DNA from: a virus
Taxonomy: Duplodnaviria > Caudoviricetes
Length of the DNA stretch: 64,000 nt
IMG/VR virus record: IMGVR_UViG_3300027418_000009
Coordinates: 2,217 to 66,216 of that record
Direction: 5' to 3' (one strand)
Shown here: piece after piece, positions 1 through 64,000 of the stretch
Layout: the number at the start of each line of letters is the position of its first letter
How positions within the stretch are numbered: position 1 is the first letter of the stretch
The notes under the pieces: model-generated
What the model was told of the DNA's origin: nothing
Databases searched by the model: none
The model's input: only the letters and a program-made list of their open reading frames with translations
Program-made: the position numbers and the translations under genes

Positions 1-32
1 AAAGCATTAAAAGAAATTAAGGATAACTTAAA

Positions 33-626
33 GTGAAACTAGCAGAGGCAATAGGGACTAAGGCTCCAAAAACTATTTGTGCTATAGACGCAAGCACCAA
101 TAGCCTTGCCTTTGCTTTGTTTGACACACAAGAAAAAACCTTGATTACAATTGGTAAAATAAACTTTGAGGGAAAAGACACATATCAAAAAGTGATGGAT
201 GCTGGTAAAAAAGTAAAAGCATTTTTTGATATCTATGGTGGTTTTGAGGCAATAGTAATTGAGCACACAGTATTTATGAATAGCCCTAAGACTGCTGCAG
301 ACCTTGCTCTAGTCCAAGGGGCCATACTTGGATCTGCAGGGCAGACTGGAACAAAGGTTATTGGCAAGGTCTCTCCTATTACTTGGCAAAACTATATTGG
401 TAATAAAAAGATTTCTAAGGATGAAAAGTTTTACATTAAAGCACAAAACCCAGGAAAGTCTGACTCATGGCTAAAGACCTATGAAAGAAACCTTCGCAAA
501 GAAAGAACAATTAAGTTTATTAATGTTCAATACGACAGAACTATTACTGATAATGATGTGGCAGATGCTTGTGGTATTGGGCACTGGGCTATGAAAAATT
601 GGGGTAAAGCAATTGGAACAGAATAG
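33..626 (+). CDS. RuvC-like Holliday junction resolvase
   Basis: N-terminal ICAIDAST, central IVIEH, C-terminal DVADACGIG: acidic-residue layout of the RuvC/RNase H fold. Confidence 0.75.
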   Translation: MKLAEAIGTKAPKTICAIDASTNSLAFALFDTQEKTLITIGKINFEGKDTYQKVMDAGKKVKAFFDIYGGFEAIVIEHTVFMNSPKTAADLALVQGAILGSAGQTGTKVIGKVSPITWQNYIGNKKISKDEKFYIKAQNPGKSDSWLKTYERNLRKERTIKFINVQYDRTITDNDVADACGIGHWAMKNWGKAIGTE

Positions 627-873
627 CAGCCCTACTCAGTTAAAGGCACACGCAATGATTGAACATCTTATCTTACAGAATGCTGTAGAAATGTCAGGGA
701 TTGACAGTAAGACTGGTGAAATGCTATACTATATTACAGATAAACTAAAGACTGTAAACCCAAAACTATATAGAGAACTAAAGGGAGACTTTGAAAGAAG
801 GATGTTTGAGATAATTGATAAAGGTCCTGAATCAATGCAATGGAAGTTTAATGCGGAGTTCTTTGATGAGTAA
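613..873 (+). CDS. hypothetical protein (paralog of 13615..13944)
   Basis: Shares (V/L)E(M/V)SGIDxxTGExLYxxT(D/E)KL with the 13615 ORF. Confidence 0.6.
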   Translation: MEQNSSPTQLKAHAMIEHLILQNAVEMSGIDSKTGEMLYYITDKLKTVNPKLYRELKGDFERRMFEIIDKGPESMQWKFNAEFFDE

Positions 874-1018
874 ACTATACACTAATGAACTTTGGCTAAA
901 GAAAAGGTTTCATCTTGACAAGAAAACTCCTGATGAGATTGCAAAAGAGTGTGGAGTTACAGTAGAAACTATTTATGTATATCTGGCAAAATTTGGATTA
1001 AGGAGATCAAAGAGATGA
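866..1018 (+). CDS. small helix-turn-helix protein
   Basis: TPDEIAKECGVTVETIYVYLAKFG HTH pattern; ATG at 866 overlaps the upstream gene end. Confidence 0.65.
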   Translation: MSKLYTNELWLKKRFHLDKKTPDEIAKECGVTVETIYVYLAKFGLRRSKR

Positions 1019-1140
1019 AAAAATTAAAGATATCATTAGCACTGGCTGTACTGGCAAGTGCGGTTGGAGTTAGTTATGCTCTATTTACACTAAGAGGAAT
1101 GCCAGATACGTTTGATTGGGAAGAGGATGAAGATGAGTGA
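1015..1140 (+). CDS. small membrane protein
   Basis: ATGA overlap at 1015; one hydrophobic helix and an acidic tail. Confidence 0.5.
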   Translation: MKKLKISLALAVLASAVGVSYALFTLRGMPDTFDWEEDEDE

Positions 1141-1375
1141 TAACCTAAATATTACGGTTGACCAAGTAAATCATCCTGTTCATTACACTACAGATCCTTC
1201 TGGTGTTGAGTGTATTCAGATTACTCGTCATAGAAATTTTAATATTGGGAATGCCTTTAAGTACCTTTGGAGAGCGGGACTTAAAGATGAGTCCAAGACT
1301 ATTCAAGACCTTGAGAAAGCAATCTTTTATATCAAAGATGAAATTAATAGACTAGAGGGAAAGTATGTCAATTGA
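1133..1375 (+). CDS. DUF3310 / SaV-like phage protein
   Basis: VNHPxHY...ECI...GNAFKYLWRAGLK...DLEKA signature. Confidence 0.8.
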   Translation: MSDNLNITVDQVNHPVHYTTDPSGVECIQITRHRNFNIGNAFKYLWRAGLKDESKTIQDLEKAIFYIKDEINRLEGKYVN

Positions 1376-1898
1376 AGAAGACTTGGTTAAACACCAAGAT
1401 CAGATTAATAATGTTGTAGAAGAATATTTAAAAGGTAATGACCCTACACAGATCTCTAAAGATCTTGCTATACCAAGACAAAGAGTTGTTGCTTACATTG
1501 ATGAGTGGAAGGTAAGTGCTTCTAACAATGCAGCAATCCGTGCTCGTGCTAAGGAGGCCTTGTCAGGCGCAGATGCCCACTACAGCAAATTGATTTCAAG
1601 ATCTTACGAGGTTATGGATGAAGCATCTATGACTAATAATCTTAGTGCAAAGACTGCTGCAATTAAACTGGTTATGGATATTGAGTCTAAAAGAATTGAT
1701 ATGCTACAAAAGGCTGGACTGCTTGAGAATAAAGAATTAGCAGAAGAGATGATGGAGATTGAGAATCGTCAGGAAGTTTTGATTGCAATTCTTAGAGATA
1801 TTGCTTCTGAATATCCACAGGTTCGTGATGAGATCATGAGAAGACTTTCTACTATATCAAAAGAAAATGAAGTTATAACGGTAATAGCAGATGTATGA
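1365..1898 (+). CDS. putative terminase small subunit
   Basis: N-terminal HTH-like segment, helical, directly upstream of and overlapping terL. Confidence 0.55.
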   Translation: MSIEEDLVKHQDQINNVVEEYLKGNDPTQISKDLAIPRQRVVAYIDEWKVSASNNAAIRARAKEALSGADAHYSKLISRSYEVMDEASMTNNLSAKTAAIKLVMDIESKRIDMLQKAGLLENKELAEEMMEIENRQEVLIAILRDIASEYPQVRDEIMRRLSTISKENEVITVIADV

Positions 1899-3660
1899 TG
1901 AGTTTTTAGAAGTCCTTAAGGATAATAACTTTAGAGAGACTCCAGTAAATGCTAAGGAGTTTGTTGAAGGTGAAGCATACTTAGGTCAGCCCCCATTATC
2001 ACAAGTACAGTATGACATTGTAGAAGCAATGAGTCAAATCTATAGACAAGAAGATCTGGTTGATTTGATGGGCACAGAAGACGGAACCCGTTACTATAAA
2101 AAATATACTAAGAATGAGATTATCCTGCAACTTGGCAAGGGATCTGGAAAAGACTTCGTATCAACAGTAGCCTGTGCATATATAGTATATAAACTATTGT
2201 GCTTAAAGGAGCCAGCAAGATACTACGGAAAGCCTTCTGGAGACGCTATTGATATTATTAACGTTGCGATTAACGCCCAACAAGCAAAGAACGTTTTCTT
2301 TAAAGGTTTTAAAAACAAGATTGAAAACTCACCTTGGTTTGCTGGTAAATATAACTCTAAGGCTGAGAGTATTGAGTTTGAGCATGCTATTACTGTTTAC
2401 TCTGGTCACTCAGAAAGAGAATCACACGAAGGATTAAACCTTTTAGTAGCAGTCCTTGATGAGATCTCTGGCTTTGCCCAAGATGTTGGAACTGGAAATG
2501 ACCAAGGAAAAACTGCTGATAATATCTATAAGGCTTTCCGTGCATCAGTTGATTCTCGTTTCCCTGATCTTGGTAAGGTTGCATTGCTTTCCTTCCCCCG
2601 TTATCCTGGAGACTTTATTTCACAGAAGTATGATGATGTTATTGCAGATAAAGAAGTTATAACAAAGACTCATAAGTTTACTATGAATCCAGATTTACCA
2701 GAAGGAGCAGAAGGAAACTATTTAGAAATTTCCTGGGATGAAGATACAATTCTTTCATACAAATATCCAGGAGTATTTGCATTAAAGAGACCAACCTGGG
2801 TAGTAAATCCAACTAGATCAGTAGATGATTTTAAGATTTCATTCTTCACAGACCTTGGAGATGCAATGCAAAGATTTGCTTGCGTACCAACTTATTCTAC
2901 AGATGCATTCTTTAAGCAAATAGAAAAAGTCAGATCATGTATGACACTGAGAAACCCACTAGACAATCATAGAAGGTTTGATGAAACCTTTAAACCAGAT
3001 CCAAACAAAATTTATTATGTTCACGCAGACCTTGCACAAAAACACGATAAATGTGCTGTTGCTATTGCTCACGTAGATAAGTGGGTAAATATACAGGTCA
3101 TTAATAACTATGAACAAGTAGCACCTATTGTAGTAGTAGATGCAGTAGCATGGTGGGAACCAAAGATTGAAGGCCCAGTAAATCTTTCAGAAGTAAAACA
3201 ATGGATCCAAAACCTTAGAAGACTAGGGTTTAATTTAGGAATGGTTTCCTTTGACCGTTGGCAATCTTTTGACATTCAAAATGAATTAAAGCAGGTAGGA
3301 ATAAGAACTGATACTGTTTCTGTTGCAAAGAAGCACTATGAGGATATGGCTATGCTTGTGTATGAGGAAAGAGTTGCTATGCCAGCGATTGATTTATTAT
3401 TTGAAGAACTAACAGAGTTAAAAATAATGAAAGGCAATAGAGTTGACCACCCAAGAAAATCTTCTAAGGACTTAGCAGATGCCGTGTGTGGAGCAATATT
3501 TGGGGCAATATCACATACCCCAAAGGATAATAACACTGAAGTGGAGATTCATACTTTTAGGGATAAGCCCAGAGTTGACAACCCCTTCACCAATGTGATA
3601 GAATATAAACCTATGCCAAATGATGTAAAAGATTATTTGGATAGATTCAATCTACTATAA
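1891..3660 (+). CDS. terL: terminase large subunit
   Basis: Walker A-like GKGSGKD, Walker B AVLDE, nuclease motifs HADLA, FDRWQS, KDLADA. Confidence 0.9.
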   Translation: MYDEFLEVLKDNNFRETPVNAKEFVEGEAYLGQPPLSQVQYDIVEAMSQIYRQEDLVDLMGTEDGTRYYKKYTKNEIILQLGKGSGKDFVSTVACAYIVYKLLCLKEPARYYGKPSGDAIDIINVAINAQQAKNVFFKGFKNKIENSPWFAGKYNSKAESIEFEHAITVYSGHSERESHEGLNLLVAVLDEISGFAQDVGTGNDQGKTADNIYKAFRASVDSRFPDLGKVALLSFPRYPGDFISQKYDDVIADKEVITKTHKFTMNPDLPEGAEGNYLEISWDEDTILSYKYPGVFALKRPTWVVNPTRSVDDFKISFFTDLGDAMQRFACVPTYSTDAFFKQIEKVRSCMTLRNPLDNHRRFDETFKPDPNKIYYVHADLAQKHDKCAVAIAHVDKWVNIQVINNYEQVAPIVVVDAVAWWEPKIEGPVNLSEVKQWIQNLRRLGFNLGMVSFDRWQSFDIQNELKQVGIRTDTVSVAKKHYEDMAMLVYEERVAMPAIDLLFEELTELKIMKGNRVDHPRKSSKDLADAVCGAIFGAISHTPKDNNTEVEIHTFRDKPRVDNPFTNVIEYKPMPNDVKDYLDRFNLL

Positions 3661-3673
3661 GAAAAGGAACAAA

Positions 3674-5059
3674 ATGAATTCATTTAAGAAAATCTCAATT
3701 GCTACTGCTGCAGCCCTAGCAATCGTTGGACTTTCTGTAGCACCATCTTCGGCAGCACCACTAGCCGTAACGGTTGCAACAGCGACTAACGCAACTACAT
3801 CAGCAGCACCAGCAACAGTAGCAGTTCCATCAAGTAATGTTATTACTTCTGGAAACACTATTGCTCTTGCAGCAACAGCAGACACAGGTACAAATGTTAC
3901 CTTTACTGCTTCATCAACTGTAAAGTTGGTAACAGCACTTAACACAACAGATGCACCAAAGACAGTCGCATCAGGTGTTTCAACAGTTACAATTGCTTCT
4001 GCTGGATCAGCAGTAACAGTTTATGCTTACACAACTACAACAGCAGTTGGTTCAGTAACCATCACTAATGGTTCATACTCAACAATTGTTTACATCTCAG
4101 GTACTGCTGGAGCAGCATACAACCTAGCACTAACAGTTCCTTCTGCAACAGCAGTTGGCACAGTGCCTACAATTGCTCTAGTAACAACAGATGTATTCGG
4201 AAACTCAGTTTCAGATACAGCAACAGTAACCTTAATTGGTTCAACATTTGCTGATGGTTCTGTCACCAAGTCACTAACTACAGCAACAGCAACAAACACT
4301 TCAACTGGAGCAGTTCTTGGAACTGTAACAGCAGCCCTAGCAACATCAGTTGCTGGTGAAGTCACAGTAGTTGCAACAGGCCTTGCATCAGTAACAGCCG
4401 TAACTGGTCTTGCTGCTCCTGTAAAGTCTGTCATTGCTAAGTTCACAGTTTCTGATCTTTCAGGAATTATTGCAGGACTTAAGTCAGACCTTGCAGTTGC
4501 TAACGCAACTAACGCAGCACATGTTGCAGACAAGTCAGCACTAGCAGCAGCAGTTGCTGCATCAAACAAGGCAAGAGATGATTTCTCAACTGCCCTTGCA
4601 AGCGCAAATGTTCAGATTGCTAAGGCTCTTACTGAAGCAGCAGATGCTAAGAAGGCAAGCGATTCAGCAATCAAGGCTCTTACAGAAGCAAACGCTGCTA
4701 CAGAAAAGATCCTTGCTGATCTTAAGGTAGAACTTGCAGCAAGCAAGGCAGATCTTGCAGCATCTAATAAGTTGTTTGATGCACTAAAGGCTTCATCTGC
4801 TAAGGCACTTGCTGATCTAAAGGCTTCTTCTGATAAGGCTCTTGCAGATGCTATCGCAGCACATGCTAAGGCTCTTGCAGATGCTAAGACACTTTCAGAT
4901 AAGGCTCTTGCAGATGCAAAGACACTTTCAGATGCAACAGCAGCATCAGTCAAGGCAGCAAATGACCTTGCAGCAGCAAAGGCAAAGGCTGACTATAACA
5001 AGTTGGCTGCAAAGTGGAACAAGGCTAATCCAAAGGCCAAGGTTGCACTAAAGAAGTAA
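3674..5059 (+). CDS. secreted Ala/Thr-rich surface protein with C-terminal coiled coil
   Basis: Signal peptide, beta-rich N-half, KALADAK repeats, basic C-terminus; SD AAGGA; followed by a terminator. Confidence 0.7.
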   Translation: MNSFKKISIATAAALAIVGLSVAPSSAAPLAVTVATATNATTSAAPATVAVPSSNVITSGNTIALAATADTGTNVTFTASSTVKLVTALNTTDAPKTVASGVSTVTIASAGSAVTVYAYTTTTAVGSVTITNGSYSTIVYISGTAGAAYNLALTVPSATAVGTVPTIALVTTDVFGNSVSDTATVTLIGSTFADGSVTKSLTTATATNTSTGAVLGTVTAALATSVAGEVTVVATGLASVTAVTGLAAPVKSVIAKFTVSDLSGIIAGLKSDLAVANATNAAHVADKSALAAAVAASNKARDDFSTALASANVQIAKALTEAADAKKASDSAIKALTEANAATEKILADLKVELAASKADLAASNKLFDALKASSAKALADLKASSDKALADAIAAHAKALADAKTLSDKALADAKTLSDATAASVKAANDLAAAKAKADYNKLAAKWNKANPKAKVALKK

Positions 5060-5075
5060 TTTCACTTCATAAGTT

Positions 5076-5110
5076 AGGGGGTTGGCCATGTGCCAGCCCT
5101 CTTTCTTTTT
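5076..5110 (+). terminator. intrinsic terminator
   Basis: agggggttggc-catgt-gccagccctct hairpin plus T-rich tail. Confidence 0.65.
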
Positions 5111-5161
5111 GCAATAAAATGATATAATAACCTTATTACACATTGTGTATTTAAGGGGGAA

Positions 5162-7885
5162 TTGGAGATTAGAAGATTATTACGCATACTGTTAGTGCTA
5201 TCTCTAGCCTTATTCCCACTCATTGTAGGCATTGACAAGGCTCATGCAGCAGAAGGCTTGACTGCCCAGGTTTACAATGTCCTGGGACAGAACAATGCCC
5301 CTTATATACCCCAGGGAGCCTCTCCAGTAGTAACTACAAATGTACCTAACATTGACTTTCAATGGGGTGGTGGTAGCGTCCTTGGAGGCCCATCAGAGGA
5401 TGTTATAGTAAGGTTTACGGGGTCAATTAGAAGCGATTCTACTCAAGACATATCATTTTTAGCAACAGCAGACGATGGTACAAGGCTATATATTGATGGA
5501 GTCTTAGTGGCAGATGACTGGAGAGACAAGGGTGGGGGAGGAACTACAACTGCCCCAATAGCCTTTACAGCAGGAGTACCTAAAACCATAGAATTAATGT
5601 ACTATGAAAATGGTGGTGGAGCAAACGTATTTTTAAACTGGGATCAATCTGGATCAATGCAGATCATCCCATCATCAGCCTTTACTTCACAAGCAGCACC
5701 AGTAGTTAAAACAATAGGGCCACCAAGGAACCTCACTGTCGTTGATGGTGCAACTACAACGGTTTTAGATTGGGATGCTCCAGATACTGGTAACACTCAA
5801 CCAGAAAGATATGCAATAAGTTTTAATTGTTCTGGGTGTAACGGATGGGGAATTGCAACTGGAAATGTTGGCGGACCTAATTCACTTAATACAACAATAA
5901 CAATTGATCACTCATTGCTTGAGTCACTAAGACCAAGCGGGACCGTATGGTCATTTCATATTAGATCAGACAATGATACATTAGCGCTATACTCTCAAAA
6001 CTCAAATGTTGTTACATTAAAAATTGGAAAGACTGCTGAAGAGATTGCAGCAGAGCAAGCAGCAGCACAGGCTGCCATTGATGCAGAGAACGCAAGACTC
6101 GCTGCAATTGCTGCAGAAGAAGCAAGGTTAGCAGAAATAGCAAGACTAGCAGAAGTGGCAAGGCTTGCAGAGATTGCTAGACTAGCAGAGGTTGCTAGGT
6201 TAGCAGAGGTTGCTAGGCTTGAAGCAGAAGCAGCAGCGTTGTTAGCAGCACAGCAAGAAGAGGCAAGAATTGCAGCAGCAACTGCTGAGGTTGCAAGATT
6301 AGCAGAGGTTGCAAGATTGGCTGAGGTTGCAAGACTCGCAGAGGTATCACGACTTGCTGAAATCGCAAGACTCGCAGAGGTAGCAAGATTGGCAGAGGTT
6401 GCAAGATTGGCAGAGGTAGCACGACTTGCTGAAATCGCAAGACTGGCTGAAGCAGAAAGACTTGAAGCAGAAAGAATTGCAGCAGCAACTGCTGAGGTCG
6501 CTAGACTTGCTGAAGTAGCACGACTTGCAGAAGTTGCTAGGTTAGCAGAAGTAGCAAGACTTACAGAGATTGCTAGGTTGGCGGAAGTTGCTAGGATTGC
6601 AGAAGTAGCACGACTTGCAGAAGTTGCTAGGTTAGCAGAAGTTGCAAGACAAGCAGAAGCAGAAAGAATTGAAGCAGCAAGAATCGCAGCGCAGGTTGAG
6701 GCTGCTCGTGTAGCAGCAGAAGTAGAGGCTGCTCGTATAGCCTCTGAGGTTGAGGCAGCAAGAATTAAAGCAGAAGCAGAAGCAAAAGCAGAGGCTGAAA
6801 GAATTAAAGCAGAAGAAGCAGCAAGAGAAGCAGCAAGAATTAAAGCAGAAGCAGAAGCAAAGGCAGAGGCTGAGAGAATTGCAGCAGAGATTGAAGCAGC
6901 AAGAATTAAAGCAGAGATAGAGGCCAAGCAAGAAGCAGATCGTATTGCAGCAGAGGCTGCAGCAAAGAAAGCAGAAGAAGAAAGAATTGCTGCAGAAATA
7001 GCCAAGGCTAAAGCAGAGGCAGAAGCAAAGGCTGCAGAGGAGGCAAGGTTGAAGGCAGAGGCTGAGGCAAAAGCCAAGGCAGAAGAAGATGCACGACTTG
7101 CAGCAATAAAGAAAGCAGAAGAAGAAGCCAGAGCCAAAGCAGAAGCAGACAGGCAGGCACAAATTGCTAAAGATAAAGCAGCAGAAGAAGCAAGAATATT
7201 AGCAGAGCAAAAGGCTAAAGAAGCGGAGGCTGCAAGAATAAAAGCAGAGGAAGATAGAAAGATTGCTGAGCAAAAGGCTTTGACTGACGGAAAGATTACA
7301 GCAGAAGATACTAAAAAGGTTTTAGATAACATTAACTCTGATGGTAAAGTAACTCAGGCAGAAGTTAAGAGTATTGTAGAAGCAATTAAACAATCAGATG
7401 CTCCATTAACTGTTGAGCAAAAAGATTTAATTGCAACAGTAGTCATTGCAGCAGCAGTTTCATCTGGAGAAAATGTTACGGCAACACAAATTCAAGATGC
7501 TGGTATTGAATATAAAGATCTTCCAAAAGAAACTCCTGTTGAAGTTAGAACATCTGAAAGCGGAGAACCACTTGTAATTACAGCAGAAGTTGCTGCAAAT
7601 GTAGAATTGGTTACAGATGCTGGAGCATTGTTAGAAGCAGCATTTACTGATCCAGGAGCAGCACTTGCTGCCATTGGAAGTATTGGTGCAGATATGACTG
7701 AAGGAGAAAGAGAAGAGGCAACAGATATGGTTGTTGCAACAGTTGTCGCAGCAGGAGCAGCAATGAACGCTGTCGGTGCTGCAGCAGGATCCACTGGAGG
7801 ATCATCATCAGGAAGTAGTTCTGGTGGAGGATCAGGTGGAGGAGGAGCCTCTGGCAATTCCAAGGGAGTAAGGAGAAGACCATGA
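5162..7885 (+). CDS. large exported protein: PA14 domain, FN3-like domain, long EVARLA/EAAR helical stalk
   Basis: Signal peptide; IDFQWG...RFTG...ADDG...YYENGGGA (PA14); PPRNLTV...LDWDAP (FN3); long E/A/R/K-rich repeat tract. Confidence 0.8.
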   Translation: MEIRRLLRILLVLSLALFPLIVGIDKAHAAEGLTAQVYNVLGQNNAPYIPQGASPVVTTNVPNIDFQWGGGSVLGGPSEDVIVRFTGSIRSDSTQDISFLATADDGTRLYIDGVLVADDWRDKGGGGTTTAPIAFTAGVPKTIELMYYENGGGANVFLNWDQSGSMQIIPSSAFTSQAAPVVKTIGPPRNLTVVDGATTTVLDWDAPDTGNTQPERYAISFNCSGCNGWGIATGNVGGPNSLNTTITIDHSLLESLRPSGTVWSFHIRSDNDTLALYSQNSNVVTLKIGKTAEEIAAEQAAAQAAIDAENARLAAIAAEEARLAEIARLAEVARLAEIARLAEVARLAEVARLEAEAAALLAAQQEEARIAAATAEVARLAEVARLAEVARLAEVSRLAEIARLAEVARLAEVARLAEVARLAEIARLAEAERLEAERIAAATAEVARLAEVARLAEVARLAEVARLTEIARLAEVARIAEVARLAEVARLAEVARQAEAERIEAARIAAQVEAARVAAEVEAARIASEVEAARIKAEAEAKAEAERIKAEEAAREAARIKAEAEAKAEAERIAAEIEAARIKAEIEAKQEADRIAAEAAAKKAEEERIAAEIAKAKAEAEAKAAEEARLKAEAEAKAKAEEDARLAAIKKAEEEARAKAEADRQAQIAKDKAAEEARILAEQKAKEAEAARIKAEEDRKIAEQKALTDGKITAEDTKKVLDNINSDGKVTQAEVKSIVEAIKQSDAPLTVEQKDLIATVVIAAAVSSGENVTATQIQDAGIEYKDLPKETPVEVRTSESGEPLVITAEVAANVELVTDAGALLEAAFTDPGAALAAIGSIGADMTEGEREEATDMVVATVVAAGAAMNAVGAAAGSTGGSSSGSSSGGGSGGGGASGNSKGVRRRP

Positions 7886-8055
7886 TGAAAGTAATAAAAG
7901 ATATGATAGATCAATTGTGGACACTTTTGGGTATGTTTATTGCCTGGGTAGTCCTTGATGGCTCTGCAAAGACGATAGTGGGTTATGCAATTATAGGAAC
8001 ACTAATTGCATGGGCAATTACCTATCCGATTAGAAATAGAGATGATGACGAATGA
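7882..8055 (+). CDS. small 2-TM membrane protein (not in ORF track)
   Basis: MMKVIKDMIDQLWTLLGMFIAWVVLDGSAKTIVGYAIIGTLIAWAITYPIRNRDDDE; ATGA overlaps at both ends. Confidence 0.65.
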   Translation: MMKVIKDMIDQLWTLLGMFIAWVVLDGSAKTIVGYAIIGTLIAWAITYPIRNRDDDE

Positions 8056-8264
8056 AAGATAAATTAATGTGGGTAATTACCCTTGGAATATTAGGCTTCA
8101 TAGGCCTTGTAGTTATTGGAGAATACTCTTCAATGTTAATGCAACAGGCAACATCAGGAGAAAAGTTTTCAACTAACTCAGATGCAATCGCCTTAGTACA
8201 AAATGCACTGGTAGGACTAATAGGAATTATTGGTGGCTACTTTGCAGGAAAAGGAGAAAAATAA
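8052..8264 (+). CDS. 2-TM membrane protein
   Basis: Two hydrophobic helices; translationally coupled. Confidence 0.65.
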   Translation: MKDKLMWVITLGILGFIGLVVIGEYSSMLMQQATSGEKFSTNSDAIALVQNALVGLIGIIGGYFAGKGEK

Positions 8265-8548
8265 TGGCAACTAAAAAAATAGTAGAAACCCCAAAGCAAG
8301 AGCACCCACAGAAAGCAATAACAAATATTCTAATGAGAATTCTTGCGGTATTCGCAGCATCAGGACTATCAGTCTTGGGAGCAGGAGCCGTAGTAGGAAT
8401 TGAAACTGTACAGGCAGTCATGCTTGCAGGACTCTTAGGGGTAGCCACAGTTATTGAAAGACTGGCAAGGGCTTTTTTGGACGATGGAAGGCTATCATTA
8501 ACAGAAATAAATGATGCCTTTAAAACGGTAGATAAAAAGGCTAATTAG
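8264..8548 (+). CDS. membrane protein, possibly holin-like
   Basis: Two hydrophobic segments, charged C-terminus, SD AGGAG. Confidence 0.55.
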   Translation: MATKKIVETPKQEHPQKAITNILMRILAVFAASGLSVLGAGAVVGIETVQAVMLAGLLGVATVIERLARAFLDDGRLSLTEINDAFKTVDKKAN

Positions 8549-8622
8549 TCATTATCACCCCTAGTTGACAGCCCCTCTAGGCAATGGTATACTTAATTAT
8601 ACCTATCTGGAGGGGCTTTCGC

Positions 8623-9147
8623 ATGACCGTTATTGCTGTTTTAAAACATGAAGACAAAATTTATATGGCTGGAGATCGTGGAGCATCAGATGATGGTACC
8701 ATTCTAGCACTTGAAGCACCAAAAGTTTGGAAGACTGGTCCCTATTTAATTGGCTATGCAGGATCAATGGACGGAGAAAGAATTCGTCACAACTTTAAAC
8801 CAACTGCTCCCACTCTCAAAGATACAGATAGATTTATGCATACAAAGTTTATTAAAGAACTTCGTGAATTTTACAATGAGTTCTGGGTTGACACATCTAA
8901 AGAAGGAGACCTTGGATTAATTATCTGTGTCCGTGGACAAATCTATGAACACAGTTCTGGAGATATGTCTTTATCTAAGTACATGCTTCCATATCTGGCT
9001 ATGGGATCTGGATCAGAGTATGCATATGGGGTTTTATATGCAACAGATAAGCAGAAAAATGCAAGGAATAGAGTGACGCAAGCAGTAAATGCTGCTATTA
9101 AATTTAACCCATCATGCATGGGTCCAGTTGACGTTGTCAGTCTTTAG
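8623..9147 (+). CDS. proteasome beta/HslV-like Ntn-hydrolase
   Basis: Starts M-T-VIAV, MAGDR, KVWK, GYAGS, AMGSGSEYAYG: 20S-beta/HslV pattern with N-terminal Thr. Confidence 0.75.
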   Translation: MTVIAVLKHEDKIYMAGDRGASDDGTILALEAPKVWKTGPYLIGYAGSMDGERIRHNFKPTAPTLKDTDRFMHTKFIKELREFYNEFWVDTSKEGDLGLIICVRGQIYEHSSGDMSLSKYMLPYLAMGSGSEYAYGVLYATDKQKNARNRVTQAVNAAIKFNPSCMGPVDVVSL

Positions 9148-9162
9148 GAGTATACTTTTAAT

Positions 9163-9366
9163 ATGAATCATTCACACGACGATCTGTCGCCTGAAGAGCA
9201 AGAGTTTGGTATCTGGCTTGAAAACGGTATAGAAAGAGGCTGGGTTACACCTCCTTATTGCAATACACATGATGGTGGATACGAATATATGGGTGAAGAA
9301 GAGTTAGAAGAGTGGGACGCAGGTGGCGACCCATGTCAGCATGTCATCAGATTGATGATATCGTAA
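9163..9366 (+). CDS. hypothetical protein
   Basis: ORF with CNTHDG and DPCxH motifs, preceded by TATACT. Confidence 0.6.
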   Translation: MNHSHDDLSPEEQEFGIWLENGIERGWVTPPYCNTHDGGYEYMGEEELEEWDAGGDPCQHVIRLMIS

Positions 9367-9383
9367 AAATGAAAAGGAATAAA

Positions 9384-10160
9384 ATGAAGAAAATCGTAGC
9401 ACTAGTAGCAGTATTATTTTCAGTTGTAGTACCAGTTCAATCACAAGCAGCAGACGCAAAGTCTCTTGTTATTATTGATTCTTATTTTGATTCAAGAGTT
9501 ACAACATCAGCAATTACTTCATTAGGAACTGTGTGTAATACAGTAAAGCCAGTTAAAAATGCTACACCTTCATCTCCATACAATCATGGAAATGCTATGT
9601 ATGCTGTGGCAAAGTTGCAAAATCCATCACTTAACATTATTCCAATCTGTGCATCAAATGCCCAGTCTGATGTTTTCCCAAGCCAGTTGATCTCATCACT
9701 AACATGGGTAAAGAATAATAAGTCTAAGGTAAGCGCTGTCTCTATCTCTTTGACTTTTAATAAAACACAAACAGAGTGTCTACCATTTGGACCTTCTAAA
9801 AATGTAAGCATTATCAAAGCAGACGATAAGGCTATTCGTGACCTTGTAAATGAATTATCAACATCTGGAATTCCAGTATTTGCATCAGCAGGTAACGACA
9901 CAAATAAATCTGTAAGTTACCCAGGATGTATTGCTAATACAATGGCAGTTGCTCACGCTGATGAAACAGGAAAGCCATTGGCTCGTGCAGATGTCAACAC
10001 TGACTATTTTGTAAAGTTATCTGATGACGGGTCTAAGTGGTCTTATTCTACACCTCTGACTGGCCTTGTTTCACAGTCTTCTTCATCTGCAACAGCAGCA
10101 CTTGCTGCTATGTGGGTTACCAATCCAATCGCACCAGGAATTGTTAAGCCAAAGATTTAA
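9384..10160 (+). CDS. secreted subtilisin-like (S8) protease, possibly degenerate
   Basis: Signal peptide; IIDS (Asp), HGNAM (His), ASAGND oxyanion motif, SSSSATAALAA in place of GTSxAxP. Confidence 0.7.
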   Translation: MKKIVALVAVLFSVVVPVQSQAADAKSLVIIDSYFDSRVTTSAITSLGTVCNTVKPVKNATPSSPYNHGNAMYAVAKLQNPSLNIIPICASNAQSDVFPSQLISSLTWVKNNKSKVSAVSISLTFNKTQTECLPFGPSKNVSIIKADDKAIRDLVNELSTSGIPVFASAGNDTNKSVSYPGCIANTMAVAHADETGKPLARADVNTDYFVKLSDDGSKWSYSTPLTGLVSQSSSSATAALAAMWVTNPIAPGIVKPKI

Positions 10161-10167
10161 AAGGTTT

Positions 10168-10240
10168 TGGGCTGTAACTCAGTTGGTAGAGTGGCGAACT
10201 GTTAATTCGCAAGTCGTAGGATCGAGGCCTACCAGCCCAG
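10168..10240 (+). tRNA. tRNA-Asn(GTT)
   Basis: Cloverleaf; acceptor tgggctg/cagccca; anticodon loop ctGTTaa. Confidence 0.9.
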
Positions 10241-10244
10241 CAAA

Positions 10245-10318
10245 GGTCACGTAGTTCAGTTGGTTAGAACGCCACCCTGTCACGGTGGAGGTCGACGGTT
10301 CGAGTCCGTTCGTGATCG
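10245..10318 (+). tRNA. tRNA-Asp(GTC)
   Basis: Acceptor ggtcacg/cgtgatc; anticodon loop ctGTCac; GGTTCGA T-loop. Confidence 0.92.
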
Positions 10319-10342
10319 CAAATAAAGTGATATGATTGATAT

Positions 10343-10426
10343 GCTCTGCACGGGACCTTAGTGATGGATTAGTTACCCATTGGATAGAGACCGTGGCGCA
10401 AGTCAGGTGAATTGCCTGTGCAGAGC
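10343..10426 (+). ncRNA. candidate structured ncRNA
   Basis: 12-bp closing helix gctctgcacggg/cctgtgcagagc, two inner hairpins (one GCAA tetraloop), TGATATGAT -10 just upstream. Confidence 0.55.
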
Positions 10427-10454
10427 CTCAACATTTAGCGGTATAATAATATTA

Positions 10455-10727
10455 ATGACTGACAAAGAGTTAGTATTATATAACAAACAACAGTTTAAAA
10501 AAAGACTGTTAGATATTAAAGAGGCGTCTGGGTGTGTTGATTGTGGTCTTAAAAATCACATTGTCTTAGACTTTGATCACCTTCATGATAAAAAATATAA
10601 CATTTCAAGAATGATTCATGACGGATTTTCTTGGGCAGCAATTAAAAAAGAGATTGCAAAATGTGAAGTAGTTTGTGCTAACTGTCATAGGATTAGAACT
10701 CATGACAGATTGACAGGTCAGGCTTAG
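10455..10727 (+). CDS. HNH endonuclease
   Basis: CVDCG...LDFDH...CANCHRIRT. Confidence 0.8.
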   Translation: MTDKELVLYNKQQFKKRLLDIKEASGCVDCGLKNHIVLDFDHLHDKKYNISRMIHDGFSWAAIKKEIAKCEVVCANCHRIRTHDRLTGQA

Positions 10728-10776
10728 TTCTGATATAATAGAGTGTAGTCTGTTTACTAGATAAAGGAGTTTTACC

Positions 10777-11415
10777 ATGGCAATTAAAGGATCAGTAGAA
10801 GCAATCATTGAGGTTGCAAAGAAGGAAGTGGGCACAATTGAAGGCCCTAAAGATAACGAAACAAAGTACGGTGCATGGATTAAGGTTAACTTCCAGCCAT
10901 GGTGCCAATCATTTGTTTCTTGGGCAGCATTTACTGCGGGAGTAAAATCATTCCCTAAGTCTGCATCAACAGTCGCAGCAGCAGATTGGTTTAAGAAAGC
11001 AGAGCGTTGGTCAGATGCTCGTAATGATGATCCACAAGCAGGAGACTGGATCTATTTTGATTTCCCAGAAGATGGTGTAAATCGTATTTCACATGTGGGT
11101 ATTTGCATTAAGAACAACGGTGATGGAACAATTCAAGTTATTGAAGGCAATACTTCAGGAACTGCAAAGGGAGACCAGCGTAACGGAGGAATGTGCGTTG
11201 AAAAGACTCGTGGTTATGTAAAGAACAACAAGAAGAAGTTGGTCAATGCTGTAGTTGGTTGGGGTCGTCCAGTTTATTCTGGAGAAGAAAATGCTCCACT
11301 ACTAAACAAGTTATCAGAAACTCCTGTAGTAGCACCTAAAAAGGCTGCACCAAAAGAGATTAAGCCAGTAGCAAAGAAGTCATCTGGTGGCGGTAAGTCA
11401 CAGGTAGCACTGTAA
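10777..11415 (+). CDS. CHAP-domain endolysin/amidase
   Basis: PWCQSFVSW, GDWIYF, SHVGI, IEGNT. Confidence 0.85.
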   Translation: MAIKGSVEAIIEVAKKEVGTIEGPKDNETKYGAWIKVNFQPWCQSFVSWAAFTAGVKSFPKSASTVAAADWFKKAERWSDARNDDPQAGDWIYFDFPEDGVNRISHVGICIKNNGDGTIQVIEGNTSGTAKGDQRNGGMCVEKTRGYVKNNKKKLVNAVVGWGRPVYSGEENAPLLNKLSETPVVAPKKAAPKEIKPVAKKSSGGGKSQVAL

Positions 11416-11417
11416 TA

Positions 11418-12158
11418 ATGTCTAAAGATATTTATTTTATTGCAAAAGATCAGTTTGGTTTTGACACACAGTTAAGGCCTTATCCTGCTTCTTCTGGTGT
11501 TCCTAAGTGGTTCAAAGATGAACTGCCTTATGAAGTCAGTGATGAAAATAAAAAAGGTGGAACATTAATTGTAAAAGATGGCGCTTCGAATGCCAGTTTT
11601 AAAAAGTGCACACCTATGTTAGATGCAATTACTTCTGGATATATTGTTCCATTATTTACAGATGTACAGGTAAGAATTGAGTCTGATGGATTTCAAAGGA
11701 TAACTTGGAGAACTGTTCAAAATCCTTTTGAGGGGCATGGAGATGTCTTTCAAAAACATGGAGACAGTGCAGCAAGAGTGAAACCTCCAACTGGATATGG
11801 CAAGGTATTTAAGTATATGAACACTTGGATACCTAAGACTCCACCAGGATACTCTACAATGATAAGTCATCCTGCTGGGTATGAAGATGGTCCATTTAGA
11901 GCAATACCAGCAATAATTGATACTGATAGTTCTGTATTAGAGGTAGTTTTTCCTGTATGGCTTCAAGAAGGGTTTGAGGGCATTGTTCTAAAGGGAACTC
12001 CTATGATTCAGTTAACACCTTTTAAAAGAGATACATGGCAGTCTCACTTCCTTAGTTATGAGGGAGATGAACACAAAAAACTTCAAGAAAGAAATTTTAA
12101 CTCAACAATTTTTAATAACTATATTAAGAATCACTGGACAAAGAAGGTATATAGATAA
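11418..12158 (+). CDS. conserved phage hypothetical protein
   Basis: KKCxPMLDA..SGY, KTPPGYS, IIDTD, KGTPMIQLTPFKR; function unknown. Confidence 0.65.
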   Translation: MSKDIYFIAKDQFGFDTQLRPYPASSGVPKWFKDELPYEVSDENKKGGTLIVKDGASNASFKKCTPMLDAITSGYIVPLFTDVQVRIESDGFQRITWRTVQNPFEGHGDVFQKHGDSAARVKPPTGYGKVFKYMNTWIPKTPPGYSTMISHPAGYEDGPFRAIPAIIDTDSSVLEVVFPVWLQEGFEGIVLKGTPMIQLTPFKRDTWQSHFLSYEGDEHKKLQERNFNSTIFNNYIKNHWTKKVYR

Positions 12159-12565
12159 TGTATGAATACTATGTAAGAAAAGTAGAGAATGTCGTAGATG
12201 GAGATACCATTGATGTTCTTATTGATTTAGGGTTTGATATCCTATTTGCATCTCGTGTTAGACTGGCTGGTATTGATACCCCTGAGTCCCGTACTAAGGA
12301 CCTTGCTGAGAAGGCCCTAGGTCTAGAAGCCAAGGAGTATCTAAAGAAGGCTCTAAAGGACGCTAAGTCTGTTGTAATTAAGACTGAGAAGATGGATTCA
12401 TCTGAAAAGTATGGTCGCATTTTAGGCTGGGTATATGTAGATGGAAACACCGTATCACTTAATGATATGATGATTAATGATGGATATGCTTGGGGTTATC
12501 TTGGAGATACCAAAGTAAAAGATTTTGGTGCACTTGCAAAGGCAAGGAAGAAAAGCGGTAAGTAA
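12158..12565 (+). CDS. thermonuclease (SNase-like)
   Basis: VVDGDTID, RLAGIDTPE, KYGRILG. Confidence 0.9.
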   Translation: MYEYYVRKVENVVDGDTIDVLIDLGFDILFASRVRLAGIDTPESRTKDLAEKALGLEAKEYLKKALKDAKSVVIKTEKMDSSEKYGRILGWVYVDGNTVSLNDMMINDGYAWGYLGDTKVKDFGALAKARKKSGK

Positions 12566-12750
12566 TGCCAGCGTATGATTATGTTTGTTCAGACTGTAAT
12601 TTAGAATATACAAAAGTTAGAGGAATGTCAGAAGATGATCCAGGTTATTCCTGTGAGAGTTGCAATGTTCCTCTAACTCGTGTATACTCATCTATAGGAG
12701 TTACTTTTAACGGTAGCGGATTCTATAAAACAGACAATCGAAAGGTATAA
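12565..12750 (+). CDS. FmdB-family zinc ribbon protein
   Basis: MPAYDYVCSDC...CESC...FNGSGFYKTD. Confidence 0.85.
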   Translation: MPAYDYVCSDCNLEYTKVRGMSEDDPGYSCESCNVPLTRVYSSIGVTFNGSGFYKTDNRKV

Positions 12751-12751
12751 T

Positions 12752-13021
12752 ATGAGTGTGATAACAGATAAGATTTTTAACCGTGAAGTTGATGAGGTTA
12801 AGGAATGGACTCTCGGTCCTAAAGATAGATGTGACAGTTGTAATGCTGAAGCCCTTGTAAAAGTAACTGGAATCTCTGGGGACTTAATGTTCTGTGGACA
12901 CCACTACAACAGGATTATGGCAATTCCTGATGGGTACAATAGTATGATGTCCTTTATGATAAGCATTGTAGATGAACGAGAAAAACTAATAGAGAATAGA
13001 GCAAAGGGAGAATCCTACTAA
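12752..13021 (+). CDS. actinobacterial-type small Zn-binding protein
   Basis: DRCDSC..A...LMFCGHH. Confidence 0.65.
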   Translation: MSVITDKIFNREVDEVKEWTLGPKDRCDSCNAEALVKVTGISGDLMFCGHHYNRIMAIPDGYNSMMSFMISIVDEREKLIENRAKGESY

Positions 13022-13344
13022 TGAATAACAATAAATTTTATATTCTGGTTGCCGACTGGTGTCCATATTGCAGAGCAGCAAAGAGTGCTATCTTTGATCT
13101 GGTAGAAAAGTATTACTCAAATAATAACATTGTTTTAATTGAAGATAGTGCAAATGAGTATAGAGAGATTTCTTCACAACTAGAAGCAGATATGATTCCA
13201 GCATTTGTAATAGCAGATGAAAATGGGAAAAAGATTAAGGCTTATGACGGCTCAGATAGATCATTTGAGGCACTTCTTGGTTTCTATGCTGAGAATACAG
13301 GAACAAAGGTTCTTGAAGAAGACCAACCAATTTATAGCAACTAG
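13021..13344 (+). CDS. thioredoxin-like protein
   Basis: ADWCPYC active site; IPAF cis-Pro motif. Confidence 0.8.
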   Translation: MNNNKFYILVADWCPYCRAAKSAIFDLVEKYYSNNNIVLIEDSANEYREISSQLEADMIPAFVIADENGKKIKAYDGSDRSFEALLGFYAENTGTKVLEEDQPIYSN

Positions 13345-13352
13345 GAGTAGTT

Positions 13353-13613
13353 ATGTCAACAGTATTATATTTTACAGCCCAATGGTGCGGTCCTTGCAAG
13401 GCAATGAAGCCAATTGTTGAAGAGTTTGAAAAAGAATATTTAGAGCCATCAGTCATAAGGATTGATGCTGATGATGAATTCAAATTGGCTCAAGAGCATA
13501 AAATTCAGGCTGTTCCTACTTTTATTCTTTTGTCTGAAGAAGGCGAAGAGTTGAATCGTTGGAAGGGTCCAATGAATAAGGAAAAGTTTAAAAAATTTGC
13601 TTTAGGAGAATAA
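13353..13613 (+). CDS. trxA: thioredoxin
   Basis: FTAQWCGPCK; VPTF. Confidence 0.9.
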   Translation: MSTVLYFTAQWCGPCKAMKPIVEEFEKEYLEPSVIRIDADDEFKLAQEHKIQAVPTFILLSEEGEELNRWKGPMNKEKFKKFALGE

Positions 13614-13614
13614 C

Positions 13615-13944
13615 GTGAATCCAGACGATCAGATTGAAAATATGATCCTTGATGGATCGCTAGAGGTTTCTGGGATTGATGAGGAGACTGGAGAGTTTCT
13701 TTATACTTTTACAGAAAAACTAGCAAAAAACTATCCAGAACTATATAAAGATACACAAACATATTTCTCAAAAGAAATGATGTTCCTGTGGGAAAATAAT
13801 TTTGTTGTTATGGATGTTACAGATTCAAACCCTTTGGTTTCATTAACAGAAAAAGCATTGGACAAAGAAGAGGTGGCAAAACTAAGTCCAGAGGTTCAAA
13901 TAATGCTTAAAGAGGTTGTAAGAGTCCTGTATTTTGATGAATGA
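13615..13944 (+). CDS. hypothetical protein (paralog of 613..873)
   Basis: LEVSGIDEETGEFLYTFTEKL. Confidence 0.65.
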   Translation: MNPDDQIENMILDGSLEVSGIDEETGEFLYTFTEKLAKNYPELYKDTQTYFSKEMMFLWENNFVVMDVTDSNPLVSLTEKALDKEEVAKLSPEVQIMLKEVVRVLYFDE

Positions 13945-13956
13945 TATAATTAAACT

Positions 13957-14385
13957 ATGATAAGCCTAGAGTATTTTGTTGGTGCTTTTGTTGGCATATT
14001 TTTTATTATTTTTATTCAAAACAAAAACAAAATAAAGATTAATAAAAAAGACTTTGTTATTAAGTATAGCCAGTCTCACATGCTTGAAATAGTTAAACCC
14101 TTACTTCCACCTCAAGAAGGTAAAAAAATAAATAAAAATACACAGGCATACAAGCATGAAGAAAAAACCAATGTTCGTGTAATAGTTTTAGATGGTCAGG
14201 CTTTTTGGATCAGGGACAACCTGTTTTATTCTGCCGACTTTTTGGGGGATGTGATTGATAAAGACTCAACATCCGTAGTTGACACAATGGGTATGGACAA
14301 GGTACAATTAGACAAGATGCTTTTTATAATAGATCAACTAAGAGATGGGAAAGACAATGATAGTAGCAGTTCAGGGAACAAGTAG
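13957..14385 (+). CDS. N-terminally anchored membrane protein
   Basis: N-terminal hydrophobic helix; TGATATAAT immediately upstream. Confidence 0.6.
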   Translation: MISLEYFVGAFVGIFFIIFIQNKNKIKINKKDFVIKYSQSHMLEIVKPLLPPQEGKKINKNTQAYKHEEKTNVRVIVLDGQAFWIRDNLFYSADFLGDVIDKDSTSVVDTMGMDKVQLDKMLFIIDQLRDGKDNDSSSSGNK

Positions 14386-14707
14386 TTTTAGTGACTACAA
14401 CGTGTTTCTTCGTGCTATGGGTGTTGCCATGTCAGCATTAAAAGATGAAGATCAGTATTTCTATGTTTACTCAGCAGGTCCAGGTGCTCTTAACTCCATG
14501 GTCTCTGAGTTTGTAAACTTATCTGAAAGAGGAATGAAATCTCGTGGAAAGAAGATAAAGTTTTATAAAGTAGCACCAAGTTGGATAGAGGATAATCTGG
14601 TAGATATAAACTACTTTGCATTCTTTTCATTGCCAAATGAGCAGCAATCTAAACTTGTAGAAAAGGCATTAAATCAAAATATTGAAACCGCAATATTTAG
14701 TTACTAA
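14357..14707 (+). CDS. SLOG/YspA-like protein (tentative)
   Basis: MIVAVQGTSSFSDY resembles the IAGSRxFxDY start of YspA-related SLOG proteins. Confidence 0.45.
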   Translation: MIVAVQGTSSFSDYNVFLRAMGVAMSALKDEDQYFYVYSAGPGALNSMVSEFVNLSERGMKSRGKKIKFYKVAPSWIEDNLVDINYFAFFSLPNEQQSKLVEKALNQNIETAIFSY

Positions 14708-14716
14708 GGGAGAGAA

Positions 14717-14926
14717 ATGAATATTACATCATTAGAAAAAATGGAAGAAGTCGTTGCAAAGAACAAGTCCTTGTTTTGGGATGGATGGACAGTGGTAAAC
14801 TCATATGTTTCTGATAAGGCAAGAACTTCTAACCAAGGTGCTTTTAGGAATGGTCAATGGCATTTTCAAAAGCGCTTTGAACCAACAACACTTGGCTGGG
14901 ATATACCTGATAAGTTTGTAGGATAG
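14717..14926 (+). CDS. hypothetical protein
   Basis: ORF with SD GGGAG. Confidence 0.6.
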   Translation: MNITSLEKMEEVVAKNKSLFWDGWTVVNSYVSDKARTSNQGAFRNGQWHFQKRFEPTTLGWDIPDKFVG

Positions 14927-14927
14927 T

Positions 14928-15215
14928 ATGCCTAAGCATGAGTGGAAAGACGATGGACTTTGTTTAGACTATGATACAAACTTATTCTTTGATAAGTATG
15001 AAGAGGATGCATTTCTTAGACCAGCAGTAGATAAACTTTGTTCCACGTGTCCAGTTTCAAATACTTGCTTTGCAGTGGGCATATCTCAAAAAGAATGGGG
15101 AGTGTGGGGAGGAGTATTCCTTGAAAGTGGTATAATATCTAAGGAGTTTAATAATCATAAGACTAAAGAGGCCTGGGCAAATACTTGGGAAGCACTAACA
15201 ATAGAAAAAGGATAA
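14928..15215 (+). CDS. whiB: WhiB-family transcription factor
   Basis: C-x(n)-CxxCPV...C and GVWGG turn. Confidence 0.9.
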   Translation: MPKHEWKDDGLCLDYDTNLFFDKYEEDAFLRPAVDKLCSTCPVSNTCFAVGISQKEWGVWGGVFLESGIISKEFNNHKTKEAWANTWEALTIEKG

Positions 15216-15216
15216 A

Positions 15217-16230
15217 ATGACAGCCACAACAATACTTCATAACACTACTGAACGCAATCCTGTTTTCAAATATTCTTGGCACCCTCAAATTTTGGGGGGA
15301 CAAGGGCAATCACATAGGTTTCTAAATACTCCAGTAGTACCAGGAGAGGTAAATCTTAAGTTAGTAGAGCGTGATCCGAATACGATGGTTTTTGTATCAG
15401 ATCAGCCAAAGGTTTTTATGACTATGTTTAACGGACCATATCACTTTTTTCATGAGACGGTTGCTCCTTTTTTATATCAATTTGAAAAGACTCCAGAAGC
15501 ATTATTCATATTTGATATTAGAAACATGTATGAAATGGACGAAAAATATCTAAAAATGTTTTCAAGACTACTATCAAAACTTAAAGCAAACTTTAGATTT
15601 ATTAAAACAGATGAGTCAACAAATATAGTTGCTGATAACTTTTATACTCAGACCACACTAAATGATGATGTCAATCCAGGAAATGCTGTTTATGATCTTT
15701 GCAGAAAGTTTATTATTACAGAAGATGTAAAGCCTTTTAGAAAGGTTTATCTAAGCAGAAAGTCTATGGGCAATAGGGACTATGAAGACACATTTGTTGA
15801 TGGCCCATCATTTAAAAATGATAACAGGATAGATAATGAAGAAATTTTAGAAAACTTTTTTACTTCTATTGGGTTTGAAGTTGTAAGTCCAGATATAAAA
15901 TTTGAAACATTTGAGGATCAAGTAAAGTTCTTTTATGAAACTGAAACCCTTGTTCATTTAACTGGTGGAGGTGGCACAAACGCTATTTTTATGCAACCAA
16001 GATCAAACATAGTTGAGTTAGTAACTACAATGGTTGTAAATAATAATACAAGAGAGGATGGAATGAAGGACTCAGAAGAAGCCCTACATCATTTCTATTC
16101 AGCATATGCATTCAATAAAGATCACAACTACATAAGCATACAAAATAAAAGCAGAAAAGCAACAGACATTGTAAACAAAATAAACAATGACAAACTTCTT
16201 TCTGCAATATTTGAAAGGATTACCACGTGA
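15217..16230 (+). CDS. glycosyltransferase family 61 (DUF563-like)
   Basis: YHFFHE, KVYLSR, NRIDNE, FEDQVKFF, GGGGTNAIFM. Confidence 0.75.
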   Translation: MTATTILHNTTERNPVFKYSWHPQILGGQGQSHRFLNTPVVPGEVNLKLVERDPNTMVFVSDQPKVFMTMFNGPYHFFHETVAPFLYQFEKTPEALFIFDIRNMYEMDEKYLKMFSRLLSKLKANFRFIKTDESTNIVADNFYTQTTLNDDVNPGNAVYDLCRKFIITEDVKPFRKVYLSRKSMGNRDYEDTFVDGPSFKNDNRIDNEEILENFFTSIGFEVVSPDIKFETFEDQVKFFYETETLVHLTGGGGTNAIFMQPRSNIVELVTTMVVNNNTREDGMKDSEEALHHFYSAYAFNKDHNYISIQNKSRKATDIVNKINNDKLLSAIFERITT

Positions 16231-17219
16231 GCATATCAACAATAAAACAGACAAACAAAGACCATCTAACACACTATGAAGGTTACTACACTATAGAGTT
16301 TGATCGGCCTAGTTTAAGGTTTGACATAGTACACCCAAAAGAAGGTCATGTTGAAGAATTCACTGATACTTTTCCTTCTTTTTGTTCTCCTGATAAAAAG
16401 ATTTTGTTGTCATTAAATATTGGAATGTATAATTTTTACTATACCTGCGTTCCTGCAATATTGTTATCGCACAGAGAACAACCAGATGCAACATTGCTAT
16501 TAGACTCTTCTGGAGTTACTTGGGAAGATGAAAAAAGTTACTATAAGTTTCTTAAAAGATTCCTAGATGATCTTGGAATAAAGTACATCATTGAAGACAT
16601 GTCTAAGTTTAGTAAAATTTATATTAATAACTTTTATTCAGCAGATTGGTTTACAAGATCAGAAGATGAACTTGAACTGCTTTATAAGGCTGTAATGCCG
16701 TATGTAAAAAATCCATCAGTGAGACCATTTAGAACTGTCTATATAAGTAGAGGCAAAGTAGAGGACAGAACTTTTAAATATACTAAGCCAGGAGCCAGTT
16801 TTGCTGGAGACAATAGAATTTTAGATGAAGAAGTTCTTGAGAAATTCTTTATTGATAATGGGGTTGAAGTTATCTATCCAGAAGACATTCCAGATTTTGC
16901 AGATCAGATAAATTACTTTTACGAAACAAAGACATTGATTTCTTTAACAAGTTCTGGAATAGCAAACTCTTTATTCATGAAACCAGGTGGAACAATTCTT
17001 GAGATAGTGACACCTCTTCTTCAAGCAATGGGAAATCCTTTCGATCCAAATAATCCAGTAGATGTCAGAGAAGACATTCATCACATATACAATGCGATGG
17101 CTTACAACAAAAATCACTATTACTTATCAATACAAAATCATGATAGACAATCACAAACTATTATTAATAAGATGCTAAATCATGACTCTTTCTCCTCTCT
17201 TGTTAGAAACAATAAATGA
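16227..17219 (+). CDS. glycosyltransferase family 61 (paralog)
   Basis: VYISR, NRILDE, FADQINYF, SSGIANSLFMKPG. Confidence 0.75.
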   Translation: MSISTIKQTNKDHLTHYEGYYTIEFDRPSLRFDIVHPKEGHVEEFTDTFPSFCSPDKKILLSLNIGMYNFYYTCVPAILLSHREQPDATLLLDSSGVTWEDEKSYYKFLKRFLDDLGIKYIIEDMSKFSKIYINNFYSADWFTRSEDELELLYKAVMPYVKNPSVRPFRTVYISRGKVEDRTFKYTKPGASFAGDNRILDEEVLEKFFIDNGVEVIYPEDIPDFADQINYFYETKTLISLTSSGIANSLFMKPGGTILEIVTPLLQAMGNPFDPNNPVDVREDIHHIYNAMAYNKNHYYLSIQNHDRQSQTIINKMLNHDSFSSLVRNNK

Positions 17220-18571
17220 AAAAATTAATAATATTTGATCTTGATGGTGTCCTTATTGATAGCAAGGGGATGCACTTTGATGCTTTAAATAAGGCTCTTG
17301 CTGGTGTAGATGAAAAGTATGTTATATCTAAAGAAGAGCAGGCAACAATATATGAAGGTCTTCCTACTCACTCCAAGTTAAACCTTTTGTCAGATCGCAA
17401 GGGACTTAGCAAGGAGAGCCATAGAGATATCTGGATGGACAAACAAAGAATAACTGTAGATATGTTTAGCAACATACCCGAAGACACTGAGTTAATTTCT
17501 TTCATGGAATTAATAAAGAAAAATAATATTAATATTGCTGTTGCCAGCAATAGTATTTTAGAAACAATTGAGATATGTTTAACAAGACTAGGAATCAAAG
17601 ATTTTGTAGAGCATATAGTTAGTAACGAAGATGTTAAACATCCTAAGCCTCACCCAGAAATGTATTGGAAGGCAATGTCATATTTCGGCTGCATCACTGA
17701 TGATACTATTATATTTGAAGATAGCATTGTTGGAAGGATTGCTGCTATTGATAGCAAGGCTACCTTAATAAAAGTAAAAAATAGAAGAGATCTAGACTTA
17801 GATAAAATTGAAAAGGCTGTTACTATATTACTATCAAATAAAGGTTCTTGGAAGGAGTCTAACCTGAACGTTCTAATACCCATGGCAGGGGCTGGAAGCC
17901 GTTTTGCGGAGGCTGGATACGCTTTCCCTAAGCCACTTATAGATGTACACGATAAACCCATGATTCAGGCTGTGGTGGACAATCTGGCTATTGAGGCTAC
18001 CTACACATACATTGTACAAAAATCTCACTTTGAGAAATATAATCTTAGTTATCTTCTTAATGCTATAACCCCTAACTGCAATATTGTGCAGGTAGATGGA
18101 GTAACAGAAGGAGCAGCAGTAACATGCCTATTGGCTAAAGAGTTTATCAACAATGACGAGCCTCTAGTAATGGCTAACTCTGATCAAATAGTTGATTGGA
18201 ATAGTAGAGAGTTCTTGTATGAAATGCATAGCAAGAATGCTGATGGTGGCATTGCTACCTTCAAGTCTACCCATCCAAAATGGTCATATGCGAAAGTAAA
18301 TGAATTGGGACTGGTAACTGAGGTTGCTGAAAAGAAACCTATTAGTGATGATGCTACTGTTGGTATTTATTATTGGAAGCACGGATCTGATTTCGTAAAG
18401 TATGCAGAGCAGATGATTGAAAAAGATATCAGAGTAAATGGTGAGTTCTATACTTGCCCTGTTTTTAATGAGGCTATTGGAGATGGAAAGCAAGTTTATA
18501 CAACCACAGTTAATAAGATGTGGGGCATTGGAACTCCAGAAGACCTTAATTACTATCTATCAAATAAATAA
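17216..18571 (+). CDS. HAD phosphatase fused to sugar-phosphate nucleotidyltransferase
   Basis: FDLDGVL, KPHPE, FEDS (HAD); IPMAGAGSRF..PKPLI, WGIGTPEDL (NTP transferase). Confidence 0.85.
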   Translation: MKKLIIFDLDGVLIDSKGMHFDALNKALAGVDEKYVISKEEQATIYEGLPTHSKLNLLSDRKGLSKESHRDIWMDKQRITVDMFSNIPEDTELISFMELIKKNNINIAVASNSILETIEICLTRLGIKDFVEHIVSNEDVKHPKPHPEMYWKAMSYFGCITDDTIIFEDSIVGRIAAIDSKATLIKVKNRRDLDLDKIEKAVTILLSNKGSWKESNLNVLIPMAGAGSRFAEAGYAFPKPLIDVHDKPMIQAVVDNLAIEATYTYIVQKSHFEKYNLSYLLNAITPNCNIVQVDGVTEGAAVTCLLAKEFINNDEPLVMANSDQIVDWNSREFLYEMHSKNADGGIATFKSTHPKWSYAKVNELGLVTEVAEKKPISDDATVGIYYWKHGSDFVKYAEQMIEKDIRVNGEFYTCPVFNEAIGDGKQVYTTTVNKMWGIGTPEDLNYYLSNK

Positions 18572-18573
18572 CA

Positions 18574-19365
18574 ATGAAGATATTTTTTAATTGTTTGGTC
18601 TATAAAGATCCAGATGTTGTAGGCGATTTAATTCTTAATATTAAAAAGTTTGTAAAAGATCCTGTGATTGTTTTGCATGTGTCACCTGATTTTAATGATT
18701 TTGATTTCAATAGATTTTCTTCTATAAATAATGTTTATATTAATCCTAACAGATATGCTCATGGTCAATGGGGTACAAAAATAAAAGCATTGGTTTCAAA
18801 CCATGACCTGCTAATAAGCAAGAGCATAGGCTTTGATTATGAGATTATATTTTATCCTAAGATGTTGTTTATTAGACATGGGATAGAAGAATATTTAGAT
18901 GGAGTTGATGCTTGTATGCCAACGCCAACAAAAGAAAAAAGAGATGCAATGGAGTACGCATTAAATACAAAAATGGATGTCTTTACTGAAGAAGAAAAAA
19001 CCTTTTTTAATAATGACATTGAAAAGTTTTTGGTAGAGGGTATTTCTTTTAGTAAAACAATTTCAAACAGAATGTATGAAATGATAAAGTGCACACCTCT
19101 GTATAATAGAGAGGGTCATTGCTATGAAGAGTTTATAGTCCCCACTGTAGCCAAGTATTTTTCAGAAAAAGTAAAGGACTATCCTGGTATAATTAGTTAT
19201 TGGGACCTATCTATAGAAGACCTAAAGTTGATTTTAAGCGGGGAAATAAATAAATTTTCTTCGTTTTTCACAGATAGTCAGAATATAGATCAGGTATACT
19301 TAGTTCATAAGGTAGACTATGGGTATAACAATCCCGTACGAAAGTTAATAAGGGAGATAACATGA
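18574..19365 (+). CDS. hypothetical, possible glycosyltransferase-like protein
   Basis: Located in the glycan cluster; IVLHVS, VYINP, EEFIVPT. Confidence 0.45.
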   Translation: MKIFFNCLVYKDPDVVGDLILNIKKFVKDPVIVLHVSPDFNDFDFNRFSSINNVYINPNRYAHGQWGTKIKALVSNHDLLISKSIGFDYEIIFYPKMLFIRHGIEEYLDGVDACMPTPTKEKRDAMEYALNTKMDVFTEEEKTFFNNDIEKFLVEGISFSKTISNRMYEMIKCTPLYNREGHCYEEFIVPTVAKYFSEKVKDYPGIISYWDLSIEDLKLILSGEINKFSSFFTDSQNIDQVYLVHKVDYGYNNPVRKLIREIT

Positions 19366-19802
19366 TTAAAATAGCACACCGTGGTAATGTGATGGGGCCA
19401 GTTCCAGTATTGGAAAATCGCCCAGACTACTTACTTGATGCAATCGCACAGGGTTATGATGTAGAGGTAGATGTTTGGTGGCATCAAAATGCAATATGGT
19501 TTGGTCATGATGAGCCACAATACATTGTTTCACCAGAAGAGTTTTACAAGATCAGAGATAAGGCTTGGTTTCATTGCAAGGACTTCAATGCTTTAGATCA
19601 TTTTATTAATAAGCAGCCAACAGCAAGATTCTTTTGGCACCAACAAGATGACTTCACACTAACAAGTAACGGATACATCTGGACCTATCCAGGTAAGGCA
19701 ACTGGAAGTAATTCTATTAAGGTTGATCTTAGATTAGATAGTAATGAATTAATGTACACTCCTGCGGGGATTTGCACAGACTACCCGTATCTGATACAAT
19801 AG
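19362..19802 (+). CDS. GDPD/PI-PLC-like phosphodiesterase
   Basis: IAHRGN, VEVDVW, GHDEP, HCKD, GICTDY. Confidence 0.8.
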   Translation: MIKIAHRGNVMGPVPVLENRPDYLLDAIAQGYDVEVDVWWHQNAIWFGHDEPQYIVSPEEFYKIRDKAWFHCKDFNALDHFINKQPTARFFWHQQDDFTLTSNGYIWTYPGKATGSNSIKVDLRLDSNELMYTPAGICTDYPYLIQ

Positions 19803-19825
19803 ATATCTAATAGATAGGCTTCATA

Positions 19826-20032
19826 ATGTTTTCATGGGTATTAGCCGTAATTGGCGTTACAGGCATCTTCTTTGTTGGTCGTAAGACCATTTGGGGATGG
19901 TATGTGTTATTGTTTAATGAAGTACTTTGGATTGCTTATGCTATCAATACAGATCAGTATGGTTTTATATTTAGTGCATTAGCCTATGCTGCTGTTTATA
20001 TTAAGTCCTACCTACATTGGAAGAGAGAATAG
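19826..20032 (+). CDS. small PnuC-like membrane protein
   Basis: Three short TM helices, GW..W pattern. Confidence 0.55.
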   Translation: MFSWVLAVIGVTGIFFVGRKTIWGWYVLLFNEVLWIAYAINTDQYGFIFSALAYAAVYIKSYLHWKRE

Positions 20033-20034
20033 TA

Positions 20035-20271
20035 ATGTATACAGATTCAATGAGAAGAGCCTTTAGATCACTTAGAGGACCAAAGAATTTTGAACTTCAA
20101 ATAGTAGATCATGACAACTTTTTAACAGTAAAGGCAAGTGAAAAACAATTTATGAGCCTTTCTGGTGAAGAAAGAAAAGAAGCAGTAGAATATATGGTTC
20201 GTGCAAAAAAAGCCCTAGAAGACAACGGAGCAATTGTACTCTTAGTTCGTGAAGGAGGCAAAGAAGATTAA
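20035..20271 (+). CDS. hypothetical protein
   Basis: ORF MYTDSMRRAF..., in operon. Confidence 0.6.
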   Translation: MYTDSMRRAFRSLRGPKNFELQIVDHDNFLTVKASEKQFMSLSGEERKEAVEYMVRAKKALEDNGAIVLLVREGGKED

Positions 20272-20478
20272 GAATATAATTATTTGTAAAATAATTGGAC
20301 ACAAAAGCAGAATATCTAAATGTCCATTTACTTTAAACGTTTACGATGTATGTGATAGATGCCAAGGCACAGTGATCATTGGAAGTTGGAATCCAAATGA
20401 ACAGTAACTCAGAGATATGGTTTGATGATGAGTTTCCTAGAGATGGAAGTTTAGACTATTATGTATGGAGGGATTTAA

Positions 20479-20904
20479 ATGATTAACACTATTGTTTCTT
20501 TAATATTTCTTATTTTGTTTCTTTTTTCTTTTTTTTCATCTTCACACTTCTGGCTTGAAAATAAAAAACTCAAGGTTCTTGTTGCTCAAACAAAAATAGA
20601 TCTTGAAATTGCTTCAAAGTTTTTTGTAGAAGAGTTTAATGAAAAACAAGATAATGAACAACAGGCAAAAGATGATTTTATAAAATTTTTGTCAGAATCT
20701 CGTGACTGGTCATATACCTACATAGAGGATGTTCAGAGTACGATTGGTAAGTTTATTAAAGATATTGAGCCAGAAATAAAATATTTTGACGAGTATGGGG
20801 TTGTTGGCTCAGCGTATCCTCACTACTATTCAATGAAGAAGATCTCTTCTGCCTATAAAGAACTAAAGGGGCTTCTTCCTGAAGACTATGGTAAACTAGA
20901 GTAG
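20479..20904 (+). CDS. membrane-anchored hypothetical protein
   Basis: N-terminal TM; SD GGAGG. Confidence 0.6.
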   Translation: MINTIVSLIFLILFLFSFFSSSHFWLENKKLKVLVAQTKIDLEIASKFFVEEFNEKQDNEQQAKDDFIKFLSESRDWSYTYIEDVQSTIGKFIKDIEPEIKYFDEYGVVGSAYPHYYSMKKISSAYKELKGLLPEDYGKLE

Positions 20905-21070
20905 TGATAGAATTAAAAAATCCTAAAGATTTGCCTTACGCTGGCTATCAAGTCTGCGAAGTAAAAGACTGCAAAGAACAGTCTGAAAAAATTTGGGCAT
21001 CTTCAGAAATAAGAATAATAGATTTATGCTTAAAGCATTACGATCAATTGAGAAATGAAAGGTATACACC

Positions 21071-21229
21071 ATGAAAGATATTATATTATCAATACTAACA
21101 GGTTTTGGGTGTGGCGTAGTATTTGCTGCATTCAAATTGCCAGTACCAGCACCACCAGTTTTTGCGGGAGTCGCAGGAATTATTGGTCTATGGATTGGTT
21201 TTACAGTACTAACAAAATTCATATCCTAG
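21071..21229 (+). CDS. XapX/DUF1427-like membrane protein (not in ORF track)
   Basis: MKDIILSILTGFGCGVVFAAFKLPVPAPPVFAGVAGIIGLWIG: LPxPAPP signature. Confidence 0.8.
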   Translation: MKDIILSILTGFGCGVVFAAFKLPVPAPPVFAGVAGIIGLWIGFTVLTKFIS

Positions 21230-21239
21230 GAGGAATAAA

Positions 21240-21518
21240 ATGAATACAGAACAACTAAAGGCAATGCTAGCATCATACGGAAGATCCGTTCTTGGTGCAG
21301 CCATCGCTCTATATATGTCTGGGGTTACAGATCCTAAGACACTTGCATACGCACTAATTGCTGCAATCGCACCTGTTGCATTGAGAGCAATCAACCCTAA
21401 CGATTCTGCTTTTGGAAGACTACCAGAAGTACCAGAAGTCGAAAAGGCATTGAAGGCAGCGGGACTTAGGGTAACACCTAAGAAGTCTCCAGCAAAGAAA
21501 GCAGCAGCAAAGAAGTAA
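21240..21518 (+). CDS. putative holin-like membrane protein
   Basis: Two TM helices, NPxD motif, basic tail; SD GGAGG. Confidence 0.5.
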   Translation: MNTEQLKAMLASYGRSVLGAAIALYMSGVTDPKTLAYALIAAIAPVALRAINPNDSAFGRLPEVPEVEKALKAAGLRVTPKKSPAKKAAAKK

Positions 21519-21529
21519 CTAATTAGATT

Positions 21530-21561
21530 AGCAGGCTAGGGTAGTTGACTAGCCTGTTTTT
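21530..21561 (+). terminator. intrinsic terminator
   Basis: gcaggctag...ctagcctgt hairpin plus T-run. Confidence 0.7.
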
Positions 21562-21630
21562 CTATGCTATAATTAAGGTACCTGCCCGATAGGGGGGTAA
21601 ATTAACTTATTCGCTTGAAAGGGGAATAAC

Positions 21631-22044
21631 ATGGTAACAACAACCTTGGATCTATTTAATGATCCTTTTTTTATTGGCTTCAACAGAGAGTTGAGTCGCC
21701 TAAATACAGCACATAAAACAAATTCACAATCATATCCACCCTACGATCTTCTAAAACTAGATGAAGATACATATCAGATCTCATTGGCTATTGCTGGATT
21801 TTCCAGGGAAGACATTGATGTCTCAGTAGACAATGGAACTCTTATTATTAAGGGTGAGATTGTAGAAGTAACAGACGCTGAAGTAGTTCACAAGGGTATC
21901 GCTGGTCGTAAATTTGTACGATCATTTGCTCTTGGAGAATATATGGAAGTTACTTCTGCAGAACTAAAGGACGGCATGCTACATGTTCATGTAGTTCGCA
22001 TTGTTCCTGAAGATAAAAAGCCTAAGACAATCAAAATCAAGTAG
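21631..22044 (+). CDS. small heat shock protein (Hsp20/IbpA-like)
   Basis: SYPPYDL, AIAGFS, HKGIAGRKFVRSF, LKDGML, VPEDKKPKTI. Confidence 0.92.
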   Translation: MVTTTLDLFNDPFFIGFNRELSRLNTAHKTNSQSYPPYDLLKLDEDTYQISLAIAGFSREDIDVSVDNGTLIIKGEIVEVTDAEVVHKGIAGRKFVRSFALGEYMEVTSAELKDGMLHVHVVRIVPEDKKPKTIKIK

Positions 22045-22048
22045 TCAC

Positions 22049-22076
22049 TAGTCCTGAGTATGACTAAAACTGCTCA
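22049..22076 (+). ncRNA. 3' pseudoknot element, copy 1
   Basis: tagtc-c-tgagta-t-gacta-aaac-tgctca just after the Hsp20 stop. Confidence 0.65.
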
Positions 22077-22078
22077 CT

Positions 22079-22126
22079 ATTCATCTAAAGTTAACTTTTA
22101 GTTTACCAATTATAACAAAAATTTAC
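22079..22126 (+). promoter_or_regulatory. candidate PHO-box direct repeats upstream of pstS
   Basis: ATTCAT/GTTAAC/GTTTAC/TATAAC/ATTTAC at 11,11,10,10-nt spacing before a TATACT -10. Confidence 0.45.
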
Positions 22127-22150
22127 ATTCAGATCAGATATACTATAAGT

Positions 22151-23197
22151 ATGAAATTTAAATTCATTGCTTTACCAATAGCATTAGCCATATTTGCTAA
22201 TGCTTTTTTTATTACTCCTTCACATGCTGATAACCTTCAAGGTGCTGGATCCACATTTGCTGCTAACTTTATAGACAGATGCAGGGTCGAATTTATGAAA
22301 TCAACAGGAGATTCTGTTGTATATGGAGCATCTGGCTCAGGTGCTGGAAAGAATATGTTTACAAATGGAATAACAGACTTTGCTATGTCAGATGTTCCTT
22401 ATTCAGGATCAGAACAAAAACCATCAAAAGAGTTCACCTATGTACCATTAGTTGCAGGGCCAATTGGAATTATATACAAACTTGATGAATATAAGATTAC
22501 TATTAAGATGAGCAGAGATACACTTGCTAAAGTTTTTGCGGGACAAATAACAATGTGGAACGATCCACAAATACTAAAAGAAAACATGATAGGAGCAAGA
22601 CTACCTAAGATACCAGCAACAAAGATTAGAGTTGTATACCGTGTTGATGGTTCTGGAACTTCAGAAGTTTTTACTTCATATTTAAATGCAGTTGCTCCAG
22701 CAATCTGGACAAAGCCAGGCAACAAAAACTTTGGTACTGCATTCCCTGGAGACATATCTAGGCAGTATATGAACAGTGCTTCTGGATCACATGGAATTGC
22801 AATGGTACAAGGAACAACAAATGGATCTATTGGATATAACGAGATATCATATGCAAGAGGATTAAAAACAGTCTCTGTTGAGAATGAGGCTGGAAGGTTT
22901 ATGCAGCCAACAGTAGGCGCAGCCTCAGTATTCCTTGGAGACTTTGTTCCAGATAAAAGCGGGGTAGTTAAGATTAACTATAAGAACCCTAATAAACTAT
23001 CTTATAACATATCTACTTTTACATATGGAATAGCATATAAAGAGAAAAACTCAAAGAATGATTCAGTTAAAAAGTTCTTTAACTTCATGCTTGATACCTG
23101 TGGCAAGAAGGCTGAGGACTTGGGATACTCCCCAATCAGGAGCGCTATGCTTAAGTTCTCAAAGGCAAGAGTAGCAGAAATAAGTTCAAAACCGTAG
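22151..23197 (+). CDS. pstS: phosphate ABC transporter substrate-binding protein
   Basis: GAGSTF, GSGAG, DFAMSD, RVDGSGTS, GSIGY. Confidence 0.92.
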   Translation: MKFKFIALPIALAIFANAFFITPSHADNLQGAGSTFAANFIDRCRVEFMKSTGDSVVYGASGSGAGKNMFTNGITDFAMSDVPYSGSEQKPSKEFTYVPLVAGPIGIIYKLDEYKITIKMSRDTLAKVFAGQITMWNDPQILKENMIGARLPKIPATKIRVVYRVDGSGTSEVFTSYLNAVAPAIWTKPGNKNFGTAFPGDISRQYMNSASGSHGIAMVQGTTNGSIGYNEISYARGLKTVSVENEAGRFMQPTVGAASVFLGDFVPDKSGVVKINYKNPNKLSYNISTFTYGIAYKEKNSKNDSVKKFFNFMLDTCGKKAEDLGYSPIRSAMLKFSKARVAEISSKP

Positions 23198-23209
23198 TAT
23201 AATAGACAC

Positions 23210-23322
23210 TATTCCGCTTAAGACTTTAAAAGGTTTTGCAACGGATGCTTCCTTGATGGAAGAGTTGGCAGGAGTTGAACCTTCGTGGCTAATAGACCTG
23301 AGCAGTCGTCTCTAAACTGCTC
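23210..23322 (+). ncRNA. candidate multi-hairpin small RNA ending in pseudoknot copy 2
   Basis: TATAAT at 23198; three hairpins, then agac-c-tgagca-gtc-gtct-ctaaac-tgctc. Confidence 0.55.
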
Positions 23323-23345
23323 TTTTCTTATGCTATAATTATTAG

Positions 23346-23972
23346 ATGATAAAAGAGGGCGACTTTGTTATGGGCATGACATCAGAAGGCATGATTCATG
23401 GCATGGTAGAGCATATTATGAGTGAAGGTGGCACCTATGGTGTTCCTGGAACAGAGTATGCAATTGAGTCAATGCCACCAGAAAACCCAGCAATGGCTGT
23501 TAGAATTTATGAAGAAGAAGACGGTACATGGGAACCAACAGCATACAGTATTGGAATGATGTACAAGGATGCTGAAGTTATTGATATAAACAATCACAGC
23601 ATGAAAGAAGAAGGTATGGATTCAGAAGTCGCAATGGCAATGTTTGATTCTCAATTGGGCAAAGCAGAAAATCCAATTATGCCAACAGAGACCTACCAAG
23701 GTAAAGAGTATGATGGTTGCGGATGCCCAACATGTAAAGAGTTAAATGTAAACTGTGAGAACTGTCCTGTTTGTCAGGCAGAAGAAATGAAGAGCGATTG
23801 CTGTTCAGATCTAAACAAGCAAGCACCTTGTTGGGATGGTTATGTACAGCGTGGAATGAAGCCAGGAGCAGACGGTAAGCCAGTTCCTAACTGTGTTCCT
23901 GCTGCAAAGGCTTTGTTTGCTGATTTTGGCAAGGACTACACAAAGGTACAAACAGAGAGACACTCACTATAA
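23346..23972 (+). CDS. hypothetical protein with Cys cluster and CWxGY..VPNCVP motif
   Basis: ORF with TGCTATAAT immediately upstream. Confidence 0.65.
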   Translation: MIKEGDFVMGMTSEGMIHGMVEHIMSEGGTYGVPGTEYAIESMPPENPAMAVRIYEEEDGTWEPTAYSIGMMYKDAEVIDINNHSMKEEGMDSEVAMAMFDSQLGKAENPIMPTETYQGKEYDGCGCPTCKELNVNCENCPVCQAEEMKSDCCSDLNKQAPCWDGYVQRGMKPGADGKPVPNCVPAAKALFADFGKDYTKVQTERHSL

Positions 23973-24102
23973 TGCCAAAGAAAAAAGCAGCAGCGTTTAA
24001 TCCAGTACAGATAAAAGATGGATGGATTGTTAGACTATATAAAGATGGTCGAATTAAGTCTAAGATCGCTCCATACGAACCAAAACATCCTAAAAAGTAG
24101 AG

Positions 24103-24175
24103 TACCCCTGGCAGGAATCGAACCTGCGACGCTTGGCTTAGAAGTCCAACGTTCTGTCCACTGAACTACAGAGGT
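24103..24175 (-). tRNA. tRNA-Arg(TCT)
   Basis: Reverse-strand cloverleaf; anticodon loop ctTCTaa. Confidence 0.9.
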
Positions 24176-24176
24176 G

Positions 24177-24253
24177 TGGTACACCAGGTAGGACTTGAAC
24201 CTACGATAGCCGAATTATGAGTTCGGTGCCTTAACCAACTTGGCTACTGGTGC
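24177..24253 (-). tRNA. tRNA with CAT anticodon (Ile2 or elongator Met), CCA encoded
   Basis: Anticodon loop ctCATaa; lacks the initiator GGG/CCC anticodon stem. Confidence 0.88.
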
Positions 24254-24527
24254 TAGACCTTATCTTGCTAATAGACCAACCAAGAACCCAACCATAAACA
24301 TTGACATACCAATTACCCAGTGATAAGATTTAATTAACTGATCTTGAATAATTTGATACTTAATATTATCTGGAACAAAAACAAATTCATCATCGCCCAT
24401 GTCAATCTTATATTTACTATTCACCTTGGTTAACTCCTTTTGTCATAACTAAATAACATACTACATACCCTGCAATAAAAGCAGGAATTATAAATAAATA
24501 ACTTATCATTGATATACTCCGTTCTCA

Positions 24528-24977
24528 TTAATCACGATTGCCATCCCAGTCACCAATCTTAGTAGTAGGAATTCCATAGTTTTCCCATAACTTAATAACA
24601 CTAGGGTTATCATCTACTGCATGAAAAACATTCCAATGCTTCTTAATCTTAAGTAGAATATCTTTTTTAACTTCATAGTCTGGTCTGTTGTCATCATCAC
24701 TACGCATATATAATGCGTGATGTCCAATATCGTTCTTGGCAAGCCAATAAGATGTTAGTCCACGCCAAACTTCTTTTCGTGAGGTAACAATAATAATATG
24801 CATCTGATCAAAGAATGCCTCATTAAGCATTTGGACTACTTCAAAATTTGGCAGGGCATCTATAGAAGCCTCATGAAAAGCCTCATAGTCCCTATTAGAG
24901 CCACGAACATGGTGGATGTATGGATCTACATTGGCTAGCGTTCCATCTACATCGAATATTACTGCTAAGGGTTTCAC
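24528..24977 (-). CDS. HAD phosphatase, PseT (polynucleotide kinase) phosphatase-like
   Basis: FDVDGTL, VTSR, LYMR...RPDYEVK, VDDNP. Confidence 0.8.
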   Translation of the reverse strand: MKPLAVIFDVDGTLANVDPYIHHVRGSNRDYEAFHEASIDALPNFEVVQMLNEAFFDQMHIIIVTSRKEVWRGLTSYWLAKNDIGHHALYMRSDDDNRPDYEVKKDILLKIKKHWNVFHAVDDNPSVIKLWENYGIPTTKIGDWDGNRD

Positions 24978-25131
24978 TCGTGCTCCTTCATATGTTTAGA
25001 TAAACTTTCATTAGCCATGATTCCCCATCTTAGTATCCATTCTTTTTTGCATACTGGACAAGTTAAAGACCTGTTGTGTTTTGTTTGATCCATAGTTCTA
25101 TTCTACTCCTAAGAAGTTTGAAAGTCAAACG

Positions 25132-25202
25132 CTTCCAGACATAGACTCGAACTATGATTCACGGCTTCAAAGGCCGTTGTCCTGCCATTGGACGATCTGG
25201 AA
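25132..25202 (-). tRNA. tRNA-Gln(TTG)
   Basis: Reverse-strand cloverleaf; anticodon loop ctTTGaa. Confidence 0.88.
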
Positions 25203-25206
25203 TTAG

Positions 25207-25278
25207 TAGCCCTACAGAGAATTGAACTCTGCCCACCAAGATGAAAGCCTGGTATCCTAACCACTAGACGATAGGGCC
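25207..25278 (-). tRNA. tRNA-Glu(TTC)
   Basis: Reverse-strand cloverleaf; anticodon loop ctTTCat. Confidence 0.88.
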
Positions 25279-25279
25279 G

Positions 25280-25353
25280 TGGAGCGAGTGACCAGAATCG
25301 AACTGGCACAATCAACTTGGAAGGATGATGCACTACCATTATGCAACACTCGC
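25280..25353 (-). tRNA. tRNA-Gly(TCC), CCA encoded
   Basis: Acceptor gcgagtg/cactcgc; anticodon loop ctTCCaa. Confidence 0.88.
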
Positions 25354-25526
25354 TTGTTTATTCAGTATAACAGATTACTTGTTCTTATGTCTTTTACAAA
25401 CAGGATATCTAGAAGCATCTGCACCTCTAAGAATAGGTCCACATATTTCACATTTAAGTTTAAGTTTAAATTCATAGTTATCTATCTTATTAGACAACTC
25501 AAACATTGCTCGTACTTGTTCTTCTT

Positions 25527-25820
25527 TCATTCTTTATCCCAGTAGGCTTTCCCAAACTCATCATAGTCATCCCAACCAGCACCGTTTAAGTCTTTGCTTA
25601 ATCCTTCTATGTCAAGTAAATAATATGTTCCCCAACGCTCATAAGGCTTATTAAGGATCTTCCACATTTTTGCGTGGTACTTAAATCTAAAGCCAAGGTT
25701 ATCATCTTCATCATAATTAAATGCTTTAACTAAATGATTACCAGCGTATTCACCAAGAAAATTTCCAATCCATCGTAATGGAAGTACTTTAGTCTTTTCA
25801 ATCTTTGTTGTGTGTTTCAT
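25527..25820 (-). CDS. hypothetical protein
   Basis: ORF from MKHTTK; start uncertain. Confidence 0.5.
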   Translation of the reverse strand: MKHTTKIEKTKVLPLRWIGNFLGEYAGNHLVKAFNYDEDDNLGFRFKYHAKMWKILNKPYERWGTYYLLDIEGLSKDLNGAGWDDYDEFGKAYWDKE

Positions 25821-26006
25821 CTTTAGGCACCCACACTTTCTTTCCATCTTTCCATACAGGCCAATAGCCAAGGCTACGCCAGTCCATTTGAGTTATCTTA
25901 GGTTCTTTTGGCATAAGCACACCAAATTCTACCATCAGTCATTGTTTGATGCGTCTCCCAAAACAAAGGATCTTTTTGATGCATCTCACACTTGACGCAT
26001 TCATTT

Positions 26007-26189
26007 TTATTCAAAGTCTACCTGAGTTTCAAAATGTCTAGTCATATAGTTATCTTTACCTCTTGCTATATGTGCAGCAGCAAGACGCATACCTAATGCA
26101 TTAGTTACACCAGACTCAATTGGCAAGGCTTCAATTTCCCTTGCTATTTCTTCTCTTAATGACATTTCATCTATGCTCATGTTAGGCAA
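26007..26189 (-). CDS. hypothetical protein
   Basis: LREEIAREIE ORF. Confidence 0.5.
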   Translation of the reverse strand: MPNMSIDEMSLREEIAREIEALPIESGVTNALGMRLAAAHIARGKDNYMTRHFETQVDFE

Positions 26190-26377
26190 TCAATACTTGT
26201 AATGGTCATGTATGGTTCTTCTCGCATGGCAATTGCTCTAGCCTCTTCTTCCGTGGCAGCCATAATGTCCAAATGAAAGGATCTATCGTAGTCTAATAGT
26301 GATACTGTGTATACGTTCATATATCAATTATACACCCACCACCCCTTGAATGTCAAATATGATGATATAATAATCTT

Positions 26378-26614
26378 ATGCCAACACCACCAAATTATCA
26401 AGGCGCATACAACAACGGCGCAGATTACGCTATAGGAGATATTATTCTTGCTGATGGTAACCCATACGGTATAGCAGGAGCATATTATATTAGAAGCGGT
26501 AATCCAAACAACCCAGGGTATCCACCAGGAGACACAGGATCATGGAGCATATACAGCATGCCTAAAGGTATAGACGGCGCAGGATCAATTACTGGTTCGG
26601 GCGAAATCGCTTAA
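26378..26614 (+). CDS. small protein with carbohydrate-binding-like motif
   Basis: YAIGDII...PPG...W resembles ChtBD3/CBM5-12 modules; TGATATAAT directly upstream. Confidence 0.45.
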   Translation: MPTPPNYQGAYNNGADYAIGDIILADGNPYGIAGAYYIRSGNPNNPGYPPGDTGSWSIYSMPKGIDGAGSITGSGEIA

Positions 26615-26677
26615 TACGCTTTTAAAGTTCGGCGCAAAATAGAGGTTCTATAAACCTTCCCATGCCCTACACGGGCA

Positions 26678-26977
26678 CTATTGGTTAGTATCCATACTCT
26701 TATCCCATAGGACAAAACACTTAGTACATTGAATACCTTCTTCACGCATGTACCAAGTATGCTGACATTCTTTTTTGTTAACTGTTTTAACTTTTTTCTT
26801 CTTGGTCTTTGGGCTGCCTAATCCTTTAGCCTTCAACTGTTGCCTAAATGTACCATCTGGATCATGAACATGACATAGGCTGGCAGTTCTAAAGTTTTCT
26901 ACTTTGTTCCAACACCTTGTTCCTCTGTTGGTAGTAGCAGTGCAGTTTCTTGTTTTAATATCCACCAAGGCACTCAT
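26678..26977 (-). CDS. hypothetical Cys/His-rich protein
   Basis: C.A.T..G.RC...LCHVH; CQH..CTKC. Confidence 0.5.
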   Translation of the reverse strand: MSALVDIKTRNCTATTNRGTRCWNKVENFRTASLCHVHDPDGTFRQQLKAKGLGSPKTKKKKVKTVNKKECQHTWYMREEGIQCTKCFVLWDKSMDTNQ

Positions 26978-27167
26978 TTCTTGTATGATAAAGACGGATC
27001 TTAGTTAAAAGTTTGCGGGTATTGGCATTAATAAGTTCTCCACAAGCACCACAGTTCATATCCCATTCACCAGAGAAGAAGTCATATCTGGCACCATACT
27101 TTTGTTTAGCATATTTGGCTATGCGAAAGGCAGTAAATGGGTCTGGGATTTCCATGTTCGTAATCAT
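26955..27167 (-). CDS. hypothetical protein
   Basis: ORF with CGACG. Confidence 0.5.
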   Translation of the reverse strand: MITNMEIPDPFTAFRIAKYAKQKYGARYDFFSGEWDMNCGACGELINANTRKLLTKIRLYHTRNECLGGY

Positions 27168-27373
27168 AGTTTGGCTACAAGGTCAGCAGCCATCTTAAGA
27201 CCTTTTACAACTCCATCATGATAGTCTTGGTTCTTAATGACTTTAACCCTATCCCAAACATCATAAGACTCTTGCTTTAATCTATCTGATATTTGCATTT
27301 TTAATACCATCTCGTCTATGTCCATAGATCAAGTATATCCAATTTTGGCGGGGAAGTCAAGTATAATAGACCT

Positions 27374-27691
27374 ATGAACGAAGCCATCCTATATATACTA
27401 TACAGCCCCATACATAAGGCTGTCAAGATAGGGATATCAGATATATCAGGTAAGAGGTTTGCTAGTCATAGGACCAAGGGTTGGATATTAGTCTCATATT
27501 GGCATTTTTTCGAACGGGATAAGGCAAGAGCCATAGAATCCCTAGTAATACAAACACTAAAGAAGAAACATGGGTCATACCTACATAAGGAGGATATGCC
27601 ACAAGGGGGCTATACAGAGACATTTGATGCAAGTAAGGTTACTAAGAGAGGTTTGATCCGTATGGTCAATAAGGCTATTAAGAGTGTTTGA
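27374..27691 (+). CDS. GIY-YIG/T5orf172-like nuclease-fold protein
   Basis: LYIL...VKIGIS...R...IE...GYTETF. Confidence 0.55.
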   Translation: MNEAILYILYSPIHKAVKIGISDISGKRFASHRTKGWILVSYWHFFERDKARAIESLVIQTLKKKHGSYLHKEDMPQGGYTETFDASKVTKRGLIRMVNKAIKSV

Positions 27692-28026
27692 TACCCTGGC
27701 ATTTTGGACATTGCTTCGTAATCTCTTTTGTACCATAGGCTACTTGATACATACCCCCACAGTTAAAGCATAGGACATCTAACATGTCATATCATCATCC
27801 ATAGCACCACACAGAGTACAGGTTACTTGACCATCAAGGTCTAGTTCATATTTGCAGTCATGTGTCATTTAAAGAAGTCTATTCCTATATACCATCTAAA
27901 GAGATACAAACCAATTTCCCATTCGTGTTTGATCGGATAGCCCCAGTTATGGAGATATACTCCAAGAGAATAATTAGCGGTCATCTTGCCATAGTGGAGT
28001 TTCATATATACATCATATCATAGAAG

Positions 28027-29290
28027 TTATCCACAGGTTTAGACATAGTCTGGATGGTCTAATGGAGTAGGTGCTGTGATAAGACATTTACATTCCATAC
28101 ATTGGGCATCATCCAATAAATACCCTGCGATTTCATAGGTTTGTGGATCAAACTCTACAGTTAACCTTAAGAGTGTTGAGTGACAACAAGGACATACAGG
28201 TGTAGGGATACCTCTGATATCTATCATGGTTATCCAGCCATACGGATTTGTTGAAGATAGGCCATGTAGTTGAGAAAGATGAATAGGCCTAGCATTATGA
28301 TTAGGAAAGGTTTCATATATCCATCATATCACAGACAGGGGGAAATGTCCAATGTATCGTAATGTTTATATACCGTGGTTTTTTAAAGTTATCCACAGGC
28401 TATAGAACATATCTATTACATATGTTTGGTAGTTATCCACAGGCTAAACGATAATTTGTATACCAGGAATTAGTGGTTTAGCATAGTTATCCACAGGTTT
28501 ATCCACAGATTAATCTTACTGATAATATATTTAGACATTCTAGAAGTGGAGTGAAGTGGAGGATAGTGGAGTATGGAGCATTTTCAAGAAGGGCGTCGTA
28601 ATCTTTAACGGCCAAACCTCCTATCTACAAAACCTCCTATCCCCCTTTGCCCCTTATACCACAAACCTTTCTATTTGTCAAACCTTACAAGACATGGGCA
28701 TTATATACCATGAAACATGGTTTGTCAAGCCCAATTATTGTGCAAAACCTCATATAAAATTTGTACGAATTTGTGGATAAAATCAAATAAAATTAAATAA
28801 ATGTTTTAAATGTTTTATAAAAGAATCAAAAAGTTATTGTTTTATATATGGTGGTTTTACTATAGGGATTTGGTATCAGATGATCCTCTGTCCCCTGGGA
28901 TTTTGGGCTGGTACGGGGAAGAAAAATGCTCCTTCGTAATGTCGTGGCGAGATTGTACCACCTCCCACTGACATGCCTGGTACGGGGAAAAAATTCCGTC
29001 CTTCGTAATGTCTTCTAGTATTATTAAACTTGCCGATGGCGGGGGATAGAAAAGACTATGCAAAATACCCTAGGTATAACATCAAACAACTATACCACAG
29101 TATGGGTTGATTTGACAAATTGGGATATGTTTGATATAAGGGTTTGATATATAAGGTTTGATATGCTAGGTACGGGGAAAAGAAATGGCTCTTCGTAATA
29201 GAGGTTTGAAAAACCTAGGTTTGGGGAAAAGAATTGATCCTTCGTAATAAAGGTTTGAGAAAACCTATGACTGATATGTCTGGTTTGATA
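28027..29290. other. candidate replication origin
   Basis: Six TTATCCACA boxes, converging AAACCT/AGGTTT repeats, AT-rich core at 28780-28860, four GGGGAA-N12-TTCGTAA motifs. Confidence 0.5.
28039..28227 (-). CDS. small Zn-ribbon protein
   Basis: CPCC...CMEC. Confidence 0.55.
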   Translation of the reverse strand: MIDIRGIPTPVCPCCHSTLLRLTVEFDPQTYEIAGYLLDDAQCMECKCLITAPTPLDHPDYV

Positions 29291-29332
29291 TAATTTGTCG
29301 ATGAAATCTGGGGGGCCAGATGACTGATAAAC

Positions 29333-29644
29333 TTATTGCTCTTCTTCTATCTCTCCATTATCAACCTTGCGACCATACCCAAATGTAAGGATAGCCCCAA
29401 GTGACTGATCTTCTAGAGCGTCAACTTCTTCTTCTGTGATACTTAGTAGTTTAAAAAACATCTGAGTAGTCTCTTCAATGTATTGTTCACCAAGGTCTGT
29501 AACCTCAGACACCAAACCATTTGCGTGACAGTATGCCAAAGGCAGACCAATGTCATTGTATTCTATAAACGCAGCAAAATCTTTGTCTGCCTTAAACTCT
29601 AGCCATAGTTGTGCTAGCATCCCTGCTTTATCTGCGAACTCCAT
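29333..29644 (-). CDS. hypothetical protein
   Basis: ORF, overlaps the upstream gene. Confidence 0.6.
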   Translation of the reverse strand: MEFADKAGMLAQLWLEFKADKDFAAFIEYNDIGLPLAYCHANGLVSEVTDLGEQYIEETTQMFFKLLSITEEEVDALEDQSLGAILTFGYGRKVDNGEIEEEQ

Positions 29645-29867
29645 TGTTGGGTCCTTTCATCTCTAGCATAAGTTTATCATACTCTTCCATTGCTGTCAAA
29701 CTCAAAACCTCAAAGCGGTGGTAATTTATTAGTGGTAGATTTCTTACCATGTAATAACCTACTCTTTCTAAATCAACCGCAAAATCTTGGGTCAGGAGTT
29801 TTCCTATCTGCTCTGCTAATCTTGTTTCTTTGTTGGCGGTTGCCGTTCGTCTGATTGAATAAGCCAT
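29628..29867 (-). CDS. hypothetical protein
   Basis: SD GAGGAG. Confidence 0.6.
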   Translation of the reverse strand: MAYSIRRTATANKETRLAEQIGKLLTQDFAVDLERVGYYMVRNLPLINYHRFEVLSLTAMEEYDKLMLEMKGPNNGVRR

Positions 29868-29963
29868 AGTTATCTCCTCTCTTTCATTGTACCAAAAAAG
29901 TAGGGGGAGCGCAAGCCATGCGTTAACCAGCGCTCCACCCTGTTAATCTAAGGGACCCACTCC

Positions 29964-30329
29964 CTAGATCTGCTCAGCCAAAACCTTTGGATGATATGCA
30001 TTAATAAAATCTAGCCATGTAATAACATTTCCATTGTCATCAATAATAGTTTCTTTAGACACATCAATAATGACAGTGGTGTCACCTAAATCAAAGTTGG
30101 TACCCGCAATTGCATAAATACCAAACCCTGTCTCATCTAAAATAGAATCTTGCATTAAATAACTAATCATCATACGGTTAAAATATGCTACATCACTCCA
30201 CCTAGGCTTTGAATGCTGCAGGGCCATTGCTAGGTCCCGCTGCCATTCAGTCTCACCCCAATGGCTATAGAGTACTACAGATGCTTCGTCTTCAACATCC
30301 TTGAATACAAAATGGATCCGTGCTCCCAT
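29964..30329 (-). CDS. conserved phage hypothetical protein
   Basis: MGARIHF...LYSHWG; SD GGAGG. Confidence 0.6.
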   Translation of the reverse strand: MGARIHFVFKDVEDEASVVLYSHWGETEWQRDLAMALQHSKPRWSDVAYFNRMMISYLMQDSILDETGFGIYAIAGTNFDLGDTTVIIDVSKETIIDDNGNVITWLDFINAYHPKVLAEQI

Positions 30330-30635
30330 TAGTCTTCCTCCTCCACATAGTCTAAAACAACAACTGACATCTCTGCCCAAATTTCTTTGGCCAATTCAAT
30401 CTCATCTTCTTTAGTGTCACTGAACATAACAAAGTTCATATGGGCACCGCTTGGTTCGTGAATAAGTTCTACTGTATATTCGTTCATTTATTTTCCTCAC
30501 ATCTTGGGCAAGACTCAGGTGGTGTGCCAAAAAACTTCTTTCCGCAATTAGAGCATTTGAAGTATGGAACCGCAGTTGCTTCTTTCTCTCTAGCAATCAT
30601 GTCTTTAACTGCTTGGTCGTGGTCGTATTCCTCTG

Positions 30636-31082
30636 TCATTTTATTTCCAATCCTACTAGGGTCATTTCTTCAAGTGTAGCACATTGTGGGCATTTATACA
30701 AGTCGTGCTCATCAAAGGCATCTCTGATAGTATTATCAGGGTCCTCAAACTCAGCACTGCAGCCCTCACAGTAAAACCAGTTATAACTAACTCGTACCTG
30801 TATATCAGTATCAGGAGGGCACGGAACCTCAGTGATGAAGTATCCTAATCTATTTACAAATCCCCAGCCATTCCAGACATAGGACCCACCATCATCTCCA
30901 TCTCCATACATCCAGATATTGGCAGGGGATTGAGACTTAACAAACTCTACCTCATCACCATATGTCTCAAACATAATGCCACCTTCACCATTATCAAATG
31001 AGGCATTACTGTCTATATGATTAAGGATTGGCTTATATGTATCACACCACTCATCAAAGTCCATTTCAATAAAGTTAGTCAT
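30636..31082 (-). CDS. hypothetical protein with C-terminal Zn ribbon
   Basis: FETYG, VNRLGY, CEGC...CPQC. Confidence 0.6.
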   Translation of the reverse strand: MTNFIEMDFDEWCDTYKPILNHIDSNASFDNGEGGIMFETYGDEVEFVKSQSPANIWMYGDGDDGGSYVWNGWGFVNRLGYFITEVPCPPDTDIQVRVSYNWFYCEGCSAEFEDPDNTIRDAFDEHDLYKCPQCATLEEMTLVGLEIK

Positions 31083-31353
31083 TCTTCTTTATCCTGTCAC
31101 TAATGGCAAAAGCCAGTTGATATGTAAGGGCATATACTTCCACAAGGGCGTCCATTCTTCCTTCAGCCCGTGTTCTCTCCATAGAGAGCATTGCGTCTGA
31201 GTAGCCACCTTCACGCTCTTCAGCCTCAATCTCAGTATAATCGTTCTCTGCTTCTAGCATTAGGTTTTTAAGTTCCCCGTGTAGGATGTCAGTTCCTGAC
31301 TCTCCCATATCAATTAGTTTTTGTAGTCGTGGGTCTAGTGTTGTATTCATCAT
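31075..31353 (-). CDS. hypothetical protein
   Basis: Leaderless position behind a TGTCAG-N10-TACAAT promoter. Confidence 0.6.
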   Translation of the reverse strand: MMNTTLDPRLQKLIDMGESGTDILHGELKNLMLEAENDYTEIEAEEREGGYSDAMLSMERTRAEGRMDALVEVYALTYQLAFAISDRIKKND

Positions 31354-31562
31354 TAGTCTATTGTAGCCTCTAGCACTGACAAAAAGTGGTAGCAGGCAAG
31401 AATCTGTCCAGTAGTAGAAACATCTTCTAACTCTAAGTCCTTGTACTCATCACAGTCAAGGTCATCATAGAAGCCCATTTGCTTCTGTAGTTCCTCAGAG
31501 TCTTGCTCCAAGGATAGCAGGTGTAGTCTTACATATTGCTCAAATGTTTTTAAGTCGTTCAT
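31353..31562 (-). CDS. hypothetical protein
   Basis: MNDLKTF; TATAAT just upstream. Confidence 0.55.
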   Translation of the reverse strand: MNDLKTFEQYVRLHLLSLEQDSEELQKQMGFYDDLDCDEYKDLELEDVSTTGQILACYHFLSVLEATID

Positions 31563-31566
31563 AGTA

Positions 31567-31803
31567 TTAATTATACGGGTTCGTGTTGATTTTGACAACT
31601 TCACGGGGTGTGACATTGCTCACATCTGTAATGATAGGAGCGTGGGCTTCTTCATAACTAATATAGTTTAAGAACCTACCACAAGGGCACTTCATTTTCA
31701 CTTCCCCCAGGGGAAAGCCAAAGTCATCCCTGACAGTAAACTCAACCAGGGCATCACACTCATCAGGATCACAAACAAAGGTATATCTACTCCACATTGT
31801 CAA
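31567..31803 (-). CDS. hypothetical Zn-binding protein
   Basis: CDPDEC...CPCG. Confidence 0.55.
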   Translation of the reverse strand: MTMWSRYTFVCDPDECDALVEFTVRDDFGFPLGEVKMKCPCGRFLNYISYEEAHAPIITDVSNVTPREVVKINTNPYN

Positions 31804-31954
31804 AGTACCCTTCTGCCCATAGGCCTTGTAAGAAGTCGTGAGCAGTAACTAGATAGTTATGGATAGCAGGGTTCTCATCAGCATTGATTAACAAATCAGC
31901 CTGATAAACCCCATAGGTCATATCTGCTAAATCTCTTTGTGTATAGCCTAACAT
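31787..31954 (-). CDS. hypothetical protein
   Basis: MLGYTQ...LQGLWAEGYF. Confidence 0.5.
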   Translation of the reverse strand: MLGYTQRDLADMTYGVYQADLLINADENPAIHNYLVTAHDFLQGLWAEGYFDNVE

Positions 31955-32233
31955 TATGCCACCATTTCTGTAAGAGTTAACCAAGTTGTACAATACTTAC
32001 AATGCTCAATTTTTAGAGGGGATACAATAGAATGAGTACTATCAATGATAGCCTCAATCTTATCTAATACATCATCTAGTGTCATTAGCCTACCTCTATC
32101 CCTGCGTAGTGTGCGATAGTATTAAGAGTAGTGTGGACATGGCAGTCACAAGCCTCTCCACCCATGTTTTCTTCAAACTCTAGGTGAGAGTAATTGCTTT
32201 CATATATTTCATTAATTAGGTCGTCTATGGTGT

Positions 32234-32452
32234 TCACGCATATTCCTTTTCGTAGGCTGGGAGTGAGGTTACTACTAATTCTAACATTTCGTCAGGGTAT
32301 CTGTCAAGCACCCAATTAAGGGCCTGTCCAGCAGTCTTAAAGTCAGAGGCAGTAGTGCTCTCCCCATATCCTTGAATAGTTGCTTCCCAGCAGTCAACGC
32401 CACCAGGAGAGCAGGAGTAGTTCATTTCATATATTGCAACTTGTTGGGTCAT
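32234..32452 (-). CDS. hypothetical protein
   Basis: Leaderless position behind TTGCAT-17-TATAAT. Confidence 0.6.
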   Translation of the reverse strand: MTQQVAIYEMNYSCSPGGVDCWEATIQGYGESTTASDFKTAGQALNWVLDRYPDEMLELVVTSLPAYEKEYA

Positions 32453-32644
32453 ATATTAATTATAGCGTAGGGGTCTGACAAATGCAAGGTTTGGGGAAAA
32501 ATATTAGCCCTTCGTAAAGAAATTCCAGGAAAAATATCAGTCGTTCGTAAAGTTATTTTAGGATAAATCTCATGTGACCTAAATCACATTTCCTCGGCAA
32601 ATTTTTATTAATAAAAAATTATTACACGATCACAAAAAAAATGT

Positions 32645-32673
32645 TGAGCAGTTTTAATTCATGCTCAGGAATT
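32645..32673 (-). ncRNA. 3' pseudoknot element, copy 3
   Basis: aattc-c-tgagca-t-gaatt-aaaac-tgctca just after the DUF932 stop. Confidence 0.65.
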
Positions 32674-32679
32674 TTTTAT

Positions 32680-33696
32680 TTATGCGAGTGACATTACACC
32701 CTGTACAACTTTTAACAAACGATTTTTTTCTGCGTTAATAGCAGGGTCAAAACCACTTGCGGAAGCAAGGATAGATTCGTTAGAACCACCACGAGCAGAA
32801 CGGAACCAGTCAAGGCGTTCAGTTAGCGCATTGAAAGCACCCCACGCATTACCCGCAATCATTCCGTTAAACTCTCCTGTGTAGATGTCATTGATAACAT
32901 CAACCTTGTTTTCCCATTTCTTTACAGCACCCTTAGCGTCTTTTTCAGGCTTAGGATAAGCAGCAAGAATAATTTTGTTAAAGTCTAGCGCATTGACTTC
33001 TTTTTCAATCATAGCCTTAGCCATGATGTCAAATTCGTCCATGTACTTATTAGCCATGCCTAGAGTTTCTCTAGCAATAGCAACTTTACCACTAGCGGTC
33101 TGTGTGTGGCGAATCTTGAAAGATTGCTTGATACCATTCTTTTTCTTGATTGAACCAAGAGCAAGATTGAGAGTGTTAGCGCACACTACACGAACAGGTG
33201 TAATGCTTGCTTGAATAGCGATTGAGCCGTCATGTGATGTGTTGATGAGCAAATAAGTTTTTACCTTATCAGATACACCATTAGGGTCAAGAACAGTTTC
33301 GCGTTCTAGTGCTAGTGCGCCAAATACTACACGCCCACCCTTAATTGAGCCAGCCGTTTCCCAACGACCACCACCATCAAGAATGTTGTCACCAAATGAG
33401 AATAAATCCTCATTTTGTAAAACATGATAACGCTCACCTACTACACCTAAAATGTCAGTCTGTGTTGTATCTGTTGGGTTAGTACGCAAAACATACTGGT
33501 ATGCCTTGTCGCTTGTTAGATGTGTTGGGGTTTCTAAATCCTCAAGACGAACATTCCAATTATCAAGACTTGCTAATGAAAGCATTTCTGATGTTGTTTT
33601 TTCATCTGTGAATACAGTACCCAATCCATGCCAAGCAGGTTCTCTAAATGAAGCAAAAGAAGCCTTGCCGTTTTGTGTTTCTAGGTCATGTGCCAT
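32680..33696 (-). CDS. DUF932 family phage/plasmid protein (TIGR03299-like)
   Basis: MAHDLE...PAWHGLG, ETAGSI.GG, NTSHDGS, TPVRVVCANTL, IRHT, WGAFNALTE. Confidence 0.85.
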   Translation of the reverse strand: MAHDLETQNGKASFASFREPAWHGLGTVFTDEKTTSEMLSLASLDNWNVRLEDLETPTHLTSDKAYQYVLRTNPTDTTQTDILGVVGERYHVLQNEDLFSFGDNILDGGGRWETAGSIKGGRVVFGALALERETVLDPNGVSDKVKTYLLINTSHDGSIAIQASITPVRVVCANTLNLALGSIKKKNGIKQSFKIRHTQTASGKVAIARETLGMANKYMDEFDIMAKAMIEKEVNALDFNKIILAAYPKPEKDAKGAVKKWENKVDVINDIYTGEFNGMIAGNAWGAFNALTERLDWFRSARGGSNESILASASGFDPAINAEKNRLLKVVQGVMSLA

Positions 33697-33870
33697 GAGT
33701 TTATTTCCTTTTCTGTTGTTGTTATTATTTCAAGTATAGCAGGATAGTCTGACAAAAGCAAATCGGGATAGTTAGACATGGACAATCTGGACATTGTGAG
33801 AAAGATCACCCCATCGTAACGGCGTGTCGATTTGACATTTCGTCGGCAAAAATTTCAAGGATTTTAAAAG

Positions 33871-33901
33871 TGAGCAGTTTTGCACAGACATGCTCAGGTC
33901 C
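33871..33901 (-). ncRNA. 3' pseudoknot element, copy 4
   Basis: ggac-c-tgagca-t-gtct-gtgcaaaac-tgctca. Confidence 0.6.
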
Positions 33902-33919
33902 TTTATTAGTAGCCCCCTA

Positions 33920-34336
33920 CTAAATTTCTATTCTATCCACACTGGATGACAAATAAGAAATAGAATCATCATTATAAGAAACAGAATCAAAATCAATATC
34001 ATAGATTGCATTCTGTGCAGACTCTTCGTCTCGTGCATTAACAGTGACTGAGTATTGAACTGTAACTTCAACCTCAAACTCTTTTGTTAATTCAAAGCCA
34101 CAGATTTCTGCAATTTCATTTGCTTCGTCTTCATTGATTGTTCCTGATTCAAGTGCACTAAAAGTCCACTCTTGCATTCCTTCACGAATGCCGTTAAGTT
34201 GTGCAGCAGTATTAAAGTCACGAGTAGTAACTCTTGCAACATGCTCTTCAAGTTGCTTTATGCGTCCTTCATTTTCTACTAACCGTGACTCAAGAAATTC
34301 TCTTGTCATATAGTGGTTATCTGGTGCTTGCTCCAT
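33920..34336 (-). CDS. hypothetical protein
   Basis: Own TTGACA-18-TATAAT promoter and SD. Confidence 0.65.
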   Translation of the reverse strand: MEQAPDNHYMTREFLESRLVENEGRIKQLEEHVARVTTRDFNTAAQLNGIREGMQEWTFSALESGTINEDEANEIAEICGFELTKEFEVEVTVQYSVTVNARDEESAQNAIYDIDFDSVSYNDDSISYLSSSVDRIEI

Positions 34337-34398
34337 AAGGGGCCTCTTTCTGTTAGTTGGTTAATTTAATTATACTGGGTGCCACTGACAATTGTCAA

Positions 34399-34896
34399 TT
34401 ACCAAGATGATGAGTAATAGAATGATAACTTATCAAATTCAGGCAGAGCAAAGACTCGCTCTAACTGAGTAATAGTATTCTTTAGGTCGTTCCAATACCA
34501 TTCATCAATATCTGTTCCACCAAAGAAAAATCCTTCTTGTGGTGGCAATAGGCTTGGGTCCTTAGTTTCAAGTGCGTGTTCGCAGATAACCTTTAGTTCT
34601 GTTAGTTTATCTTGTGAAACATAGTAATCTCCGCAATTATCATTACCGCCTTGAACATTTGTGACAAACCAGTTGTGTATCTGATTAGCCTTGCGCCAGT
34701 AGGCACAGGTGACCAATACTTCTGCTCCATACATATCTGTTGCTACATCTGTGAGTTGTGTGATTTCCATTAAGTCATTAAACTTAGGATATACCGCTTC
34801 AGGTGAGTTATAAGTTAATTCATCATTAGCCTGTAGTTTGTTCCAGTTGATTTTTTCAAAGTGCTTTCTTGCACTGAGATACATATCTAATCCCAT
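34399..34896 (-). CDS. conserved phage hypothetical protein
   Basis: MGLDMYL...YWRKANQIHNWF...GFFFG...YYSSSW. Confidence 0.7.
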   Translation of the reverse strand: MGLDMYLSARKHFEKINWNKLQANDELTYNSPEAVYPKFNDLMEITQLTDVATDMYGAEVLVTCAYWRKANQIHNWFVTNVQGGNDNCGDYYVSQDKLTELKVICEHALETKDPSLLPPQEGFFFGGTDIDEWYWNDLKNTITQLERVFALPEFDKLSFYYSSSW

Positions 34897-34981
34897 TGGG
34901 GCTCCTTCTTGTTGTTTATATTAATTATACTGTGTGGGTCTGACATTTGTCAAGTGCCCTGGTGATCGTGGGGGAGTGTTG

Positions 34982-35009
34982 TGAGCAGTTTATAGTCGTA
35001 CTCAGGACT
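34982..35009 (-). ncRNA. 3' pseudoknot element, copy 5
   Basis: agtc-c-tgagta-c-gact-ataaac-tgctca. Confidence 0.65.
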
Positions 35010-35021
35010 TTCATTATCTAA

Positions 35022-35444
35022 TTATAGATACTGAGCGATTGCGTTGTAGGTTGATGTGGAAACTGTTTCCTCATCTGTCATCTTTAGCAAGCGAATTGCG
35101 TTTGTGATTTCTTTCTTTGACTCGCGGTAAGTGCTGGAGTGAATAACCTCAAAATCCTTTTCAGGTTCTGCTGGGAACTCTCCCTCTTTTGTCTTGATGT
35201 CAAAATCAACATTTAGCGTATCTGACCAAGAACGATAGTTGGTGCGTAGGTTTTCAGCCTTTGAGAAATGAGCCATAGCCCACTTTCCAATTTCTACTTT
35301 CCAAGCCTCATAAGCAAGGGTGAAGTTTGCTTCTTTTGCTGATTGTGTTGCGTAGTCTGCTTCTAGGGTAGCAAGTGCTTCCTCTAGTCCTGCGATTACT
35401 CGTACTGTTGGGATTTTTACATTTATTGCTTTTGTTCTAGCCAT
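35022..35444 (-). CDS. hypothetical protein
   Basis: Own TGTCAG-N10-TATAAT promoter. Confidence 0.65.
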   Translation of the reverse strand: MARTKAINVKIPTVRVIAGLEEALATLEADYATQSAKEANFTLAYEAWKVEIGKWAMAHFSKAENLRTNYRSWSDTLNVDFDIKTKEGEFPAEPEKDFEVIHSSTYRESKKEITNAIRLLKMTDEETVSTSTYNAIAQYL

Positions 35445-35513
35445 TGGGTTTTCTCTTTTCTTTGTTGTGGGTTAGTTTCTATTATAGCGTGGGGGTCTGA
35501 CATTTTACTGAAG

Positions 35514-35541
35514 TGAGCCTTTTTGTATCTTGCTCAGGATA
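35514..35541 (-). ncRNA. 3' pseudoknot element, copy 6
   Basis: tatc-c-tgagca-a-gata-caaaaa-ggctca. Confidence 0.55.
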
Positions 35542-35592
35542 GGTCACGCCACTTATTTATAGTGGCTGTACGCTAGCCACTTAGTAGTTAGA

Positions 35593-35757
35593 CTACTTTG
35601 CTGTCCAAGTTGTATAACGGGCTGAACCATTTACATCTAACTTCACACGCACATTTCCATTTGCTTGTGGAGTGATTTCTTGGATTGTTCCTGTGACCTT
35701 TGACTTCTGAGTTGTGTAGAGGTCGCCTACCTTGTATGTGTTTGTTGCTACTGACAT
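35593..35757 (-). CDS. small beta-rich (SH3/KOW-like) protein (not in ORF track)
   Basis: MSVATNTYKVGDLYTTQKSKVTGTIQEITPQANGNVRVKLDVNGSARYTTWTAK. Confidence 0.55.
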   Translation of the reverse strand: MSVATNTYKVGDLYTTQKSKVTGTIQEITPQANGNVRVKLDVNGSARYTTWTAK

Positions 35758-36112
35758 TGTGTTTCTCTTTTCTATTAGTTGGGCTGGATTGCCTTATGTA
35801 TTAAGTATAGCAAAAAATCTAAGAAATAACAAATCCATTTCCAAATAATCTCAAAATGTGAGACATTTTCTATGTGATTTGCGTCACTAGGTTTCCTGCG
35901 TATAATACAATTTTAGCAGAAAAATCTCAAAAATACAAATTTTGGGGAATAATGTTAGTGTGTTCTTAAACACATTTTAGGCTGAGCGTGGCGGATTTGA
36001 CAAATCAAAGATTTTGCGCCGATGATTTTTTTGCAGGGGATCTAGGTCCCACTTGCCCCTAGTATATTTGCAAGCAACATCAGTGCTAGCAACACGTACA
36101 AAAAAGTTTCCA

Positions 36113-36847
36113 TTACTTTTTAGTTGCGCTAAACACGATGTCTGCTTTATTGTAAACACAGAGTGAGCAAGATACGCATGCGGACCCAGCAGTGCTAATT
36201 AGTGGAATGGCCTTTAAGTTTTCAGGACACTTAGCACCAGGCTTACCTATCATTTCTTTCATGTCTGCCTGCCCAATAGCAAAATTCTTAGCAAGGTATG
36301 CTAGGCGAACACCAGAATTAATTTTAAGGTCAACACCAATTTTTACATTCTCACTATCAGTGCTAAAGTAAAGAGACAGGTTATCAATATCCTTAAGCAT
36401 GAGGGCAGCAGACTTCACACGAGTGTACACCCAAAATTGAATGTCAAGGTTATTAAGGATGATAGTCTTCCATGCCTCAGTGTAAGTATCATTAAAGAAA
36501 TCTCCGTCCCAGTGGATACGAAATAGCATAGGGGCGTCTTTCTTGATACAGTCTGCCTTGAAATCATTAATCATATCAGTTAGCAATGCTTCCATAGTTA
36601 ATTGATCTGCGTCTTTAAGTAAATCCCAATTGTGTAGTAGGTTAGCCTTTACACCCTTGAAGAGTTTTTCCAGTTTTCCTGCGTAGCATATGCTTTCACA
36701 AACACTAGTGGCACCAGGACACGAGAAAGCCTTTCCAGCAGGGAGACCAAAAGTATTTGCGATTGCTGCTTGTTTTCCATTTTTCGTGACAAGGTTAGCC
36801 ACCTTTCTATCATTAGAGCGTTTTAGTTTAAGTGTATTAGTAGTCAA
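36113..36847 (-). CDS. phage Gp88-like protein
   Basis: FGLPAG..CPGA..C..ICYA, FRIHWDGDF, FWVYTR, C..C.LC. Confidence 0.7.
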   Translation of the reverse strand: MTTNTLKLKRSNDRKVANLVTKNGKQAAIANTFGLPAGKAFSCPGATSVCESICYAGKLEKLFKGVKANLLHNWDLLKDADQLTMEALLTDMINDFKADCIKKDAPMLFRIHWDGDFFNDTYTEAWKTIILNNLDIQFWVYTRVKSAALMLKDIDNLSLYFSTDSENVKIGVDLKINSGVRLAYLAKNFAIGQADMKEMIGKPGAKCPENLKAIPLISTAGSACVSCSLCVYNKADIVFSATKK

Positions 36848-37480
36848 GGGAGAGACTCATTTCTAGTGCCATGTCTTCATTCGTTACTGAGTCTGCTAAT
36901 TCATTTGTCCAGCAATAATCACAGATAGGCATGAATTCATCAACCGCATTTTCTTTACATTTAGGGCAGGTTGTTGCGTAGTATTCATCTAGCAGTTCAT
37001 CATTTTCGTAGGTCATGGGCTATTCTCCTTGTTGTTTCTTTAATTGTAGCAGTTCGGACTGACATTTCCTACGATTGTAGGCTTTCTTTGAAGGCACGGC
37101 AGAGGCAGCATTAGAACGCCTTAGTTCCATAAGTCTGCGTAATTCCTCATTTGTTTTCTTCATATAGCAATACTAACACACATCTGATAAAAATGTCAAA
37201 TCCAGATCGTGTGATAAAAATCACAAAAAATTTTTCCCGCCCAGGATTGGGGGAAATAAAAATTGCCTTCTTAAAGATATTTTATAAGGGTTACCAGTGA
37301 GTAGGTCAAGGTTATCCACAGGTTATACACAGACACACCCGAACGCGCCGATGAAAAAATTGCAGTTTTTATTCTGCAATCTTTTTTTTATTTATTCTTT
37401 TTCGATTTCATCTAACAATTCCCAAAGTATTGGTTCTAGTTCTTTAGAAACTAAATCTAATTTTTCTTGTAGTGTTTTCA

Positions 37481-37675
37481 TTACTGAACCAACCCTTCGA
37501 ACCATTGAGAAAATCCACCTGTAAAGAATACCTCTTCACCTTGCGAATTAGTGAGTGTTGCGATTACTGATTCAGTTTCATCATTAACCTCAAGAATCTC
37601 TTTTACAAGATAATTTTGGTTATTGGAGATAAACAGTTTTCCAACAGTGATTTTATTGATTATTGATAGTGACAT
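37481..37675 (-). CDS. hypothetical protein
   Basis: ORF in the early gene array. Confidence 0.5.
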   Translation of the reverse strand: MSLSIINKITVGKLFISNNQNYLVKEILEVNDETESVIATLTNSQGEEVFFTGGFSQWFEGLVQ

Positions 37676-38133
37676 TAGTTTTCTACTTTCTTTAGTTCAT
37701 GATTATTATTAAGGGGGCGATTGTTATTAGAGAACATGGACTCTATAACCGCTTTATCTTTTATTGATTGAGCAATTCTTTTTTCTTGTTGCTCTTTAAG
37801 AATTCTATCAAAGGTACTCATTAGTCAAAGTATCCAAATTCTCCTATGCAAGAACCACAGATACCTGAGAATTCTTGCTCATGCTTTTCGCAATAAGCGA
37901 CTTTCTTTTTTTCATTAGTGTTAGTCATTTTTGACCTAACCTTTCTTAGTGAGAGTTTCTCACTTTCTTACTCTGTAAGTGTAGCACGAAAGGCTGACAT
38001 TTATCAAGTTACTAGGCAGTAATTCCACATAGTAAGACGCTCAAGGCGTGTGATAGTAGTCACAAGAGTTATCCACAAGAGTTATCCACAACAGTTATCC
38101 ACAGGCGCCGATGAAAATTTGTCGGCATTTTTT

Positions 38134-38376
38134 TTACTCACCTTCTTCAATAAAAACATAAAACGGAATTGTTGCGTTGTAAATAAATTTAGTAAATTCT
38201 TTTTCACCAAATTCATTTTGTGTTTCTACTTCATAGTTATCGCCTGTACCATCAGTAGAAATAGAAATGACTTCAACAATATCATTTTCAATTCTGATTA
38301 AATCACCAACCATTAACTGATCTGGTGTTAAGTTATCTGCGTGAGTTAATTCCATAGCAATCATTGTATCAGACAT
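38134..38376 (-). CDS. hypothetical protein
   Basis: LMVGDLI beta-rich ORF. Confidence 0.55.
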   Translation of the reverse strand: MSDTMIAMELTHADNLTPDQLMVGDLIRIENDIVEVISISTDGTGDNYEVETQNEFGEKEFTKFIYNATIPFYVFIEEGE

Positions 38377-38377
38377 T

Positions 38378-38671
38378 TTATTCCTCATCTTCATCTAGTG
38401 GGTCAATAAACCAAGATAGGTGGTGCTGTTCAATTATAGCCCACGCAGGTGCTTGCTTGCTACCTTTATAGGTTATCTGAAAGTCACCAACCATAGGCAT
38501 GTCAATTAAGCGGTTATAGTCCTCATCATAGGCTGCGTCAATAGCCTCAATACAAGGGGCAACCATTTCTGAGGGTACGGGTGGATAGTGATTACCTTTC
38601 AAGTGATAAAGTAATTGTGTTTCAAGGTCTAGTACCTCATCTTTTATTCCTAGTGCTGTTACTGATCCCAT
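38378..38671 (-). CDS. hypothetical protein
   Basis: HLKGNHYPPVP...HHL; SD GAGG. Confidence 0.6.
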   Translation of the reverse strand: MGSVTALGIKDEVLDLETQLLYHLKGNHYPPVPSEMVAPCIEAIDAAYDEDYNRLIDMPMVGDFQITYKGSKQAPAWAIIEQHHLSWFIDPLDEDEE

Positions 38672-38838
38672 TATTTATACCTCTACGCTTTCGTTGTTGT
38701 TAGTTAATTGCTTTATGTCCGCAACATAGACATTATCTTTATCTATTCCATACTTTAATTGGAATTGAAAGACATCTATGGCTTCATCATAGTTTTCTGC
38801 TTGGACATCTATGTAGGTTAGAAATTCAAAAGTTTCCA

Positions 38839-39060
38839 TTATTTTGATACCACCATTCCTGTTGTGTAAAAAGTTTTTGTGTGTAACTTACCTGAAGGTT
38901 CAGATAAATTAACTACCCTGTATTCTTTAGCATCTCCATAGTCAATAAAACTATTAAAGACATTTACTGCGTCAAGGGCATTAGAATAGCGTCCAACCCA
39001 AAGTGTATTGGTGTCACTATCATTGGTGCTAGTTACTGAGTATAGGTATTCATTATTCAT
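38839..39060 (-). CDS. hypothetical protein
   Basis: SD AGGAG. Confidence 0.55.
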   Translation of the reverse strand: MNNEYLYSVTSTNDSDTNTLWVGRYSNALDAVNVFNSFIDYGDAKEYRVVNLSEPSGKLHTKTFYTTGMVVSK

Positions 39061-39213
39061 TAGTTATTCTCCTTAGTGATAAATAATTGGTGTGGATTAC
39101 AATCGCAAGACTCTGTATCAAAGTCCTCACCCTGTGCCCAAAATTGCCAACCTTGCCCATAGCATTTTTCGCAATTTTCTATTTCTGTGTATAGTGTTTT
39201 CATTACTCCCATT

Positions 39214-39417
39214 TTAATTTTCTACCTTTACTGCTACTGTACGGCATACGACTTTTCCAAAATTATTAGGGCGTACTTCCACTAGATAACTTTCGCAACC
39301 CTGATACCATACGGCTTTAGGGTGTATCTCTGCTGAGATAATTTCTCCTGTAAGGGTACGGGAGCGGTATTGTGTTCCTACAAGTAGGTGTTCTATTGTA
39401 TAGACATTTGCTGACAT
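39214..39417 (-). CDS. hypothetical protein
   Basis: Own promoter and SD GAGG. Confidence 0.55.
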   Translation of the reverse strand: MSANVYTIEHLLVGTQYRSRTLTGEIISAEIHPKAVWYQGCESYLVEVRPNNFGKVVCRTVAVKVEN

Positions 39418-39661
39418 TTGCCAACCTCTTTCTTTTTGTTGTTAATTCTATCCTACCATGAGGGTCTGACATTTCTGCTAGACACGCCCAAAGTAAATAG
39501 ACTTTCTTTTTTTACTTACTATGTAAGTCTAGCCTATTAGACATAAATTATCAACCTACTAGCCAGTAAGTCCAAATGGTGAGACGCTCAAGCCATGTGA
39601 TAAATCTCACAGCGTGGCAACACGCCCGAACGCGTCGATGAAATTTTTATCGGCAAAAAAT

Positions 39662-39690
39662 TGAGCAGTTTTAAATCTTGCTCAGGATTT
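39662..39690 (-). ncRNA. 3' pseudoknot element, copy 7
   Basis: aaatc-c-tgagca-a-gattt-aaaac-tgctca. Confidence 0.65.
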
Positions 39691-39845
39691 TTTATTTTAT
39701 TTATTAAGTCGTTCAGTTCGCAACGCAACTTGTAATCTGCGAATTTCTTTATGCTGTTCAATATTTTGTTTCCAAAATAAACACATCATAGTTACAGATC
39801 CAGCAAGCGCAATTGTAATTGCGATTAGTGTTCCAGTATCTAAAA

Positions 39846-40046
39846 TCATTTAGTCATCTCCAATTCTTTATAGCAAGCAATAGCAAATTTAGTTGAGTCA
39901 AATCTTGGGTTATCTGTTTCAAACATTAGAGAAAATTCATCTACTAAGTCAGCAAATAAAATTTCTCCTTGTTCATCAAAAACAGAAGTAGCAAAATAAT
40001 TGCTAAGAATTTCAGCAGTAGCAACATAGTCTTTACGGGTCATCAT
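39846..40046 (-). CDS. hypothetical protein
   Basis: MTRKDY...DNPRFD..KF..AC. Confidence 0.6.
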   Translation of the reverse strand: MMTRKDYVATAEILSNYFATSVFDEQGEILFADLVDEFSLMFETDNPRFDSTKFAIACYKELEMTK

Positions 40047-40255
40047 TAGTTTGCCACCTTTAGAATTGCGTATGAACCGCGCTCATTGATTTCTTTAAGT
40101 GCAGGCTCTAAGGCAGGCGCAATTAAATCTTTTAGCATACTTTCAAGTAATTGAATTCGTGTGAATTCATCAAGTGCTAAGACCTGTTGAGCGATTGGGT
40201 GAGTTTCATCAAATTCTGTTACGAATTTTAGATTGTGTTCTATTGAGATTGTCAT
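40046..40255 (-). CDS. hypothetical protein
   Basis: Coupled ORF. Confidence 0.55.
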   Translation of the reverse strand: MTISIEHNLKFVTEFDETHPIAQQVLALDEFTRIQLLESMLKDLIAPALEPALKEINERGSYAILKVAN

Positions 40256-40274
40256 TTATTTTATTTCCTATTCT

Positions 40275-40472
40275 TTAGTTTGAGTTTGAGGGGATTAGAG
40301 TGCCACGCATTGTGCCACTAATTCCAAGAGAGTCACAAGCGACTCTAACGGATACGCCAACAGGTAATTGAGTTGGGTAAGTTGAGATGAATTGAGCAAC
40401 CGCACCTTTAGAGGGTAGGCTGATTGTTTTTACAGAACCATTAAAGGTTTCTAGTTTTAGAGTGTAAGTCAT
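40275..40472 (-). CDS. hypothetical protein
   Basis: Own promoter; SD AAGGA. Confidence 0.55.
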   Translation of the reverse strand: MTYTLKLETFNGSVKTISLPSKGAVAQFISTYPTQLPVGVSVRVACDSLGISGTMRGTLIPSNSN

Positions 40473-40531
40473 TATTTGACTTCCTTTCGTTTTTAAGTGA
40501 TAAGACTATCTTACCATTAGGGGCTGACATT

Positions 40532-40599
40532 TTGGCTACTTATTTGCTAAGGCTCACTGTGATACTGGTCACATTTATTTGCTTAGGCTCATTAGCCAA
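40532..40599 (-). ncRNA. double UGAGCC..GCAAAUAA element A
   Basis: ttggcta-a-tgagcctaagcaaataa-a-tgtga(ccagta)tcaca-g-tgagccttagcaaataa-g-tagccaa. Confidence 0.55.
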
Positions 40600-41310
40600 T
40601 TTGTCCTTTATTTAATTTTTTTCTATACCTAGAAGTATAGCAGACCAAACCCCAAAAGTCAAATTTAGACACGCACAAATCGGACATTTTGACTATGATT
40701 TACATCACATTTTGCCGATGAAAAAATCGCAGTTTCTACACTGCGACCTTTCTTTTATTTATTCAACAGGTAAAATTTCAAACACATCAAAATTTTCTAA
40801 TTCGCTTTCACTAAGTTTAGTAAAAATTTTATTTAAATTAAAAACTGCTTGTAGATCTGTATCTGCTTCAGTTACAAAACTGATTAAAACATTTCTTTTC
40901 ATTTACTTTCCTTTCTTGTATAAGAAATCCCACGCCTTACGGCATAAGATGATTGACTTACAGTTATCACAACAGATAACACCATGAGGGTTTAAGTCAA
41001 GGTCATAGATGTCTATGCTAGTGCTAACCGCACCGCATACTGATTTAATTGGTACATAGGTACTCATTTATTTTCCTCTTTCATTTTTTCTTGAATTGCT
41101 TTTGATTTCATTAGGGCTTCTAAGCCTTTACCTAATGAGGCAAGGCGTTGAGCCTCTACCATTTGTTTGTATTCATCTAATTTCATTTAGAGTAACTACC
41201 TTTCTTTATTGCCTCATCTAGCATTTTTGCTAAATCAGGGTGAATTCCTAATGCTGGACTTTCCCAGTAGGTTTCTAATTCTAATTTTTCTACAAAATCT
41301 TTCATTAGTA

Positions 41311-41535
41311 TTACTCCCAACTTCTATTAGTAGCGTACACCTTGCGAGTGCTAGGTGTGTAGTTTTCTAACTCTGTTAGAGAAACTTCTAGGATAGTACC
41401 TTTAAGAGATACTAAGTCTAGGTATTCGTTAGCGTAGACTTCGCTAGGCACTACTAGAGTCGTAGTGCTAAACTCTCTTGATAGAGGATAGTTAGGGTTA
41501 GAGTTATGCTCTACCTTGTAGGTTAGTGAAAACAT
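41311..41535 (-). CDS. hypothetical protein
   Basis: Own promoter; SD AAGGA. Confidence 0.55.
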   Translation of the reverse strand: MFSLTYKVEHNSNPNYPLSREFSTTTLVVPSEVYANEYLDLVSLKGTILEVSLTELENYTPSTRKVYATNRSWE

Positions 41536-41954
41536 TTTGTTTTCCTTTCTTTAAGAGATTTACTTATTGTTCAATCTTTATACTAGTAAGTATAGCACGG
41601 GGTACTGACATTTTGACCTGTATTTCGGGCGTGTCTGAAAAGTATTTTTGTGATAAACCTCACATAAGTTATACACAGCCTGTGGATAACCTCGATGAAA
41701 TTTTTATCGGCGATTTTTATTCACTTTTTACAGATAAATAAAAACCGCTAATTAAACAGATCATAGAAAACCAAAACAATGCGTTTCCACTTTCAAAAAA
41801 AGTTTGATAAAAACTCATTTTTTATAAACCTTCTTTCCATAGTATTCATCAAATTCAGTTATAGTCATTAGACCTTTATACTCATTACAGAAACCGCAAA
41901 ATAGCGTTCCCTGAGAATAAGTGTTTTCACAAAAGCAACAAATTAGAGTACTCA

Positions 41955-42143
41955 TTATTTAGACACATACCAATCTGTCCACATAGGTAGACGCTCAGGG
42001 TCACCATCATAGTAGTAACGCTCAATGTTATTTTCACAATCTTGACAGAAAGTAAATTGCTCATCTCCAATTTCTGAGATAGCAGATTTCATTGGATTGT
42101 GCTCTACGCACTTTTTATTTTCTAGTGTTATCATTTTTGACAA
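41955..42143 (-). CDS. hypothetical protein
   Basis: C..H...CQDC. Confidence 0.5.
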   Translation of the reverse strand: MSKMITLENKKCVEHNPMKSAISEIGDEQFTFCQDCENNIERYYYDGDPERLPMWTDWYVSK

Positions 42144-42190
42144 CCTTTCTTTTTTTTATTAGTTAATTTTTATTAAGTTTTTTTATCTAA

Positions 42191-42385
42191 TTACTTAGAT
42201 GTTGGAAGTGAGTTACCACAGCGACTATGGTAGCATTTTCTACCATACTTGTCACCTTCTGGTGTACACATTTCGTGGATTGTAGCAGGTGCTAAAACAA
42301 CCTGACCACATTGGCAGGTATTCATTAAACCTGCTGGGTAATCGCTTACTGTAGCGAATCCCTGACCAAAGATACTATTTGACAT
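42191..42385 (-). CDS. hypothetical Cys-rich protein
   Basis: First gene of the leftward unit; SD AAGGA. Confidence 0.55.
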   Translation of the reverse strand: MSNSIFGQGFATVSDYPAGLMNTCQCGQVVLAPATIHEMCTPEGDKYGRKCYHSRCGNSLPTSK

Positions 42386-42536
42386 TTTATGTCCTTTCTA
42401 AGTTTGAGAACCTTTCTCAACTTTCTTTATACTGTAAGTATAGCAGGGGGGTCTGACATTTAGGGGGGTATAAAACGGACATTGTGGACATTGTGATGTA
42501 GCACACATGTGATATAGACCACATTTGCCGATGATC

Positions 42537-42640
42537 TATATAGGGGGTATATACATAGGGGGTACCTGTATGGGGGGGTACCTGTATGGGGGTACCTATA
42601 TAGGGGTACCTGTATAGGGGGTGTGTATATAGGGGGGGTA
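42537..42640 (+). repeat. G-tract tandem repeat (7 units of about 15 bp)
   Basis: G4-G7 runs at 42543, 42558, 42572, 42588, 42603, 42617, 42632 separated by TACCTGTAT-like spacers. Confidence 0.85.
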
Positions 42641-42753
42641 TTTTTTATCGGCGTTTTGTGATGGACATCACATGCGACACGCCGTGTTATAACTTGACTT
42701 TTAAGGGTAGATGTGTTATTATACTAGTATAAGAAAAATTAAATAGAGTTAAA

Positions 42754-42816
42754 AGGTCAATGAGCCTAGCAAATAAGATAACAAAAAGTTATATGAGCCT
42801 AGCAAATAAGTGACCT
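42754..42816 (+). ncRNA. double UGAGCC..GCAAAUAA element B
   Basis: aggtca-a-tgagcctagcaaataa-g-ataac(aaaaa)gttat-a-tgagcctagcaaataa-g-tgacct. Confidence 0.55.
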
Positions 42817-42917
42817 AAATCACATAGTACACGCTCCACATAGTGAGACTACTAGTGAGTATACTAGACAGTACGGGAAATGTCTGCTAGTATTACTACT
42901 ATAACAATTAAATAAAA

Positions 42918-42981
42918 AAGTTTGAGCCTTTAGGGTGAGCCTCTAGAAATAGAGCAAATAAATCTAAAGCAAATAAAACTT
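42918..42981 (+). ncRNA. nested UGAGCC..GCAAAUAA element C
   Basis: aagtt-tgagcc-tttagg-g-tgagcc-tcta(gaaa)taga-gcaaataa-a-tctaaa-gcaaataa-aactt. Confidence 0.55.
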
Positions 42982-43016
42982 AGCCCCTATTAACTAAAAA
43001 AGAAAGGTGGTCAAAA

Positions 43017-43226
43017 ATGACTACATTAAATAACTACTATAACGAAATACGCTCTGATATTGCTAAAGAGTTTGGATTAGAGGCAGCAGGTTACGCCCCT
43101 GTCCCTAAGTACGCATTGACATTACGCCAATGTCAAATACTAAACAATAAGTACCCTATGGATAAGGCTAAGTATATTGTTAAACGCTACATGTCCCTAT
43201 ATGGTAACAAAAAGGTAGGTAAGTAA
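43017..43226 (+). CDS. hypothetical protein
   Basis: SD AAGGTGG; first rightward gene. Confidence 0.55.
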   Translation: MTTLNNYYNEIRSDIAKEFGLEAAGYAPVPKYALTLRQCQILNNKYPMDKAKYIVKRYMSLYGNKKVGK

Positions 43227-43427
43227 ATGAGCCTACCCCTTATTGTCCTAGCCTTGTCAGTGCTATGCGCTATAATTGTACTAATCCCTACTATGTTAGA
43301 TAAGGATAGCGAATTCTAATGCACCTATACCTATGTTCATCATGCAACACGCTTGCTATAGTGACACAAAAAAATAAACAAATAACAATCAACCCATGTT
43401 CATGCACAACAGAAAAGAGATAAATAA

Positions 43428-43637
43428 ATGAATACAAATACATGCAAGGTAATTAACTGTGACTCAACAGAATTGGTCTATAGTGGTACAGATGCCTTTA
43501 TGCTAGGCATTAACACAGAAACCTATTGCTATAACTGTGCTAACGCATACGCACAGATAGATAGAGTTATGTCTAAGGTACGTCAAGATTACCTAGACTC
43601 ACTCACTCCAGTATCAACACTCACTACATCAGACTAG
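43428..43637 (+). CDS. hypothetical protein
   Basis: C....C / CYNC. Confidence 0.5.
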   Translation: MNTNTCKVINCDSTELVYSGTDAFMLGINTETYCYNCANAYAQIDRVMSKVRQDYLDSLTPVSTLTTSD

Positions 43638-43644
43638 GAGATAC

Positions 43645-43938
43645 ATGTTAGATTTTATTACATCACCATTTGAATGGTTTGCTAATGTAGTCCAATACTC
43701 ACTTATTTTTATGGCAATTATTATGTTAGTACTAACAATAGGCGCGGTAGTTGCAATACCTTTAGGATTAAAACTATTAGGTGTTGCATTTGCTAAAACT
43801 ATTGTAGTAGAAACTAGTAAAGTGTTAAAAGATTTAGGTATTAACAAAATAGATGCTAAGCAATCTGAGGACATCAAAACACTCAAATACCACTATGACC
43901 AAAAGGTAGTCCCTATTTTAAGTAGGGTCAAAACATAG
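43645..43938 (+). CDS. membrane protein
   Basis: SD AGGAG; long hydrophobic stretch. Confidence 0.6.
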   Translation: MLDFITSPFEWFANVVQYSLIFMAIIMLVLTIGAVVAIPLGLKLLGVAFAKTIVVETSKVLKDLGINKIDAKQSEDIKTLKYHYDQKVVPILSRVKT

Positions 43939-43991
43939 TTAGTGGGGGCGGTACCATCCAATTAAATGAGGGTGGTACCCTATGCCTCAAC

Positions 43992-44024
43992 AATTTAGCA
44001 GATCAATTTAGCAGATCAATTTAG
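43992..44024. repeat. 13-bp tandem repeat AATTTAGCAGATC x2.5
   Basis: Read directly from the sequence. Confidence 0.7.
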
Positions 44025-44264
44025 TATCTGATCCACAATTATGTGCTCACTATTATTTTGATTTGCTTTTTTTAAAATTATGTATCGTACATTTAATAAA
44101 AATATTCAGATTTACCACAAAGTGAAAATAAATAATTTTTCAGATTTTGTGCTATACTGAATCTATGAAACTATTCCAGATCCTGTCTCCAAAAAAGGGT
44201 ACATCTAAAGAAGCAATCGACATTGTTAAAGAAGAAGGCTGTGGTGGTAACTGTACCTGTAAGA

Positions 44265-44978
44265 CTAATCCTTCTCAGTCTTCTTAAAATCAGCAAAACG
44301 CTTCCTAGCAAGTTTTAACTGTATCTCCGATATGTCATTATAGACAGAGTTGCGTCCTGTGCTTTCTGCTGCAAGAACAACAGTTCCTGTTCCTCCAAAG
44401 AGTTCTGAAACAGTATCTCCTTCAAGTGTAAACATCTTAATTAAGTGTTTGGTTAATTCTAATGACATTGCATCTGAGGTATATGCCAGGGTAGCGTATA
44501 ACTCTCTCAATTGTTCATGATCATTCTTAAACTCTAAAATAGGATTAAGGTGTTTGTTAATGTACTCTTTGTCATGTCTGGGAAGTCCTTTTGATAGATG
44601 TATAACATATGCGTAAGAAGGATAGATTCCATCAGCGGTTTCCTGATCATAGTATGACCAGACCATAGTAACATTATGTTGAAGATTTGATTTTTTTGCA
44701 ACGGTAGATAGATATCTATGCATCAAGTCATAATCTGATGATGGCAGAACCATAAGAATGCTTCCATTATGCTTTAAGGCTTTGGCTGCGTTGTGCGTAA
44801 CCTTGACAAGATTTTTAATAAAGGCTTTTTTGTTTTTTACTTTATTTAGTTGTTTTTCAGGTCTAGCATATCTATTGACGTCAACTCCAAAATACGGAGG
44901 GTGCAGAATAAACAACTCAATAGACTCATCTACAACAATTTCTTCCATAGCATCGCCATTTAAATATTCATGCTTCAT
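44265..44978 (-). CDS. N4/N6 DNA methyltransferase (beta class), atypical HPPY
   Basis: HPPY in the motif IV position; ELFGGTGT SAM-binding motif. Confidence 0.7.
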   Translation of the reverse strand: MKHEYLNGDAMEEIVVDESIELFILHPPYFGVDVNRYARPEKQLNKVKNKKAFIKNLVKVTHNAAKALKHNGSILMVLPSSDYDLMHRYLSTVAKKSNLQHNVTMVWSYYDQETADGIYPSYAYVIHLSKGLPRHDKEYINKHLNPILEFKNDHEQLRELYATLAYTSDAMSLELTKHLIKMFTLEGDTVSELFGGTGTVVLAAESTGRNSVYNDISEIQLKLARKRFADFKKTEKD

Positions 44979-45008
44979 AATTTACCTTATTCTGATCGTA
45001 TATAAACA

Positions 45009-46007
45009 TTATACCTTATAGTGACCTATGATATGTTCACGCTTATCATGCAGGGTAATTCCAGATTTTTCCTGGAACTGATCATATAATTCTTTTGAGC
45101 CTATGCCATATACGCCTAAAGACATATCCCCAGTTAGAATCTTAGCAGCCCTATTATAAGAATGCCCGTTCATGTTATCCCAATCGGGGTTATCATCCCA
45201 GTGTAGCCTTCTCTTATCTGTTCTGTACTCGTCGTTATAGGCATGCCACATATAATGGAAAGATGGGTTGATCAATTTGACTCCCCTGGTATAAAACCTC
45301 AAGGCCAAGGTTGGTTCTTCGCCAATAAAGTACAGTTGATGATCATATGGAATAGCCTTTATAATTTTTGCATCGCAAAACAAGGAGTTAGCACAAAGGA
45401 AGTAGGCTTCATATCCGTACTTAGAGTACTCAACGTCATACCATATTGGCCATGGCATTGACTCTCCTTCTTTCCAGCCCATAAAACCGACTAGTGGCTT
45501 CTTTCCAAAATCATAAAAGTTTTCTTCTCCAGTTTCGTGGTTTCTTCTAAAACCTCTTGGGTGCATGGTAAAGGCTATATCAGATCCCCAATGTTTTTCA
45601 CACATAACATAATTTTCAAGAACAACCTTATCCCAGTTTGGAATAAATCTAGAATGAGAATCTATTTGTAAATAATAATCGTGTTCAATTCTTCTAGATG
45701 CAATTTCTCTTGCCCAACATGCTCCCTGGCTTTCTTGCCAAGAAATTTTTTCATATCTTAGTTGTTCTTCTGGAATAAAAGAAAGATCTGGATGTTCTTG
45801 TGGGGCAGCCTGGGAAACAATAGAAAAAAACAACCTATTTTTAAATGCAGCATTCTCATAGGCATTTCTAACTGTATTCACAAGATCTGGATCTCGATAA
45901 CTTGCAATAGAAATAAAAATTGTTTTTATGTTTTGGTTTGTATTTATCTTTGGAGCATTAACCTTACCAACTAGCGGAGGAATCGAAGGTATACGAATCA
46001 TTTCCAA
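45009..46007 (-). CDS. Gnt1-like (GT60) GlcNAc-transferase family glycosyltransferase
   Basis: IFISIASYRD, GACWAR, LQIDSHSRF, F.GEE. Confidence 0.8.
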   Translation of the reverse strand: MEMIRIPSIPPLVGKVNAPKINTNQNIKTIFISIASYRDPDLVNTVRNAYENAAFKNRLFFSIVSQAAPQEHPDLSFIPEEQLRYEKISWQESQGACWAREIASRRIEHDYYLQIDSHSRFIPNWDKVVLENYVMCEKHWGSDIAFTMHPRGFRRNHETGEENFYDFGKKPLVGFMGWKEGESMPWPIWYDVEYSKYGYEAYFLCANSLFCDAKIIKAIPYDHQLYFIGEEPTLALRFYTRGVKLINPSFHYMWHAYNDEYRTDKRRLHWDDNPDWDNMNGHSYNRAAKILTGDMSLGVYGIGSKELYDQFQEKSGITLHDKREHIIGHYKV

Positions 46008-46777
46008 TCAACCTCTTCATCATATGTAACAGAATACTCTCCCATATATACTTCAGCATAAGAAATTATATCCTTACTATATCTCATTACCGTGTTAATA
46101 CCTACCTTGTCGGACACGTACTTCTTACCGTCTAAAATCGGCTCAAAGGGCACACCAGAGAGTTCAAAGGCATTGTTTAGGGTATCTATGTACCTAGCCT
46201 TTCCAAACCTCTTAGAAACCAATGCTTGGCTTGTTTGGGTTTTTCTAAATAGATTATCTGCTTCAATAGATTCTGGAGAATTCTCAATAATGTAGTCAAT
46301 AGAAGGATGGCTCATCCGAGTAGACCATGCTCGCATATTCCTTGCATACGACTCCATGTTTCTTAGAGTCGAATCTGCATATGCCATGCGTAGATGGTCA
46401 GAGTGAGATGTAGGAACCTCTATCGCGTCGGCGATTAAAAAAGCGGTTGCGTATGGGAACTTGTTAGTGTATATCTTTTCGGCGAAGTGTACATTCGGAT
46501 TAAACGAGTTTAGTGCCATCCCGTCGACTAAAAGCCTCATATGATTTCCGATTGACACATATTCCGAACGATTCATATCGCAATCAACAAACAAACATTC
46601 TGACGGATCTATACCATCGGCGAGACATAAAATATTTTTGTCGTATGTGCCGACGACTTTAGAACCGTTATGTCGATTTAAAAACTCTGCTGAAAGAATT
46701 CCATCTGCATCTGGGGATATAATTAGATTTGTCGAATGCTGCAGGGTATTGATTATGGCTGTTTTCATTTTATTCAA
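45998..46777 (-). CDS. DHH-like phosphoesterase (divergent)
   Basis: SPDADGILSA, FVDCD, GNH, ADS. Confidence 0.5.
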   Translation of the reverse strand: MNKMKTAIINTLQHSTNLIISPDADGILSAEFLNRHNGSKVVGTYDKNILCLADGIDPSECLFVDCDMNRSEYVSIGNHMRLLVDGMALNSFNPNVHFAEKIYTNKFPYATAFLIADAIEVPTSHSDHLRMAYADSTLRNMESYARNMRAWSTRMSHPSIDYIIENSPESIEADNLFRKTQTSQALVSKRFGKARYIDTLNNAFELSGVPFEPILDGKKYVSDKVGINTVMRYSKDIISYAEVYMGEYSVTYDEEVDWK

Positions 46778-46802
46778 ATACTCCTGTTATAATAATATAG
46801 TT

Positions 46803-47069
46803 ATGACAATACAAGACTGGGCTTCCTTAATCGTAGCGATACTTACAATTGTATCATCAATCGCCTTTTCTATCAAGTGGCTAGTCAAACATTATCTCAG
46901 CGAACTTAAGCCTAATTCTGGATCGAGTCTCAAAGATCAGGTTTCAAGATTAGAAAGTGCTTTAGACGATCAGAGAATTGACTCTATAAAATCTAGAGAT
47001 CGACAAGAAAAGAAACTTGATGAAATGTATCAAATTCTAATTAAGCATATTGCTGATAATAGTAAATAA
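46803..47069 (+). CDS. single-TM coiled-coil protein
   Basis: MTIQDW, TM helix, PNSGSSLKDQV; TGTTATAAT upstream. Confidence 0.65.
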   Translation: MTIQDWASLIVAILTIVSSIAFSIKWLVKHYLSELKPNSGSSLKDQVSRLESALDDQRIDSIKSRDRQEKKLDEMYQILIKHIADNSK

Positions 47070-47279
47070 CCTAATTTGCCTATTTGCTATATATAGTATA
47101 TAAGATATATAAATATAAACCTTTAAAGATAGTTCTTTTTTCTTATATATTTTAAGTATACACTATCCCAGTTTTGACTAAGTATTACAAAGAAGACAAA
47201 ACGGACATTAACCATTATAACAATCTGATAACTTTTAATCTTAGTGTCCAGATTGTACTGATATGATATAATTTAAGTT

Positions 47280-47335
47280 GACTAGTACTCTGGTTTGTCC
47301 TTCATACCCACCAGCCTGAGTACTAGTCTTTTTTT
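47280..47335 (+). ncRNA. hairpin small RNA or terminator
   Basis: 11-bp perfect stem gactagtactc/gagtactagtc plus T7; TGATATAAT at 47264. Confidence 0.45.
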
Positions 47336-47354
47336 ATGGTATAATCTAAGTATT

Positions 47355-47735
47355 ATGAATCTTTGTTCACCTGAGATATTTGGAGCAGATCCAGCCAGAA
47401 TTAAATGGCAGATTGTTAGAGGAGATACCTCTCCGCTTCGTGTTGAATTTTTAGAAGATGACGAAGTAACATATTTTGATATATCTGATTGGACATTTGA
47501 GGCTACTACTTATGATCCTCAGTCTGACATTCTTGATTCCCTGGAAGTTTCACGTGGAACAGGATATGTTGATATTCTTGCCCCTGCATCTATTACAGAA
47601 CTATGGGGGTTTGGTTTTAAACCAGTTGTAACGGAATTAACTTTTGACCTTCAAGTAACTATTAATGGAGAAACCATTTGGACACCATTGATTGGAACTA
47701 TCTCTGTCCTTGGAGATATTACAGGTAGCCTATAA
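47355..47735 (+). CDS. BppU-like baseplate/tail accessory protein
   Basis: IVRGDT...FDLQV...GTI.V..DIT pattern. Confidence 0.55.
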   Translation: MNLCSPEIFGADPARIKWQIVRGDTSPLRVEFLEDDEVTYFDISDWTFEATTYDPQSDILDSLEVSRGTGYVDILAPASITELWGFGFKPVVTELTFDLQVTINGETIWTPLIGTISVLGDITGSL

Positions 47736-47841
47736 TGGCAGTTGTAAAAGTATCAACTCCTAGACCTGAGTTGCCAGCAGTAATTAAAATTAAGAACAAA
47801 ATATTTAAAGTAAAATCATAATTCCGTGAGATAATCAATCC

Positions 47842-48573
47842 ATGGCTGCTTCTAAATCTATGGACTTTCCCAGTGCAAAAAAGTCTGGCTACGCAGCGCA
47901 AGTAGAACAGAATCAAAATACATACCAAGAGAATACACTATCATTTCTTCCAGTACCTGGACCACAAGGTCCTCAAGGTCCCGCAGGTAGAGATGGCAAA
48001 GATGGAAAAGATGGATCAGTTGGACCTCAAGGCCCAGAAGGACAAAAGGGACAAAAGGGAGAAAAAGGATCTTCTGGACAAAACGGATTAAGTTCTTTAT
48101 CTTCTTCAGGTCAACAAGCAGGTTGGTCTTCATATTTTACAGATTCTGAAATTGAGATTAGGCTAGGAGCAACAAGAGGAACTGACGGATGGGTAAGCCT
48201 ATACATCTCTGATGGAGAAAAGAATGAGGAATTTTTGCCAAAGGACTGTGTAAGTCTATGGAATCCACACTCAAGAATGCTAAATTTTAAAGGACTAAAA
48301 ATAGGATCTCAAGTTTTTGTAACTTACAACCTAGAGTTGACAACCTTTACTCAAAATACTGAAGTCTGGATGAGAACCTTCTTTCCATCACACGAGCAGG
48401 AAATTGCACACCTAGTAGGGTCTTTTAAATATCAACACACCTACAACATATCTATCACACAGCAGGTATTTATTGAAAACCAAAAAATGTGGGGTAACGG
48501 AGCAGTTCCTCAATTAAGAACAGATTTTGACGCATCCGTAATCCTTAATTCTATCTACGTCAGCGTGGTATAA
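47842..48573 (+). CDS. collagen-like tail-associated protein
   Basis: G-X-Y repeats GPQGPQGPAGRDGKDG... Confidence 0.75.
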   Translation: MAASKSMDFPSAKKSGYAAQVEQNQNTYQENTLSFLPVPGPQGPQGPAGRDGKDGKDGSVGPQGPEGQKGQKGEKGSSGQNGLSSLSSSGQQAGWSSYFTDSEIEIRLGATRGTDGWVSLYISDGEKNEEFLPKDCVSLWNPHSRMLNFKGLKIGSQVFVTYNLELTTFTQNTEVWMRTFFPSHEQEIAHLVGSFKYQHTYNISITQQVFIENQKMWGNGAVPQLRTDFDASVILNSIYVSVV

Positions 48574-48580
48574 TAAAACT

Positions 48581-49012
48581 ATGGCATTTCCAGGAGAATT
48601 AAATATTAGTTACTACAAAGGTGACACCTACGAGTTTAAAATCTACCCTAAAAAGACAGATGGCACAGTTTTTGACCTATCTGCATTTATTCTTTTGTAT
48701 GACGACGACTCAAACTCATCAACACCTCAAGTTGCCTATGACACTTCAAAATTTGTTTTTTCTACATCTAGAGGAGCCTCTGGTGTAGCAAATCAAAGAG
48801 CATGCTATTCAAAAATTTCTGATGACAAAACACATATTGTTTGTGCAATTAGACCAGCAGACGGATTAACAATGACAGCAGGAACACAGTATGTTTACGA
48901 TGTTCAGGTTTCTACAAACACTTCTGCAAATGGCTATCCAGTTGTTCATACTCTTCTAAACGGATTTATAACCGTAACAGATCAAGTCGCAACTGGCTCT
49001 GGAACTCCCTGA
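48581..49012 (+). CDS. BppU-like structural protein
   Basis: YYKGDT...YVYDVQV...LLNGFITVTDQV. Confidence 0.55.
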   Translation: MAFPGELNISYYKGDTYEFKIYPKKTDGTVFDLSAFILLYDDDSNSSTPQVAYDTSKFVFSTSRGASGVANQRACYSKISDDKTHIVCAIRPADGLTMTAGTQYVYDVQVSTNTSANGYPVVHTLLNGFITVTDQVATGSGTP

Positions 49013-49024
49013 TTAAGGAATAAT

Positions 49025-49603
49025 ATGGCAGACGTACTTTTATCAACAGACGACATGACGGTACTTGGTGGTCCAGCCTCTATTTCTGTTGACCTTGATT
49101 TTGGTCCTGCTGGAACACGTGGAAGTCTTTGGTATACAAATTCATCAGGCGCCCCAACCTCAACTCTTCCAGTTTCCAATCCAAATGTTTTTGATATTTG
49201 TATAAACACAAATCCAGGGCATGTAGACTATCTATATATTTATCAATACAAAAATGTAAGTGGAACTAATTCTTGGAGCAAGTTGTTTAAACTAATTCCA
49301 AATACTTATAGCGTAAATAGGTCTGTAACTTTTGCAGCAGGAGAACAAAGAGTCAATATTCCCGTTGCAAGCCTAGTCCCATCTTCTATGATTGGAACAG
49401 CAACTTCGGCAAACTTTAACATTCAGTACTCAATAACTGGAAATGACGAACCTCTCGCCTCTTCAGTCTCTGTTCTTCCATTGGAGAGCGTAGATACTGT
49501 ATTATCTCTGCCTTTACTTTTTAAAGCGGTTGAATATAACGGAACAGGTTGGGTAGATTTGGCTAAATCAGTAACAGTCCATCTATTCATTACCGTGGTA
49601 TAA
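49025..49603 (+). CDS. putative tail structural protein
   Basis: GPAGTRGS; position in the structural operon. Confidence 0.55.
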   Translation: MADVLLSTDDMTVLGGPASISVDLDFGPAGTRGSLWYTNSSGAPTSTLPVSNPNVFDICINTNPGHVDYLYIYQYKNVSGTNSWSKLFKLIPNTYSVNRSVTFAAGEQRVNIPVASLVPSSMIGTATSANFNIQYSITGNDEPLASSVSVLPLESVDTVLSLPLLFKAVEYNGTGWVDLAKSVTVHLFITVV

Positions 49604-49622
49604 TCTAAAGTGGTGATAACTT

Positions 49623-50075
49623 ATGACTGAGAACATTGACGGTACCCCAAACGGAACTGGTTTATTCAATACCAAGATTCCAGCACTTTCAGACGCAGCA
49701 GATATACAAGCAGCGCTAAAGTTATATCACTATGGCTCGTATACTTATGACGGTGCCAATACTAACACTTCTTCTTTGACAACTCCATCTATTGCAAGCC
49801 ACTTACAGTCATTATCAAATAGAGTTACTGCACAAGAAAACCTTGGAGTTGGTTCTGAATATAGCGCAACTTTACCTACAACACCAGTAGAGGGATATAT
49901 TTGGATGGATTCAAACTCAACAGCAACAGTTACTCAAATTGTTTCTACTGCAAGTTATCAAACAACCGCTCCAACAAATGGTCTTACTCAAGGAATGCTT
50001 TGGGTAGACTCAGACTCATCACCACTAAAAATGTATGTATACTCAGGTACTGCCTGGTTAGAGATAGGTGCATAA
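49623..50075 (+). CDS. putative tail fibre-associated protein
   Basis: Repeated P.....G..W.D.S motifs. Confidence 0.55.
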   Translation: MTENIDGTPNGTGLFNTKIPALSDAADIQAALKLYHYGSYTYDGANTNTSSLTTPSIASHLQSLSNRVTAQENLGVGSEYSATLPTTPVEGYIWMDSNSTATVTQIVSTASYQTTAPTNGLTQGMLWVDSDSSPLKMYVYSGTAWLEIGA

Positions 50076-50177
50076 TGAGTGACGAAAGAGATCAGATGTT
50101 AAAAGAAATTGCAATTGCCAAATTTGTTGAACTAGGATTTACAGAGGCAGAACTAAGAGCATTGGGGTTGAGATCAG

Positions 50178-50807
50178 ATGGCAACAACTAGTAGCGTTGG
50201 TAAAACAGCATACATTTATGATCAAGGTACTGATACTTGGTATCCAGTTTCTGGAACTACAAATGCAGCAGCAAATTTTGACTGGTCAGGAGCACACTCA
50301 TTTGGTTCTACAGTATCTTTAAATGATGTTGTTGTATCAAAAGCAGGAGTAAATAATTTTGCAACATCAACAGTTAGAGATGCTGTAATCACCGCACCCC
50401 CTGAAGGCCTTGTTGTTTTTGTACGACAAGATGCATCAGGAAATCAAATTAATCAAATTCAATATTATCATGCTGGTAAGTGGAGAAACTATAATGACTC
50501 TTGCTGGCTTGAAACCAAAACTGCAGACTATCAAATAGTTCTTTTAGATGCTGGAAAAACAATTAGAGTTGAGTCATCGTCTAACGTAACAATTACTATT
50601 CCATCTTATGCAACAATCCCATTTGTCGTTGGACAAAAAATTGAGATTGTTAGAAAAGGTAGTGGAGAAGTATCTATCGCACCTGCAGCAGGAGTGACTC
50701 TTTATAGCAAGAATTCAAATAGAAAAATTGCAGCACAATGGTCTGGCGCTGTTTTAGTAAAAGATGATACAAATGCATGGATTCTTATTGGCGATTTGAA
50801 AGCGTAG
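50178..50807 (+). CDS. tail fibre protein with C-terminal W.L.GDL domain
   Basis: C-terminus similar to that of the 59820 ORF. Confidence 0.6.
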   Translation: MATTSSVGKTAYIYDQGTDTWYPVSGTTNAAANFDWSGAHSFGSTVSLNDVVVSKAGVNNFATSTVRDAVITAPPEGLVVFVRQDASGNQINQIQYYHAGKWRNYNDSCWLETKTADYQIVLLDAGKTIRVESSSNVTITIPSYATIPFVVGQKIEIVRKGSGEVSIAPAAGVTLYSKNSNRKIAAQWSGAVLVKDDTNAWILIGDLKA

Positions 50808-50813
50808 GATCAG

Positions 50814-52850
50814 ATGCTTGGATTCCTTGGCTTATGGTCTTCATCAAAAGGTATGGTCTTAGTACCAAATCTTTCTGGACTTACACAGGCACAAGCAATT
50901 TCAGCAATACAATCAGCAGGACTGACTGTTGCCTCAATTATTTCTACAACCTCAACATCAGACTCTAATCTATCAAATAAGGTTGCACTACAAACTCCTG
51001 CATCTGGAACTCTAGTTGATTATGAAACCACTGTTGATCTTTCTATTTATAACTATGTAGCAGTAACAACAACTACCACAACAACTTCTGGCGGTGGCAG
51101 TGGACCTGTAACAACATCAGCCCCAGTTGCAACTATAAGTAATTTAACATATACAAAAACTGGTACTACTACTGGAACTCTTTCTTGGTCTGGAAGCAAT
51201 ATAAATAATTATCTGTTTACTGGAAACTCATCTTTATATCCATCACCATACAACTATGGAGCATACACTGCAACATGGCCAGGAAACCTTGTTAACTTGA
51301 CTGAAGGGCAGTCTTATACAGTCACTATAACTGTGATAAATAGTGCTGGTGCTGGAAACTCACAAACCATTACTTTTGCTCACCCAGTTGTTACTACAAC
51401 TACTACTACAGTTGCTCCTACAACTACAACTACAACAACTACAACAACTGTTGCACCACTTCCAACACTACCAACACCAGTAATTCAAACATATGCTGGC
51501 TGGCAAGTTTATCCAGGATCAGTATATGCAACATTTAACATAACTAACTTTGATTCAACATATACAACAACTTATACTTCTACTCTTGGAACTCAGAATC
51601 CCGAATTCCCCGAAGAATTTATTGTTGAAAATTTAACACCAAATCAATCCTATACGGTTTATATAACTGCATCTAAGGATGGGTATACAAGTTCTACTGG
51701 TTCATCAACATTTACTGCAAATCCTGCAAATAATCCTACTACTACCACTACAACGGTTGCCCCTACAACAACTACAACTACCACTACAACGGTTGCCCCT
51801 ACAACAACTACTACAACAACTGCAGCACCAGCAACTGGTACAGCGTATCTATCATATTGCTTCCTCGGAACCCCTGTAGAAGAATCATATCCTGTTAATT
51901 CCGATAACACGCTTGTACAAGATATTAACCAAGCAATTGCTGCCTACACTTCATTTCTTCAAGGTTTAAATCCTCCAGCAACAAGTATTTCGGTTTCAAT
52001 AGTTTCTCAGCCTGCAGCACCAACAAGTTGTCCACCTGTAAATACAACTACAACTACAACTACTGTAGCACCTACAACTACAACTACAACCACTGTAGCA
52101 CCAGGTGCATTTACTATTAGCGGTATATCTTCAACTACAAATTCTGTAACTTATTCTTGGTCAAACCCTCCAGCAGGAACTGCATTCTATACTGTTCAAT
52201 ACTCTGATAATGATGCAGTCTATCCATCAGAAACAACAGGGTCAACATCTAAGACATTTACTGGTCTTGCTCCAAACACTTTACATACAGTTTTTGTTAC
52301 CGCAAAAAATTCTAACAACGGCTATTTAGCAGATGCCAGTGCTTCTATTTCTACAAGTGGTGCTGCAACAACTACCACAACCACAGTTGCTCCAACTACT
52401 ACTACAACCACAGTTGCTCCAACTACTACTACAACCACAGTTGCTCCAACGACTACCACAACTACAGCATCCCCTGCAACCACGACAACGACAACAGCAT
52501 CCCCTGCAACCACGACAACAACAGGCCTTGACTGCTCTGGAAATACTTGCGATCCAGCACGAAGTTACACTGGCACAAGATCTGTTTCAACATCTGTATG
52601 TGCTTCTGGAACAATGAACACTTATACTTGTTGGACTCCAGGAACATGCGATAATGTTACTACTGACACAGGTTGTGTTGCTACTGGTTCAACTACGACT
52701 ACAACAACTGCAGCACAAGAGGTATCCAGACTTTGTACATCATTTAACGTTGCGAACCAAGACTGTGTATCTCAAGGATGCAGCAGCGGAGGTTGCGGTA
52801 GCGGTTCAATATGTACATCAGGAGTTGAATATAGATGTGCTTACCTATAA
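50814..52850 (+). CDS. adhesin-like protein: PASTA and FN3-like domains, poly-Thr linkers, Cys-rich tip
   Basis: VPNLSGLT..QA...AGL...QTPASGT (PASTA); FTGLAPNT.H.V.VTA (FN3); VAPTTTTTT repeats. Confidence 0.75.
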   Translation: MLGFLGLWSSSKGMVLVPNLSGLTQAQAISAIQSAGLTVASIISTTSTSDSNLSNKVALQTPASGTLVDYETTVDLSIYNYVAVTTTTTTTSGGGSGPVTTSAPVATISNLTYTKTGTTTGTLSWSGSNINNYLFTGNSSLYPSPYNYGAYTATWPGNLVNLTEGQSYTVTITVINSAGAGNSQTITFAHPVVTTTTTTVAPTTTTTTTTTTVAPLPTLPTPVIQTYAGWQVYPGSVYATFNITNFDSTYTTTYTSTLGTQNPEFPEEFIVENLTPNQSYTVYITASKDGYTSSTGSSTFTANPANNPTTTTTTVAPTTTTTTTTTVAPTTTTTTTAAPATGTAYLSYCFLGTPVEESYPVNSDNTLVQDINQAIAAYTSFLQGLNPPATSISVSIVSQPAAPTSCPPVNTTTTTTTVAPTTTTTTTVAPGAFTISGISSTTNSVTYSWSNPPAGTAFYTVQYSDNDAVYPSETTGSTSKTFTGLAPNTLHTVFVTAKNSNNGYLADASASISTSGAATTTTTTVAPTTTTTTVAPTTTTTTVAPTTTTTTASPATTTTTTASPATTTTTGLDCSGNTCDPARSYTGTRSVSTSVCASGTMNTYTCWTPGTCDNVTTDTGCVATGSTTTTTTAAQEVSRLCTSFNVANQDCVSQGCSSGGCGSGSICTSGVEYRCAYL

Positions 52851-52862
52851 AGGAGAAAATAA

Positions 52863-53243
52863 ATGATTAATGATATAGATATAGAGTTTCAGTCTGATCA
52901 AGGTAAGGGGCAGGCATTAGTGTGGGTGATTGATGGAGAATGTTTGTATGATCTTCCATTAAATAAAAACTATGCAAGCATGTTCTTAGCAACAACTGAT
53001 ATACTTGATGTATCAAATGAGTATCCAGATAATGAAGGAATCACTGTGAGATTAATTAATAATGGAGTTACTTTAGAAGATTTTAATACCTCTGAATATT
53101 TTGGAAGTATTCTTTTAAGCAGCCCACAGATATTGGATCTAGCAGACTACCCATATGGCAGGTATGTACAATCTCCAAACGCACAGTTTGATGGTGAGAA
53201 GTTTATAATTTTAAATCAAGACGTTACTGATTTTCTACCGTAG
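52863..53243 (+). CDS. hypothetical protein (VIDG family)
   Basis: ALVWVIDGE...ILLSSPQI, shared with the 63745 ORF. Confidence 0.6.
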   Translation: MINDIDIEFQSDQGKGQALVWVIDGECLYDLPLNKNYASMFLATTDILDVSNEYPDNEGITVRLINNGVTLEDFNTSEYFGSILLSSPQILDLADYPYGRYVQSPNAQFDGEKFIILNQDVTDFLP

Positions 53244-53256
53244 AATAGGATAAACA

Positions 53257-53484
53257 ATGACAAGTCGTTGGGAAGAATACAAAGCAAAAAATGGAGTAAC
53301 TCCATTAGATTTGCTTAACCCAAAAACAAAAAAAGCAGAAAAGACTTTGGGGGAGGAAAGGTTTGAGATATGCAAAGCCTGCCCAGAATTGATACAGGTA
53401 ACCTCTCAATGTAAAAAGTGTGGCTGCTTCATGAAAATCAAAACAGGTCTAGAGGCAGCAACATGTCCAATCGGAAAGTGGTAG
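53257..53484 (+). CDS. small Cys-rich protein (CxxC..CxxCGC..CP..KW)
   Basis: Paralog of 54411..54653. Confidence 0.7.
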   Translation: MTSRWEEYKAKNGVTPLDLLNPKTKKAEKTLGEERFEICKACPELIQVTSQCKKCGCFMKIKTGLEAATCPIGKW

Positions 53485-54380
53485 ATAGCATATTTGTTTC
53501 TATAGCATCATTCCGTGATGCTGAATTAACAAACACCCTGTATAGTCTATTATCTCAAGCAAAAGACTTAGGCAAGATTCACGTTTGTATTTTTTCTCAG
53601 GATGAAGATGACAAACATCCAAAACTAGAAAATCTGTTTGACCTATTTGGAGTATCAGACTACACATATAAAAAGATCAACTATGTAGATTCTTCTGGAG
53701 TAGGATACGCAAGAAATTACATTCAAGATTTTATTAAGCCTGAGCATGACTTCTTCTTGCAAATTGATAGCCACTCAAGATTTGCTGAACACTGGGACGA
53801 GATGCTTGTTGATGATTATAAAAAATGTTATAGTAATTGGACAAGTGAGATCATCCTGACCTCTTACCCACAAGGTTATGTTTATGATGAATATGGAAAC
53901 ACTTATTCTGATAAATTTGAAAGACCTACTGCAGTAAAGGGGGTAATTTCAGAAAGTGAGACACTAAGATATAACTGTAAATATACAGAGTATATTGGAG
54001 AAGATTTTGGAATGCTTACTGGATACTTTTGTGCAGGCATGGTTTTTGGAAAAACAGAGTCTTTTTTAAATACTAGATATGATCCATGTATATATTTTAA
54101 TGGAGAGGAGCAAACCCTTTCTATTAGGTTTTATGAAAAAGGGGTTAAGTTAATTGCCCCGCCAAGGAATTATATTTTTCATGATTACAGCGGTAAAAAA
54201 AGAAAAAGGCAGTGGGATGGAGATCAAGAGGCTCACATCAAAAATGACCAGGCATCTGCTCAGAGACTGAATGATTTTTATACTGGTAATTTGGCTGACG
54301 AACGATACTCTTTAATAGACATCTCTTCACTACAGTCCTGGATAGACTGCTTTGTAGATCAAGATCACCTAGATTCTTGA
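53478..54380 (+). CDS. Gnt1-like (GT60) glycosyltransferase
   Basis: IFVSIASFRD, GVGYAR, LQIDSHSRF, FNGEE; paralog of 45009. Confidence 0.8.
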   Translation: MVDSIFVSIASFRDAELTNTLYSLLSQAKDLGKIHVCIFSQDEDDKHPKLENLFDLFGVSDYTYKKINYVDSSGVGYARNYIQDFIKPEHDFFLQIDSHSRFAEHWDEMLVDDYKKCYSNWTSEIILTSYPQGYVYDEYGNTYSDKFERPTAVKGVISESETLRYNCKYTEYIGEDFGMLTGYFCAGMVFGKTESFLNTRYDPCIYFNGEEQTLSIRFYEKGVKLIAPPRNYIFHDYSGKKRKRQWDGDQEAHIKNDQASAQRLNDFYTGNLADERYSLIDISSLQSWIDCFVDQDHLDS

Positions 54381-54410
54381 TATGATATAATTAATAAAAA
54401 GGGAGTTTTT

Positions 54411-54653
54411 ATGTCAGAAGACAAACCAGTAAGACCTTGGGATATGTTTAATAAAAATATTGGTAGGGTCAAGCCAGAGGTTGCAGAAGCAAGACTTGCT
54501 GCCTGTCTAGGATGTAAGCATTTGATTAAGATGACCAAGCAGTGCAAAAAGTGTGGTTGTTTTATGGAAGCAAAAACAAAACTCCCACATGCAGAATGCC
54601 CTATAGGAAAATGGGGCAAAGAGAAAGAACTATATACAGAGGAGATCGAGTAA
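54411..54653 (+). CDS. small Cys-rich protein
   Basis: CLGC...QCKKCGCFM..KT.....CPIGKW. Confidence 0.7.
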   Translation: MSEDKPVRPWDMFNKNIGRVKPEVAEARLAACLGCKHLIKMTKQCKKCGCFMEAKTKLPHAECPIGKWGKEKELYTEEIE

Positions 54654-54862
54654 TGACAGAGCCAAGAAGTTTTGCCCTAATAGTAGACAATGTAGTTCAG
54701 GCTACATTTGATGTTTCCCCAGAAGCCGAAGCAGCCTTTATAAAAGAAATATCTGGGCTAAATGATATTCCCGTAGGAACAAAATTTAACCCAGATACTC
54801 AGTCTTTTTACTCAGATTTGTCTGACAATCCTATTCAGGAAAGCGATTCATCCATTCTTTAG
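54653..54862 (+). CDS. hypothetical protein
   Basis: MTEPRSFALIVDNVVQ; coupled start. Confidence 0.55.
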   Translation: MTEPRSFALIVDNVVQATFDVSPEAEAAFIKEISGLNDIPVGTKFNPDTQSFYSDLSDNPIQESDSSIL

Positions 54863-55379
54863 TTCTTGGAGTCAAGCCTTTCCAGGCTGACCAATCTTTT
54901 CCACCGTTTGACATATGAAATGCAATTTGTGCATTTACAACGGGATTTAGAAGGTCTGAGTTAGTTACAAGGTTAAACTTGTCTCTACGATCAGGACCTA
55001 GCATGCCAATCATATTAATCTGAAACATACCATAAGAACTGTCGCCAGTCCCAGTATTTCCATTAAATCTGATTGGTTGTCCATTAGACTCTTTTTTGGC
55101 TATTGCCCAAGCCTCCTTTAGATCGTTGCCCCTAAAGCCAACGAGGTATAAAAGTTCCTTGAGTTCACCATCGGTTAGAGAACCCTTATTTTCAAACTTT
55201 TTTAATTTTTGCTCTGTAGAAACACTTAAAGCCTCTTGCGAGGCTTGACTTGTTACAACTACAGGTTTTGTACTTAAGTTGTTGCGTTCACTAGCATTAG
55301 CAGCATTTAAACCTTGTGCTGACATTACTATAATCGTGAGTATTCCGATGAGTTTTTGTTTATCTTGTGTTATGTTCAT
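54831..55379 (-). CDS. exported lytic transglycosylase (lysozyme-like fold)
   Basis: N-terminal TM/signal; AKKESNG, SYGMFQIN, NPVVNA, WSAW. Confidence 0.8.
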   Translation of the reverse strand: MNITQDKQKLIGILTIIVMSAQGLNAANASERNNLSTKPVVVTSQASQEALSVSTEQKLKKFENKGSLTDGELKELLYLVGFRGNDLKEAWAIAKKESNGQPIRFNGNTGTGDSSYGMFQINMIGMLGPDRRDKFNLVTNSDLLNPVVNAQIAFHMSNGGKDWSAWKGLTPRTKEWMNRFPE

Positions 55380-55521
55380 CTGTTTCCTCCTTAGAAACGA
55401 AAAACCCCTTTCAGGGTTGTTACTACCAAGTATAACATAATTTTACCCCAAAAGTCAATTTTGAGCACATTATTTTTAAAATGGCAAATGTAGACATTGA
55501 AAAGTGGTATAATGAATCATT

Positions 55522-56031
55522 ATGACAAATACAAGCGGATCTTTCCCATTACCATACCCAGAGTCTTCTGATCCAGTTAATGTTCATGGAGATATTAAAG
55601 ACTTGGCTTCAGAAGTAAGTCAAACGCTGAGCGCTTTAAATTTATCTATTATTCAAATTAATGTTATAAATAATTCTGGATCTGCAATTACAGCAGGATC
55701 TCCCGTATATGCAACGGGATACACAACAGCAACAACAGTTTCAAAAGCAACACCAACAACTTCCCCAATTCTAGGATTAGCAAAACAAGCGATAGCATCA
55801 GGTGCATCAGGAGTTGTTGTAGTTGCAGGAGTTTTAAACAATATTAATACAAGTTCTTTCGCTAACGGAGATGTTCTTTATGTTGGAGCCACTGGAGGCT
55901 TGACAAACTCAAGACCTGCAGGTGGTTCAGGAGCAGTAGGAATAGTAGCACAGGCTGCTACTGCTGGAACAATTATTGTTGAGGCAAAAGGCAACGGTAC
56001 ATGGGGGGCACTAAAGGCTGGACTAGCCTAA
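55522..56031 (+). CDS. putative structural protein
   Basis: LPYP..SD motif; Gly-rich beta domain. Confidence 0.55.
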   Translation: MTNTSGSFPLPYPESSDPVNVHGDIKDLASEVSQTLSALNLSIIQINVINNSGSAITAGSPVYATGYTTATTVSKATPTTSPILGLAKQAIASGASGVVVVAGVLNNINTSSFANGDVLYVGATGGLTNSRPAGGSGAVGIVAQAATAGTIIVEAKGNGTWGALKAGLA

Positions 56032-56048
56032 TAGTGATATAATAAACC

Positions 56049-56465
56049 ATGGCAACTTTAAGAGGATCTCAAACATCATACGACATAGGAAATAAACCTC
56101 CTACAGTTGTTTGGACTGTAGTTCGTGGAGATACTTCTGGCTTTAAGGTTTATGTAACTGATGATGCAAAGGTCCCGCTAATTTTAAAGGGTGCTGGATC
56201 TGAATGGGACATCGCTATGAAGATTAAAAGACCAACCCTTGCAGCAGACAAAGGAGTCATCACTGATAACGCAACTACAATCATGGCATTGCATCCAGTT
56301 GCAGATGAAGACGATTTAGTTGGAGAGTTTACAGTTTGGCTTACAGCAGAAGAGTCTAATGTCTTACAAACAGGAGACATCTTTGATATTCAAGTGTCAG
56401 ACCCAACAAGAGTTTGGACAGTTGCTCAGGGCAGCATGAAAATTCTTGAAGATGTAACAGATTAA
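56049..56465 (+). CDS. BppU-like structural protein
   Basis: VVRGDT...FDIQV...G.M.I..DVT. Confidence 0.55.
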   Translation: MATLRGSQTSYDIGNKPPTVVWTVVRGDTSGFKVYVTDDAKVPLILKGAGSEWDIAMKIKRPTLAADKGVITDNATTIMALHPVADEDDLVGEFTVWLTAEESNVLQTGDIFDIQVSDPTRVWTVAQGSMKILEDVTD

Positions 56466-56689
56466 TGGCCACAGCAATAATTCTTGATGAACTAAGTAAC
56501 AACACAAAACGAATTTTCCCAATTGACTACCCAGTAGTTCAAATAGAAAACCTTGAAAGAACTGTATCTATAAGCGAAGTATTACCCTTTAGGGTTCGTT
56601 TTACAGCAATACAGGTACAGGCAATTGGCTTAGGAAATACCCCAGCAATTCCCCTACAAGTAATTGGATACAGCAATTACATTCTTTAA
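56465..56689 (+). CDS. hypothetical structural protein
   Basis: Coupled ORF. Confidence 0.55.
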   Translation: MATAIILDELSNNTKRIFPIDYPVVQIENLERTVSISEVLPFRVRFTAIQVQAIGLGNTPAIPLQVIGYSNYIL

Positions 56690-56719
56690 TTAGTTAGAAA
56701 TAGATGCTATAATACCATT

Positions 56720-57169
56720 ATGGCTAAGATATCAGTTTCAAGCGTTAAGGGGTTATTCCAAACAGGTGATAGACCCACTCAAGAAAATTATGTAGATTTA
56801 ATTGATACCCTTTCATCCCAAGCAACAGAGTTGGGATCAGCAGGTAACAACAACGAAAATACAATTGCGGATATTCAAAACGTAACTGTAATTGATAATT
56901 TTGATGCCACACAATGGCGAATGGTCAAGTATATTATTTCAATATCCAAGACTACAGCAGGGGACAATAAGTTCTATGCAACCGAAATAAGTATTCTTGT
57001 TGACGGTACAGATGTATCTGTTAATGAGTATGGAACAATCGACAATGATGGGAATATTGGCACCATTAATGTCTCTCGCACTGGAAATACCGTGGCTTTA
57101 TCAGTCACTCCAGATCCTGCGATCAAGCCAGTCACCGTACGATATGCTCGTATGGGACTTAAGGCATAA
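56720..57169 (+). CDS. tail-associated protein
   Basis: FQTGDRPT..Y.DLID; C-terminal domain resembles that of the 57187 ORF. Confidence 0.6.
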   Translation: MAKISVSSVKGLFQTGDRPTQENYVDLIDTLSSQATELGSAGNNNENTIADIQNVTVIDNFDATQWRMVKYIISISKTTAGDNKFYATEISILVDGTDVSVNEYGTIDNDGNIGTINVSRTGNTVALSVTPDPAIKPVTVRYARMGLKA

Positions 57170-57186
57170 CTAAGGAGATATAAAAA

Positions 57187-59280
57187 ATGGCAACAGTAAA
57201 TAAAGATTTTAAAATTAAGAGTGGTCTCATTGTTGAAGGTACAACAGCGACAGTCAACAACTTTGACGTTCTTACAAAGAAAACAGCAGATCAAAATTAT
57301 ATTATTGATCTTATTGGTGGTACAGCAACATCTGCTAACACAGCAAACACAGTTGTAAAGCGTGATGCTACTGGAGATTTTGCTGCTGGTGATATTACAG
57401 CAGACTTGATTGGTAACGTAACTGGTACAGTATCAGATATTTCAAACCACGATACCGATGATCTTGGTGAGGGCACAATTAACCAATATTTCACAAACCA
57501 AAGAGCACTTGATGCAACTAACGCTGCATATGATGCAGCAGGTACAGGAGCAGCAGAAGCAGATGTAGTAGCAGGAGATCTTTCAGATCACGAAGCAGCA
57601 ACAGCAGCACACGGTGCAACAGGTGCGGTAGTTGGAACAACGAACACACAGACATTAACAAATAAGACTATTGGAGATACACTTAACTTCACTGGGGCAG
57701 GAGCAATGACAATCAACTCTGATTCTCATATCGTTCTTACTCCAGCAGCAGGCTCTTCTGTTAAGTGGGGTGCAGATGTTCTTGCAACTCGTGGTTACGC
57801 AGATCAAGCAGAAGCAGATGCAATTTCAACAGCATCAGCAGATGCTACAACTAAGGCTGACGCAGCAGAAGCAGACGCTATCTCAGCAGCAGCAACAGAT
57901 GCAACTAACAAAGTAGCAGCAGAAGCAGCACTTAGAGTTTCTGGAGATTCAGCATCAGTTGCTACAGCATCAGCAGACGCTACTTCAAAGGCAAATGCTG
58001 CACAAGCAGCAGCAGAAGCAACAGCAGCAGCAGATGCTACTGCAAAAGCAGATGCAGCACAAGCAGCAGCAAATGCTTACACAGATGCCGAAGTTGCAGC
58101 ACTTGTTGACTCAGCACCAGCACTTCTTGATACACTTAATGAATTAGCAGCAGCAATTTCAGATAATCCAAATTATGCAACAGACCTTGCTACAGCAGTT
58201 GGTGAAAAGGTAGCAAAGGCTGGCGACACAATGACTGGAGCCTTGACATTGTCAGGTGCCCCTACATCATCATTACATGCAGCAACTAAGGGTTATGTAG
58301 ATACAGCAGAATCAAACGCTGCATCAGACGCTACTTCAAAGGCAAATGCTGCACAAGCAGCAGCAGAGGCTACAGCATCAGCAGACGCAACTACAAAGGC
58401 TAACAATGCTAAGTCAGGTGCAGAAGCAACTGCTTCATCAGATGCAACTTCAAAGGTTGCTGCAGAAGCAGCACTTAGAGTATCAGGTGATTCAGCCTCA
58501 GTAGCAACTGCTTCAGCAGATGCAACAAGCAAGGCAAACGCTGCACAAGCAGCAGCAGAAGCAACTGCTTCAGCAGATGCAACAAGCAAGGCTAACGCAG
58601 CAAAGTCTGCAGCAGAGGCCACAGCATCAGCAGACGCTACTTCAAAGGCAAATGCTGCACAAGCAGCAGCAATTGCACACGCAGATGCACTTGATACAGA
58701 TGATGTTGCAGAAGGAACAGCACAGTACTTTACAGATGCTCGTGCCAAGGCTTCAGCAGCAGATCTTTTGACTGGCGCTACAAAGACTAACATTACCATA
58801 ACAGGTTCAGGTTCAGGCCTTGTTATTACCGCAGAAAACGGTGTAGCAGATTCTGATACTGATGATCTTGATGAGGGTACAACAAACCTTTACTTCACAG
58901 ATGTCCGTGCAGTAGATGCTCTTGAAGCAGTTGTTCCAAACTTCACAGCAGTTGAGTTAAACTCAGTTGCTAAGCAAGTTGCAGCAACACTTTCAGCACC
59001 AACAGCAGGAGTTCAGACAGCCCACGCTTTTGCAAAGGCTGACTACCGTTCAGCAGAATACCTTGTAAAGGTTGCCTACGGAACACATACTGAAATCTCA
59101 AAGGTCCTCTTGACACTTGATACTTCAGACAACATTGCAATTACTGAATACGGAATTGTCGGAACAAATGGCTCAGCGTCATCAGTTTCAGCAGGTATTT
59201 CAGGATCAAACGTACAACTTCAGGTTACAACCGTTAACAATAACTCAACAGTTACTGTTGTCGGAACACTTGTTGCGTAA
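57187..59280 (+). CDS. long tail fibre-like protein with Ala-rich coiled coil
   Basis: DATSKANAAQAAAEA repeats; AP..LDTLNELAAA; DTDDL.EG..N.YFT repeats. Confidence 0.75.
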   Translation: MATVNKDFKIKSGLIVEGTTATVNNFDVLTKKTADQNYIIDLIGGTATSANTANTVVKRDATGDFAAGDITADLIGNVTGTVSDISNHDTDDLGEGTINQYFTNQRALDATNAAYDAAGTGAAEADVVAGDLSDHEAATAAHGATGAVVGTTNTQTLTNKTIGDTLNFTGAGAMTINSDSHIVLTPAAGSSVKWGADVLATRGYADQAEADAISTASADATTKADAAEADAISAAATDATNKVAAEAALRVSGDSASVATASADATSKANAAQAAAEATAAADATAKADAAQAAANAYTDAEVAALVDSAPALLDTLNELAAAISDNPNYATDLATAVGEKVAKAGDTMTGALTLSGAPTSSLHAATKGYVDTAESNAASDATSKANAAQAAAEATASADATTKANNAKSGAEATASSDATSKVAAEAALRVSGDSASVATASADATSKANAAQAAAEATASADATSKANAAKSAAEATASADATSKANAAQAAAIAHADALDTDDVAEGTAQYFTDARAKASAADLLTGATKTNITITGSGSGLVITAENGVADSDTDDLDEGTTNLYFTDVRAVDALEAVVPNFTAVELNSVAKQVAATLSAPTAGVQTAHAFAKADYRSAEYLVKVAYGTHTEISKVLLTLDTSDNIAITEYGIVGTNGSASSVSAGISGSNVQLQVTTVNNNSTVTVVGTLVA

Positions 59281-59315
59281 TAAAAAATAAAAATAGTTGG
59301 AAGAGGGAGTAGTAA

Positions 59316-59765
59316 ATGACAACAGTCGCAAAAGACTTCAAGGTAAAGAATGGACTCATCGTTGCAAACGGTGGTTCTTTTGGCGGGACAGTTGAGGTAG
59401 CAACACCTACATCAAATAGCCACGCAGCAACCAAGGAGTATGTTGACTCAAGATCAATGGCTGTTGGCGCTACTGCTCCTTCTTCACCAACTAATGGAAC
59501 AATGTGGTTAGACACTGCAACAAACAGAGTTAACTTCTATTACGATGGAACTTGGTATACCCAAGCAACTATTGATGATACAAATAATCTTCCAGAACAC
59601 ATTCACGATACTGCAATTGATGGAACAGGTTTCATCGTTTCGCAGTTCTATAATGGAGGAAGTTTTAACAGCCCATTGGGTGTAGGATTAGATGCAGGTG
59701 GACCAGACTCAACAGTTTGGACAGTTGTTTTTGATGGCGGTAGTGCAGTAGATAACTTCAATTAA
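59316..59765 (+). CDS. tail-associated protein
   Basis: KDFKVKNGL N-terminus shared with 57187; HAATK.YVD. Confidence 0.6.
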   Translation: MTTVAKDFKVKNGLIVANGGSFGGTVEVATPTSNSHAATKEYVDSRSMAVGATAPSSPTNGTMWLDTATNRVNFYYDGTWYTQATIDDTNNLPEHIHDTAIDGTGFIVSQFYNGGSFNSPLGVGLDAGGPDSTVWTVVFDGGSAVDNFN

Positions 59766-59819
59766 ATTGATGTTATAATAAGATAGATAATAATGGGCAG
59801 CACCCATAAGGAGATATAA

Positions 59820-61982
59820 ATGGCAACTAGAATGCAACAGCGCAGAGGAACTGCGACACAATGGACAACAGCAAACCCAACTTTAGCCCCAGGCGAAATT
59901 GGATTCGAAACAGATACCAACCAGTTTAAAATTGGTGACGGTGTTAATCAGTGGGAAGACCTATCTTACTTCAAGAACCTTGAAGATCTAGGTGGCTCAC
60001 TAGATGATTATGTCCCTCTTACTACAAAAGGCCAAGCAAATGGCGTTGCCTCTCTTAATGCTCAAGGAGTCATTCCTTCTGAGCAAATTCCTTCTCTAGT
60101 CGGCCTTGATACAGAAATTACAACTGCTGTAAATAATGCAGTTACCGCACTTGTTGATGGCGCTCCTTTAGCCCTTAATACACTTAACGAGTTGGCAGCA
60201 GCAGTAAATGATGACGCATCATACGCTGCATCAATGACTCTTATTACTGACCAACTAGCAGAAAATTTAAGTGATCACGAAGTAGATACTACAACACACG
60301 GCGCAACAGGAGCAGTTGTTGGAACAACTAACACTCAGACATTAACTAATAAGACAATGTCTGGTGCAAGCAATACTTTTAGCGCAATCCCACAATCAGC
60401 AGTTACTGATTTGGTTTCAGATATCTCAACAATTGAGACTGACATTACTACTATTGAAGGAAACATTTCTGGCCTAAATACTGCTGTAGGACTTCGTGCC
60501 ACATCAGCAGACCCAACATTCACAGGAACAGTTATTCTTCCAGCAACAACATCAATTGGTACACTTACTTCAACAGAACTAGGATATCTTGATGGAATTA
60601 CTTCATCAGTTCAAACACAACTAGATGCTAAAGCAGAGTCTTCTTCAATTACTGAAGCAGCACAAGAAGCAGTAAACGCTGCCCTAGTTGCGGGTACAGG
60701 ATTAGACAAGACCTATGATGATGAAGCAAATACAATTACTATTGACATAGATTCAACAGTAGCAACTAAGACTTATGCAGATAATGCAGTAACAACTCAC
60801 AAAGATGCTACAACAAATATTCACGGCATTGTAGACACTGCAGCACTCGCAACTAAGACTTATTCGGACTCAGCAGTAAGCACACACTCTATTGATACAA
60901 CAGATGTACATGGTATTGCAGATACTTCAGCACTAGCATTGACAGCGACAGTTAACACAGCGCTTGATCTAAAAGCACCCCTAGCATCCCCTACTTTTAC
61001 AGGTACGGTATCTGGTGTTACTAAGACACATGTAGGCCTAGGAAATGTTGATAACACAACAGATGCACTAAAGCCAGTTTCAACTGCTACACAGACAGCA
61101 CTTGATGCAAAACTTGATTCCTTAACTGCTTCAACAACATATGCACCATTATCTTCTCCAACATTTACAGGGACTGTAACACTTCCTGCTAATACAATTT
61201 CACAATCAATGATGAGTGACGATTCGGTTGGAACAAACGAAATTGTTGCACTTGCAGTAACAGAAGGAAAAATTGCAGACGGAGCAATAACAAACGCAAA
61301 AGTTTCAGCCACTGCAGCAATTGCAACATCTAAAATTTCAGGACTTGACACAGCCCTTGGACTACTAGCACCAATCGCTTCTCCTACTTTTACTGGCACA
61401 GTTGCTGGTATTACTAAAGGAATGGTTGGGCTTGGTCTTGTAGATAATACTGCAGATACAAGTAAGCCAGTTTCAACAGCCCAGGCTTCAGCAATTGCTA
61501 CTGCTAAATCAGAAGCAATCGCAGATGCTACATCACAAGTAAATGCTCTTCTCACAGGAGCACCAGCAGCACTCAACACTCTTGATGAGTTAGCAGCAGC
61601 CCTTGGTGATGACGCAAACTTTGCTTCAACAGTTACAACATCACTTGCTGCAAAGACTCCAGAACTTTATACATTTACACCTGATGCAACAACAACAAGA
61701 GTTCTTGCTCTTGGCGATAAGTTCGCATCAATTAAATTTACAGGAGCAACAGCAACAAGTATTACTGTACCAACCAACGCATCAGTAGCGTTCCCAGTCG
61801 GAACGTACATTGAATTTTATCAATTTGGTGCAGGACAACTAACAGTAACTGCAGTAACTCCAGGAACAACATCAATTAGATCAACAGATTCTCAGAATAA
61901 GTCAAGAACTCAGTACTCATCTATGGTTTTAGTCAAGGTAGATACTGATGAATGGCTACTTACTGGAGATCTAACAGCATAA
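59820..61982 (+). CDS. tail fibre protein
   Basis: QQRRGTA..W...NP.L..GEIGFETDT..FKIGDG N-terminus; APLASPTFTG and VGLGNVDNT repeats. Confidence 0.8.
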   Translation: MATRMQQRRGTATQWTTANPTLAPGEIGFETDTNQFKIGDGVNQWEDLSYFKNLEDLGGSLDDYVPLTTKGQANGVASLNAQGVIPSEQIPSLVGLDTEITTAVNNAVTALVDGAPLALNTLNELAAAVNDDASYAASMTLITDQLAENLSDHEVDTTTHGATGAVVGTTNTQTLTNKTMSGASNTFSAIPQSAVTDLVSDISTIETDITTIEGNISGLNTAVGLRATSADPTFTGTVILPATTSIGTLTSTELGYLDGITSSVQTQLDAKAESSSITEAAQEAVNAALVAGTGLDKTYDDEANTITIDIDSTVATKTYADNAVTTHKDATTNIHGIVDTAALATKTYSDSAVSTHSIDTTDVHGIADTSALALTATVNTALDLKAPLASPTFTGTVSGVTKTHVGLGNVDNTTDALKPVSTATQTALDAKLDSLTASTTYAPLSSPTFTGTVTLPANTISQSMMSDDSVGTNEIVALAVTEGKIADGAITNAKVSATAAIATSKISGLDTALGLLAPIASPTFTGTVAGITKGMVGLGLVDNTADTSKPVSTAQASAIATAKSEAIADATSQVNALLTGAPAALNTLDELAAALGDDANFASTVTTSLAAKTPELYTFTPDATTTRVLALGDKFASIKFTGATATSITVPTNASVAFPVGTYIEFYQFGAGQLTVTAVTPGTTSIRSTDSQNKSRTQYSSMVLVKVDTDEWLLTGDLTA

Positions 61983-62016
61983 CAGTATTAAAAAAAACGA
62001 AACCAGGGAGATTTAA

Positions 62017-63744
62017 ATGCCAAGAAAAACAGGAGGAAGATCCGCAAAGGTATCTTCAAGATTAAAGGCCTTAAAGAATGTTATAGAAACATTTGTTCGT
62101 TCTGACTCTGCCAGTCTTGGCAAGACAGCAACAGGGGCTTCTTGGTCCAATGTTCGTGGATCTTGGGGTATTTCATCAAACATGGCATCGTCTTCTGATT
62201 CAGGATCATCATACCCACTAGCAACCCTCAACTTTTCTGAACAAGATGTAACCATAACAGCCAAGGGCGTAGGCCCAGGAGTTGGAACAGCCTTTTGGGT
62301 AACAGACTCAAATAACTGGTGGGGAACATATGTTGATACAGAGCAAGTTTGTCAAACATGTTCATCTGGCGGAAACTGTTCTACTTATGGAACTGTTTTA
62401 AATCAAGCATCTACTTGTTCAACTTACGGAACTGTTTTAAATCAAGCATCTACTTGTTCTACTTATGGAACTCAAGTTAATGCTAACTCTACCTGTGCTA
62501 CTTACGGAAATGTAATGAATGTGGCACCATCTTGTTCAACTTACGGAACTGTAATGAACGTTGCATCAAACTGTGCTACATACGGAACAAACTACGGAGT
62601 AGGAAACTGTGCTTCTTATGGTACAAACTATTCTGGTGGTAACTGTGCAGCATATGGAGTTGTTTCATACTCTGGTGGTAACTGTGCAGCATATGGTGTA
62701 ACCTCTTATAGCGGTGGAGGATGTACCTCTTATGGAGTTTCTGGTTACAGTGGAGGAGGATGTACCTCTTATGGAGTTTCTGGTTACGGTGGAGGAGGAT
62801 GTTCTGCTTATGGAACTGTCATGAACTCAGCAGGTGGCTGTTCAACATATGGTCAAGGCGCAGTTACTTATGGATTAGTAGCAACAGGTACACCTTACGG
62901 TGGCAGTGGTGGAAATGCTTCCCCATGTTCAAACTGTGGATCATGTCCAACAGGAACATCTTGTCGAAACCTTGGTAGACCAACTACATGTAACGCATAT
63001 TCAGCAGCAGCATATGGAATTACTTGTAACGCAACTGCTGCAACAAACGTATCTTACGGATGTACAGGATATGCTCCAACAAACGTAAACTATGGCTGTG
63101 CATCATTTGCTGCAACAAGCGCAGTATATGGATGTACTTCAACAAATGCAGTAAATCCAAACTATGGATGTACTTCAGCCAATGCAACTGTGGCCTCTAC
63201 ATTCTGTGCAAGCACAAACTACACATCAGCAACTTTCTGTGCAACAGCAAATTCCGCAGTGTATGGAACTCAGTGTAATGCTAACAACGCAGCAGTATAT
63301 GGCACACAGTGTAATGTTTACAACGCAACAGTCTATGGAACAGTATGTAATGCTAACAACGCAGCAGTATATGGCACACAGTGTAATGCTACCAATACAG
63401 CAGTATATGGAACTCAATGTAATGCCACCAACGCTCTTGTATACTCAGCCTGTAACTGTGTAAATAATGACAAGGTTAAGATTATTAAAAATGTTGCGGG
63501 AACCATTTCAACAGTGGCAACCCTAGCATTTGCTGGAACAATCGCAGCAATTAAAACAGTACTATCTGGAAACTCAGTAACTGTATCAGCATATTCTAAT
63601 ACAGGTGCTACCACTCAAATTGGATCAAGCCAAGCAACTACGATCTCTGGTCAAACAAAGAGCAAAGTTCATGGTATACTTAAGGGAGCAGTTACTTATG
63701 GCGCTGCTGCCACAAGTACTATTGATCAATTTGAGGTGAGTTAA
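62017..63744 (+). CDS. putative receptor-binding protein with inserted Cys-ladder repeat
   Basis: Beta-rich flanks; 34 Cys within CxxYG / YGxxC repeats. Confidence 0.75.
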   Translation: MPRKTGGRSAKVSSRLKALKNVIETFVRSDSASLGKTATGASWSNVRGSWGISSNMASSSDSGSSYPLATLNFSEQDVTITAKGVGPGVGTAFWVTDSNNWWGTYVDTEQVCQTCSSGGNCSTYGTVLNQASTCSTYGTVLNQASTCSTYGTQVNANSTCATYGNVMNVAPSCSTYGTVMNVASNCATYGTNYGVGNCASYGTNYSGGNCAAYGVVSYSGGNCAAYGVTSYSGGGCTSYGVSGYSGGGCTSYGVSGYGGGGCSAYGTVMNSAGGCSTYGQGAVTYGLVATGTPYGGSGGNASPCSNCGSCPTGTSCRNLGRPTTCNAYSAAAYGITCNATAATNVSYGCTGYAPTNVNYGCASFAATSAVYGCTSTNAVNPNYGCTSANATVASTFCASTNYTSATFCATANSAVYGTQCNANNAAVYGTQCNVYNATVYGTVCNANNAAVYGTQCNATNTAVYGTQCNATNALVYSACNCVNNDKVKIIKNVAGTISTVATLAFAGTIAAIKTVLSGNSVTVSAYSNTGATTQIGSSQATTISGQTKSKVHGILKGAVTYGAAATSTIDQFEVS

Positions 63745-64000
63745 TTGGACGAGTATAAAAAATTATCTAAGCAGTTTAAAAAGCAAAAGAGATCTGATGC
63801 TTTGGGTCGCCTTGCTCATAAAACTAGAAGAATAAACCCCTACCCAAGATTAAAGTATAAGTATCTTACTAAGAAAAACATTGCCCCAGATGTTTCTACT
63901 ATCACTGAAAATATTGCATTTGTAATTGATGGTCAAGTTGTAGAAATTATTCATTGTCAGCCAAAAATGGCTGCAATCCTTCTTAGTTCTCCAGAGATAG
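63745..64000 (+). CDS. partial hypothetical protein (VIDG family), runs off the window
   Basis: Open frame from TTG: ...NIAFVIDGQVVE...AAILLSSPEI. Confidence 0.55.
   Translation, partial: MDEYKKLSKQFKKQKRSDALGRLAHKTRRINPYPRLKYKYLTKKNIAPDVSTITENIAFVIDGQVVEIIHCQPKMAAILLSSPEI

What the first reader, a model, noticed from the sequence alone, without database searches (positions are those of the whole stretch)
22049..39690. Seven copies of a covarying H-type RNA pseudoknot at transcript 3' ends
Seen: consensus P1-C-UGAG(C/U)A-N-P1'-(A-rich, usually AAAC)-UGCUCA at 22049(+), 23294(+), 32645(-), 33871(-), 34982(-), 35514(-), 39662(-). P1 differs in every copy yet stays complementary (tagtc/gacta, agac/gtct, aattc/gaatt, ggac/gtct, agtc/gact, tatc/gata, aaatc/gattt), while the loop UGAGYA pairs with the downstream UGCUCA. 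All copies are in the sense orientation of the local transcript, most within about 5-50 nt of a stop codon, and most lack a U-tract. The covariation argues for RNA structure rather than a DNA operator. Inference: a 3'-end stabiliser or exonuclease block, a non-canonical terminator, or a decoy (the topology recalls ToxI-type antitoxin pseudoknots). I cannot assign it to a named family.
Basis: partly seen in the sequence, partly recalled or inferred. Interest (0 to 1): 0.85.

Follow-up and report, generated by a model that had tools for sequence, protein, structure and literature searches.

The report
Stop-codon-proximal RNA pseudoknot, widespread in phages
A tiny, sequence-conserved RNA pseudoknot sits a few bases after the stop codons of many phage and bacterial genes, most likely marking and protecting the 3' end of the RNA, and it matches no RNA family in the catalogue searched here.

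Summary
All seven copies are real. A covariance model finds exactly these seven in the window (E <= 1.2e-4; next hit E 0.14; three of the seven were in the model's training alignment).

The element is a ~28-nt H-type pseudoknot: P1 (3-5 bp, sequence free, always paired), L1 = C, UGAGYA, 1 nt, P1', a variable linker ending in AAAC, then UGCUCA.

It is not phage-specific. P1 was unconstrained by these patterns, yet it pairs in 124 of 128 and 114 of 120 hits.

P2 pairing is supported at three inner positions. It is not clean at the second pair, where A.C is common.

No Rfam 15 family matches.

The element is sense-oriented. The upstream stop codon peaks sharply 4-6 nt before P1. Features that make RNA 3' ends often follow within 0-13 nt: type III hammerheads, tRNA genes (RNase P sites) or U-tracts.

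Best reading (about 0.45): a 3'-end-defining and 3'-end-protecting module. The ToxI-like reading is not supported. Function is untested. The RNA evidence was assembled contigs only.

The parts
22049..22076 (+). Pseudoknot copy 1. P1 TAGTC/GACTA, L1 C, UGAGUA, U, AAAC, UGCUCA. Begins 4 nt after the TAG stop of the Hsp20 gene (21631-22044).
   Evidence: 36.1 bits, E 9.6e-9; not in the training set
23294..23323 (+). Pseudoknot copy 2. P1 AGAC/GUCU, a 3-nt junction, CUAAAC, UGCUCU. Forms the 3' part of a ~120-nt structured RNA (about 23198-23330) that has its own TAGTATAAT -10 box. No ORF of 20 aa or more ends here.
   Evidence: (28.2 bits)
32645..32673 (-). Pseudoknot copy 3. P1 AAUUC/GAAUU. After the DUF932 gene (32680-33696). 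Followed by ACA plus U8.
   Evidence: 49.6 bits; in the training set
33871..33901 (-). Pseudoknot copy 4. P1 GGAC/GUCU with a G.U pair, and a longer linker GUGCAAAAC. After ORF 33920-34336; a small hairpin lies between the stop and the pseudoknot.
   Evidence: 30.4 bits; not in the training set
34982..35009 (-). Pseudoknot copy 5. P1 AGUC/GACU. After ORF 35022-35444. A 12-of-12 sigma70-like promoter (34953 to 34924) starts 28 nt downstream.
   Evidence: (45.1 bits; in the training set)
35514..35541 (-). Pseudoknot copy 6. P1 UAUC/GAUA. Carries the variant 3' side AAAAGGCUCA, so P2 is 5 bp. Lies 59 nt after ORF 35593-35757.
   Evidence: 22.1 bits, E 1.2e-4; not in the training set. An RNA contig spans it (X16 record 14).
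39662..39690 (-). Pseudoknot copy 7. P1 AAAUC/GAUUU. After ORF 39697-39849. Followed by A plus U6.
   Evidence: 48.9 bits; in the training set

Best explanation
The element is a compact cis-acting RNA module that defines and protects the 3' end of the RNA upstream of it.

Structure. The sense transcript folds into an H-type pseudoknot. P1 has 3-5 bp. A single C forms L1, which would cross the deep groove of P2. P2 has 4-6 bp (UGAGYA/UGCUCA). A variable L3 ends in AAAC, which would lie in the minor groove of P1. The triple contacts are inferred from classical pseudoknot geometry; they are not shown.

Placement. The fold sits as close to the stop codon as a terminating ribosome allows. The spacer is 4-6 nt. 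That places P1 at about the point where, from recalled literature, the ribosome's mRNA helicase acts when the stop codon is in the A site. The fold would therefore not be melted by translation of the upstream ORF.

How the end is made. The RNA 3' end is produced just behind the fold by whatever the genome provides: a U-tract (intrinsic-terminator-like), RNase P cutting at the 5' end of an adjacent tRNA, a type III hammerhead, or an unknown endonuclease.

Effect. The remaining 0-13-nt tail would be too short for 3'-to-5' exonucleases to engage, so the upstream message, or sRNA, is stabilised.

In this window the element occupies the 'terminator' slot between a stop codon and the next sigma70-like promoter.

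Shown: the fold's covariation, its orientation, its spacing to stop codons, and the nature of its downstream neighbours. Inferred: the stabilisation itself, the triple-helix contacts and the ribosome-gauge argument.
For: (1) Structure.
- On 91 canonical copies the three inner P1 pairs are paired in 91 of 91, with 4, 3 and 2 pair types. The covariation score is 0.363 against 0.112 +/- 0.009 in shuffles (0 of 500 reach it) and 0.04-0.08 when the 3' partners are slid.
- The P2 variant CUGGG..UGCCC (G:C) gives at least 119 IMG/VR stretches (capped), and 115 of 120 matches have P1 of 3 bp or more. The A.C variant CUGAG..UGCCC gives only 27 stretches in a complete scan, 21 of them with P1 of 3 bp or more.
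- In 87 copies not selected by any pattern, changed P2 pairs 2-5 are mostly still paired.

(2) Sense orientation. In 177 instances the called upstream gene is on the same strand in 141 and on the opposite strand in 9.

(3) Spacing. Of 481 instances with an upstream ORF of 50 aa or more, the stop codon starts 13 or 14 nt before the U of UGA in 136, and 15-17 nt before it in 83. Only 6 lie at -12 and 4 between -11 and -1. The distance to the next start codon is broad: median 72 nt.

(4) 3'-end makers directly behind it, among 549 unique instances (543 of them assessable).
- A tRNA lies within 30 nt downstream in 31; 30 of these are at 1-13 nt.
- A tRNA lies within 60 nt upstream in only 6.
- Hammerhead-like sequence follows in 7.
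- A U-tract follows in 123, against 25 for the same test applied upstream.
- Rfam confirms type III hammerheads abutting the element in L135 (twice) and L187, with the cleavage site about 5 nt after UGCUCA.

(5) Copy 2 ends a non-coding, covarying ~120-nt RNA that is conserved in 5 other contigs. The module is therefore not tied to translation.

(6) Consensus terminator hairpins are not enriched in 21.5-40.5 kb: 15 found against 11.9 +/- 3.3 in shuffles.

(7) Upstream genes are short (median 106 aa, 256 unique). The annotated ones include major head proteins, SSB, RNR, Hsp20 and DUF932.

(8) Published background. Tandem hammerheads cut phage-like polycistronic RNAs around genes such as ardA, and the purpose was left open (PMC3088659; passages read).
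Against: - No RNA end was observed. The only RNA data were assembled metatranscriptome contigs, which cannot show ends, and one of them runs through copy 6.
- About half of the instances (265 of 543) have none of the recognised downstream features.
- 141 have an SD plus start codon within 45 nt, so transcription continues and an unknown nuclease must be assumed.
- A plain hairpin would block exonucleases. The hypothesis does not by itself explain why 17 nt are conserved from cyanophage-like contigs to Saccharibacteria.
- In the 20-21-codon micro-ORF units a canonical terminator follows 20-50 nt later, so the pseudoknot is not the terminal structure there.
- The sharp spacing to the stop codon could equally point to a ribosome-directed function.
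- P2 pair 2 tolerates A.C in at least 98 structurally credible copies, and the two terminal P2 pairs are often unpaired.
- Counts come from pattern-ascertained, row-capped scans with related contigs in them. They are not independent events.
Confidence: 0.45

Rival explanations
1. Ribosome-directed element. The pseudoknot is positioned to meet the terminating ribosome. It might act as a roadblock or insulator that stops post-termination scanning and uncouples translation of the next cistron. It might otherwise modulate termination or recycling at the stop codon.
For: The stop-to-P1 spacer has a hard lower limit of 4 nt and a peak at 5 nt (31, 69 and 53 cases at 4, 5 and 6 nt; 6 cases below 4 nt other than overlaps). 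From recalled literature, this is the spacing used by frameshift and read-through pseudoknots. In about 22 bacterial contigs a conserved 20-21-codon ORF ends on the element's own UGA. 141 of 543 instances have an SD plus start codon within 45 nt downstream.
Against: Copy 2 and its 5 homologues follow no ORF. The stops are mostly UAA (174 UAA, 55 UAG, 30 UGA), which argues against programmed read-through. Slippery heptamers are not enriched: 22 of 541 against 14 of 541 in a control position. The upstream stop shows no frame relation to the element's UGA. The distance to the next start codon is not fixed.
Confidence: 0.17
2. Specific ligand site. The conserved loop, AAAC and P2 sequence is recognised by a universally conserved factor, or the fold itself is an aptamer or catalytic RNA. 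Candidate factors are ribosomal protein S1, an RNase such as RNase P/Z/E/J, PNPase or RNA polymerase. Binding would regulate processing, decay or termination.
For: Seventeen positions are nearly invariant across very distant carriers: IMG/VR contigs and GTDB genomes labelled Saccharibacteria, Actinomycetes, Anaerolineae, Lactobacillaceae, Brucella and others. Only P1 is free to vary. This is more than stability alone needs. The element abuts other structured RNAs, namely hammerheads, tRNAs and the DUF2800 RNA, which starts at +1 in the 5 loci with an Rfam hit. It also occurs in ordinary chromosomal contexts, so any partner must be host-universal.
Against: No partner was identified. Its neighbours are unrelated genes. 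A hammerhead right behind it argues against self-cleavage by the element itself. No riboswitch-like link to one gene class was seen: the largest PHROG family is 11 of 148 sampled upstream genes.
Confidence: 0.2
3. Pseudoknot-type intrinsic terminator. P2, stabilised by P1, acts as the terminator hairpin and releases RNA polymerase, with or without a U-tract.
For: U-tracts start 0-3 nt after UGCUCA in 123 of 543 instances, against 25 for the control, and in window copies 3 and 7. The element lies between stop codons and the next promoters in the window. It is found at convergent gene junctions in 14 of 177 instances.
Against: Most copies have no U-tract. tRNAs lie at 1-13 nt and SD plus start codons at 10-45 nt downstream, leaving no room for a promoter, so polymerase must read through there. 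An RNA contig spans copy 6.
Confidence: 0.1
4. DNA-level module. The repeated 25-nt sequence serves, like PeSLs in T4-type phages, as a recombination point that shuffles gene cassettes. On this reading the RNA fold is secondary.
For: In the window the element plus a sigma70-like promoter flank small ORFs, as PeSLs do (PMC4122927, passages read). One RNA-library contig of a related strain joins 35513, just behind copy 6, to 34398 with 12 other letters. It thereby skips two genes and copy 5 (table 5c).
Against: P1 is different in every copy, which shortens the shared identity. The covariation, the U.G pairs and the strict sense orientation point to selection on RNA. Conservation across phyla cannot be explained by recombination within one phage lineage.
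Confidence: 0.08

Closest known systems
Luteovirus-type compact H-type frameshifting pseudoknots (BWYV, ScYLV) (recalled; not tested against sequences)
   Same: Same topology and size class. Short L1 containing a C, an A-rich last loop next to a short stem 1, and placement a few nt downstream of the codon in the ribosomal A site.
   Different: Here a stop codon, not a slippery heptamer, lies upstream (heptamers 22 of 541 against 14 of 541 in the control). No overlapping ORF continues. Stem 2 is 4-6 bp of fixed sequence. The element occurs in DNA phages and bacteria, many copies per genome.
preQ1-I riboswitch aptamer (Rfam clan; the smallest known H-type riboswitch) (architecture recalled)
   Same: A roughly 30-nt H-type pseudoknot: a hairpin whose loop pairs with sequence after an A-rich tail.
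   Different: No Rfam hit even at E <= 10. It follows stop codons rather than preceding queuosine genes. P2 does not contain the SD. There are seven copies next to unrelated genes.
MALAT1 / MEN-beta 3'-end module (triple helix followed by a tRNA-like RNA cut by RNase P) (recalled)
   Same: By function: a compact A-rich tertiary structure directly upstream of an RNase P site, so that cleavage leaves a protected 3' end. Here real tRNA genes start 1-13 nt behind the element in 30 of 549 instances.
   Different: Eukaryotic nuclear lncRNAs with a different fold (U-rich ENE plus A-tract). Here the analogy is inferred; neither cleavage nor protection was observed.
PeSLs, composite stem-loop/early-promoter cassettes of T4-type phages (PMC2839356 seen in the search listing; PMC4122927 passages read)
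   Same: Repeated intergenic modules after small ORFs in variable regions. The structured element lies just upstream of a sigma70-like promoter. In the window, copy 5 lies 28 nt before a 12-of-12 promoter.
   Different: PeSL stems are simple, lineage-specific hairpins (GN-loop-CN, A3-4G3-loop-C3T3-4, AGNA-loop-TCNT). No pseudoknot or UGAGYA/UGCUCA motif is described in the passages read. This element is conserved across phyla and often has no promoter behind it.
   Same: A small RNA that forms a pseudoknot, in a phage-related setting.
   Different: ToxI is a tandem array of about 36-nt repeats next to toxN. Here the copies are dispersed after different genes, there is no tandem array, and there is no ToxN among the 10 neighbours scanned.

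Membership tests
Any Rfam 15 family | Covariance-model match at or near the family's gathering score | tested here: not met
   Window at gathering scores: 7 tRNAs only. Window 32600-35600 (4 copies) at E <= 10: two chance-level hits (CRISPR-DR66, E 3.6; snoZ278, E 5.4). 14 carrier loci: only tRNA, DUF2800 RNA and Hammerhead_3, all next to the element and not on it.
ToxI (type III antitoxin RNA) | Tandem direct repeats of about 34-36 nt | tested here: not met
   Tandem Repeats Finder on 21000-41000 lists no array at any of the seven copies. The copies lie 0.5-9 kb apart.
ToxI (type III antitoxin RNA) | Adjacent toxN-type endoribonuclease gene | tested here: not met
   Pfam scan of 10 neighbouring ORFs gives HSP20, PBP_like_2, DUF932 and GP88, with no ToxN. 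Not all small ORFs were scanned.
Rho-independent terminator | G+C-rich hairpin directly followed by a U-tract | tested here: inconclusive
   A U-tract follows 123 of 543 instances, against 25 in the control, and 2 of 7 window copies. P2 has only 3 G-C pairs and an 11-nt loop. The consensus terminator scan does not report the copies.
-1 frameshift-stimulating pseudoknot | Slippery heptamer X XXY YYZ 5-9 nt upstream and an overlapping downstream frame | tested here: not met
   Heptamers 4-9 nt upstream in 22 of 541 instances, against 14 of 541 at a control offset. A stop codon occupies that place instead.
preQ1-I riboswitch | Match to the Rfam model; 5' UTR of queuosine-pathway genes; SD in P2 | tested here: not met
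   No Rfam match. The neighbours are unrelated genes. UGCUCA is not an SD.
PeSL (promoter-early stem-loop cassette) | Stem-loop immediately upstream of a conserved early promoter, flanking variable ORFs, at indel boundaries between close relatives | tested here: inconclusive
   Promoter-like sites follow copies 5 and 6 (AAATGTCAGACCC boxes; 12-of-12 promoter). One related-strain contig has an indel boundary at copy 6. Elsewhere tRNAs or start codons follow with no room for a promoter.
Self-cleaving ribozyme (hammerhead, pistol, twister, hatchet) | Match to the class model or catalytic core | tested here: not met
   No Rfam hit on the element. The loop CUGAGYA differs from the hammerhead core CUGANGA (core recalled). 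Complete hammerheads lie behind it in L135 and L187. Catalysis itself is not testable here.

The most novel reading that the evidence does not exclude
This is a previously unnamed, cross-phylum RNA class: a ribosome-gauged 3'-end 'cap' for prokaryotic and phage RNAs. It would be a triple-helix-type pseudoknot placed exactly at the entrance of the terminating ribosome. Its 3' end would be cut by RNase P (at a following tRNA), by a hammerhead, or made by termination. That would make it a bacterial counterpart of the MALAT1 triple-helix/mascRNA arrangement. The invariant 17 nt would then reflect either a specific exonuclease-resistant fold or recognition by a universal factor.
Probability: 0.3. 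Interest if true: 0.85.

Novelty: new variant of a known kind. Interest (0 to 1): 0.78.

Why it matters
If this is right, a single 28-nt module shows how many phages, prophages and some bacteria set and protect mRNA and sRNA 3' ends without a classical terminator.

It would give a reason for the long-puzzling tandem hammerheads and for tRNA genes placed directly behind phage genes: they would be 3'-end makers for the upstream message.

It would also be a portable part for stabilising transcripts in very different hosts, and a simple annotation mark for the ends of small phage genes.

Its exact spacing to stop codons makes the interplay between a terminating ribosome and a downstream fold directly testable.

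Independently of function, it is a good candidate for a new Rfam family. It has hundreds of covarying members, and the scans were capped at about 120 rows each.

Tried and rejected
- Rfam: gathering scan of the window, E <= 10 scan of 3 kb holding 4 copies, and scans of 14 and 2 carrier loci. No family covers the element.

- Near-identical cultured phage: megablast of 32000-40000 against 50,697 phage records found nothing.

- Terminase relatives: tblastn with the terminase gives at best 52% identity, to Streptomyces phages. 'T4-like cyanophage' was my early guess and is not supported.

- Cultured carrier: S-CRM01 has one pattern match plus one variant copy that I read by eye 4 nt before tRNA-Asp. 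That is too few for it to serve as a model.

- Earlier findings of this scan: look-ups by sequence and by words returned nothing.

- Literature: I searched cyanophage + pseudoknot + intergenic; DUF2800 + motif + RNA; hammerhead + pseudoknot + bacteriophage + stop codon; the words CUGAGCA + UGCUCA (microRNA noise only); PeSL; and H-type pseudoknot + stop codon + phage + metagenome.
  - None of the listings or passages read describes this motif.
  - The phage csRNA catalogue PMC10690425 (passages read) may contain it in supplementary tables that I could not open. Its DNAVirus_1850 partly overlaps a tRNA-Asp.

- RNA evidence: six RNA runs hold 27-48% of the sampled words, and four were laid. They are contigs only, so no starts, ends or strand can be seen. 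Parts without cover mean nothing.

- Read-through or frameshift stimulator: rejected. Stops are mostly UAA and heptamers are not enriched.

- 'Stops in all three frames' module: rejected. Only 21 of 541 instances close all three frames.

- P2 covariation at pair 2: the 'disruptive' control CUAAG..UGCUC was as abundant as the compensated form, with both scans capped. That test does not support pairing at this position.

- Tools not used: complex prediction, structure prediction and homologous-protein searches. No protein partner emerged.

Full report
**The observation**

The seven sites exist as described. Read on the sense strand, each has this form:
- a P1 5' strand;
- one C (L1);
- UGAG(C/U)A;
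- 1 nt (3 nt in copy 2);
- the P1 3' strand;
- a linker ending in AAAC (AAAA in copy 6);
- UGCUCA (UGCUCU in copy 2, GGCUCA in copy 6).

The core pattern occurs at 4 places, giving 6 strand-matches, where shuffles give 0.25. A covariance model built from 91 copies finds exactly these seven in the 64-kb window. Three of the 91 came from the window and match by construction. Scores are 22-50 bits. The next hit has E 0.14.

The window is 64 kb of a 66-kb IMG/VR record that CheckV rates 44% complete. Its contents are:
- a large terminase at most 52% identical to that of Streptomyces phages;
- Hsp20 and a PstS-like phosphate-binding protein;
- seven tRNAs.

**It is a family, and a wide one**

The pattern says nothing about P1. 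Even so, 124 of the 128 distinct hits have 3 or more complementary bases in the P1 register.

I aligned 91 canonical-length copies and counted pairs:
- the three inner P1 pairs are paired in 91 of 91 copies;
- they use 4, 3 and 2 different pair types;
- the fourth pair forms in 70 of 91 copies and the fifth in 30 of 91;
- the covariation score is 0.363, against 0.112 in column shuffles (0 of 500 reach it) and 0.04-0.08 for slid partners.

I estimated about 9 chance hits from the stated collection size. Of the 120 matches, 114 have P1 of 3 bp or more. The record titles name Saccharibacteria (many), Actinomycetes, Anaerolineae, Desulfobacterota, Lactobacillaceae, Brucella, Nocardia, Bacteroidota and others. 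Some are surely prophages or mis-binned phage contigs. Others lie among ordinary metabolic genes.

**Is P2 real?**

The ascertaining patterns fix P2, so I tested variants.

- Pair 3 (A:U).
  - The doubly changed, pairing form CUGGG..UGCCC gave at least 119 stretches (capped). Of 120 matches, 115 have a good P1.
  - The singly changed, non-pairing form CUGAG..UGCCC gave only 27 stretches in a complete scan, 21 of them with a good P1.
  - This is what pairing predicts.
- Pair 2 (G:C).
  - The result is not clean.

I then scanned all 5.28 Mb of fetched DNA. I allowed 3 or fewer mismatches to the 17 conserved letters, which penalises double changes. I dropped every copy that any scan pattern could have selected. 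This left 87 distinct copies.

| P2 pair | Tally in the 87 copies |
|---|---|
| 1 | U:A in 39 only |
| 2 | G:C 75, G.U 9, A:U 1, unpaired 2 |
| 3 | A:U 75, G:C 7, G.U 3, unpaired 2 |
| 4 | G:C 80, A:U 3, G.U 1, unpaired 3 |
| 5 | C:G 58, U.G 18, U:A 9, unpaired 2 |
| 6 | A:U 67, A.G 18 |

The two terminal pairs are therefore often open. P2 is best described as a 4-bp core with optional ends.

The U.G pairs would be C.A on the other strand. Together with the orientation data, this places the fold in the sense-strand RNA.

**Not a known family**

- No Rfam 15 model touches the element.
- ToxI membership fails on tandem repetition and on a neighbouring ToxN.
- Frameshift-pseudoknot membership fails on slippery sites.
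- My six literature searches found no description of it. Supplements were closed, so I cannot rule out that it is buried in a large candidate list such as that of PMC10690425.

**Context: upstream**

With crude ORF calling on 177 instances:

| Position relative to the element | Same strand | Opposite strand |
|---|---|---|
| Called gene upstream | 141 | 9 |
| Called gene downstream | 132 | 19 |
| Instance inside a called gene | 4 | 14 |

The element is tied to the upstream stop codon. Among 481 of 549 instances that have an upstream ORF of 50 aa or more, the first base of the stop lies at these offsets from the U of UGA:

| Offset of stop from the U of UGA | Cases |
|---|---|
| -13 | 72 |
| -14 | 64 |
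| -15 to -17 | 83 |
| -12 | 6 |
| -11 to -1 | 4 |
| 0 (the element's own UGA) | 12 |

This corresponds to a spacer of 4-6 nt to the first P1 base, with an abrupt lower limit. The distance to the next start codon is broad, with a median of 72 nt.

Stops are mostly UAA. Upstream genes are short, with a median of 106 aa. Most have no PHROG match. The recurrent families among 148 sampled of 256 unique genes are DUF932/phrog_1221 (11), major head proteins, ribonucleotide reductase, anti-restriction proteins and SSB.

**Context: downstream**

Among 549 distinct instances, 543 of them assessable:
- 31 have a same-strand tRNA gene within 30 nt downstream, 30 of them at 1-13 nt with a mode of 3 nt;
- only 6 have a tRNA within 60 nt upstream;
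- 7 are followed at once by hammerhead-like sequence;
- 123 have a U-tract, against 25 for the same test applied upstream;
- 141 have an SD plus start codon within 45 nt;
- 265 have none of these.

Rfam confirms type III hammerheads that overlap the last 3 nt of the element. This is seen in L135 (two consecutive gene-pseudoknot-hammerhead units) and in L187. The cleavage site lies about 5 nt behind UGCUCA.

In 5 loci the Rfam DUF2800 RNA starts at the very next base.

Perreault et al. (PMC3088659, passages read) showed that such tandem hammerheads cut phage-like polycistronic RNAs in vitro and in vivo. They left the purpose open.

In the window:
- consensus terminators are not enriched (15 against 11.9 +/- 3.3);
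- copy 5 sits 28 nt before a perfect sigma70-like promoter;
- copies 3 and 7 carry U-runs;
- copy 2 closes a ~120-nt non-coding RNA with its own -10 box, and this RNA is conserved with compensatory changes in five other contigs.

**Reading**

The common denominator is a fold that stays with the upstream RNA, directly in front of a place where an RNA end is made. The end-makers are RNase P at a tRNA, a hammerhead, or a U-tract.

I therefore favour a 3'-end-defining and 3'-end-protecting module, at about 0.45. The 4-6-nt spacer fits a fold placed as near to the stop as possible without being unwound by the terminating ribosome. The position of the ribosomal helicase is recalled from the literature, not tested here.

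What this reading does not explain:
- why 17 nt are invariant across phyla, which keeps a specific-ligand or special-fold reading alive (0.2);
- why micro-ORF units that already have a canonical terminator carry the element, which keeps a ribosome-directed reading alive (0.17).

A pure terminator (0.1) and a DNA-level PeSL-like recombination module (0.08) are less likely, for the reasons given under the rival explanations.

**Limits**

- No RNA end was seen. The RNA runs are contigs. They show only that the region is present in RNA libraries of lake water and that one contig runs through copy 6.
- All large counts are lower bounds from capped, pattern-ascertained scans that include related contigs.
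- ORF calls are mechanical.
- The tertiary contacts and the exonuclease block are inferences.

**Verdict**

The 3'-end interpretation is plausible and now has independent contextual support. The ToxI analogy fails.

The element looks like an undescribed, widespread RNA class with a testable mechanism.
- Interest: 0.78.
- Novelty: a new structural variant of the known kind 'cis-acting 3'-end or terminator-slot RNA elements'.
- Chance of about 0.3 that it is something more distinctive: a ribosome-gauged, universally recognised 3' cap.

Noticed in passing
L141, L142, L150, L153, L158, L163, L188, L206, L212, L228 and others (22 GTDB contigs aligned): A stand-alone micro-gene in diverse bacterial MAGs. 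It has a promoter-like box, a strong SD and a 20-21-codon ORF (consensus M-K/R-R-F/Y-x-x-P-R-x-A-H-C-x-E/D-G-C-x-x-x-S, or M-R-W-M-F-P-H-A-T-H-C-S-x-C-G-S...). Its stop codon is the UGA inside the pseudoknot loop. A canonical terminator follows 20-50 nt later. Synonymous variation suggests real coding. Neighbouring genes are unrelated housekeeping genes.
   Followed up: partly
window 23198-23330 (+); L007, L008, L049, L061, L068: A ~120-nt structured RNA with its own TAGTATAAT box lies between pstS and the next gene. It has three covarying hairpins (6 of 33 predicted pairs show double changes) and ends in pseudoknot copy 2. No ORF of 20 aa or more fits it.
   Followed up: partly
L135 7270-7620 (-); L187 5317-5710 (-): Repeated units of pseudoknot + type III hammerhead + SD + small ORF + pseudoknot + hammerhead. 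Each small gene would be excised from the transcript with the pseudoknot about 5 nt from its new 3' end.
   Followed up: partly
L035 285-445, L221 912-1071, L154 5432-5592, L172 5051-5208, L224 1598-1754: The Rfam DUF2800 RNA (RF02960, 140-160 bits) begins at the base right after the pseudoknot. In the loci where I read the upstream ORF, the pseudoknot follows a small gene ending ...ELYAIE(A/T)DL(D/R).
   Followed up: no
window 34934-34948, 35491-35505, 39460-39474, 42447-42461 (-): A repeated box AAATGTCAGACCC lies inside sigma70-like promoters downstream of pseudoknot copies. There are 4 matches against 0.42 expected. A second box, TTTGCCGAnGAAATGT, follows copies 3 and 4, with a looser form after copy 7 (read).
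   Followed up: partly
window 34398 / 35513: A contig in RNA library X17 joins these two points with 12 other letters, which on the minus strand read as a GCAA-tetraloop hairpin. A related strain therefore lacks the two genes and pseudoknot copy 5 in between, and the boundary lies just behind copy 6 (table 5c).
   Followed up: no
window 21631-23197 (+): Hsp20 and a PstS-like phosphate-binding protein lie side by side, each with its own promoter-like site. The terminase is closest (52%) to large Streptomyces siphophages. DNA runs holding the region are labelled marine; the RNA runs are labelled lake water.
   Followed up: no
window 35022-35444 (-): A 140-aa ORF between copies 6 and 5 has a weak Pfam hit, below the curated cutoff, to the anthrax lethal-factor middle domain (E 9e-4, 19.1 bits against a cutoff of 25). 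It is probably not meaningful.
   Followed up: no
L623 (phage S-CRM01) 2511-2545 and 2995-3030: The cultured freshwater cyanophage S-CRM01 carries one canonical copy right after a tRNA-like T-arm/acceptor sequence that is not annotated. It also carries a variant copy (CUCGGCA..UGCCCA) 4 nt before tRNA-Asp.
   Followed up: partly

What the first reader, a model, noticed from the sequence alone, without database searches (positions are those of the whole stretch)
40532..42981. Paired UGAGCC..GCAAAUAA module in three structured leaders downstream of early promoters
Seen: elements A (40532-40599, -) and B (42754-42816, +) share one architecture, outer stem / motif / inner hairpin / motif / outer stem, with entirely different stem sequences. 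Element C (42918-42981, +) nests the same two modules inside each other, replacing the 2-3 nt spacer with a stem and a GAAA tetraloop. The unit is therefore UGAGC-[C..G helix]-CAAAUAA, always in two copies. A and B lie a few tens of nt downstream of TTGACT..TATACT-like promoters on either side of the divergence point; C precedes the first rightward RBS. Inference: a two-site RNA ligand for a dimeric protein, such as an antitermination element (analogous to HK022 put or lambda nut) or a sponge for a host RNA-binding protein.
Basis: partly seen in the sequence, partly recalled or inferred. Interest (0 to 1): 0.8.

Follow-up and report, generated by a model that had tools for sequence, protein, structure and literature searches.

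The report
Modular loop-array leader RNA in actinophages
Three early-gene leaders of this uncultured phage, and the leaders of over a hundred relatives, carry a conserved RNA rod built from two to four copies of one unchanging internal loop; it matches no catalogued RNA family and its job is unknown, my best guess being control of early transcription.

Summary
All six TGAGCC..GCAAATAA units sit at A, B and C (chance expectation 0.05).

The fold needs one correction. In A and B the 2-3 nt "spacer" of copy 1 pairs with the spacer of copy 2. It is the exact reverse complement in 113 of 113 distinct relatives, with five pair types. Each element is therefore one rod holding asymmetric internal loops, 5'-UGAGC opposite 5'-CAAAUAA. 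The loops lie head-to-head in A and B and in tandem in C. Relatives carry 2, 3 or 4 loops.

Stems covary strongly: 91% of cells paired, covariation score 0.47 against 0.12 in shuffles, 0 of 500 shuffles as high. The loop letters are almost invariant.

The motif occurs in at least 120 IMG/VR contigs. It matches no Rfam family and no cultured phage. It always lies sense-strand in a 5' leader (51 of 60 against 0 of 60), behind a TAAATA box, at 1-3 copies per ~100 kb genome.

The phages encode WhiB, so the host is probably an actinobacterium. Contigs from RNA libraries cover all three elements.

Function is untested. My best guess, at about 0.35, is a nut/put-like docking site that changes the fate of early transcripts.

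The parts
40634..40662 (-). Promoter-like site P(i)L: TTGACT, 17 nt, TATACT, with TG before the second hexamer
   Evidence: The same TTGACTTTT..-10 layout stands upstream of long-class elements in relatives.
40608..40616 (-). Linear leader box AUUAAAUAA, upstream of element A
   Evidence: Sequence read. A TAAATA box lies within 45 nt upstream of the first UGAGC in 103 of 125 distinct elements, against 76 of 2000 random windows.
40526..40605 (-). Element A, one rod. Outer GACA/UGUC pairs 40602-40605 with 40526-40529. P1 pairs 40593-40599 with 40532-40538. UGAGC at 40587-40591 and 40552-40556. CAAAUAA at 40575-40581 and 40540-40546. Central helix CUAAG/CUUAG pairs 40582-40586 with 40547-40551. 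Inner hairpin UGUGA-CCAGUA-UCACA at 40558-40573.
   Evidence: MFE fold -19.1 kcal/mol, z -3.09, 0 of 200 shuffles as good. Model R1 scores 80 bits, E 8e-20. Covariation.
40508..40533 (-). Second promoter-like module directly after A: AAAATGTCAG-CCCC-N6-TAAGAT
   Evidence: Sequence read. A TGTC[AGT]G box lies within 25 nt downstream in 44 of 53 long-class elements and 0 of 60 short-class elements.
40275..40472 (-). First gene after A (P0001, 65 aa). Conserved small protein of unknown function.
   Evidence: 36 distinct homologues in loci; 1281 clusters.
42694..42722 (+). Promoter-like site P(i)R: TTGACT, 17 nt, TATTAT, with TG
42737..42746 (+). Leader box AAUUAAAUAG, upstream of element B
42754..42816 (+). 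Element B. P1 AGGUCA/UGACCU pairs 42754-42759 with 42811-42816. UGAGC at 42761-42765 and 42794-42798. CAAAUAA at 42770-42776 and 42803-42809. Central helix CUAG/CUAG pairs 42766-42769 with 42799-42802. Inner hairpin at 42778-42792.
   Evidence: MFE fold -11.4 kcal/mol, z -2.26. R1 scores 79.6 bits. Homologues at L053:11639-11707, L079:7756-7824 and L098:2826-2892.
42865..42893 (+). Promoter-like site between B and C: TAGACA, 17 nt, TAGTAT, with an AAATGTCTG box in the spacer
42906..42915 (+). Leader box AAUUAAAUAA, upstream of element C
42918..42981 (+). Element C, two loops in tandem. P1 AAGUU/AACUU pairs 42918-42922 with 42977-42981. Outer loop is UGAGC 42923-42927 opposite CAAAUAA 42970-42976. 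Helix CUUUAG/CUAAAG lies within 42928-42934 and 42962-42969. Inner loop is UGAGC 42936-42940 opposite CAAAUAA 42955-42961. Cap is CUCUA-GAAA-UAGAG at 42941-42954.
   Evidence: The MFE fold gives this nesting, but z is only -0.80. All 17 of 17 distinct nested outer units in relatives keep both helices with different letters. L119 is a fully diverged tandem homologue.
43017..43226 (+). First rightward gene after C (P0002, 69 aa, no known family)

Best explanation
**What it is (shown; I put this part at about 0.9).** A, B and C are copies of one conserved, modular structured RNA. It is encoded in the 5' leaders of early transcription units of an abundant family of uncultured, WhiB-encoding phages, probably of actinobacteria.

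Each copy is a single rod. Short helices of 3-8 bp vary freely and covary. They separate 2-4 copies of one almost invariant asymmetric internal loop, 5'-UGAGC on one strand and 5'-CAAAUAA(N) on the other. A linear box A-N-AA-U-UAAAUAA lies 11-30 nt upstream.

**How it works (inferred).** The invariant loops are docking sites for one conserved macromolecule. Because the loops stay unchanged while the phage proteins diverge to 30-55% identity, I take that partner to be a host component.

**Mechanism I commit to (about 0.35).** The box-plus-rod acts in cis on the polymerase that has just made it, as lambda nut or HK022 put sites do. Transcripts started at the upstream sigma-A-type promoter would then be elongated differently from transcripts started at the TGTCAG-box promoter that sits immediately downstream of A and B. 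The difference would be read-through of terminators or pauses in the long early region.
For: **Structure**
- In 43 sequences aligned by MAFFT, 88.9% of cells pair. The covariation score is 0.405 against 0.110 in shuffles, with 0 of 500 shuffles as high. Slid controls reach at most 47.7% paired.
- In 56 distinct model-aligned sequences, 91.1% of cells pair. The score is 0.471 against 0.117, again 0 of 500.
- The central helix is complementary in 113 of 113 distinct elements. There are five pair types, including the compensatory CUAC/GUAG.
- Nested helices are kept in 17 of 17 distinct outer units.

**RNA-level reading**
- 51 of 60 distinct elements have a ribosome-binding site and an ORF within 170 nt on the sense side. 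The antisense side has 0 of 60.
- GAAA caps the inner hairpin in 35 of 60 short-class elements.
- Contigs from four RNA libraries cover A (40496-40620), B and C (42760-42877, 42795-43032, 42942-43048).
- The two halves of the unit can be split by 3-10 nt plus a whole inner element and still keep their letters. Only a folded single strand explains this.

**Likeness to nut/put**
- A linear conserved box precedes the rod (103 of 125 against 76 of 2000).
- There are 1-3 copies per ~100 kb genome, not one per promoter.
- The copies flank a divergent early region here and in L053, L079 and L098.
- Long-class elements sit between two tandem promoter-like modules (44 of 53). Only RNA from the upstream promoter therefore carries the element.
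- The phage records hold no sigma factor (0 of 5). Timing must then work through host polymerase.
- An intrinsic terminator lies in the leftward early region at 37380-37355.
Against: - No terminator lies close behind any element. The first on A's strand is about 3.2 kb away. Most early units downstream have promoter-like sites of their own, four of them perfect TTGACA/TATAAT matches. Read-through is therefore not obviously needed.
- Short-class elements lie 15-35 nt before a start codon. That position suits a translational or stability role equally well.
- The architecture, one rod with repeated loops, is neither put's two hairpins nor nut's small boxB (put and nut features are recalled).
- No N-like arginine-rich protein was found. 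P0001 and P0002 match no family. The P0001 model has no RNA-binding-like fold match.
- Stem mismatches do not separate RNA from DNA: 9 G-U cells against 9 A-C cells.
- RNA-library contigs can contain DNA, and they give neither strand nor ends.
- The inner stem of the long class is sequence-conserved as TGTGA-N6-TCACA (43 of 53). This hints at an added DNA-level role.
Confidence: 0.35

Rival explanations
1. Processing or stability element. The rod is a substrate for a host double-strand-specific or loop-specific RNase (RNase III, RNase E or RNase J). Cleavage or blockage would set the 5' end and lifetime of the first early mRNA, as the RNase III site before gene 0.3 does in T7 early RNA (recalled).
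For: - The rod amounts to about 20-30 base-pair equivalents, with symmetric internal loops.
- It lies in the leader of the first, abundant early gene.
- The head-to-head form has the two-fold symmetry that a dimeric nuclease would suit.
- The phage encodes no RNase III of its own (0 of 5), so a host enzyme would be used.
Against: - RNase III sites do not need invariant loop letters or an upstream linear box (recalled).
- The tandem and three-loop forms are not two-fold symmetric.
- About 20 nt of unpaired A/U-rich leader precedes the rod, so it is not a 5'-terminal protective hairpin.
- The contig data cannot show ends.
Confidence: 0.2
2. Multivalent decoy. The leader, processed or not, titrates a host RNA-binding protein, for example a defence nuclease or a global regulator. 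Its 2-4 identical loops would serve as binding sites, as phage pseudo-ToxI repeats or RNA anti-CRISPRs do (recalled).
For: - Copy number of the loop varies from 2 to 4 while the loop letters stay fixed.
- A strong consensus-like promoter stands upstream.
- One locus per genome would suffice.
- The neighbouring first gene gives a weak likeness to small phage inhibitors: AcrIF9 with probability 0.90 and TM 0.50, Dmd with TM 0.54, all at E >= 0.15.
Against: - No terminator or obvious release signal follows the element, so it stays part of an mRNA.
- The strict leader position and the upstream box are not needed for a decoy.
- The fold hits are below significance.
Confidence: 0.12
3. Translational operator. 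A phage protein, possibly the product of the first gene downstream, binds the loops and feeds back on translation of the operon.
For: - Short-class elements end 15-35 nt before the start codon.
- Long-class elements are followed by the conserved P0001 gene in 36 distinct loci.
Against: - The genes behind the element differ between lineages. P0001-like genes, P0002-like genes and others are seen.
- In G003 the P0002 homologue lies upstream of the element.
- In the long class a promoter-like module separates the element from the gene.
- P0001 has no RNA-binding family or fold match.
Confidence: 0.1
4. Self-contained tertiary or ligand-sensing RNA. The loops would be metal- or ligand-binding or docking modules. 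[quoted passage not shown]
For: - The loop holds UAA on one strand and GAG on the other.
- UAA/GAN loops are described as GNRA-like internal loops that make A-minor and other long-range contacts (passages of PMC2615604 seen).
Against: - The published signature is a compact loop, ccUAAg/uGAagg. Here four extra nucleotides (CAAA) and a C lie between the UAA/GAG and the next helix.
- No expression platform follows, neither a terminator nor a sequestered ribosome-binding site.
- The cap is not always GNRA.
Confidence: 0.07
5. DNA-level element. It would be a single-stranded or cruciform DNA structure, or a set of protein-binding repeats, acting in replication or promoter control. The inner TGTGA-N6-TCACA would be a CRP-family site for the promoter just downstream.
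For: - One copy per ~100 kb genome in G001, G003 and G004.
- Iterons and DnaA-box-like repeats lie nearby.
- TGTGA-N6-TCACA is sequence-conserved in 43 of 53 long-class elements, and 44 of 53 are followed by the TGTCAG-box module.
- G-U cells do not outnumber A-C cells.
Against: - Split half-sites with covarying helices cannot be read on duplex DNA.
- Orientation is strictly sense (51 of 60 against 0 of 60).
- GAAA tetraloops are an RNA habit (recalled).
- By my count, the palindrome centre lies about 64.5 bp before the presumed start of the downstream promoter. That is not the classical 61.5 (recalled).
- RNA-library contigs cover the elements.
Confidence: 0.08

Closest known systems
HK022 putL/putR (RNA-only processive antiterminators; features recalled, no call)
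   Same: Structured RNA of about 65-80 nt, encoded just downstream of the divergent early promoters. There are one or two per genome, acting (as proposed here) in cis on host polymerase. The phage has no sigma factor of its own.
   Different: put is two separate stem-loops. This element is one rod with 2-4 repeats of an invariant internal loop plus an upstream linear box. There is no sequence or model match in Rfam. Read-through is untested, and the host is probably an actinobacterium.
Lambda nut sites (boxA + boxB; recalled)
   Same: A conserved linear box is followed after about 10 nt by a structured element. The sites lie on both arms of a divergent early region. The first gene follows directly.
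   Different: boxB is a 5-bp hairpin with a pentaloop bound by an arginine-rich N protein. Here the recognised parts are internal loops in variable number, and no N-like protein was found.
RAT hairpins bound by BglG/SacY/LicT CAT dimers (recalled)
   Same: A hairpin is interrupted by two similar asymmetric internal loops, read quasi-symmetrically. This is the best architectural analogue of A and B.
   Different: RAT overlaps a terminator. No terminator follows here. No CAT_RBD domain is present in 5 of 5 phage records. The tandem and three-loop forms have no RAT counterpart.
T7 early RNase III sites (recalled)
   Same: A rod-like hairpin with internal loops lies in the leader of the first early gene, downstream of strong host-type promoters.
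   Different: The loop letters here are invariant across phages whose terminases share about 55% identity. An upstream box is present. Cleavage is untested.
UAA/GAN internal-loop motif / UA_handle (PMC2615604, passages seen; Lee et al. 2006 seen only as a reference entry there)
   Same: UAA on one strand faces GA-N on the other.
   Different: The flanks differ from the published signature ccUAAg/uGAagg. This loop is 5 x 7 nt. Its three-dimensional form is not known.

Membership tests
Any Rfam 15 family | Match to a curated covariance model | tested here: not met
   At gathering scores only 7 tRNAs match in the window. With E up to 10 over 40400-43100, only two weak, unrelated hits appear: snR76 at 21.4 bits and antisense_SR1 at 14.9 bits.
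HK022 put | Location shortly downstream of the early promoters, on both arms | tested here: met
   The divergent layout is also seen in L053, L079 and L098.
HK022 put | Two adjacent stem-loops (recalled definition) | tested here: not met
   Single rod with internal loops.
HK022 put | Terminator read-through in cis without a phage protein; blocked by polymerase zinc-domain mutants (recalled) | not testable with these tools
   Needs transcription assays.
Lambda nut | Linear boxA followed by a structured boxB | tested here: inconclusive
   The box-plus-structure layout is present (103 of 125). The letters and the structure type differ from boxA and boxB (recalled).
Lambda nut | Cognate arginine-rich N protein encoded just downstream | tested here: not met
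   P0001 and P0002 match no family and are not arginine-rich. The P0001 model is a small beta-beta-alpha-beta-beta fold.
RAT / CAT antiterminator | Hairpin with two asymmetric internal loops | tested here: met
RAT / CAT antiterminator | Overlap with an intrinsic terminator; CAT_RBD protein partner | tested here: not met
   No terminator-like site lies behind A, B or C. PF03123 is found in 0 of 5 phage records. The host genome was not available.
RNase III processing site | About two turns of mostly double-stranded RNA, cleaved by RNase III | not testable with these tools
   Length and shape are compatible. Cleavage cannot be seen in contigs.
UAA/GAN internal loop | UAA opposite GAN, flanked directly by Watson-Crick pairs (signature ccUAAg/uGAagg) | tested here: inconclusive
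   UAA and GAG are present. Four extra nucleotides separate UAA from the central helix.
CRP/FNR-type DNA site (inner stem of A only) | TGTGA-N6-TCACA palindrome at an activating distance from a promoter | tested here: inconclusive
   The palindrome is conserved in 43 of 53 long-class elements. By my count, its centre is about 64.5 bp upstream of the presumed start of the next promoter. That is about 3 bp off the classical 61.5 (recalled), and the transcription start is unknown.

The most novel reading that the evidence does not exclude
The UGAGC/CAAAUAA loop is a portable RNA docking module for a conserved host protein, used in arrays of 2-4. As a box-plus-rod leader it would be the first RNA-based processive antitermination or elongation-control signal described for actinobacterial phages. 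It would also be a new RNA class with a new recognition principle: repeated internal loops in either orientation. Alternatively, the same array is a multivalent decoy that disarms a host RNA-binding defence or regulatory protein at the very start of infection.
Probability: 0.25. Interest if true: 0.85.

Novelty: new variant of a known kind. Interest (0 to 1): 0.7.

Why it matters
Structured leader RNAs that reprogramme host polymerase or RNA turnover are known mainly from a few enterobacterial phages. Here a single, sharply defined RNA module is conserved in at least 120 viral contigs. The lineage is abundant: its adjacent gene family alone has 1281 clusters at 90% identity. The module is absent from Rfam and from cultured phages.

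Its design gives a clean experimental handle. The loop letters are fixed, the helices vary freely, and both copy number and orientation vary. One can mutate the loops and keep the helices to find the partner.

If the partner is host polymerase, a Nus factor or an RNase, this would open early-gene control in aquatic actinophages. It would also add a new RNA-protein recognition module. If it turns out to be only a stabilising hairpin, it is still a new, well-supported RNA family worth cataloguing.

Tried and rejected
**Known families and known phages**
- Rfam gave nothing relevant, either at gathering scores or at E up to 10.
- BLAST of the 3.1 kb region, and of single elements, against 50,697 phage records found no match in near or distant mode, even at E up to 1.
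- The paired pattern occurs in only 4 short MAG contigs among 185,579 species genomes. It is therefore not a host chromosomal motif, as far as an exact pattern can tell.

**Literature**
- The 16-mer, as DNA or RNA, occurs in 0 papers of the library. The 884 papers holding the shorter words were unrelated in the 15 listed.
- 'UAA GAN' plus 'internal loop' found 0 papers.
- 'cross-strand AAA stack' found 16 papers. I read passages of one, PMC2615604.
- Supplementary files were not opened.

**RNA against DNA**
- G-U cells against A-C cells in the stems came out 9 against 9, which is uninformative.

**Phage-encoded partners**
- Sigma70_r2, RNase III, CAT_RBD and dsrm domains are each found in 0 of 5 records.
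- Ten small early ORFs, and ten further conserved small ORFs, gave no useful Pfam or PHROG match.
- The P0001 model (pLDDT 83.4) had 0 PDB matches at E <= 0.001. The protein atlas returned only unnamed viral clusters at scores below 0.9.

**CRP class-I spacing.** My count of 64.5 bp does not fit 61.5.

**Gaps in RNA-library cover.** In the four RNA runs laid, the bins 40616-40927 and 42488-42695 had little or no cover, while the leaders beside them were covered.
- These bins hold the promoter regions and the iterons.
- The contigs that stop at 40620 run on with unlike letters (a relative's promoter region), so they mark no RNA end.

**Runs found but not laid.** X18 and X20 say nothing.

**Not attempted.** Complex prediction (no candidate partner), a metagenome-contig scan, and a second structure job for P0002 (only 4 homologues).


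Full report
**1. The observation.**
The pattern TGAGCC-N(1-30)-GCAAATAA gives 7 matches in 64 kb, against 0.05 expected, and 0 of 100 shuffles reach 7. Six matches are the units of A, B and C. The seventh (33223-33256) lies antisense in a DUF932 gene and is weak under the covariance model at 15.6 bits. Taken singly the halves are unremarkable: GCAAATAA occurs 10 times against 5.3 expected, and TGAGCC 26 times against 25.3. It is the pairing of the halves that is special.

Sigma-70-type promoter-like sites lie upstream of each element:
- TTGACT-17-TATACT at 40662-40634 (minus strand)
- TTGACT-17-TATTAT at 42694-42722 (plus strand)
- TAGACA-17-TAGTAT at 42865-42893 (plus strand)

**2. The fold.**
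Minimum-free-energy folds of A and B give one long hairpin:
- an outer stem
- a loop formed by UGAGC and CAAAUAA
- a 4-5 bp central helix made by the two "spacers" (CUAAG with CUUAG in A, CUAG with CUAG in B)
- the same loop in the opposite orientation
- an inner hairpin

A folds at -19.1 kcal/mol (z -3.09) and B at -11.4 kcal/mol (z -2.26).

C places two loops in the same orientation. They are separated by CUUUAG/CUAAAG and capped by CUCUA-GAAA-UAGAG. Its thermodynamic signal alone is weak (z -0.80). The real unit is thus an asymmetric internal loop, 5'-UGAGC opposite 5'-CAAAUAA, usually with one more unpaired nucleotide, and a helix on each side.

**3. Relatives.**
The window is most of a 66 kb IMG/VR virus record.
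About half of the rows were paired copies.
- Cultured phages hold nothing similar.
- Among one genome each of 185,579 prokaryote species, only 4 short MAG contigs match.
- Rfam has no matching family.
- The 16-mer is absent from the paper library.

**4. Covariation.**
- A MAFFT alignment of 43 elements, scored on the proposed structure, gives 88.9% paired cells. The covariation score is 0.405 against 0.110 in shuffles, with 0 of 500 as high. Slid controls reach at most 47.7% paired.
- Model R1 finds 63 matches in 100 loci. The 56 distinct rows give 91.1% paired and a score of 0.471 against 0.117, again 0 of 500. This alignment is fitted to the model, so it leans towards the structure.
- In 113 of 113 distinct elements the first spacer is the exact reverse complement of the second. 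The types are CUAG/CUAG 69, CUUAG/CUAAG 17, CUAAG/CUUAG 15, CUAC/GUAG 9 and CUGAG/CUCAG 3.
- For the nested form, 17 of 17 distinct outer units keep at least 3 bp of inner helix and at least 4 bp of outer helix, with different letters. Mismatched partners do so in 3 of 198 and 42 of 198 cases.
- Loop letters barely change. Only U1 to C, A to G at the second position of CAAAUAA, and A to U at the fourth were seen.

**5. Variants.**
Relatives show several arrangements:
- head-to-head pairs, as in A and B
- tandem pairs, as in C, with L119 a fully diverged homologue
- three-loop forms, in which an outer loop encloses a head-to-head pair
- two head-to-head elements in a row (L073, L095)

Two classes emerge.
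- *Long class (53 elements):* an inner hairpin of 17-18 nt, which is TGTGA-N6-TCACA in 43. A TGTC[AGT]G promoter-like box follows within 25 nt in 44.
- *Short class (60 elements):* a small inner hairpin, capped by GAAA in 35. None has that box downstream, but 43 have it upstream.

**6. Context.**
- Of 60 distinct elements, 51 have a ribosome-binding site and an ORF of at least 35 aa starting within 170 nt on the same strand. None does on the other side.
- A TAAATA box (consensus A-N-AA-T-TAAATAA) lies 11-36 nt before the first UGAGC, most often 22 nt. It is present in 103 of 125 distinct elements, against 76 of 2000 random windows.
- Copy number is low. The window has three. Five large related records have one R1 match each. 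A regex scan of three whole records of 100-108 kb finds exactly one each.
- The window is syntenic with G001 and G004.
- In the window both arms share one plan: upstream promoter, head-to-head element, TGTCAG-box promoter, then the gene. On the right arm element C is added before the gene.

**7. The phage.**
- The terminase is 52% identical to those of Streptomyces phages.
- WhiB is present in 5 of 5 records.
- PASTA, GP88 and DUF932 domains occur.
- No sigma factor, RNase III, CAT or dsRBD domain was found.
- P0001, the first gene after A, has 36 distinct homologues in the loci and 1281 clusters in the protein collection. None in the rows listed carries a name other than 'hypothetical protein'.
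- Its model (pLDDT 83.4, beta-beta-alpha-beta-beta) has no significant PDB match.

**8. Expression.**
Fourteen runs guessed to be DNA hold at least 87% of the region's words. Six RNA runs hold 9-20%. I laid contigs from four RNA libraries at 90% likeness or more. They cover:
- A (40496-40620, in two runs)
- B and the B-C spacer (42760-42877, 42788-42873)
- B through C to the first codons (42795-43032)
- C (42942-43048, 42954-43108)

Many pieces are 90-95% alike, so they come from relatives. Contigs give no ends and no strand, and DNA can be present in such libraries. This shows presence in RNA libraries, not a proven transcript.

**9. Mechanism.**
Shown:
- a folded single-strand element with invariant loops and free helices
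- sense orientation in early leaders
- low copy number
- an upstream linear box

Inferred:
- It acts as RNA.
- The loops are recognition sites.
- The partner is conserved, probably a host component. The loops stay fixed while phage proteins fall to 30-55% identity.

I commit, at about 0.35, to a nut/put-like action on the transcribing polymerase. The reasons are the box-plus-structure layout, the placement on both arms of a divergent early region, and the position between two tandem promoters. That position means only upstream-initiated RNA carries the element. In addition, the phage has no sigma factor of its own.

Against this:
- No terminator lies close behind any element.
- Many internal promoters occur in the early region.
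- Short-class elements lie next to start codons.

The rivals are processing or stability, a decoy, a translational operator, a tertiary or ligand-sensing RNA, and a DNA-level element. They are scored in their own sections.

**10. Comparison and novelty.**
The element works most like put or nut in placement, and most like RAT hairpins in shape. It fails defining features of each: two hairpins, boxB plus an N protein, and overlap with a terminator plus a CAT protein. The loop contains the letters of the UAA/GAN motif but not its published flanks. I file it as a new RNA motif: a new variant of the known kind "cis-acting structured phage leader RNA".

Noticed in passing
window 40620-40645 (-), 40500-40515 (-), 42716-42732 (+), 41580-41600 (-), 42420-42440 (-); relatives' loci: The -10 hexamer of these promoter-like sites is the left arm of a short inverted repeat that spans the presumed start site (for example TATACT-tct-AGTATA and GTAAGA-tag-TCTTAT). 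The arm letters differ between sites but stay complementary. Arms of at least 5 bp occur in 53 of 93 distinct upstream stretches, against 14.6% of shuffles. The meaning is unknown.
   Followed up: partly
window 42540-42640: About five tandem copies of a GGGGGTACCTGTAT-like iteron lie between the leftward promoter-like site at about 42460 and the rightward one at 42694. Similar GGGGGGTATGTAC boxes stand near elements in L018 and L036.
   Followed up: no
window about 38060-38100, 37310-37340 (read on the minus strand) and 41680-41690 (+): Repeated TGTGGATAAC, which matches the DnaA-box consensus as I recall it, occurs in intergenic gaps of the early region.
   Followed up: no
window 40720-40746, 37355-37380, 38107-38126: Hairpins with A-runs before and T-runs after (bidirectional terminator-like sites). 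On the minus strand each is followed by the same words, TTTTCATCGGCG.
   Followed up: partly
upstream of the -35 hexamers, e.g. window 42670-42685 (+); many loci: A conserved box CGACACGCC(G), in either orientation, lies a few nt upstream of the -35 hexamer of element-bearing promoters. An ATGTCAG-N-CCCC box lies directly after the -35 in a second promoter class (box counts).
   Followed up: partly
window 34924-34953, 34369-34398, 28700-28728, 26327-26356 (-): Four perfect 12-of-12 TTGACA/TATAAT promoter-like sites lie on the minus strand of the early region.
   Followed up: no
window 10168-10318 (+) and 24103-24253 (-): Two pairs of tRNA genes with near-equal scores lie in inverted orientation, about 14 kb apart. 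Three more tRNAs lie at 25132-25353. A PNKP-type phosphatase domain lies next to them at 24528-24977.
   Followed up: no
window 40275-40472 (-): P0001 is a very abundant, well-conserved 61-65 aa early protein (1281 clusters). Its model has a confident beta-beta-alpha-beta-beta fold with no significant structural relative. The weak likenesses are to AcrIF9 and T4 Dmd.
   Followed up: partly
window 40558-40573 (-): The inner stem of A is a perfect TGTGA-N6-TCACA palindrome. It is kept letter for letter in 43 of 53 long-class relatives while the other stems vary. It may be a CRP-family DNA site for the promoter just downstream.
   Followed up: partly
window 14928-15215 (+): A WhiB-family gene (G000:17159-17332, 42.7 bits), present in all five related records searched.
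   Followed up: partly
L010, L020, L050, L053 downstream of three-loop elements; G003:56920-56950: A further small hairpin (for example GAUUAGAAAGUCUAAUC) lies between three-loop elements and the ribosome-binding site.
   Followed up: no

Follow-up and report, generated by a model that had tools for sequence, protein, structure and literature searches.

The 64,000-nucleotide window analysed here (positions 2,217 to 66,216 of IMG/VR record IMGVR_UViG_3300027418_000009) comes from an uncultured marine phage, and near its end lies a gene whose product, P0001, carries a long ladder of regularly spaced cysteines (Table 1). Translation of nt 62017-63741 on the plus strand gives 34 cysteines, the first at residue 112 (codon from nt 62350) and the last at residue 481 (codon to nt 63459), with none outside nt 62350-63459. 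From base to base they are arranged 2 + 13 + 4 + 13 + 2, exactly the CxxC, paired series of 13, four-Cys centre and CxC described in an earlier note on this DNA. The N-arm gaps from C121 to C275 are 13,13,13,13,13,12,12,13,13,13,13,13 residues, with xxYG after every Cys, and the C-arm gaps from C325 to C468 are all 12 except one of 11, with YGxxC, YGC or TFC contexts ahead of the Cys. The four-Cys centre, CSNCGSCPTGTSC (aa 304-316, nt 62926-62964), consists of C304, C307, C310 and C316. The 370-residue insert contains no D, E, K or H and only two R. The base clamp is kept in most subfamilies of related proteins, either as CxxC...CxC or as CxC...CxxC.

Table 1. Features at the ladder locus (positions in the window)
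Feature	Position	Strand	Basis or remark
Upstream tail-fibre gene, 720 aa	59820..61982	+	Mtd_N head (E 2.7e-14), many fibre PHROGs
Predicted lectin-fold protein carrying the cysteine ladder, whole ORF	62017..63744	+	575 aa plus stop; homologues share start MSKK..SRLKAL
Predicted ConA-like jelly roll, N-terminal half, aa 1-111	62017..62349	+	AF2 pLDDT 96-98 for aa 21-110; aa 1-20 low confidence
N-side base clamp, C112-x2-C115	62350..62361	+	Cys layout
Ladder N arm, 13 Cys (C121..C275), 12 units of 13 or 12 residues, C-x-x-Y-G type, blocks 5-2-4-1	62377..62841	+	Cys layout, tandem 39-nt DNA repeats
Tip/knob, aa 276-324, GTPYGGSGGNASP-CSNCGSCPTGTSC-RNLGRP	62842..62988	+	Cys layout, GN[SA][AS]P motif
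Ladder C arm, 13 Cys (C325..C468), 12 units of 12 or 11 residues, Y-G-x-x-C type, blocks 1-4-2-5	62989..63420	+	Cys layout, tandem 36-nt DNA repeats
C-side base clamp, C479-x-C481	63451..63459	+	Cys layout
Predicted ConA-like jelly roll, C-terminal half, aa 482-575	63460..63741	+	AF2 pLDDT 93-98; fold matches extend to model residue 575
Small downstream ORF, runs off record end	63745..63999	+	Homologues about 106-115 aa, no family name

At 48 of 79 related loci the ladder gene is immediately preceded by a homologue of the 720-aa fibre, the similarity lying mostly in aa ~600-720; this bears out the tail-region placement suggested in the earlier note. The fibre part conserved beside the ladder gene is its last ~100 aa (about nt 61620-61979), and 33 aligned fibre C-terminal domains show a mean column identity of 44%. 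Across 33 loci, at some of which the fibre may have been shortened by the ORF caller, stalk length and fibre length gave a Spearman coefficient of -0.04. A predicted complex of three fibre C-terminal domains with L070, a short-stalk member from the same locus, scored 0.01 (mark 0.32), a value that weighs neither for nor against binding to the fibre. The small downstream ORF has no Pfam or PHROG match; its homologue is the next ORF at 20 of the 79 loci and stands at +2 to +6 at 14 further loci.

The two arms of the ladder are matched

The unit blocks of P0001 run in opposite orders along the two arms, 12 units in each. Read from either end, its Cys-gap vector agrees at 13 of 16 positions, a value reached by 0 of 2000 shuffles (mean 8.6). 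When the unit-similarity matrices of the arms were compared by Mantel correlation, mirror order gave r 0.61 for protein (attained by 2 of 20000 permutations) and 0.71 for DNA (0 of 20000), against 0.37 and 0.40, respectively, for direct order; mirror order at shift 0 was the best fit, and offsets of one to three units lowered r to 0.13-0.56. These values uphold the proposal that repeat subtypes match in reverse order. Moreover, the tip-adjacent unit u12 resembles the five base units and its mirror partner v1 does likewise, a likeness not to be expected if similarity simply fell off with distance within each arm.

At the DNA level, the gene contains tandem repeats of 39 nt in the N arm and 36 nt in the C arm. 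An inverted DNA repeat as the origin of the mirror order was rejected, none being present in the gene. The most similar units lie within arms (u1/u2 with 2 mismatched nt, u10/u11 with 1 and v9/v11 with 0), and since these closest pairs are not mirror partners, the arms do not duplicate together and co-duplication of mirror partners is unsupported. The gene is represented in contigs from four marine runs, which are short and interrupted at the repeats. In run X5 one contig omits 72 nt, the length of two C-arm units, and 43 nt fit on either side; the skip may be either a variant or an assembly collapse.

The ladder proteins form a family of 339 clusters at 50% identity, and a word index gave 77 homologues. 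A single-protein query of IMG/VR with P0001 found no close relatives; an alignment query gave 129, and 80 of them were retained. The number of Cys is even in 155 of 158 full-length members. When N-arm and C-arm gaps were compared at the same step from the base, they correlated at r 0.69 (1831 rung pairs, 193 distinct gap vectors), against -0.01 to 0.17 after a shift of one or two steps, 0.155 in direct order and at most 0.198 in within-protein shuffles. At p<=0.01, 55 of 151 proteins had a closer register than their shuffles, where chance alone would yield about 1.5, and mirrored gap vectors were seen for inserts from 44 to 476 residues long. In L003, for example, N-arm gaps of 17,17,17,14,18,18,9,12,9,12,21,13,11,10,13,13,9 face C-arm gaps of 16,16,16,14,19,19,10,11,10,11,21,13,11,9,14,13,9, nearly a gap-for-gap mirror.

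Whole modules vary in step in the same way. The '10-residue' rung occurs 3/3, 5/5, 5/5, 5/5, 6/6, 7/7, 9/9 and 10/10 times in the N and C arms of eight relatives and 2/3 times in a ninth; P0002 exceeds P0003 by four rungs per arm; and the '7,4' module is present in one, two or three copies, alike in both arms (P0004, P0011, P0008). In the group of P0036, P0039, P0043, P0045, P0027 and P0028, rungs at equal heights agree between the arms: where one arm has a double rung so does the other (CC facing C-x5-C), and single rungs face single rungs. This comparison was made by height; clustering of Cys by index into single and double rungs was dropped: a module such as '7,4' does not read alike from both ends, so the series came out shifted, and the shift-by-one control gave a similar picture. 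The earlier note had asked whether arm counts stay equal as length varies, and in most members they do. Unequal arms, named there as grounds for refutation, occur in a few: P0016 (2 vs 3 units), P0059 (4 vs 5 units) and P0024 (11 vs 9 ladder Cys) are unbalanced, and P0005 is without the distal part of the ladder. In some members the number of Cys per arm is equal but the arms differ in length, as in P0144 (90 vs 57 residues) and P0093 (rung period 4 vs 5). Apart from such exceptions, gain, loss and doubling of rungs affect the two arms jointly, in keeping with the suggestion that they expanded in register.

If each arm folded locally as a repeat solenoid of its own, the case named in the earlier note as refuting the hairpin, the symmetry would reflect no more than two neighbouring tandem arrays. 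The beta-helix of beetle antifreeze proteins is such a solenoid, with two Cys per 12-residue coil, disulfides within each coil and one continuous array. The 12-13-residue units of P0001, rich in T, S, N, G, A and C and encoded by tandem DNA repeats, have this general character, and one relative, P0067, has a weak Beta_helix match (E 0.052, under the Pfam cut-off). However, P0001 has one Cys per unit instead of two, an odd 17 Cys per half, and two arrays of unlike units in mirror order, and the solenoid predicts neither the mirrored gap lengths (r 0.69 vs 0.17 or less), nor the mirrored subtype order with its non-adjacent u12/v1 pair, nor the matched single and double rungs, nor a tip motif at the midpoint. 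We consider this reading highly improbable.

Body, proposed stalk and knob

P0001 matched 0 families in Pfam and 0 in PHROGs, and 0 PDB sequences matched the family profile at E<=1. In the AlphaFold2 model residues 20-130 and 460-575 form a single domain with pLDDT >95, predicted with confidence to be a ConA-like jelly-roll beta-sandwich. Structural comparison (VIA) matched the body to CBM66 4b1m (Z 16.2, rmsd 2.5, 147 aligned) and to other ConA-like structures (Z 15.7), among them the TM4 gp23 C-terminal domain 9n6a (15.0) and the Douge baseplate 8zdo (14.5); the CBM66, TM4 gp23 and Douge alignments cover 147-172 residues, and dozens of lectin, GH16 and CBM chains reach Z of at least 10. P0001 thus shares its body fold with these proteins and its gene belongs to the tail-fibre module, but no title among the three mentions a 370-residue Cys-rich hairpin. 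W43, W94 and W101 are invariant among homologues, and ~25 N-terminal residues are conserved (SRLKAL..F.R). A neighbouring ESM Atlas cluster, with PF22237 (SO2946-like_C) on 37% of its members (score 0.88), is a lead only.

A ribbon leaves the modelled body through strands E101-116 and E121-128 on one side and E464-471 and E476-493 on the other, which carry C112/C115/C121 and C468/C479/C481, respectively, and the first-rung strands have pLDDT 82-85. The model thus agrees with the idea of a loop projecting from a beta-sandwich. As the check proposed for the hairpin itself, prediction was informative for the confident body and the departing ribbon but not for the stalk, where residues 133-458 have pLDDT <50 (72 sequences). 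In the short member P0128 (64 sequences), the model contains a base ribbon and a tip hairpin (E157-162/E167-172, pLDDT about 65), with residues 129-151 and 176-201 at pLDDT <50. Pfam searches with the stalk gave sub-threshold noise only, and in the ESM Atlas, where the comparison was limited to named clusters, there was no usable stalk match. Griffithsin was rejected as a stalk relative: its single PDB sequence match, at E 0.8, runs through a GGSGGN stretch and was taken as chance.

Within the P0001 insert the tip motif GN[SA][AS]P has the relative position 0.51, and in 18 of 18 carriers, whose inserts span 176-400 residues, it lies at 0.47-0.51; it served as a midpoint landmark independent of Cys count. 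The numbers of residues before and after it correlate at r 0.986 over 80-204 residues, and the number of Cys after it minus the number before it has the balanced-arm value in 18 of 19 proteins. The same type of knob recurs on the unlike stalks of P0042, P0015 and P0017; the small knob at the stalk end that the earlier note proposed is a conserved module.

Taken together, these observations make it probable that P0001 is a lectin-fold virion protein of the tail-fibre module that bears a disulfide-laddered, two-armed stalk with a knob. Two neighbouring sandwich strands would be drawn out, the N arm running outward (C112-C275) and the C arm back (C325-C481), so that the arms would lie side by side, antiparallel and in register. 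Cysteines at the same height would pair, C121 with C468, C134 with C456 and onward to C275 with C325, and with a four-Cys base clamp (C112/C115 with C479/C481) and the four-Cys tip knob there would be 17 pairs in all. At each rung an outward C-x-x-Y-G would stand opposite a returning Y-G-x-x-C, which would place each Tyr opposite a Gly, and the surplus residue per N-arm unit (13 vs 12) could be absorbed as a bulge. Rung periods are odd (5, 7, 11) in many family members, a misfit with a regular two-stranded beta-ribbon in which every disulfide is non-hydrogen-bonded, and regular beta structure is therefore probably absent from parts of the rails. The stalk would presumably act as a spacer of evolvable length that keeps the conserved knob away from the lectin body, with recognition of the host surface as the presumed purpose of holding it out; this assignment of function rests on context.

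The antiparallel arms could also pair inside a trimer, in which three out-and-back chains would make a six-stranded rod and some or all rungs would join different chains. Phage fibres are generally trimeric. One example, at the distal end of its fibre and with a role in receptor recognition, is the T4 gp37 needle: its three chains run out and back, the arms bear matched motifs for metal binding (His-x-His iron sites), and a Cys ladder is lacking. The ladder gene lies in a tail-fibre module directly after the fibre gene, and a lone two-stranded ribbon with about 180 residues per arm would be unusually thin; matched arms fit trimer and monomer equally well. P0001 as proposed here would share with gp37 the out-and-back path, the matched cross-linking motifs on both arms, the place at the far end of a fibre and the part in receptor recognition, but it has no His in its 370-residue insert and hence no His-x-His site, the modelled body is a compact single-chain ConA-like domain with a ribbon leaving it, and only about 20 residues precede that domain, with no trimerising N-terminal region. 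We therefore regard a trimeric rod as unlikely. Similarly doubtful is the reverse orientation, in which the knob would plug into the virion or fibre and the lectin body would be the distal, sugar-binding head on a tether of variable length. A knob more conserved than its stalk, and found on unlike stalks, is what would be expected of an attachment module, and the body is folded like carbohydrate-binding modules and like the receptor-binding heads of actinophages. However, one subfamily is knobless, with only a YDxFRG turn, and still belongs to the family, and the conserved N-terminal ~25 residues could themselves be a docking element.

Nature of the rungs and growth of the arms

We consider the rungs most likely to be disulfides, which would form by oxidation once the particle sits in oxygenated sea water. 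Synthesis of the protein in a reducing cytoplasm counts against disulfides and is in keeping with another reading, in which the Cys bind metal (Zn or Fe-S) or remain reduced and other contacts keep the arms together. Four Cys come close together both at the centre (C-x2-C-x2-C-x5-C) and at the base (CxxC plus CxC), and such clustered motifs resemble zinc-ribbon or ferredoxin-like sites; in addition, the insert can exist without Cys, since Cys-free members retain a two-armed, Tyr-rich insert with the same tip turn, YDxFRG. The two arms of these members also speak for the proposed stalk. Along the stalk, however, each arm supplies a single Cys per 12-13 residues, and His, Asp and Glu are absent, so tetrahedral metal sites cannot form there. 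Furthermore, the Cys number equals 2 modulo 4 in 82 of 160 members, in which exclusively Cys4 metal sites are impossible, as is pairing solely within equal arms, and the prevalence of even Cys numbers is the prediction of pairwise bonding. Metal-bound or reduced rungs are accordingly very unlikely. No phage-encoded thiol oxidase was found in the record, which is estimated to be 44% complete; a search for Erv1/ALR gave no match in any genome, controls included, and is therefore uninformative. The two thioredoxin-fold ORFs present have a fold that is not specific for disulfide formation. Disulfides in phage virions have precedents in Pam3 (PMC9942802) and in actinophage Jabs, for which about 1,700 are reported (PMC13419713). 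If the pairing is true, the ladder family adds to this recent evidence for extensive disulfide bonding in phage virions.

Growth of the ladder may proceed by separate gain and loss of repeats in each arm, with selection for fully paired Cys then purging unbalanced forms. If the pairing is true, this would amount to a clean natural experiment in long-range co-evolution, with distant segments changing their repeats in step and the occasional unbalanced form turning up in metagenomes.

Known ladders and stalks, and distribution of the family

Among phage proteins, the gp38-type tip adhesin of T-even phages and S16 is encoded after the fibre gene and has a hypervariable Gly/Ser/Tyr-rich region between conserved parts. 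P0001 shares both this gene order and such a region, but the polyglycine-II sandwich of gp38-type adhesins is a different fold from a ConA-like body with a ladder; a glycine-rich lattice is mentioned for S16 gp38 in PMC9942802. Theta-defensins and the C0D0 loop of Chlamydomonas HAP2 resemble the pairing proposed for P0001 in having two antiparallel strands with parallel disulfides, and the ladder-like motif of HAP2 is likewise a loop insertion in a larger beta-rich protein; these ladders comprise 3 disulfides in 18-37 residues (PMC6327110). P0001, in contrast, would have 17 putative pairs in 370 residues, and relatives up to 23 (L002). The family further differs from known cystine ladders in its rails of 5-18 residues between rungs, its modular rung types and its variable length. 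The ultralong CDR H3 of bovine antibodies likewise has a long two-stranded stalk that rises from a loop of a beta-sandwich and bears a small knob with disulfide bonds at its end, and the length of that stalk matters for function; unlike the P0001 stalk, it is short and without a disulfide ladder, with Cys confined to the knob (PMC8602281, PMC10523490). The CDR H3 belongs to an immune receptor of unrelated origin whose diversity is somatic, whereas the diversity of the ladder family lies between lineages.

If the pairing is true, P0001 and its relatives would contain by far the largest known cystine ladders, and, if the rails are extended, the P0001 stalk would form a filament measuring tens of nanometres in length and about 1 nm in thickness, which would exceed every known disulfide-laddered hairpin in length. 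We suggest tentatively that the family may represent a new architecture, a covalent ladder of interchangeable rung modules whose rails are matched without a linking DNA mechanism and which would serve phages of planktonic bacteria as a probe of adjustable reach. Rungs in such an architecture would be single, double or Tyr-only without Cys, ladders would have 2 to 23 rungs, and rails up to several hundred residues apart in sequence would be matched rung by rung. Provided that the pairing holds, the stalk would be a natural rod whose length is set by how many modular rungs it has, of direct interest to protein design as a stiff, uncharged, covalently stapled spacer.

A tblastn search of 50,697 phage records with P0001 and P0128, with the low-complexity filter on, gave 0 matches to cultured relatives, and no description of the family was found in a search of main texts outside subscription journals. 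Uncultured phages share the ladder design by the hundreds; provided that its pairing is real, the family would point to a widespread and hitherto unnamed host-recognition module of uncultured marine and freshwater phages. The smallest full-length member seen is P0129, with 227 aa and a 44-residue insert; a search for shorter, insert-free relatives found no full-length member below 226 aa. The L080 gene breaks at the tip, giving two ORFs that hold 10 Cys apiece, which favours the two-armed reading. The hosts of the phages carrying the family are probably actinobacteria, and the terminase of the P0001 phage is 52% identical to that of ~130-kb Streptomyces phages.

Mirror order of the two cysteine arms

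All 34 Cys residues in the translation of the ladder ORF (P0001, the ladder protein of the window) fall within residues 112 to 481. The codon of C112 starts at nt 62350 and that of C481 ends at nt 63459, exactly the limits in the earlier note. Asp, Glu, Lys and His are absent from this 370-residue stretch, which has only two Arg, and 30/205 residues in its flanks are of the Asp/Glu/Lys/His/Arg type. The gene has tandem DNA repeats of 39 nt in the N arm (the outward Cys array, units u1-u12) and of 36 nt in the C arm (the return array, units v1-v12), and its DNA contains no inverted repeat.

Features of the ladder gene, of the cysteine layout of its product, and of other genes in the window
Feature	Position	Strand	Details
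Ladder ORF	62017..63744	+	575 aa; holds the whole Cys ladder
Base, N side	C112-x2-C115		
N-arm Cys	C121 to C275		n=13; gaps 13,13,13,13,13,12,12,13,13,13,13,13; x-x-Y-G after each
N arm to centre			gap of 29 residues
Centre	C304-x2-C307-x2-C310-x5-C316		
C-arm Cys	C325 to C468		n=13; gaps 12, one of 11; Y-G-x-x, Y-G or T-F before them
Base, C side	C479-x-C481		
Nearest upstream fibre ORF	59820..61982	+	720 aa; Mtd_N head; many tail-fibre PHROG matches
Fibre-like ORF	57187-59280	+	697 aa; long Ala-rich repeats (ASADATSKANAAQAAAEATA...)
PstS-like phosphate-binding protein gene	22151-23197	+	phrog_5385, E 1e-39
Two adjacent thioredoxin-fold ORFs	~13048-13263, ~13359-13598	+	PF00085, both above curated cut-off

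Read backwards, the Cys-gap vector of P0001 agrees with itself at 13 of its 16 positions, a value reached by 0/2000 shuffles (mean, 8.6), and the subtypes of the 12 N-arm units fall into blocks 5-2-4-1, answered by 1-4-2-5 among the 12 C-arm units. When the unit-by-unit similarity matrices of the two arms were correlated, mirror order gave r 0.61 for protein (reached by 2 of 20000 permutations) and r 0.71 for DNA (reached by 0/20000); direct order gave 0.37 and 0.40, respectively, and mirror mappings offset by 1-3 units gave 0.13-0.56. In N arm and C arm alike the tip-adjacent unit is akin to the five base units, which a simple distance decay of similarity does not explain. Layout, palindromic gaps and permutations together confirm the mirror-symmetric Cys ladder that had been read from the sequence.

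Matching of the arms across the family

A word-indexed search returned 77 homologues (318-604 aa), HMMER run exhaustively on 50%-identity representatives gave 339 clusters at E<=0.001, and a scan of IMG/VR found 129 loci, 80 of which were kept. Common to all members are both halves of the ConA-like body, formed from the two ends of the chain and separated by an insert whose length ranges from 44 to 476 residues and whose Cys number ranges from 4 to 46. The number of Cys is even in 155/158 proteins with full-length flanks, the odd ones being P0005, P0016 and P0059. Among 160 members with at least 4 Cys, the count modulo 4 is 2 in 82, 0 in 75 and odd in 3, and the 82 counts of 2 show that not all Cys can belong to metal sites of four Cys. 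The N-arm and C-arm gaps at the same step from the base are correlated (r 0.69; 1831 rung pairs, 193 distinct gap vectors), and the controls gave r -0.01 to 0.17 for shifts of 1-2 steps, 0.155 for direct order and at most 0.198 for within-protein shuffles. In 55/151 proteins the arms keep a tighter running register than shuffles do (p<=0.01), in a test in which uniformly spaced proteins are unable to reach significance. In the 691-aa protein of locus L003, for example, the N-arm gaps are 17,17,17,14,18,18,9,12,9,12,21,13,11,10,13,13,9 and the C-arm gaps 16,16,16,14,19,19,10,11,10,11,21,13,11,9,14,13,9. The expected equality of Cys counts between arms thus holds in the evenness and mirrored gaps of the family as a whole, but P0016, P0059 and P0024 are unbalanced and P0005 is without its whole distal part. 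The loss in P0005 apparently reflects recombination between similar units of the N and C arms, and some unbalanced members may be assembly errors.

Close relatives differ by changes at equal heights in the two arms. P0002 has four more rungs (a Cys of each arm at the same height) in each arm than P0003, and P0004, P0011 and P0008 have one, two or three copies of a '7,4' module, equal in number between their arms. The 10-residue rung is present 3/3 times (N/C arm) in P0018, 5/5 in P0004, P0013 and P0014, 6/6 in P0012, 7/7 in P0011, 9/9 in P0008, 10/10 in L002 and 2/3 in P0016. In P0036, P0039, P0043, P0045, P0027 and P0028, the rung at any given height is of one kind in the two arms, double (CC facing C-x5-C) or single, and the pattern of double and single rungs varies among these relatives. 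Such paired gain and loss is the strongest sequence evidence for putative Cys partners between the arms. Rung periods of 5, 7 and 11 are common among relatives, and these odd periods fit poorly with a regular beta-ribbon carrying all disulfides at equivalent sites. In a few members, Cys number is equal and the arms differ in length or period (P0144, 90 vs 57 residues; P0093, period 4 vs 5), and the rule is generally one of equal Cys per rung rather than of a regular ribbon.

The suggestion that the arms had expanded in register is borne out insofar as rungs are gained and lost in both, but not as joint duplication: the closest DNA units of P0001 (u1/u2, differing at 2/39 nt; u10/u11, 1/39; v9/v11, 0/36) include no mirror partners, which argues that the arms were remodelled independently. 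Selection is the best explanation for their match, rather than a mechanism that duplicates both arms jointly. At window positions 63273-63346, 72 nt (the length of two C-arm units) are missing from one contig of marine run X5, and 43 nt fit both sides of the joint; either this is a natural variant with unbalanced arms or the assembly collapsed the identical units v9 and v11. L072 carries two copies of the ladder gene (551-1597 and 5932-7044, + strand), about 5 kb from each other and alike in Cys-gap pattern.

Lectin-fold body, stalk and tip

In an AlphaFold2 model of P0001 built with 72 family sequences, residues 20-130 and 460-575 are predicted to form one joint domain (pLDDT >95), and structure comparison identifies this part of the model as a ConA-like jelly-roll. 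It matches CBM66 (Z 16.2, rmsd 2.5 Å over 147 residues), the C-terminal receptor-binding domain of mycobacteriophage TM4 gp23 (Z 15.0), a chain of the Douge baseplate (Z 14.5) and, at Z >=10, numerous lectins and GH16 enzymes. As modelled, the body thus has the same fold as the heads with which actinophage tail proteins bind carbohydrate and may work in a similar way, and no sequence family claims it: Pfam and PHROGs have no family for P0001, no PDB sequence matched the family profile at E<=1, and the only good matches in BFVD are six uncharacterised proteins of uncultured Caudovirales.

The strands with the first and last Cys (E101-116 and E121-128; E464-471 and E476-493) are predicted to exit the sandwich as a ribbon, suggesting that the Cys-rich stretch is an insertion prolonging two neighbouring sandwich strands. 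The model therefore favours the proposed projection from a loop of a beta-sandwich domain. The further proposal of a cross-linked antiparallel hairpin is supported by covariation across the family, but AlphaFold2 leaves the stalk (residues 133-458) at pLDDT <50. For the short member P0128, the prediction is limited to a ribbon at the base (E102-124 / E205-229) and a hairpin at the tip (E157-162 / E167-172, pLDDT ~65).

The motif G-x-G-N-[SA]-[AS]-P, with a cluster of 3 or 4 Cys after it, is found at the tip in several subfamilies and serves as a midpoint landmark independent of Cys counting. It lies at 0.47-0.51 of the insert in 18/18 carriers of the first set (inserts of 176-400 residues), and the numbers of residues before and after it are correlated at r 0.986 in 19 distinct sequences; in 18 of these 19 the Cys-number difference across the motif fits balanced arms, P0024 being the exception. 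P0001 has the knob GTPYGGSGGNASPCSNCGSCPTGTSCRNLGRP, and knobs of this type also cap the stalks of P0042, P0015 and P0017, which use different rung types, indicating that the knob is a conserved module on a variable stalk. The stalk might serve as a spacer of evolvable length presenting the knob for host recognition; with the orientation reversed, the stalk might instead be a tether for the lectin head. Functional parallels to the ladder protein are offered by the T4 gp37 needle and by adhesins of the gp38 type.

Another subfamily has, instead of the knob, a turn Y-D-x-F-R-G, which is kept in Cys-free members with arms of Tyr-rich repeats such as PPSYYAG; Cys is thus not strictly needed for a two-armed insert. 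The Cys-free members P0102, P0124, P0197, P0171 and P0182 have inserts of Tyr/Pro/Ser-rich repeats, and the tip turn of the first three resembles the one in the Cys-bearing P0128 subfamily. At L080, a single locus, the family gene lies in two ORFs of different frames parted at the tip (5959-6483 and 6501-6983, + strand), encoding the N half with the N arm (174 aa, 10 Cys) and the C arm with the C half (160 aa, 10 Cys); this could be a true split or a frameshift error. In the window, TGTPYGGSGGNA (62875-62910, aa 287-298) precedes the knob; its resemblance to the GGSGGN loops of griffithsin does not exceed chance (E 0.8).

Tail-fibre neighbourhood and a putative disulfide ladder

The IMG/VR record is 66 kb long and estimated to be 44% complete, and its terminase shares 52% identity with the terminases of Streptomyces phages of ~130 kb. 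Marine metagenome runs contained as much as 98% of the words sampled from the window, with contig pieces >=99% alike throughout in 3/4 marine runs compared, and the window carries a PstS-like gene, a typical auxiliary gene of marine phages. The three ORFs just 5' of the ladder gene are fibre-like. A homologue of the 720-aa fibre is the ORF directly upstream in 48/79 related loci, mostly by virtue of its last ~100 residues and at any fibre length (139-1989 aa), and downstream there usually follow an unnamed ~110-aa ORF and a phrog_7084/DUF6065 protein, which together mark the ladder protein as a fixed member of a tail-fibre cassette. The N-terminus of the 697-aa ORF is akin to those of the 149-aa ORFs at 56720 and 59316 (MATVNKDFKIKSGLIVEG / MTTVAKDFKVKNGLIV).

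The ladder protein combines a lectin-fold body with two arms that agree in Cys number, spacing and unit type, and it has a conserved tip and this tail-fibre neighbourhood. The arms would likely lie side by side and antiparallel, and Cys at equal height would probably form disulfides once the particle is released into oxygenated water, giving a putative covalent ladder in which 13 rungs, base clamp and knob make up 17 pairs. If the Cys are so paired, C-x-x-Y-G on the way out would stand opposite Y-G-x-x-C on the return, each Tyr facing Gly, and a bulge would absorb the one extra residue of each N-arm unit. Precedents for disulfide-rich virions are cyanophage Pam3, in which disulfides join the fibres to the baseplate (PMC9942802), and mycobacteriophage Jabs, with a reported ~1,700 disulfides (PMC13419713). 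The stalk resembles cystine-ladder hairpins, namely theta-defensins and, in algal HAP2, a ladder-like loop with three disulfides (PMC6327110), and also the stalk-and-knob of bovine ultralong CDR H3 (PMC8602281, PMC10523490); the ladder family differs from them in scale, modularity and length variation. No published description of the family was found among the main texts of openly accessible papers. We regard the protein as a putative disulfide-stapled hairpin on a phage lectin-fold protein, unprecedented in rung number and modular build, with a fair chance of deserving the name of a new architecture. The two thioredoxin-fold ORFs could have a role in nucleotide metabolism or in thiol-disulfide chemistry.
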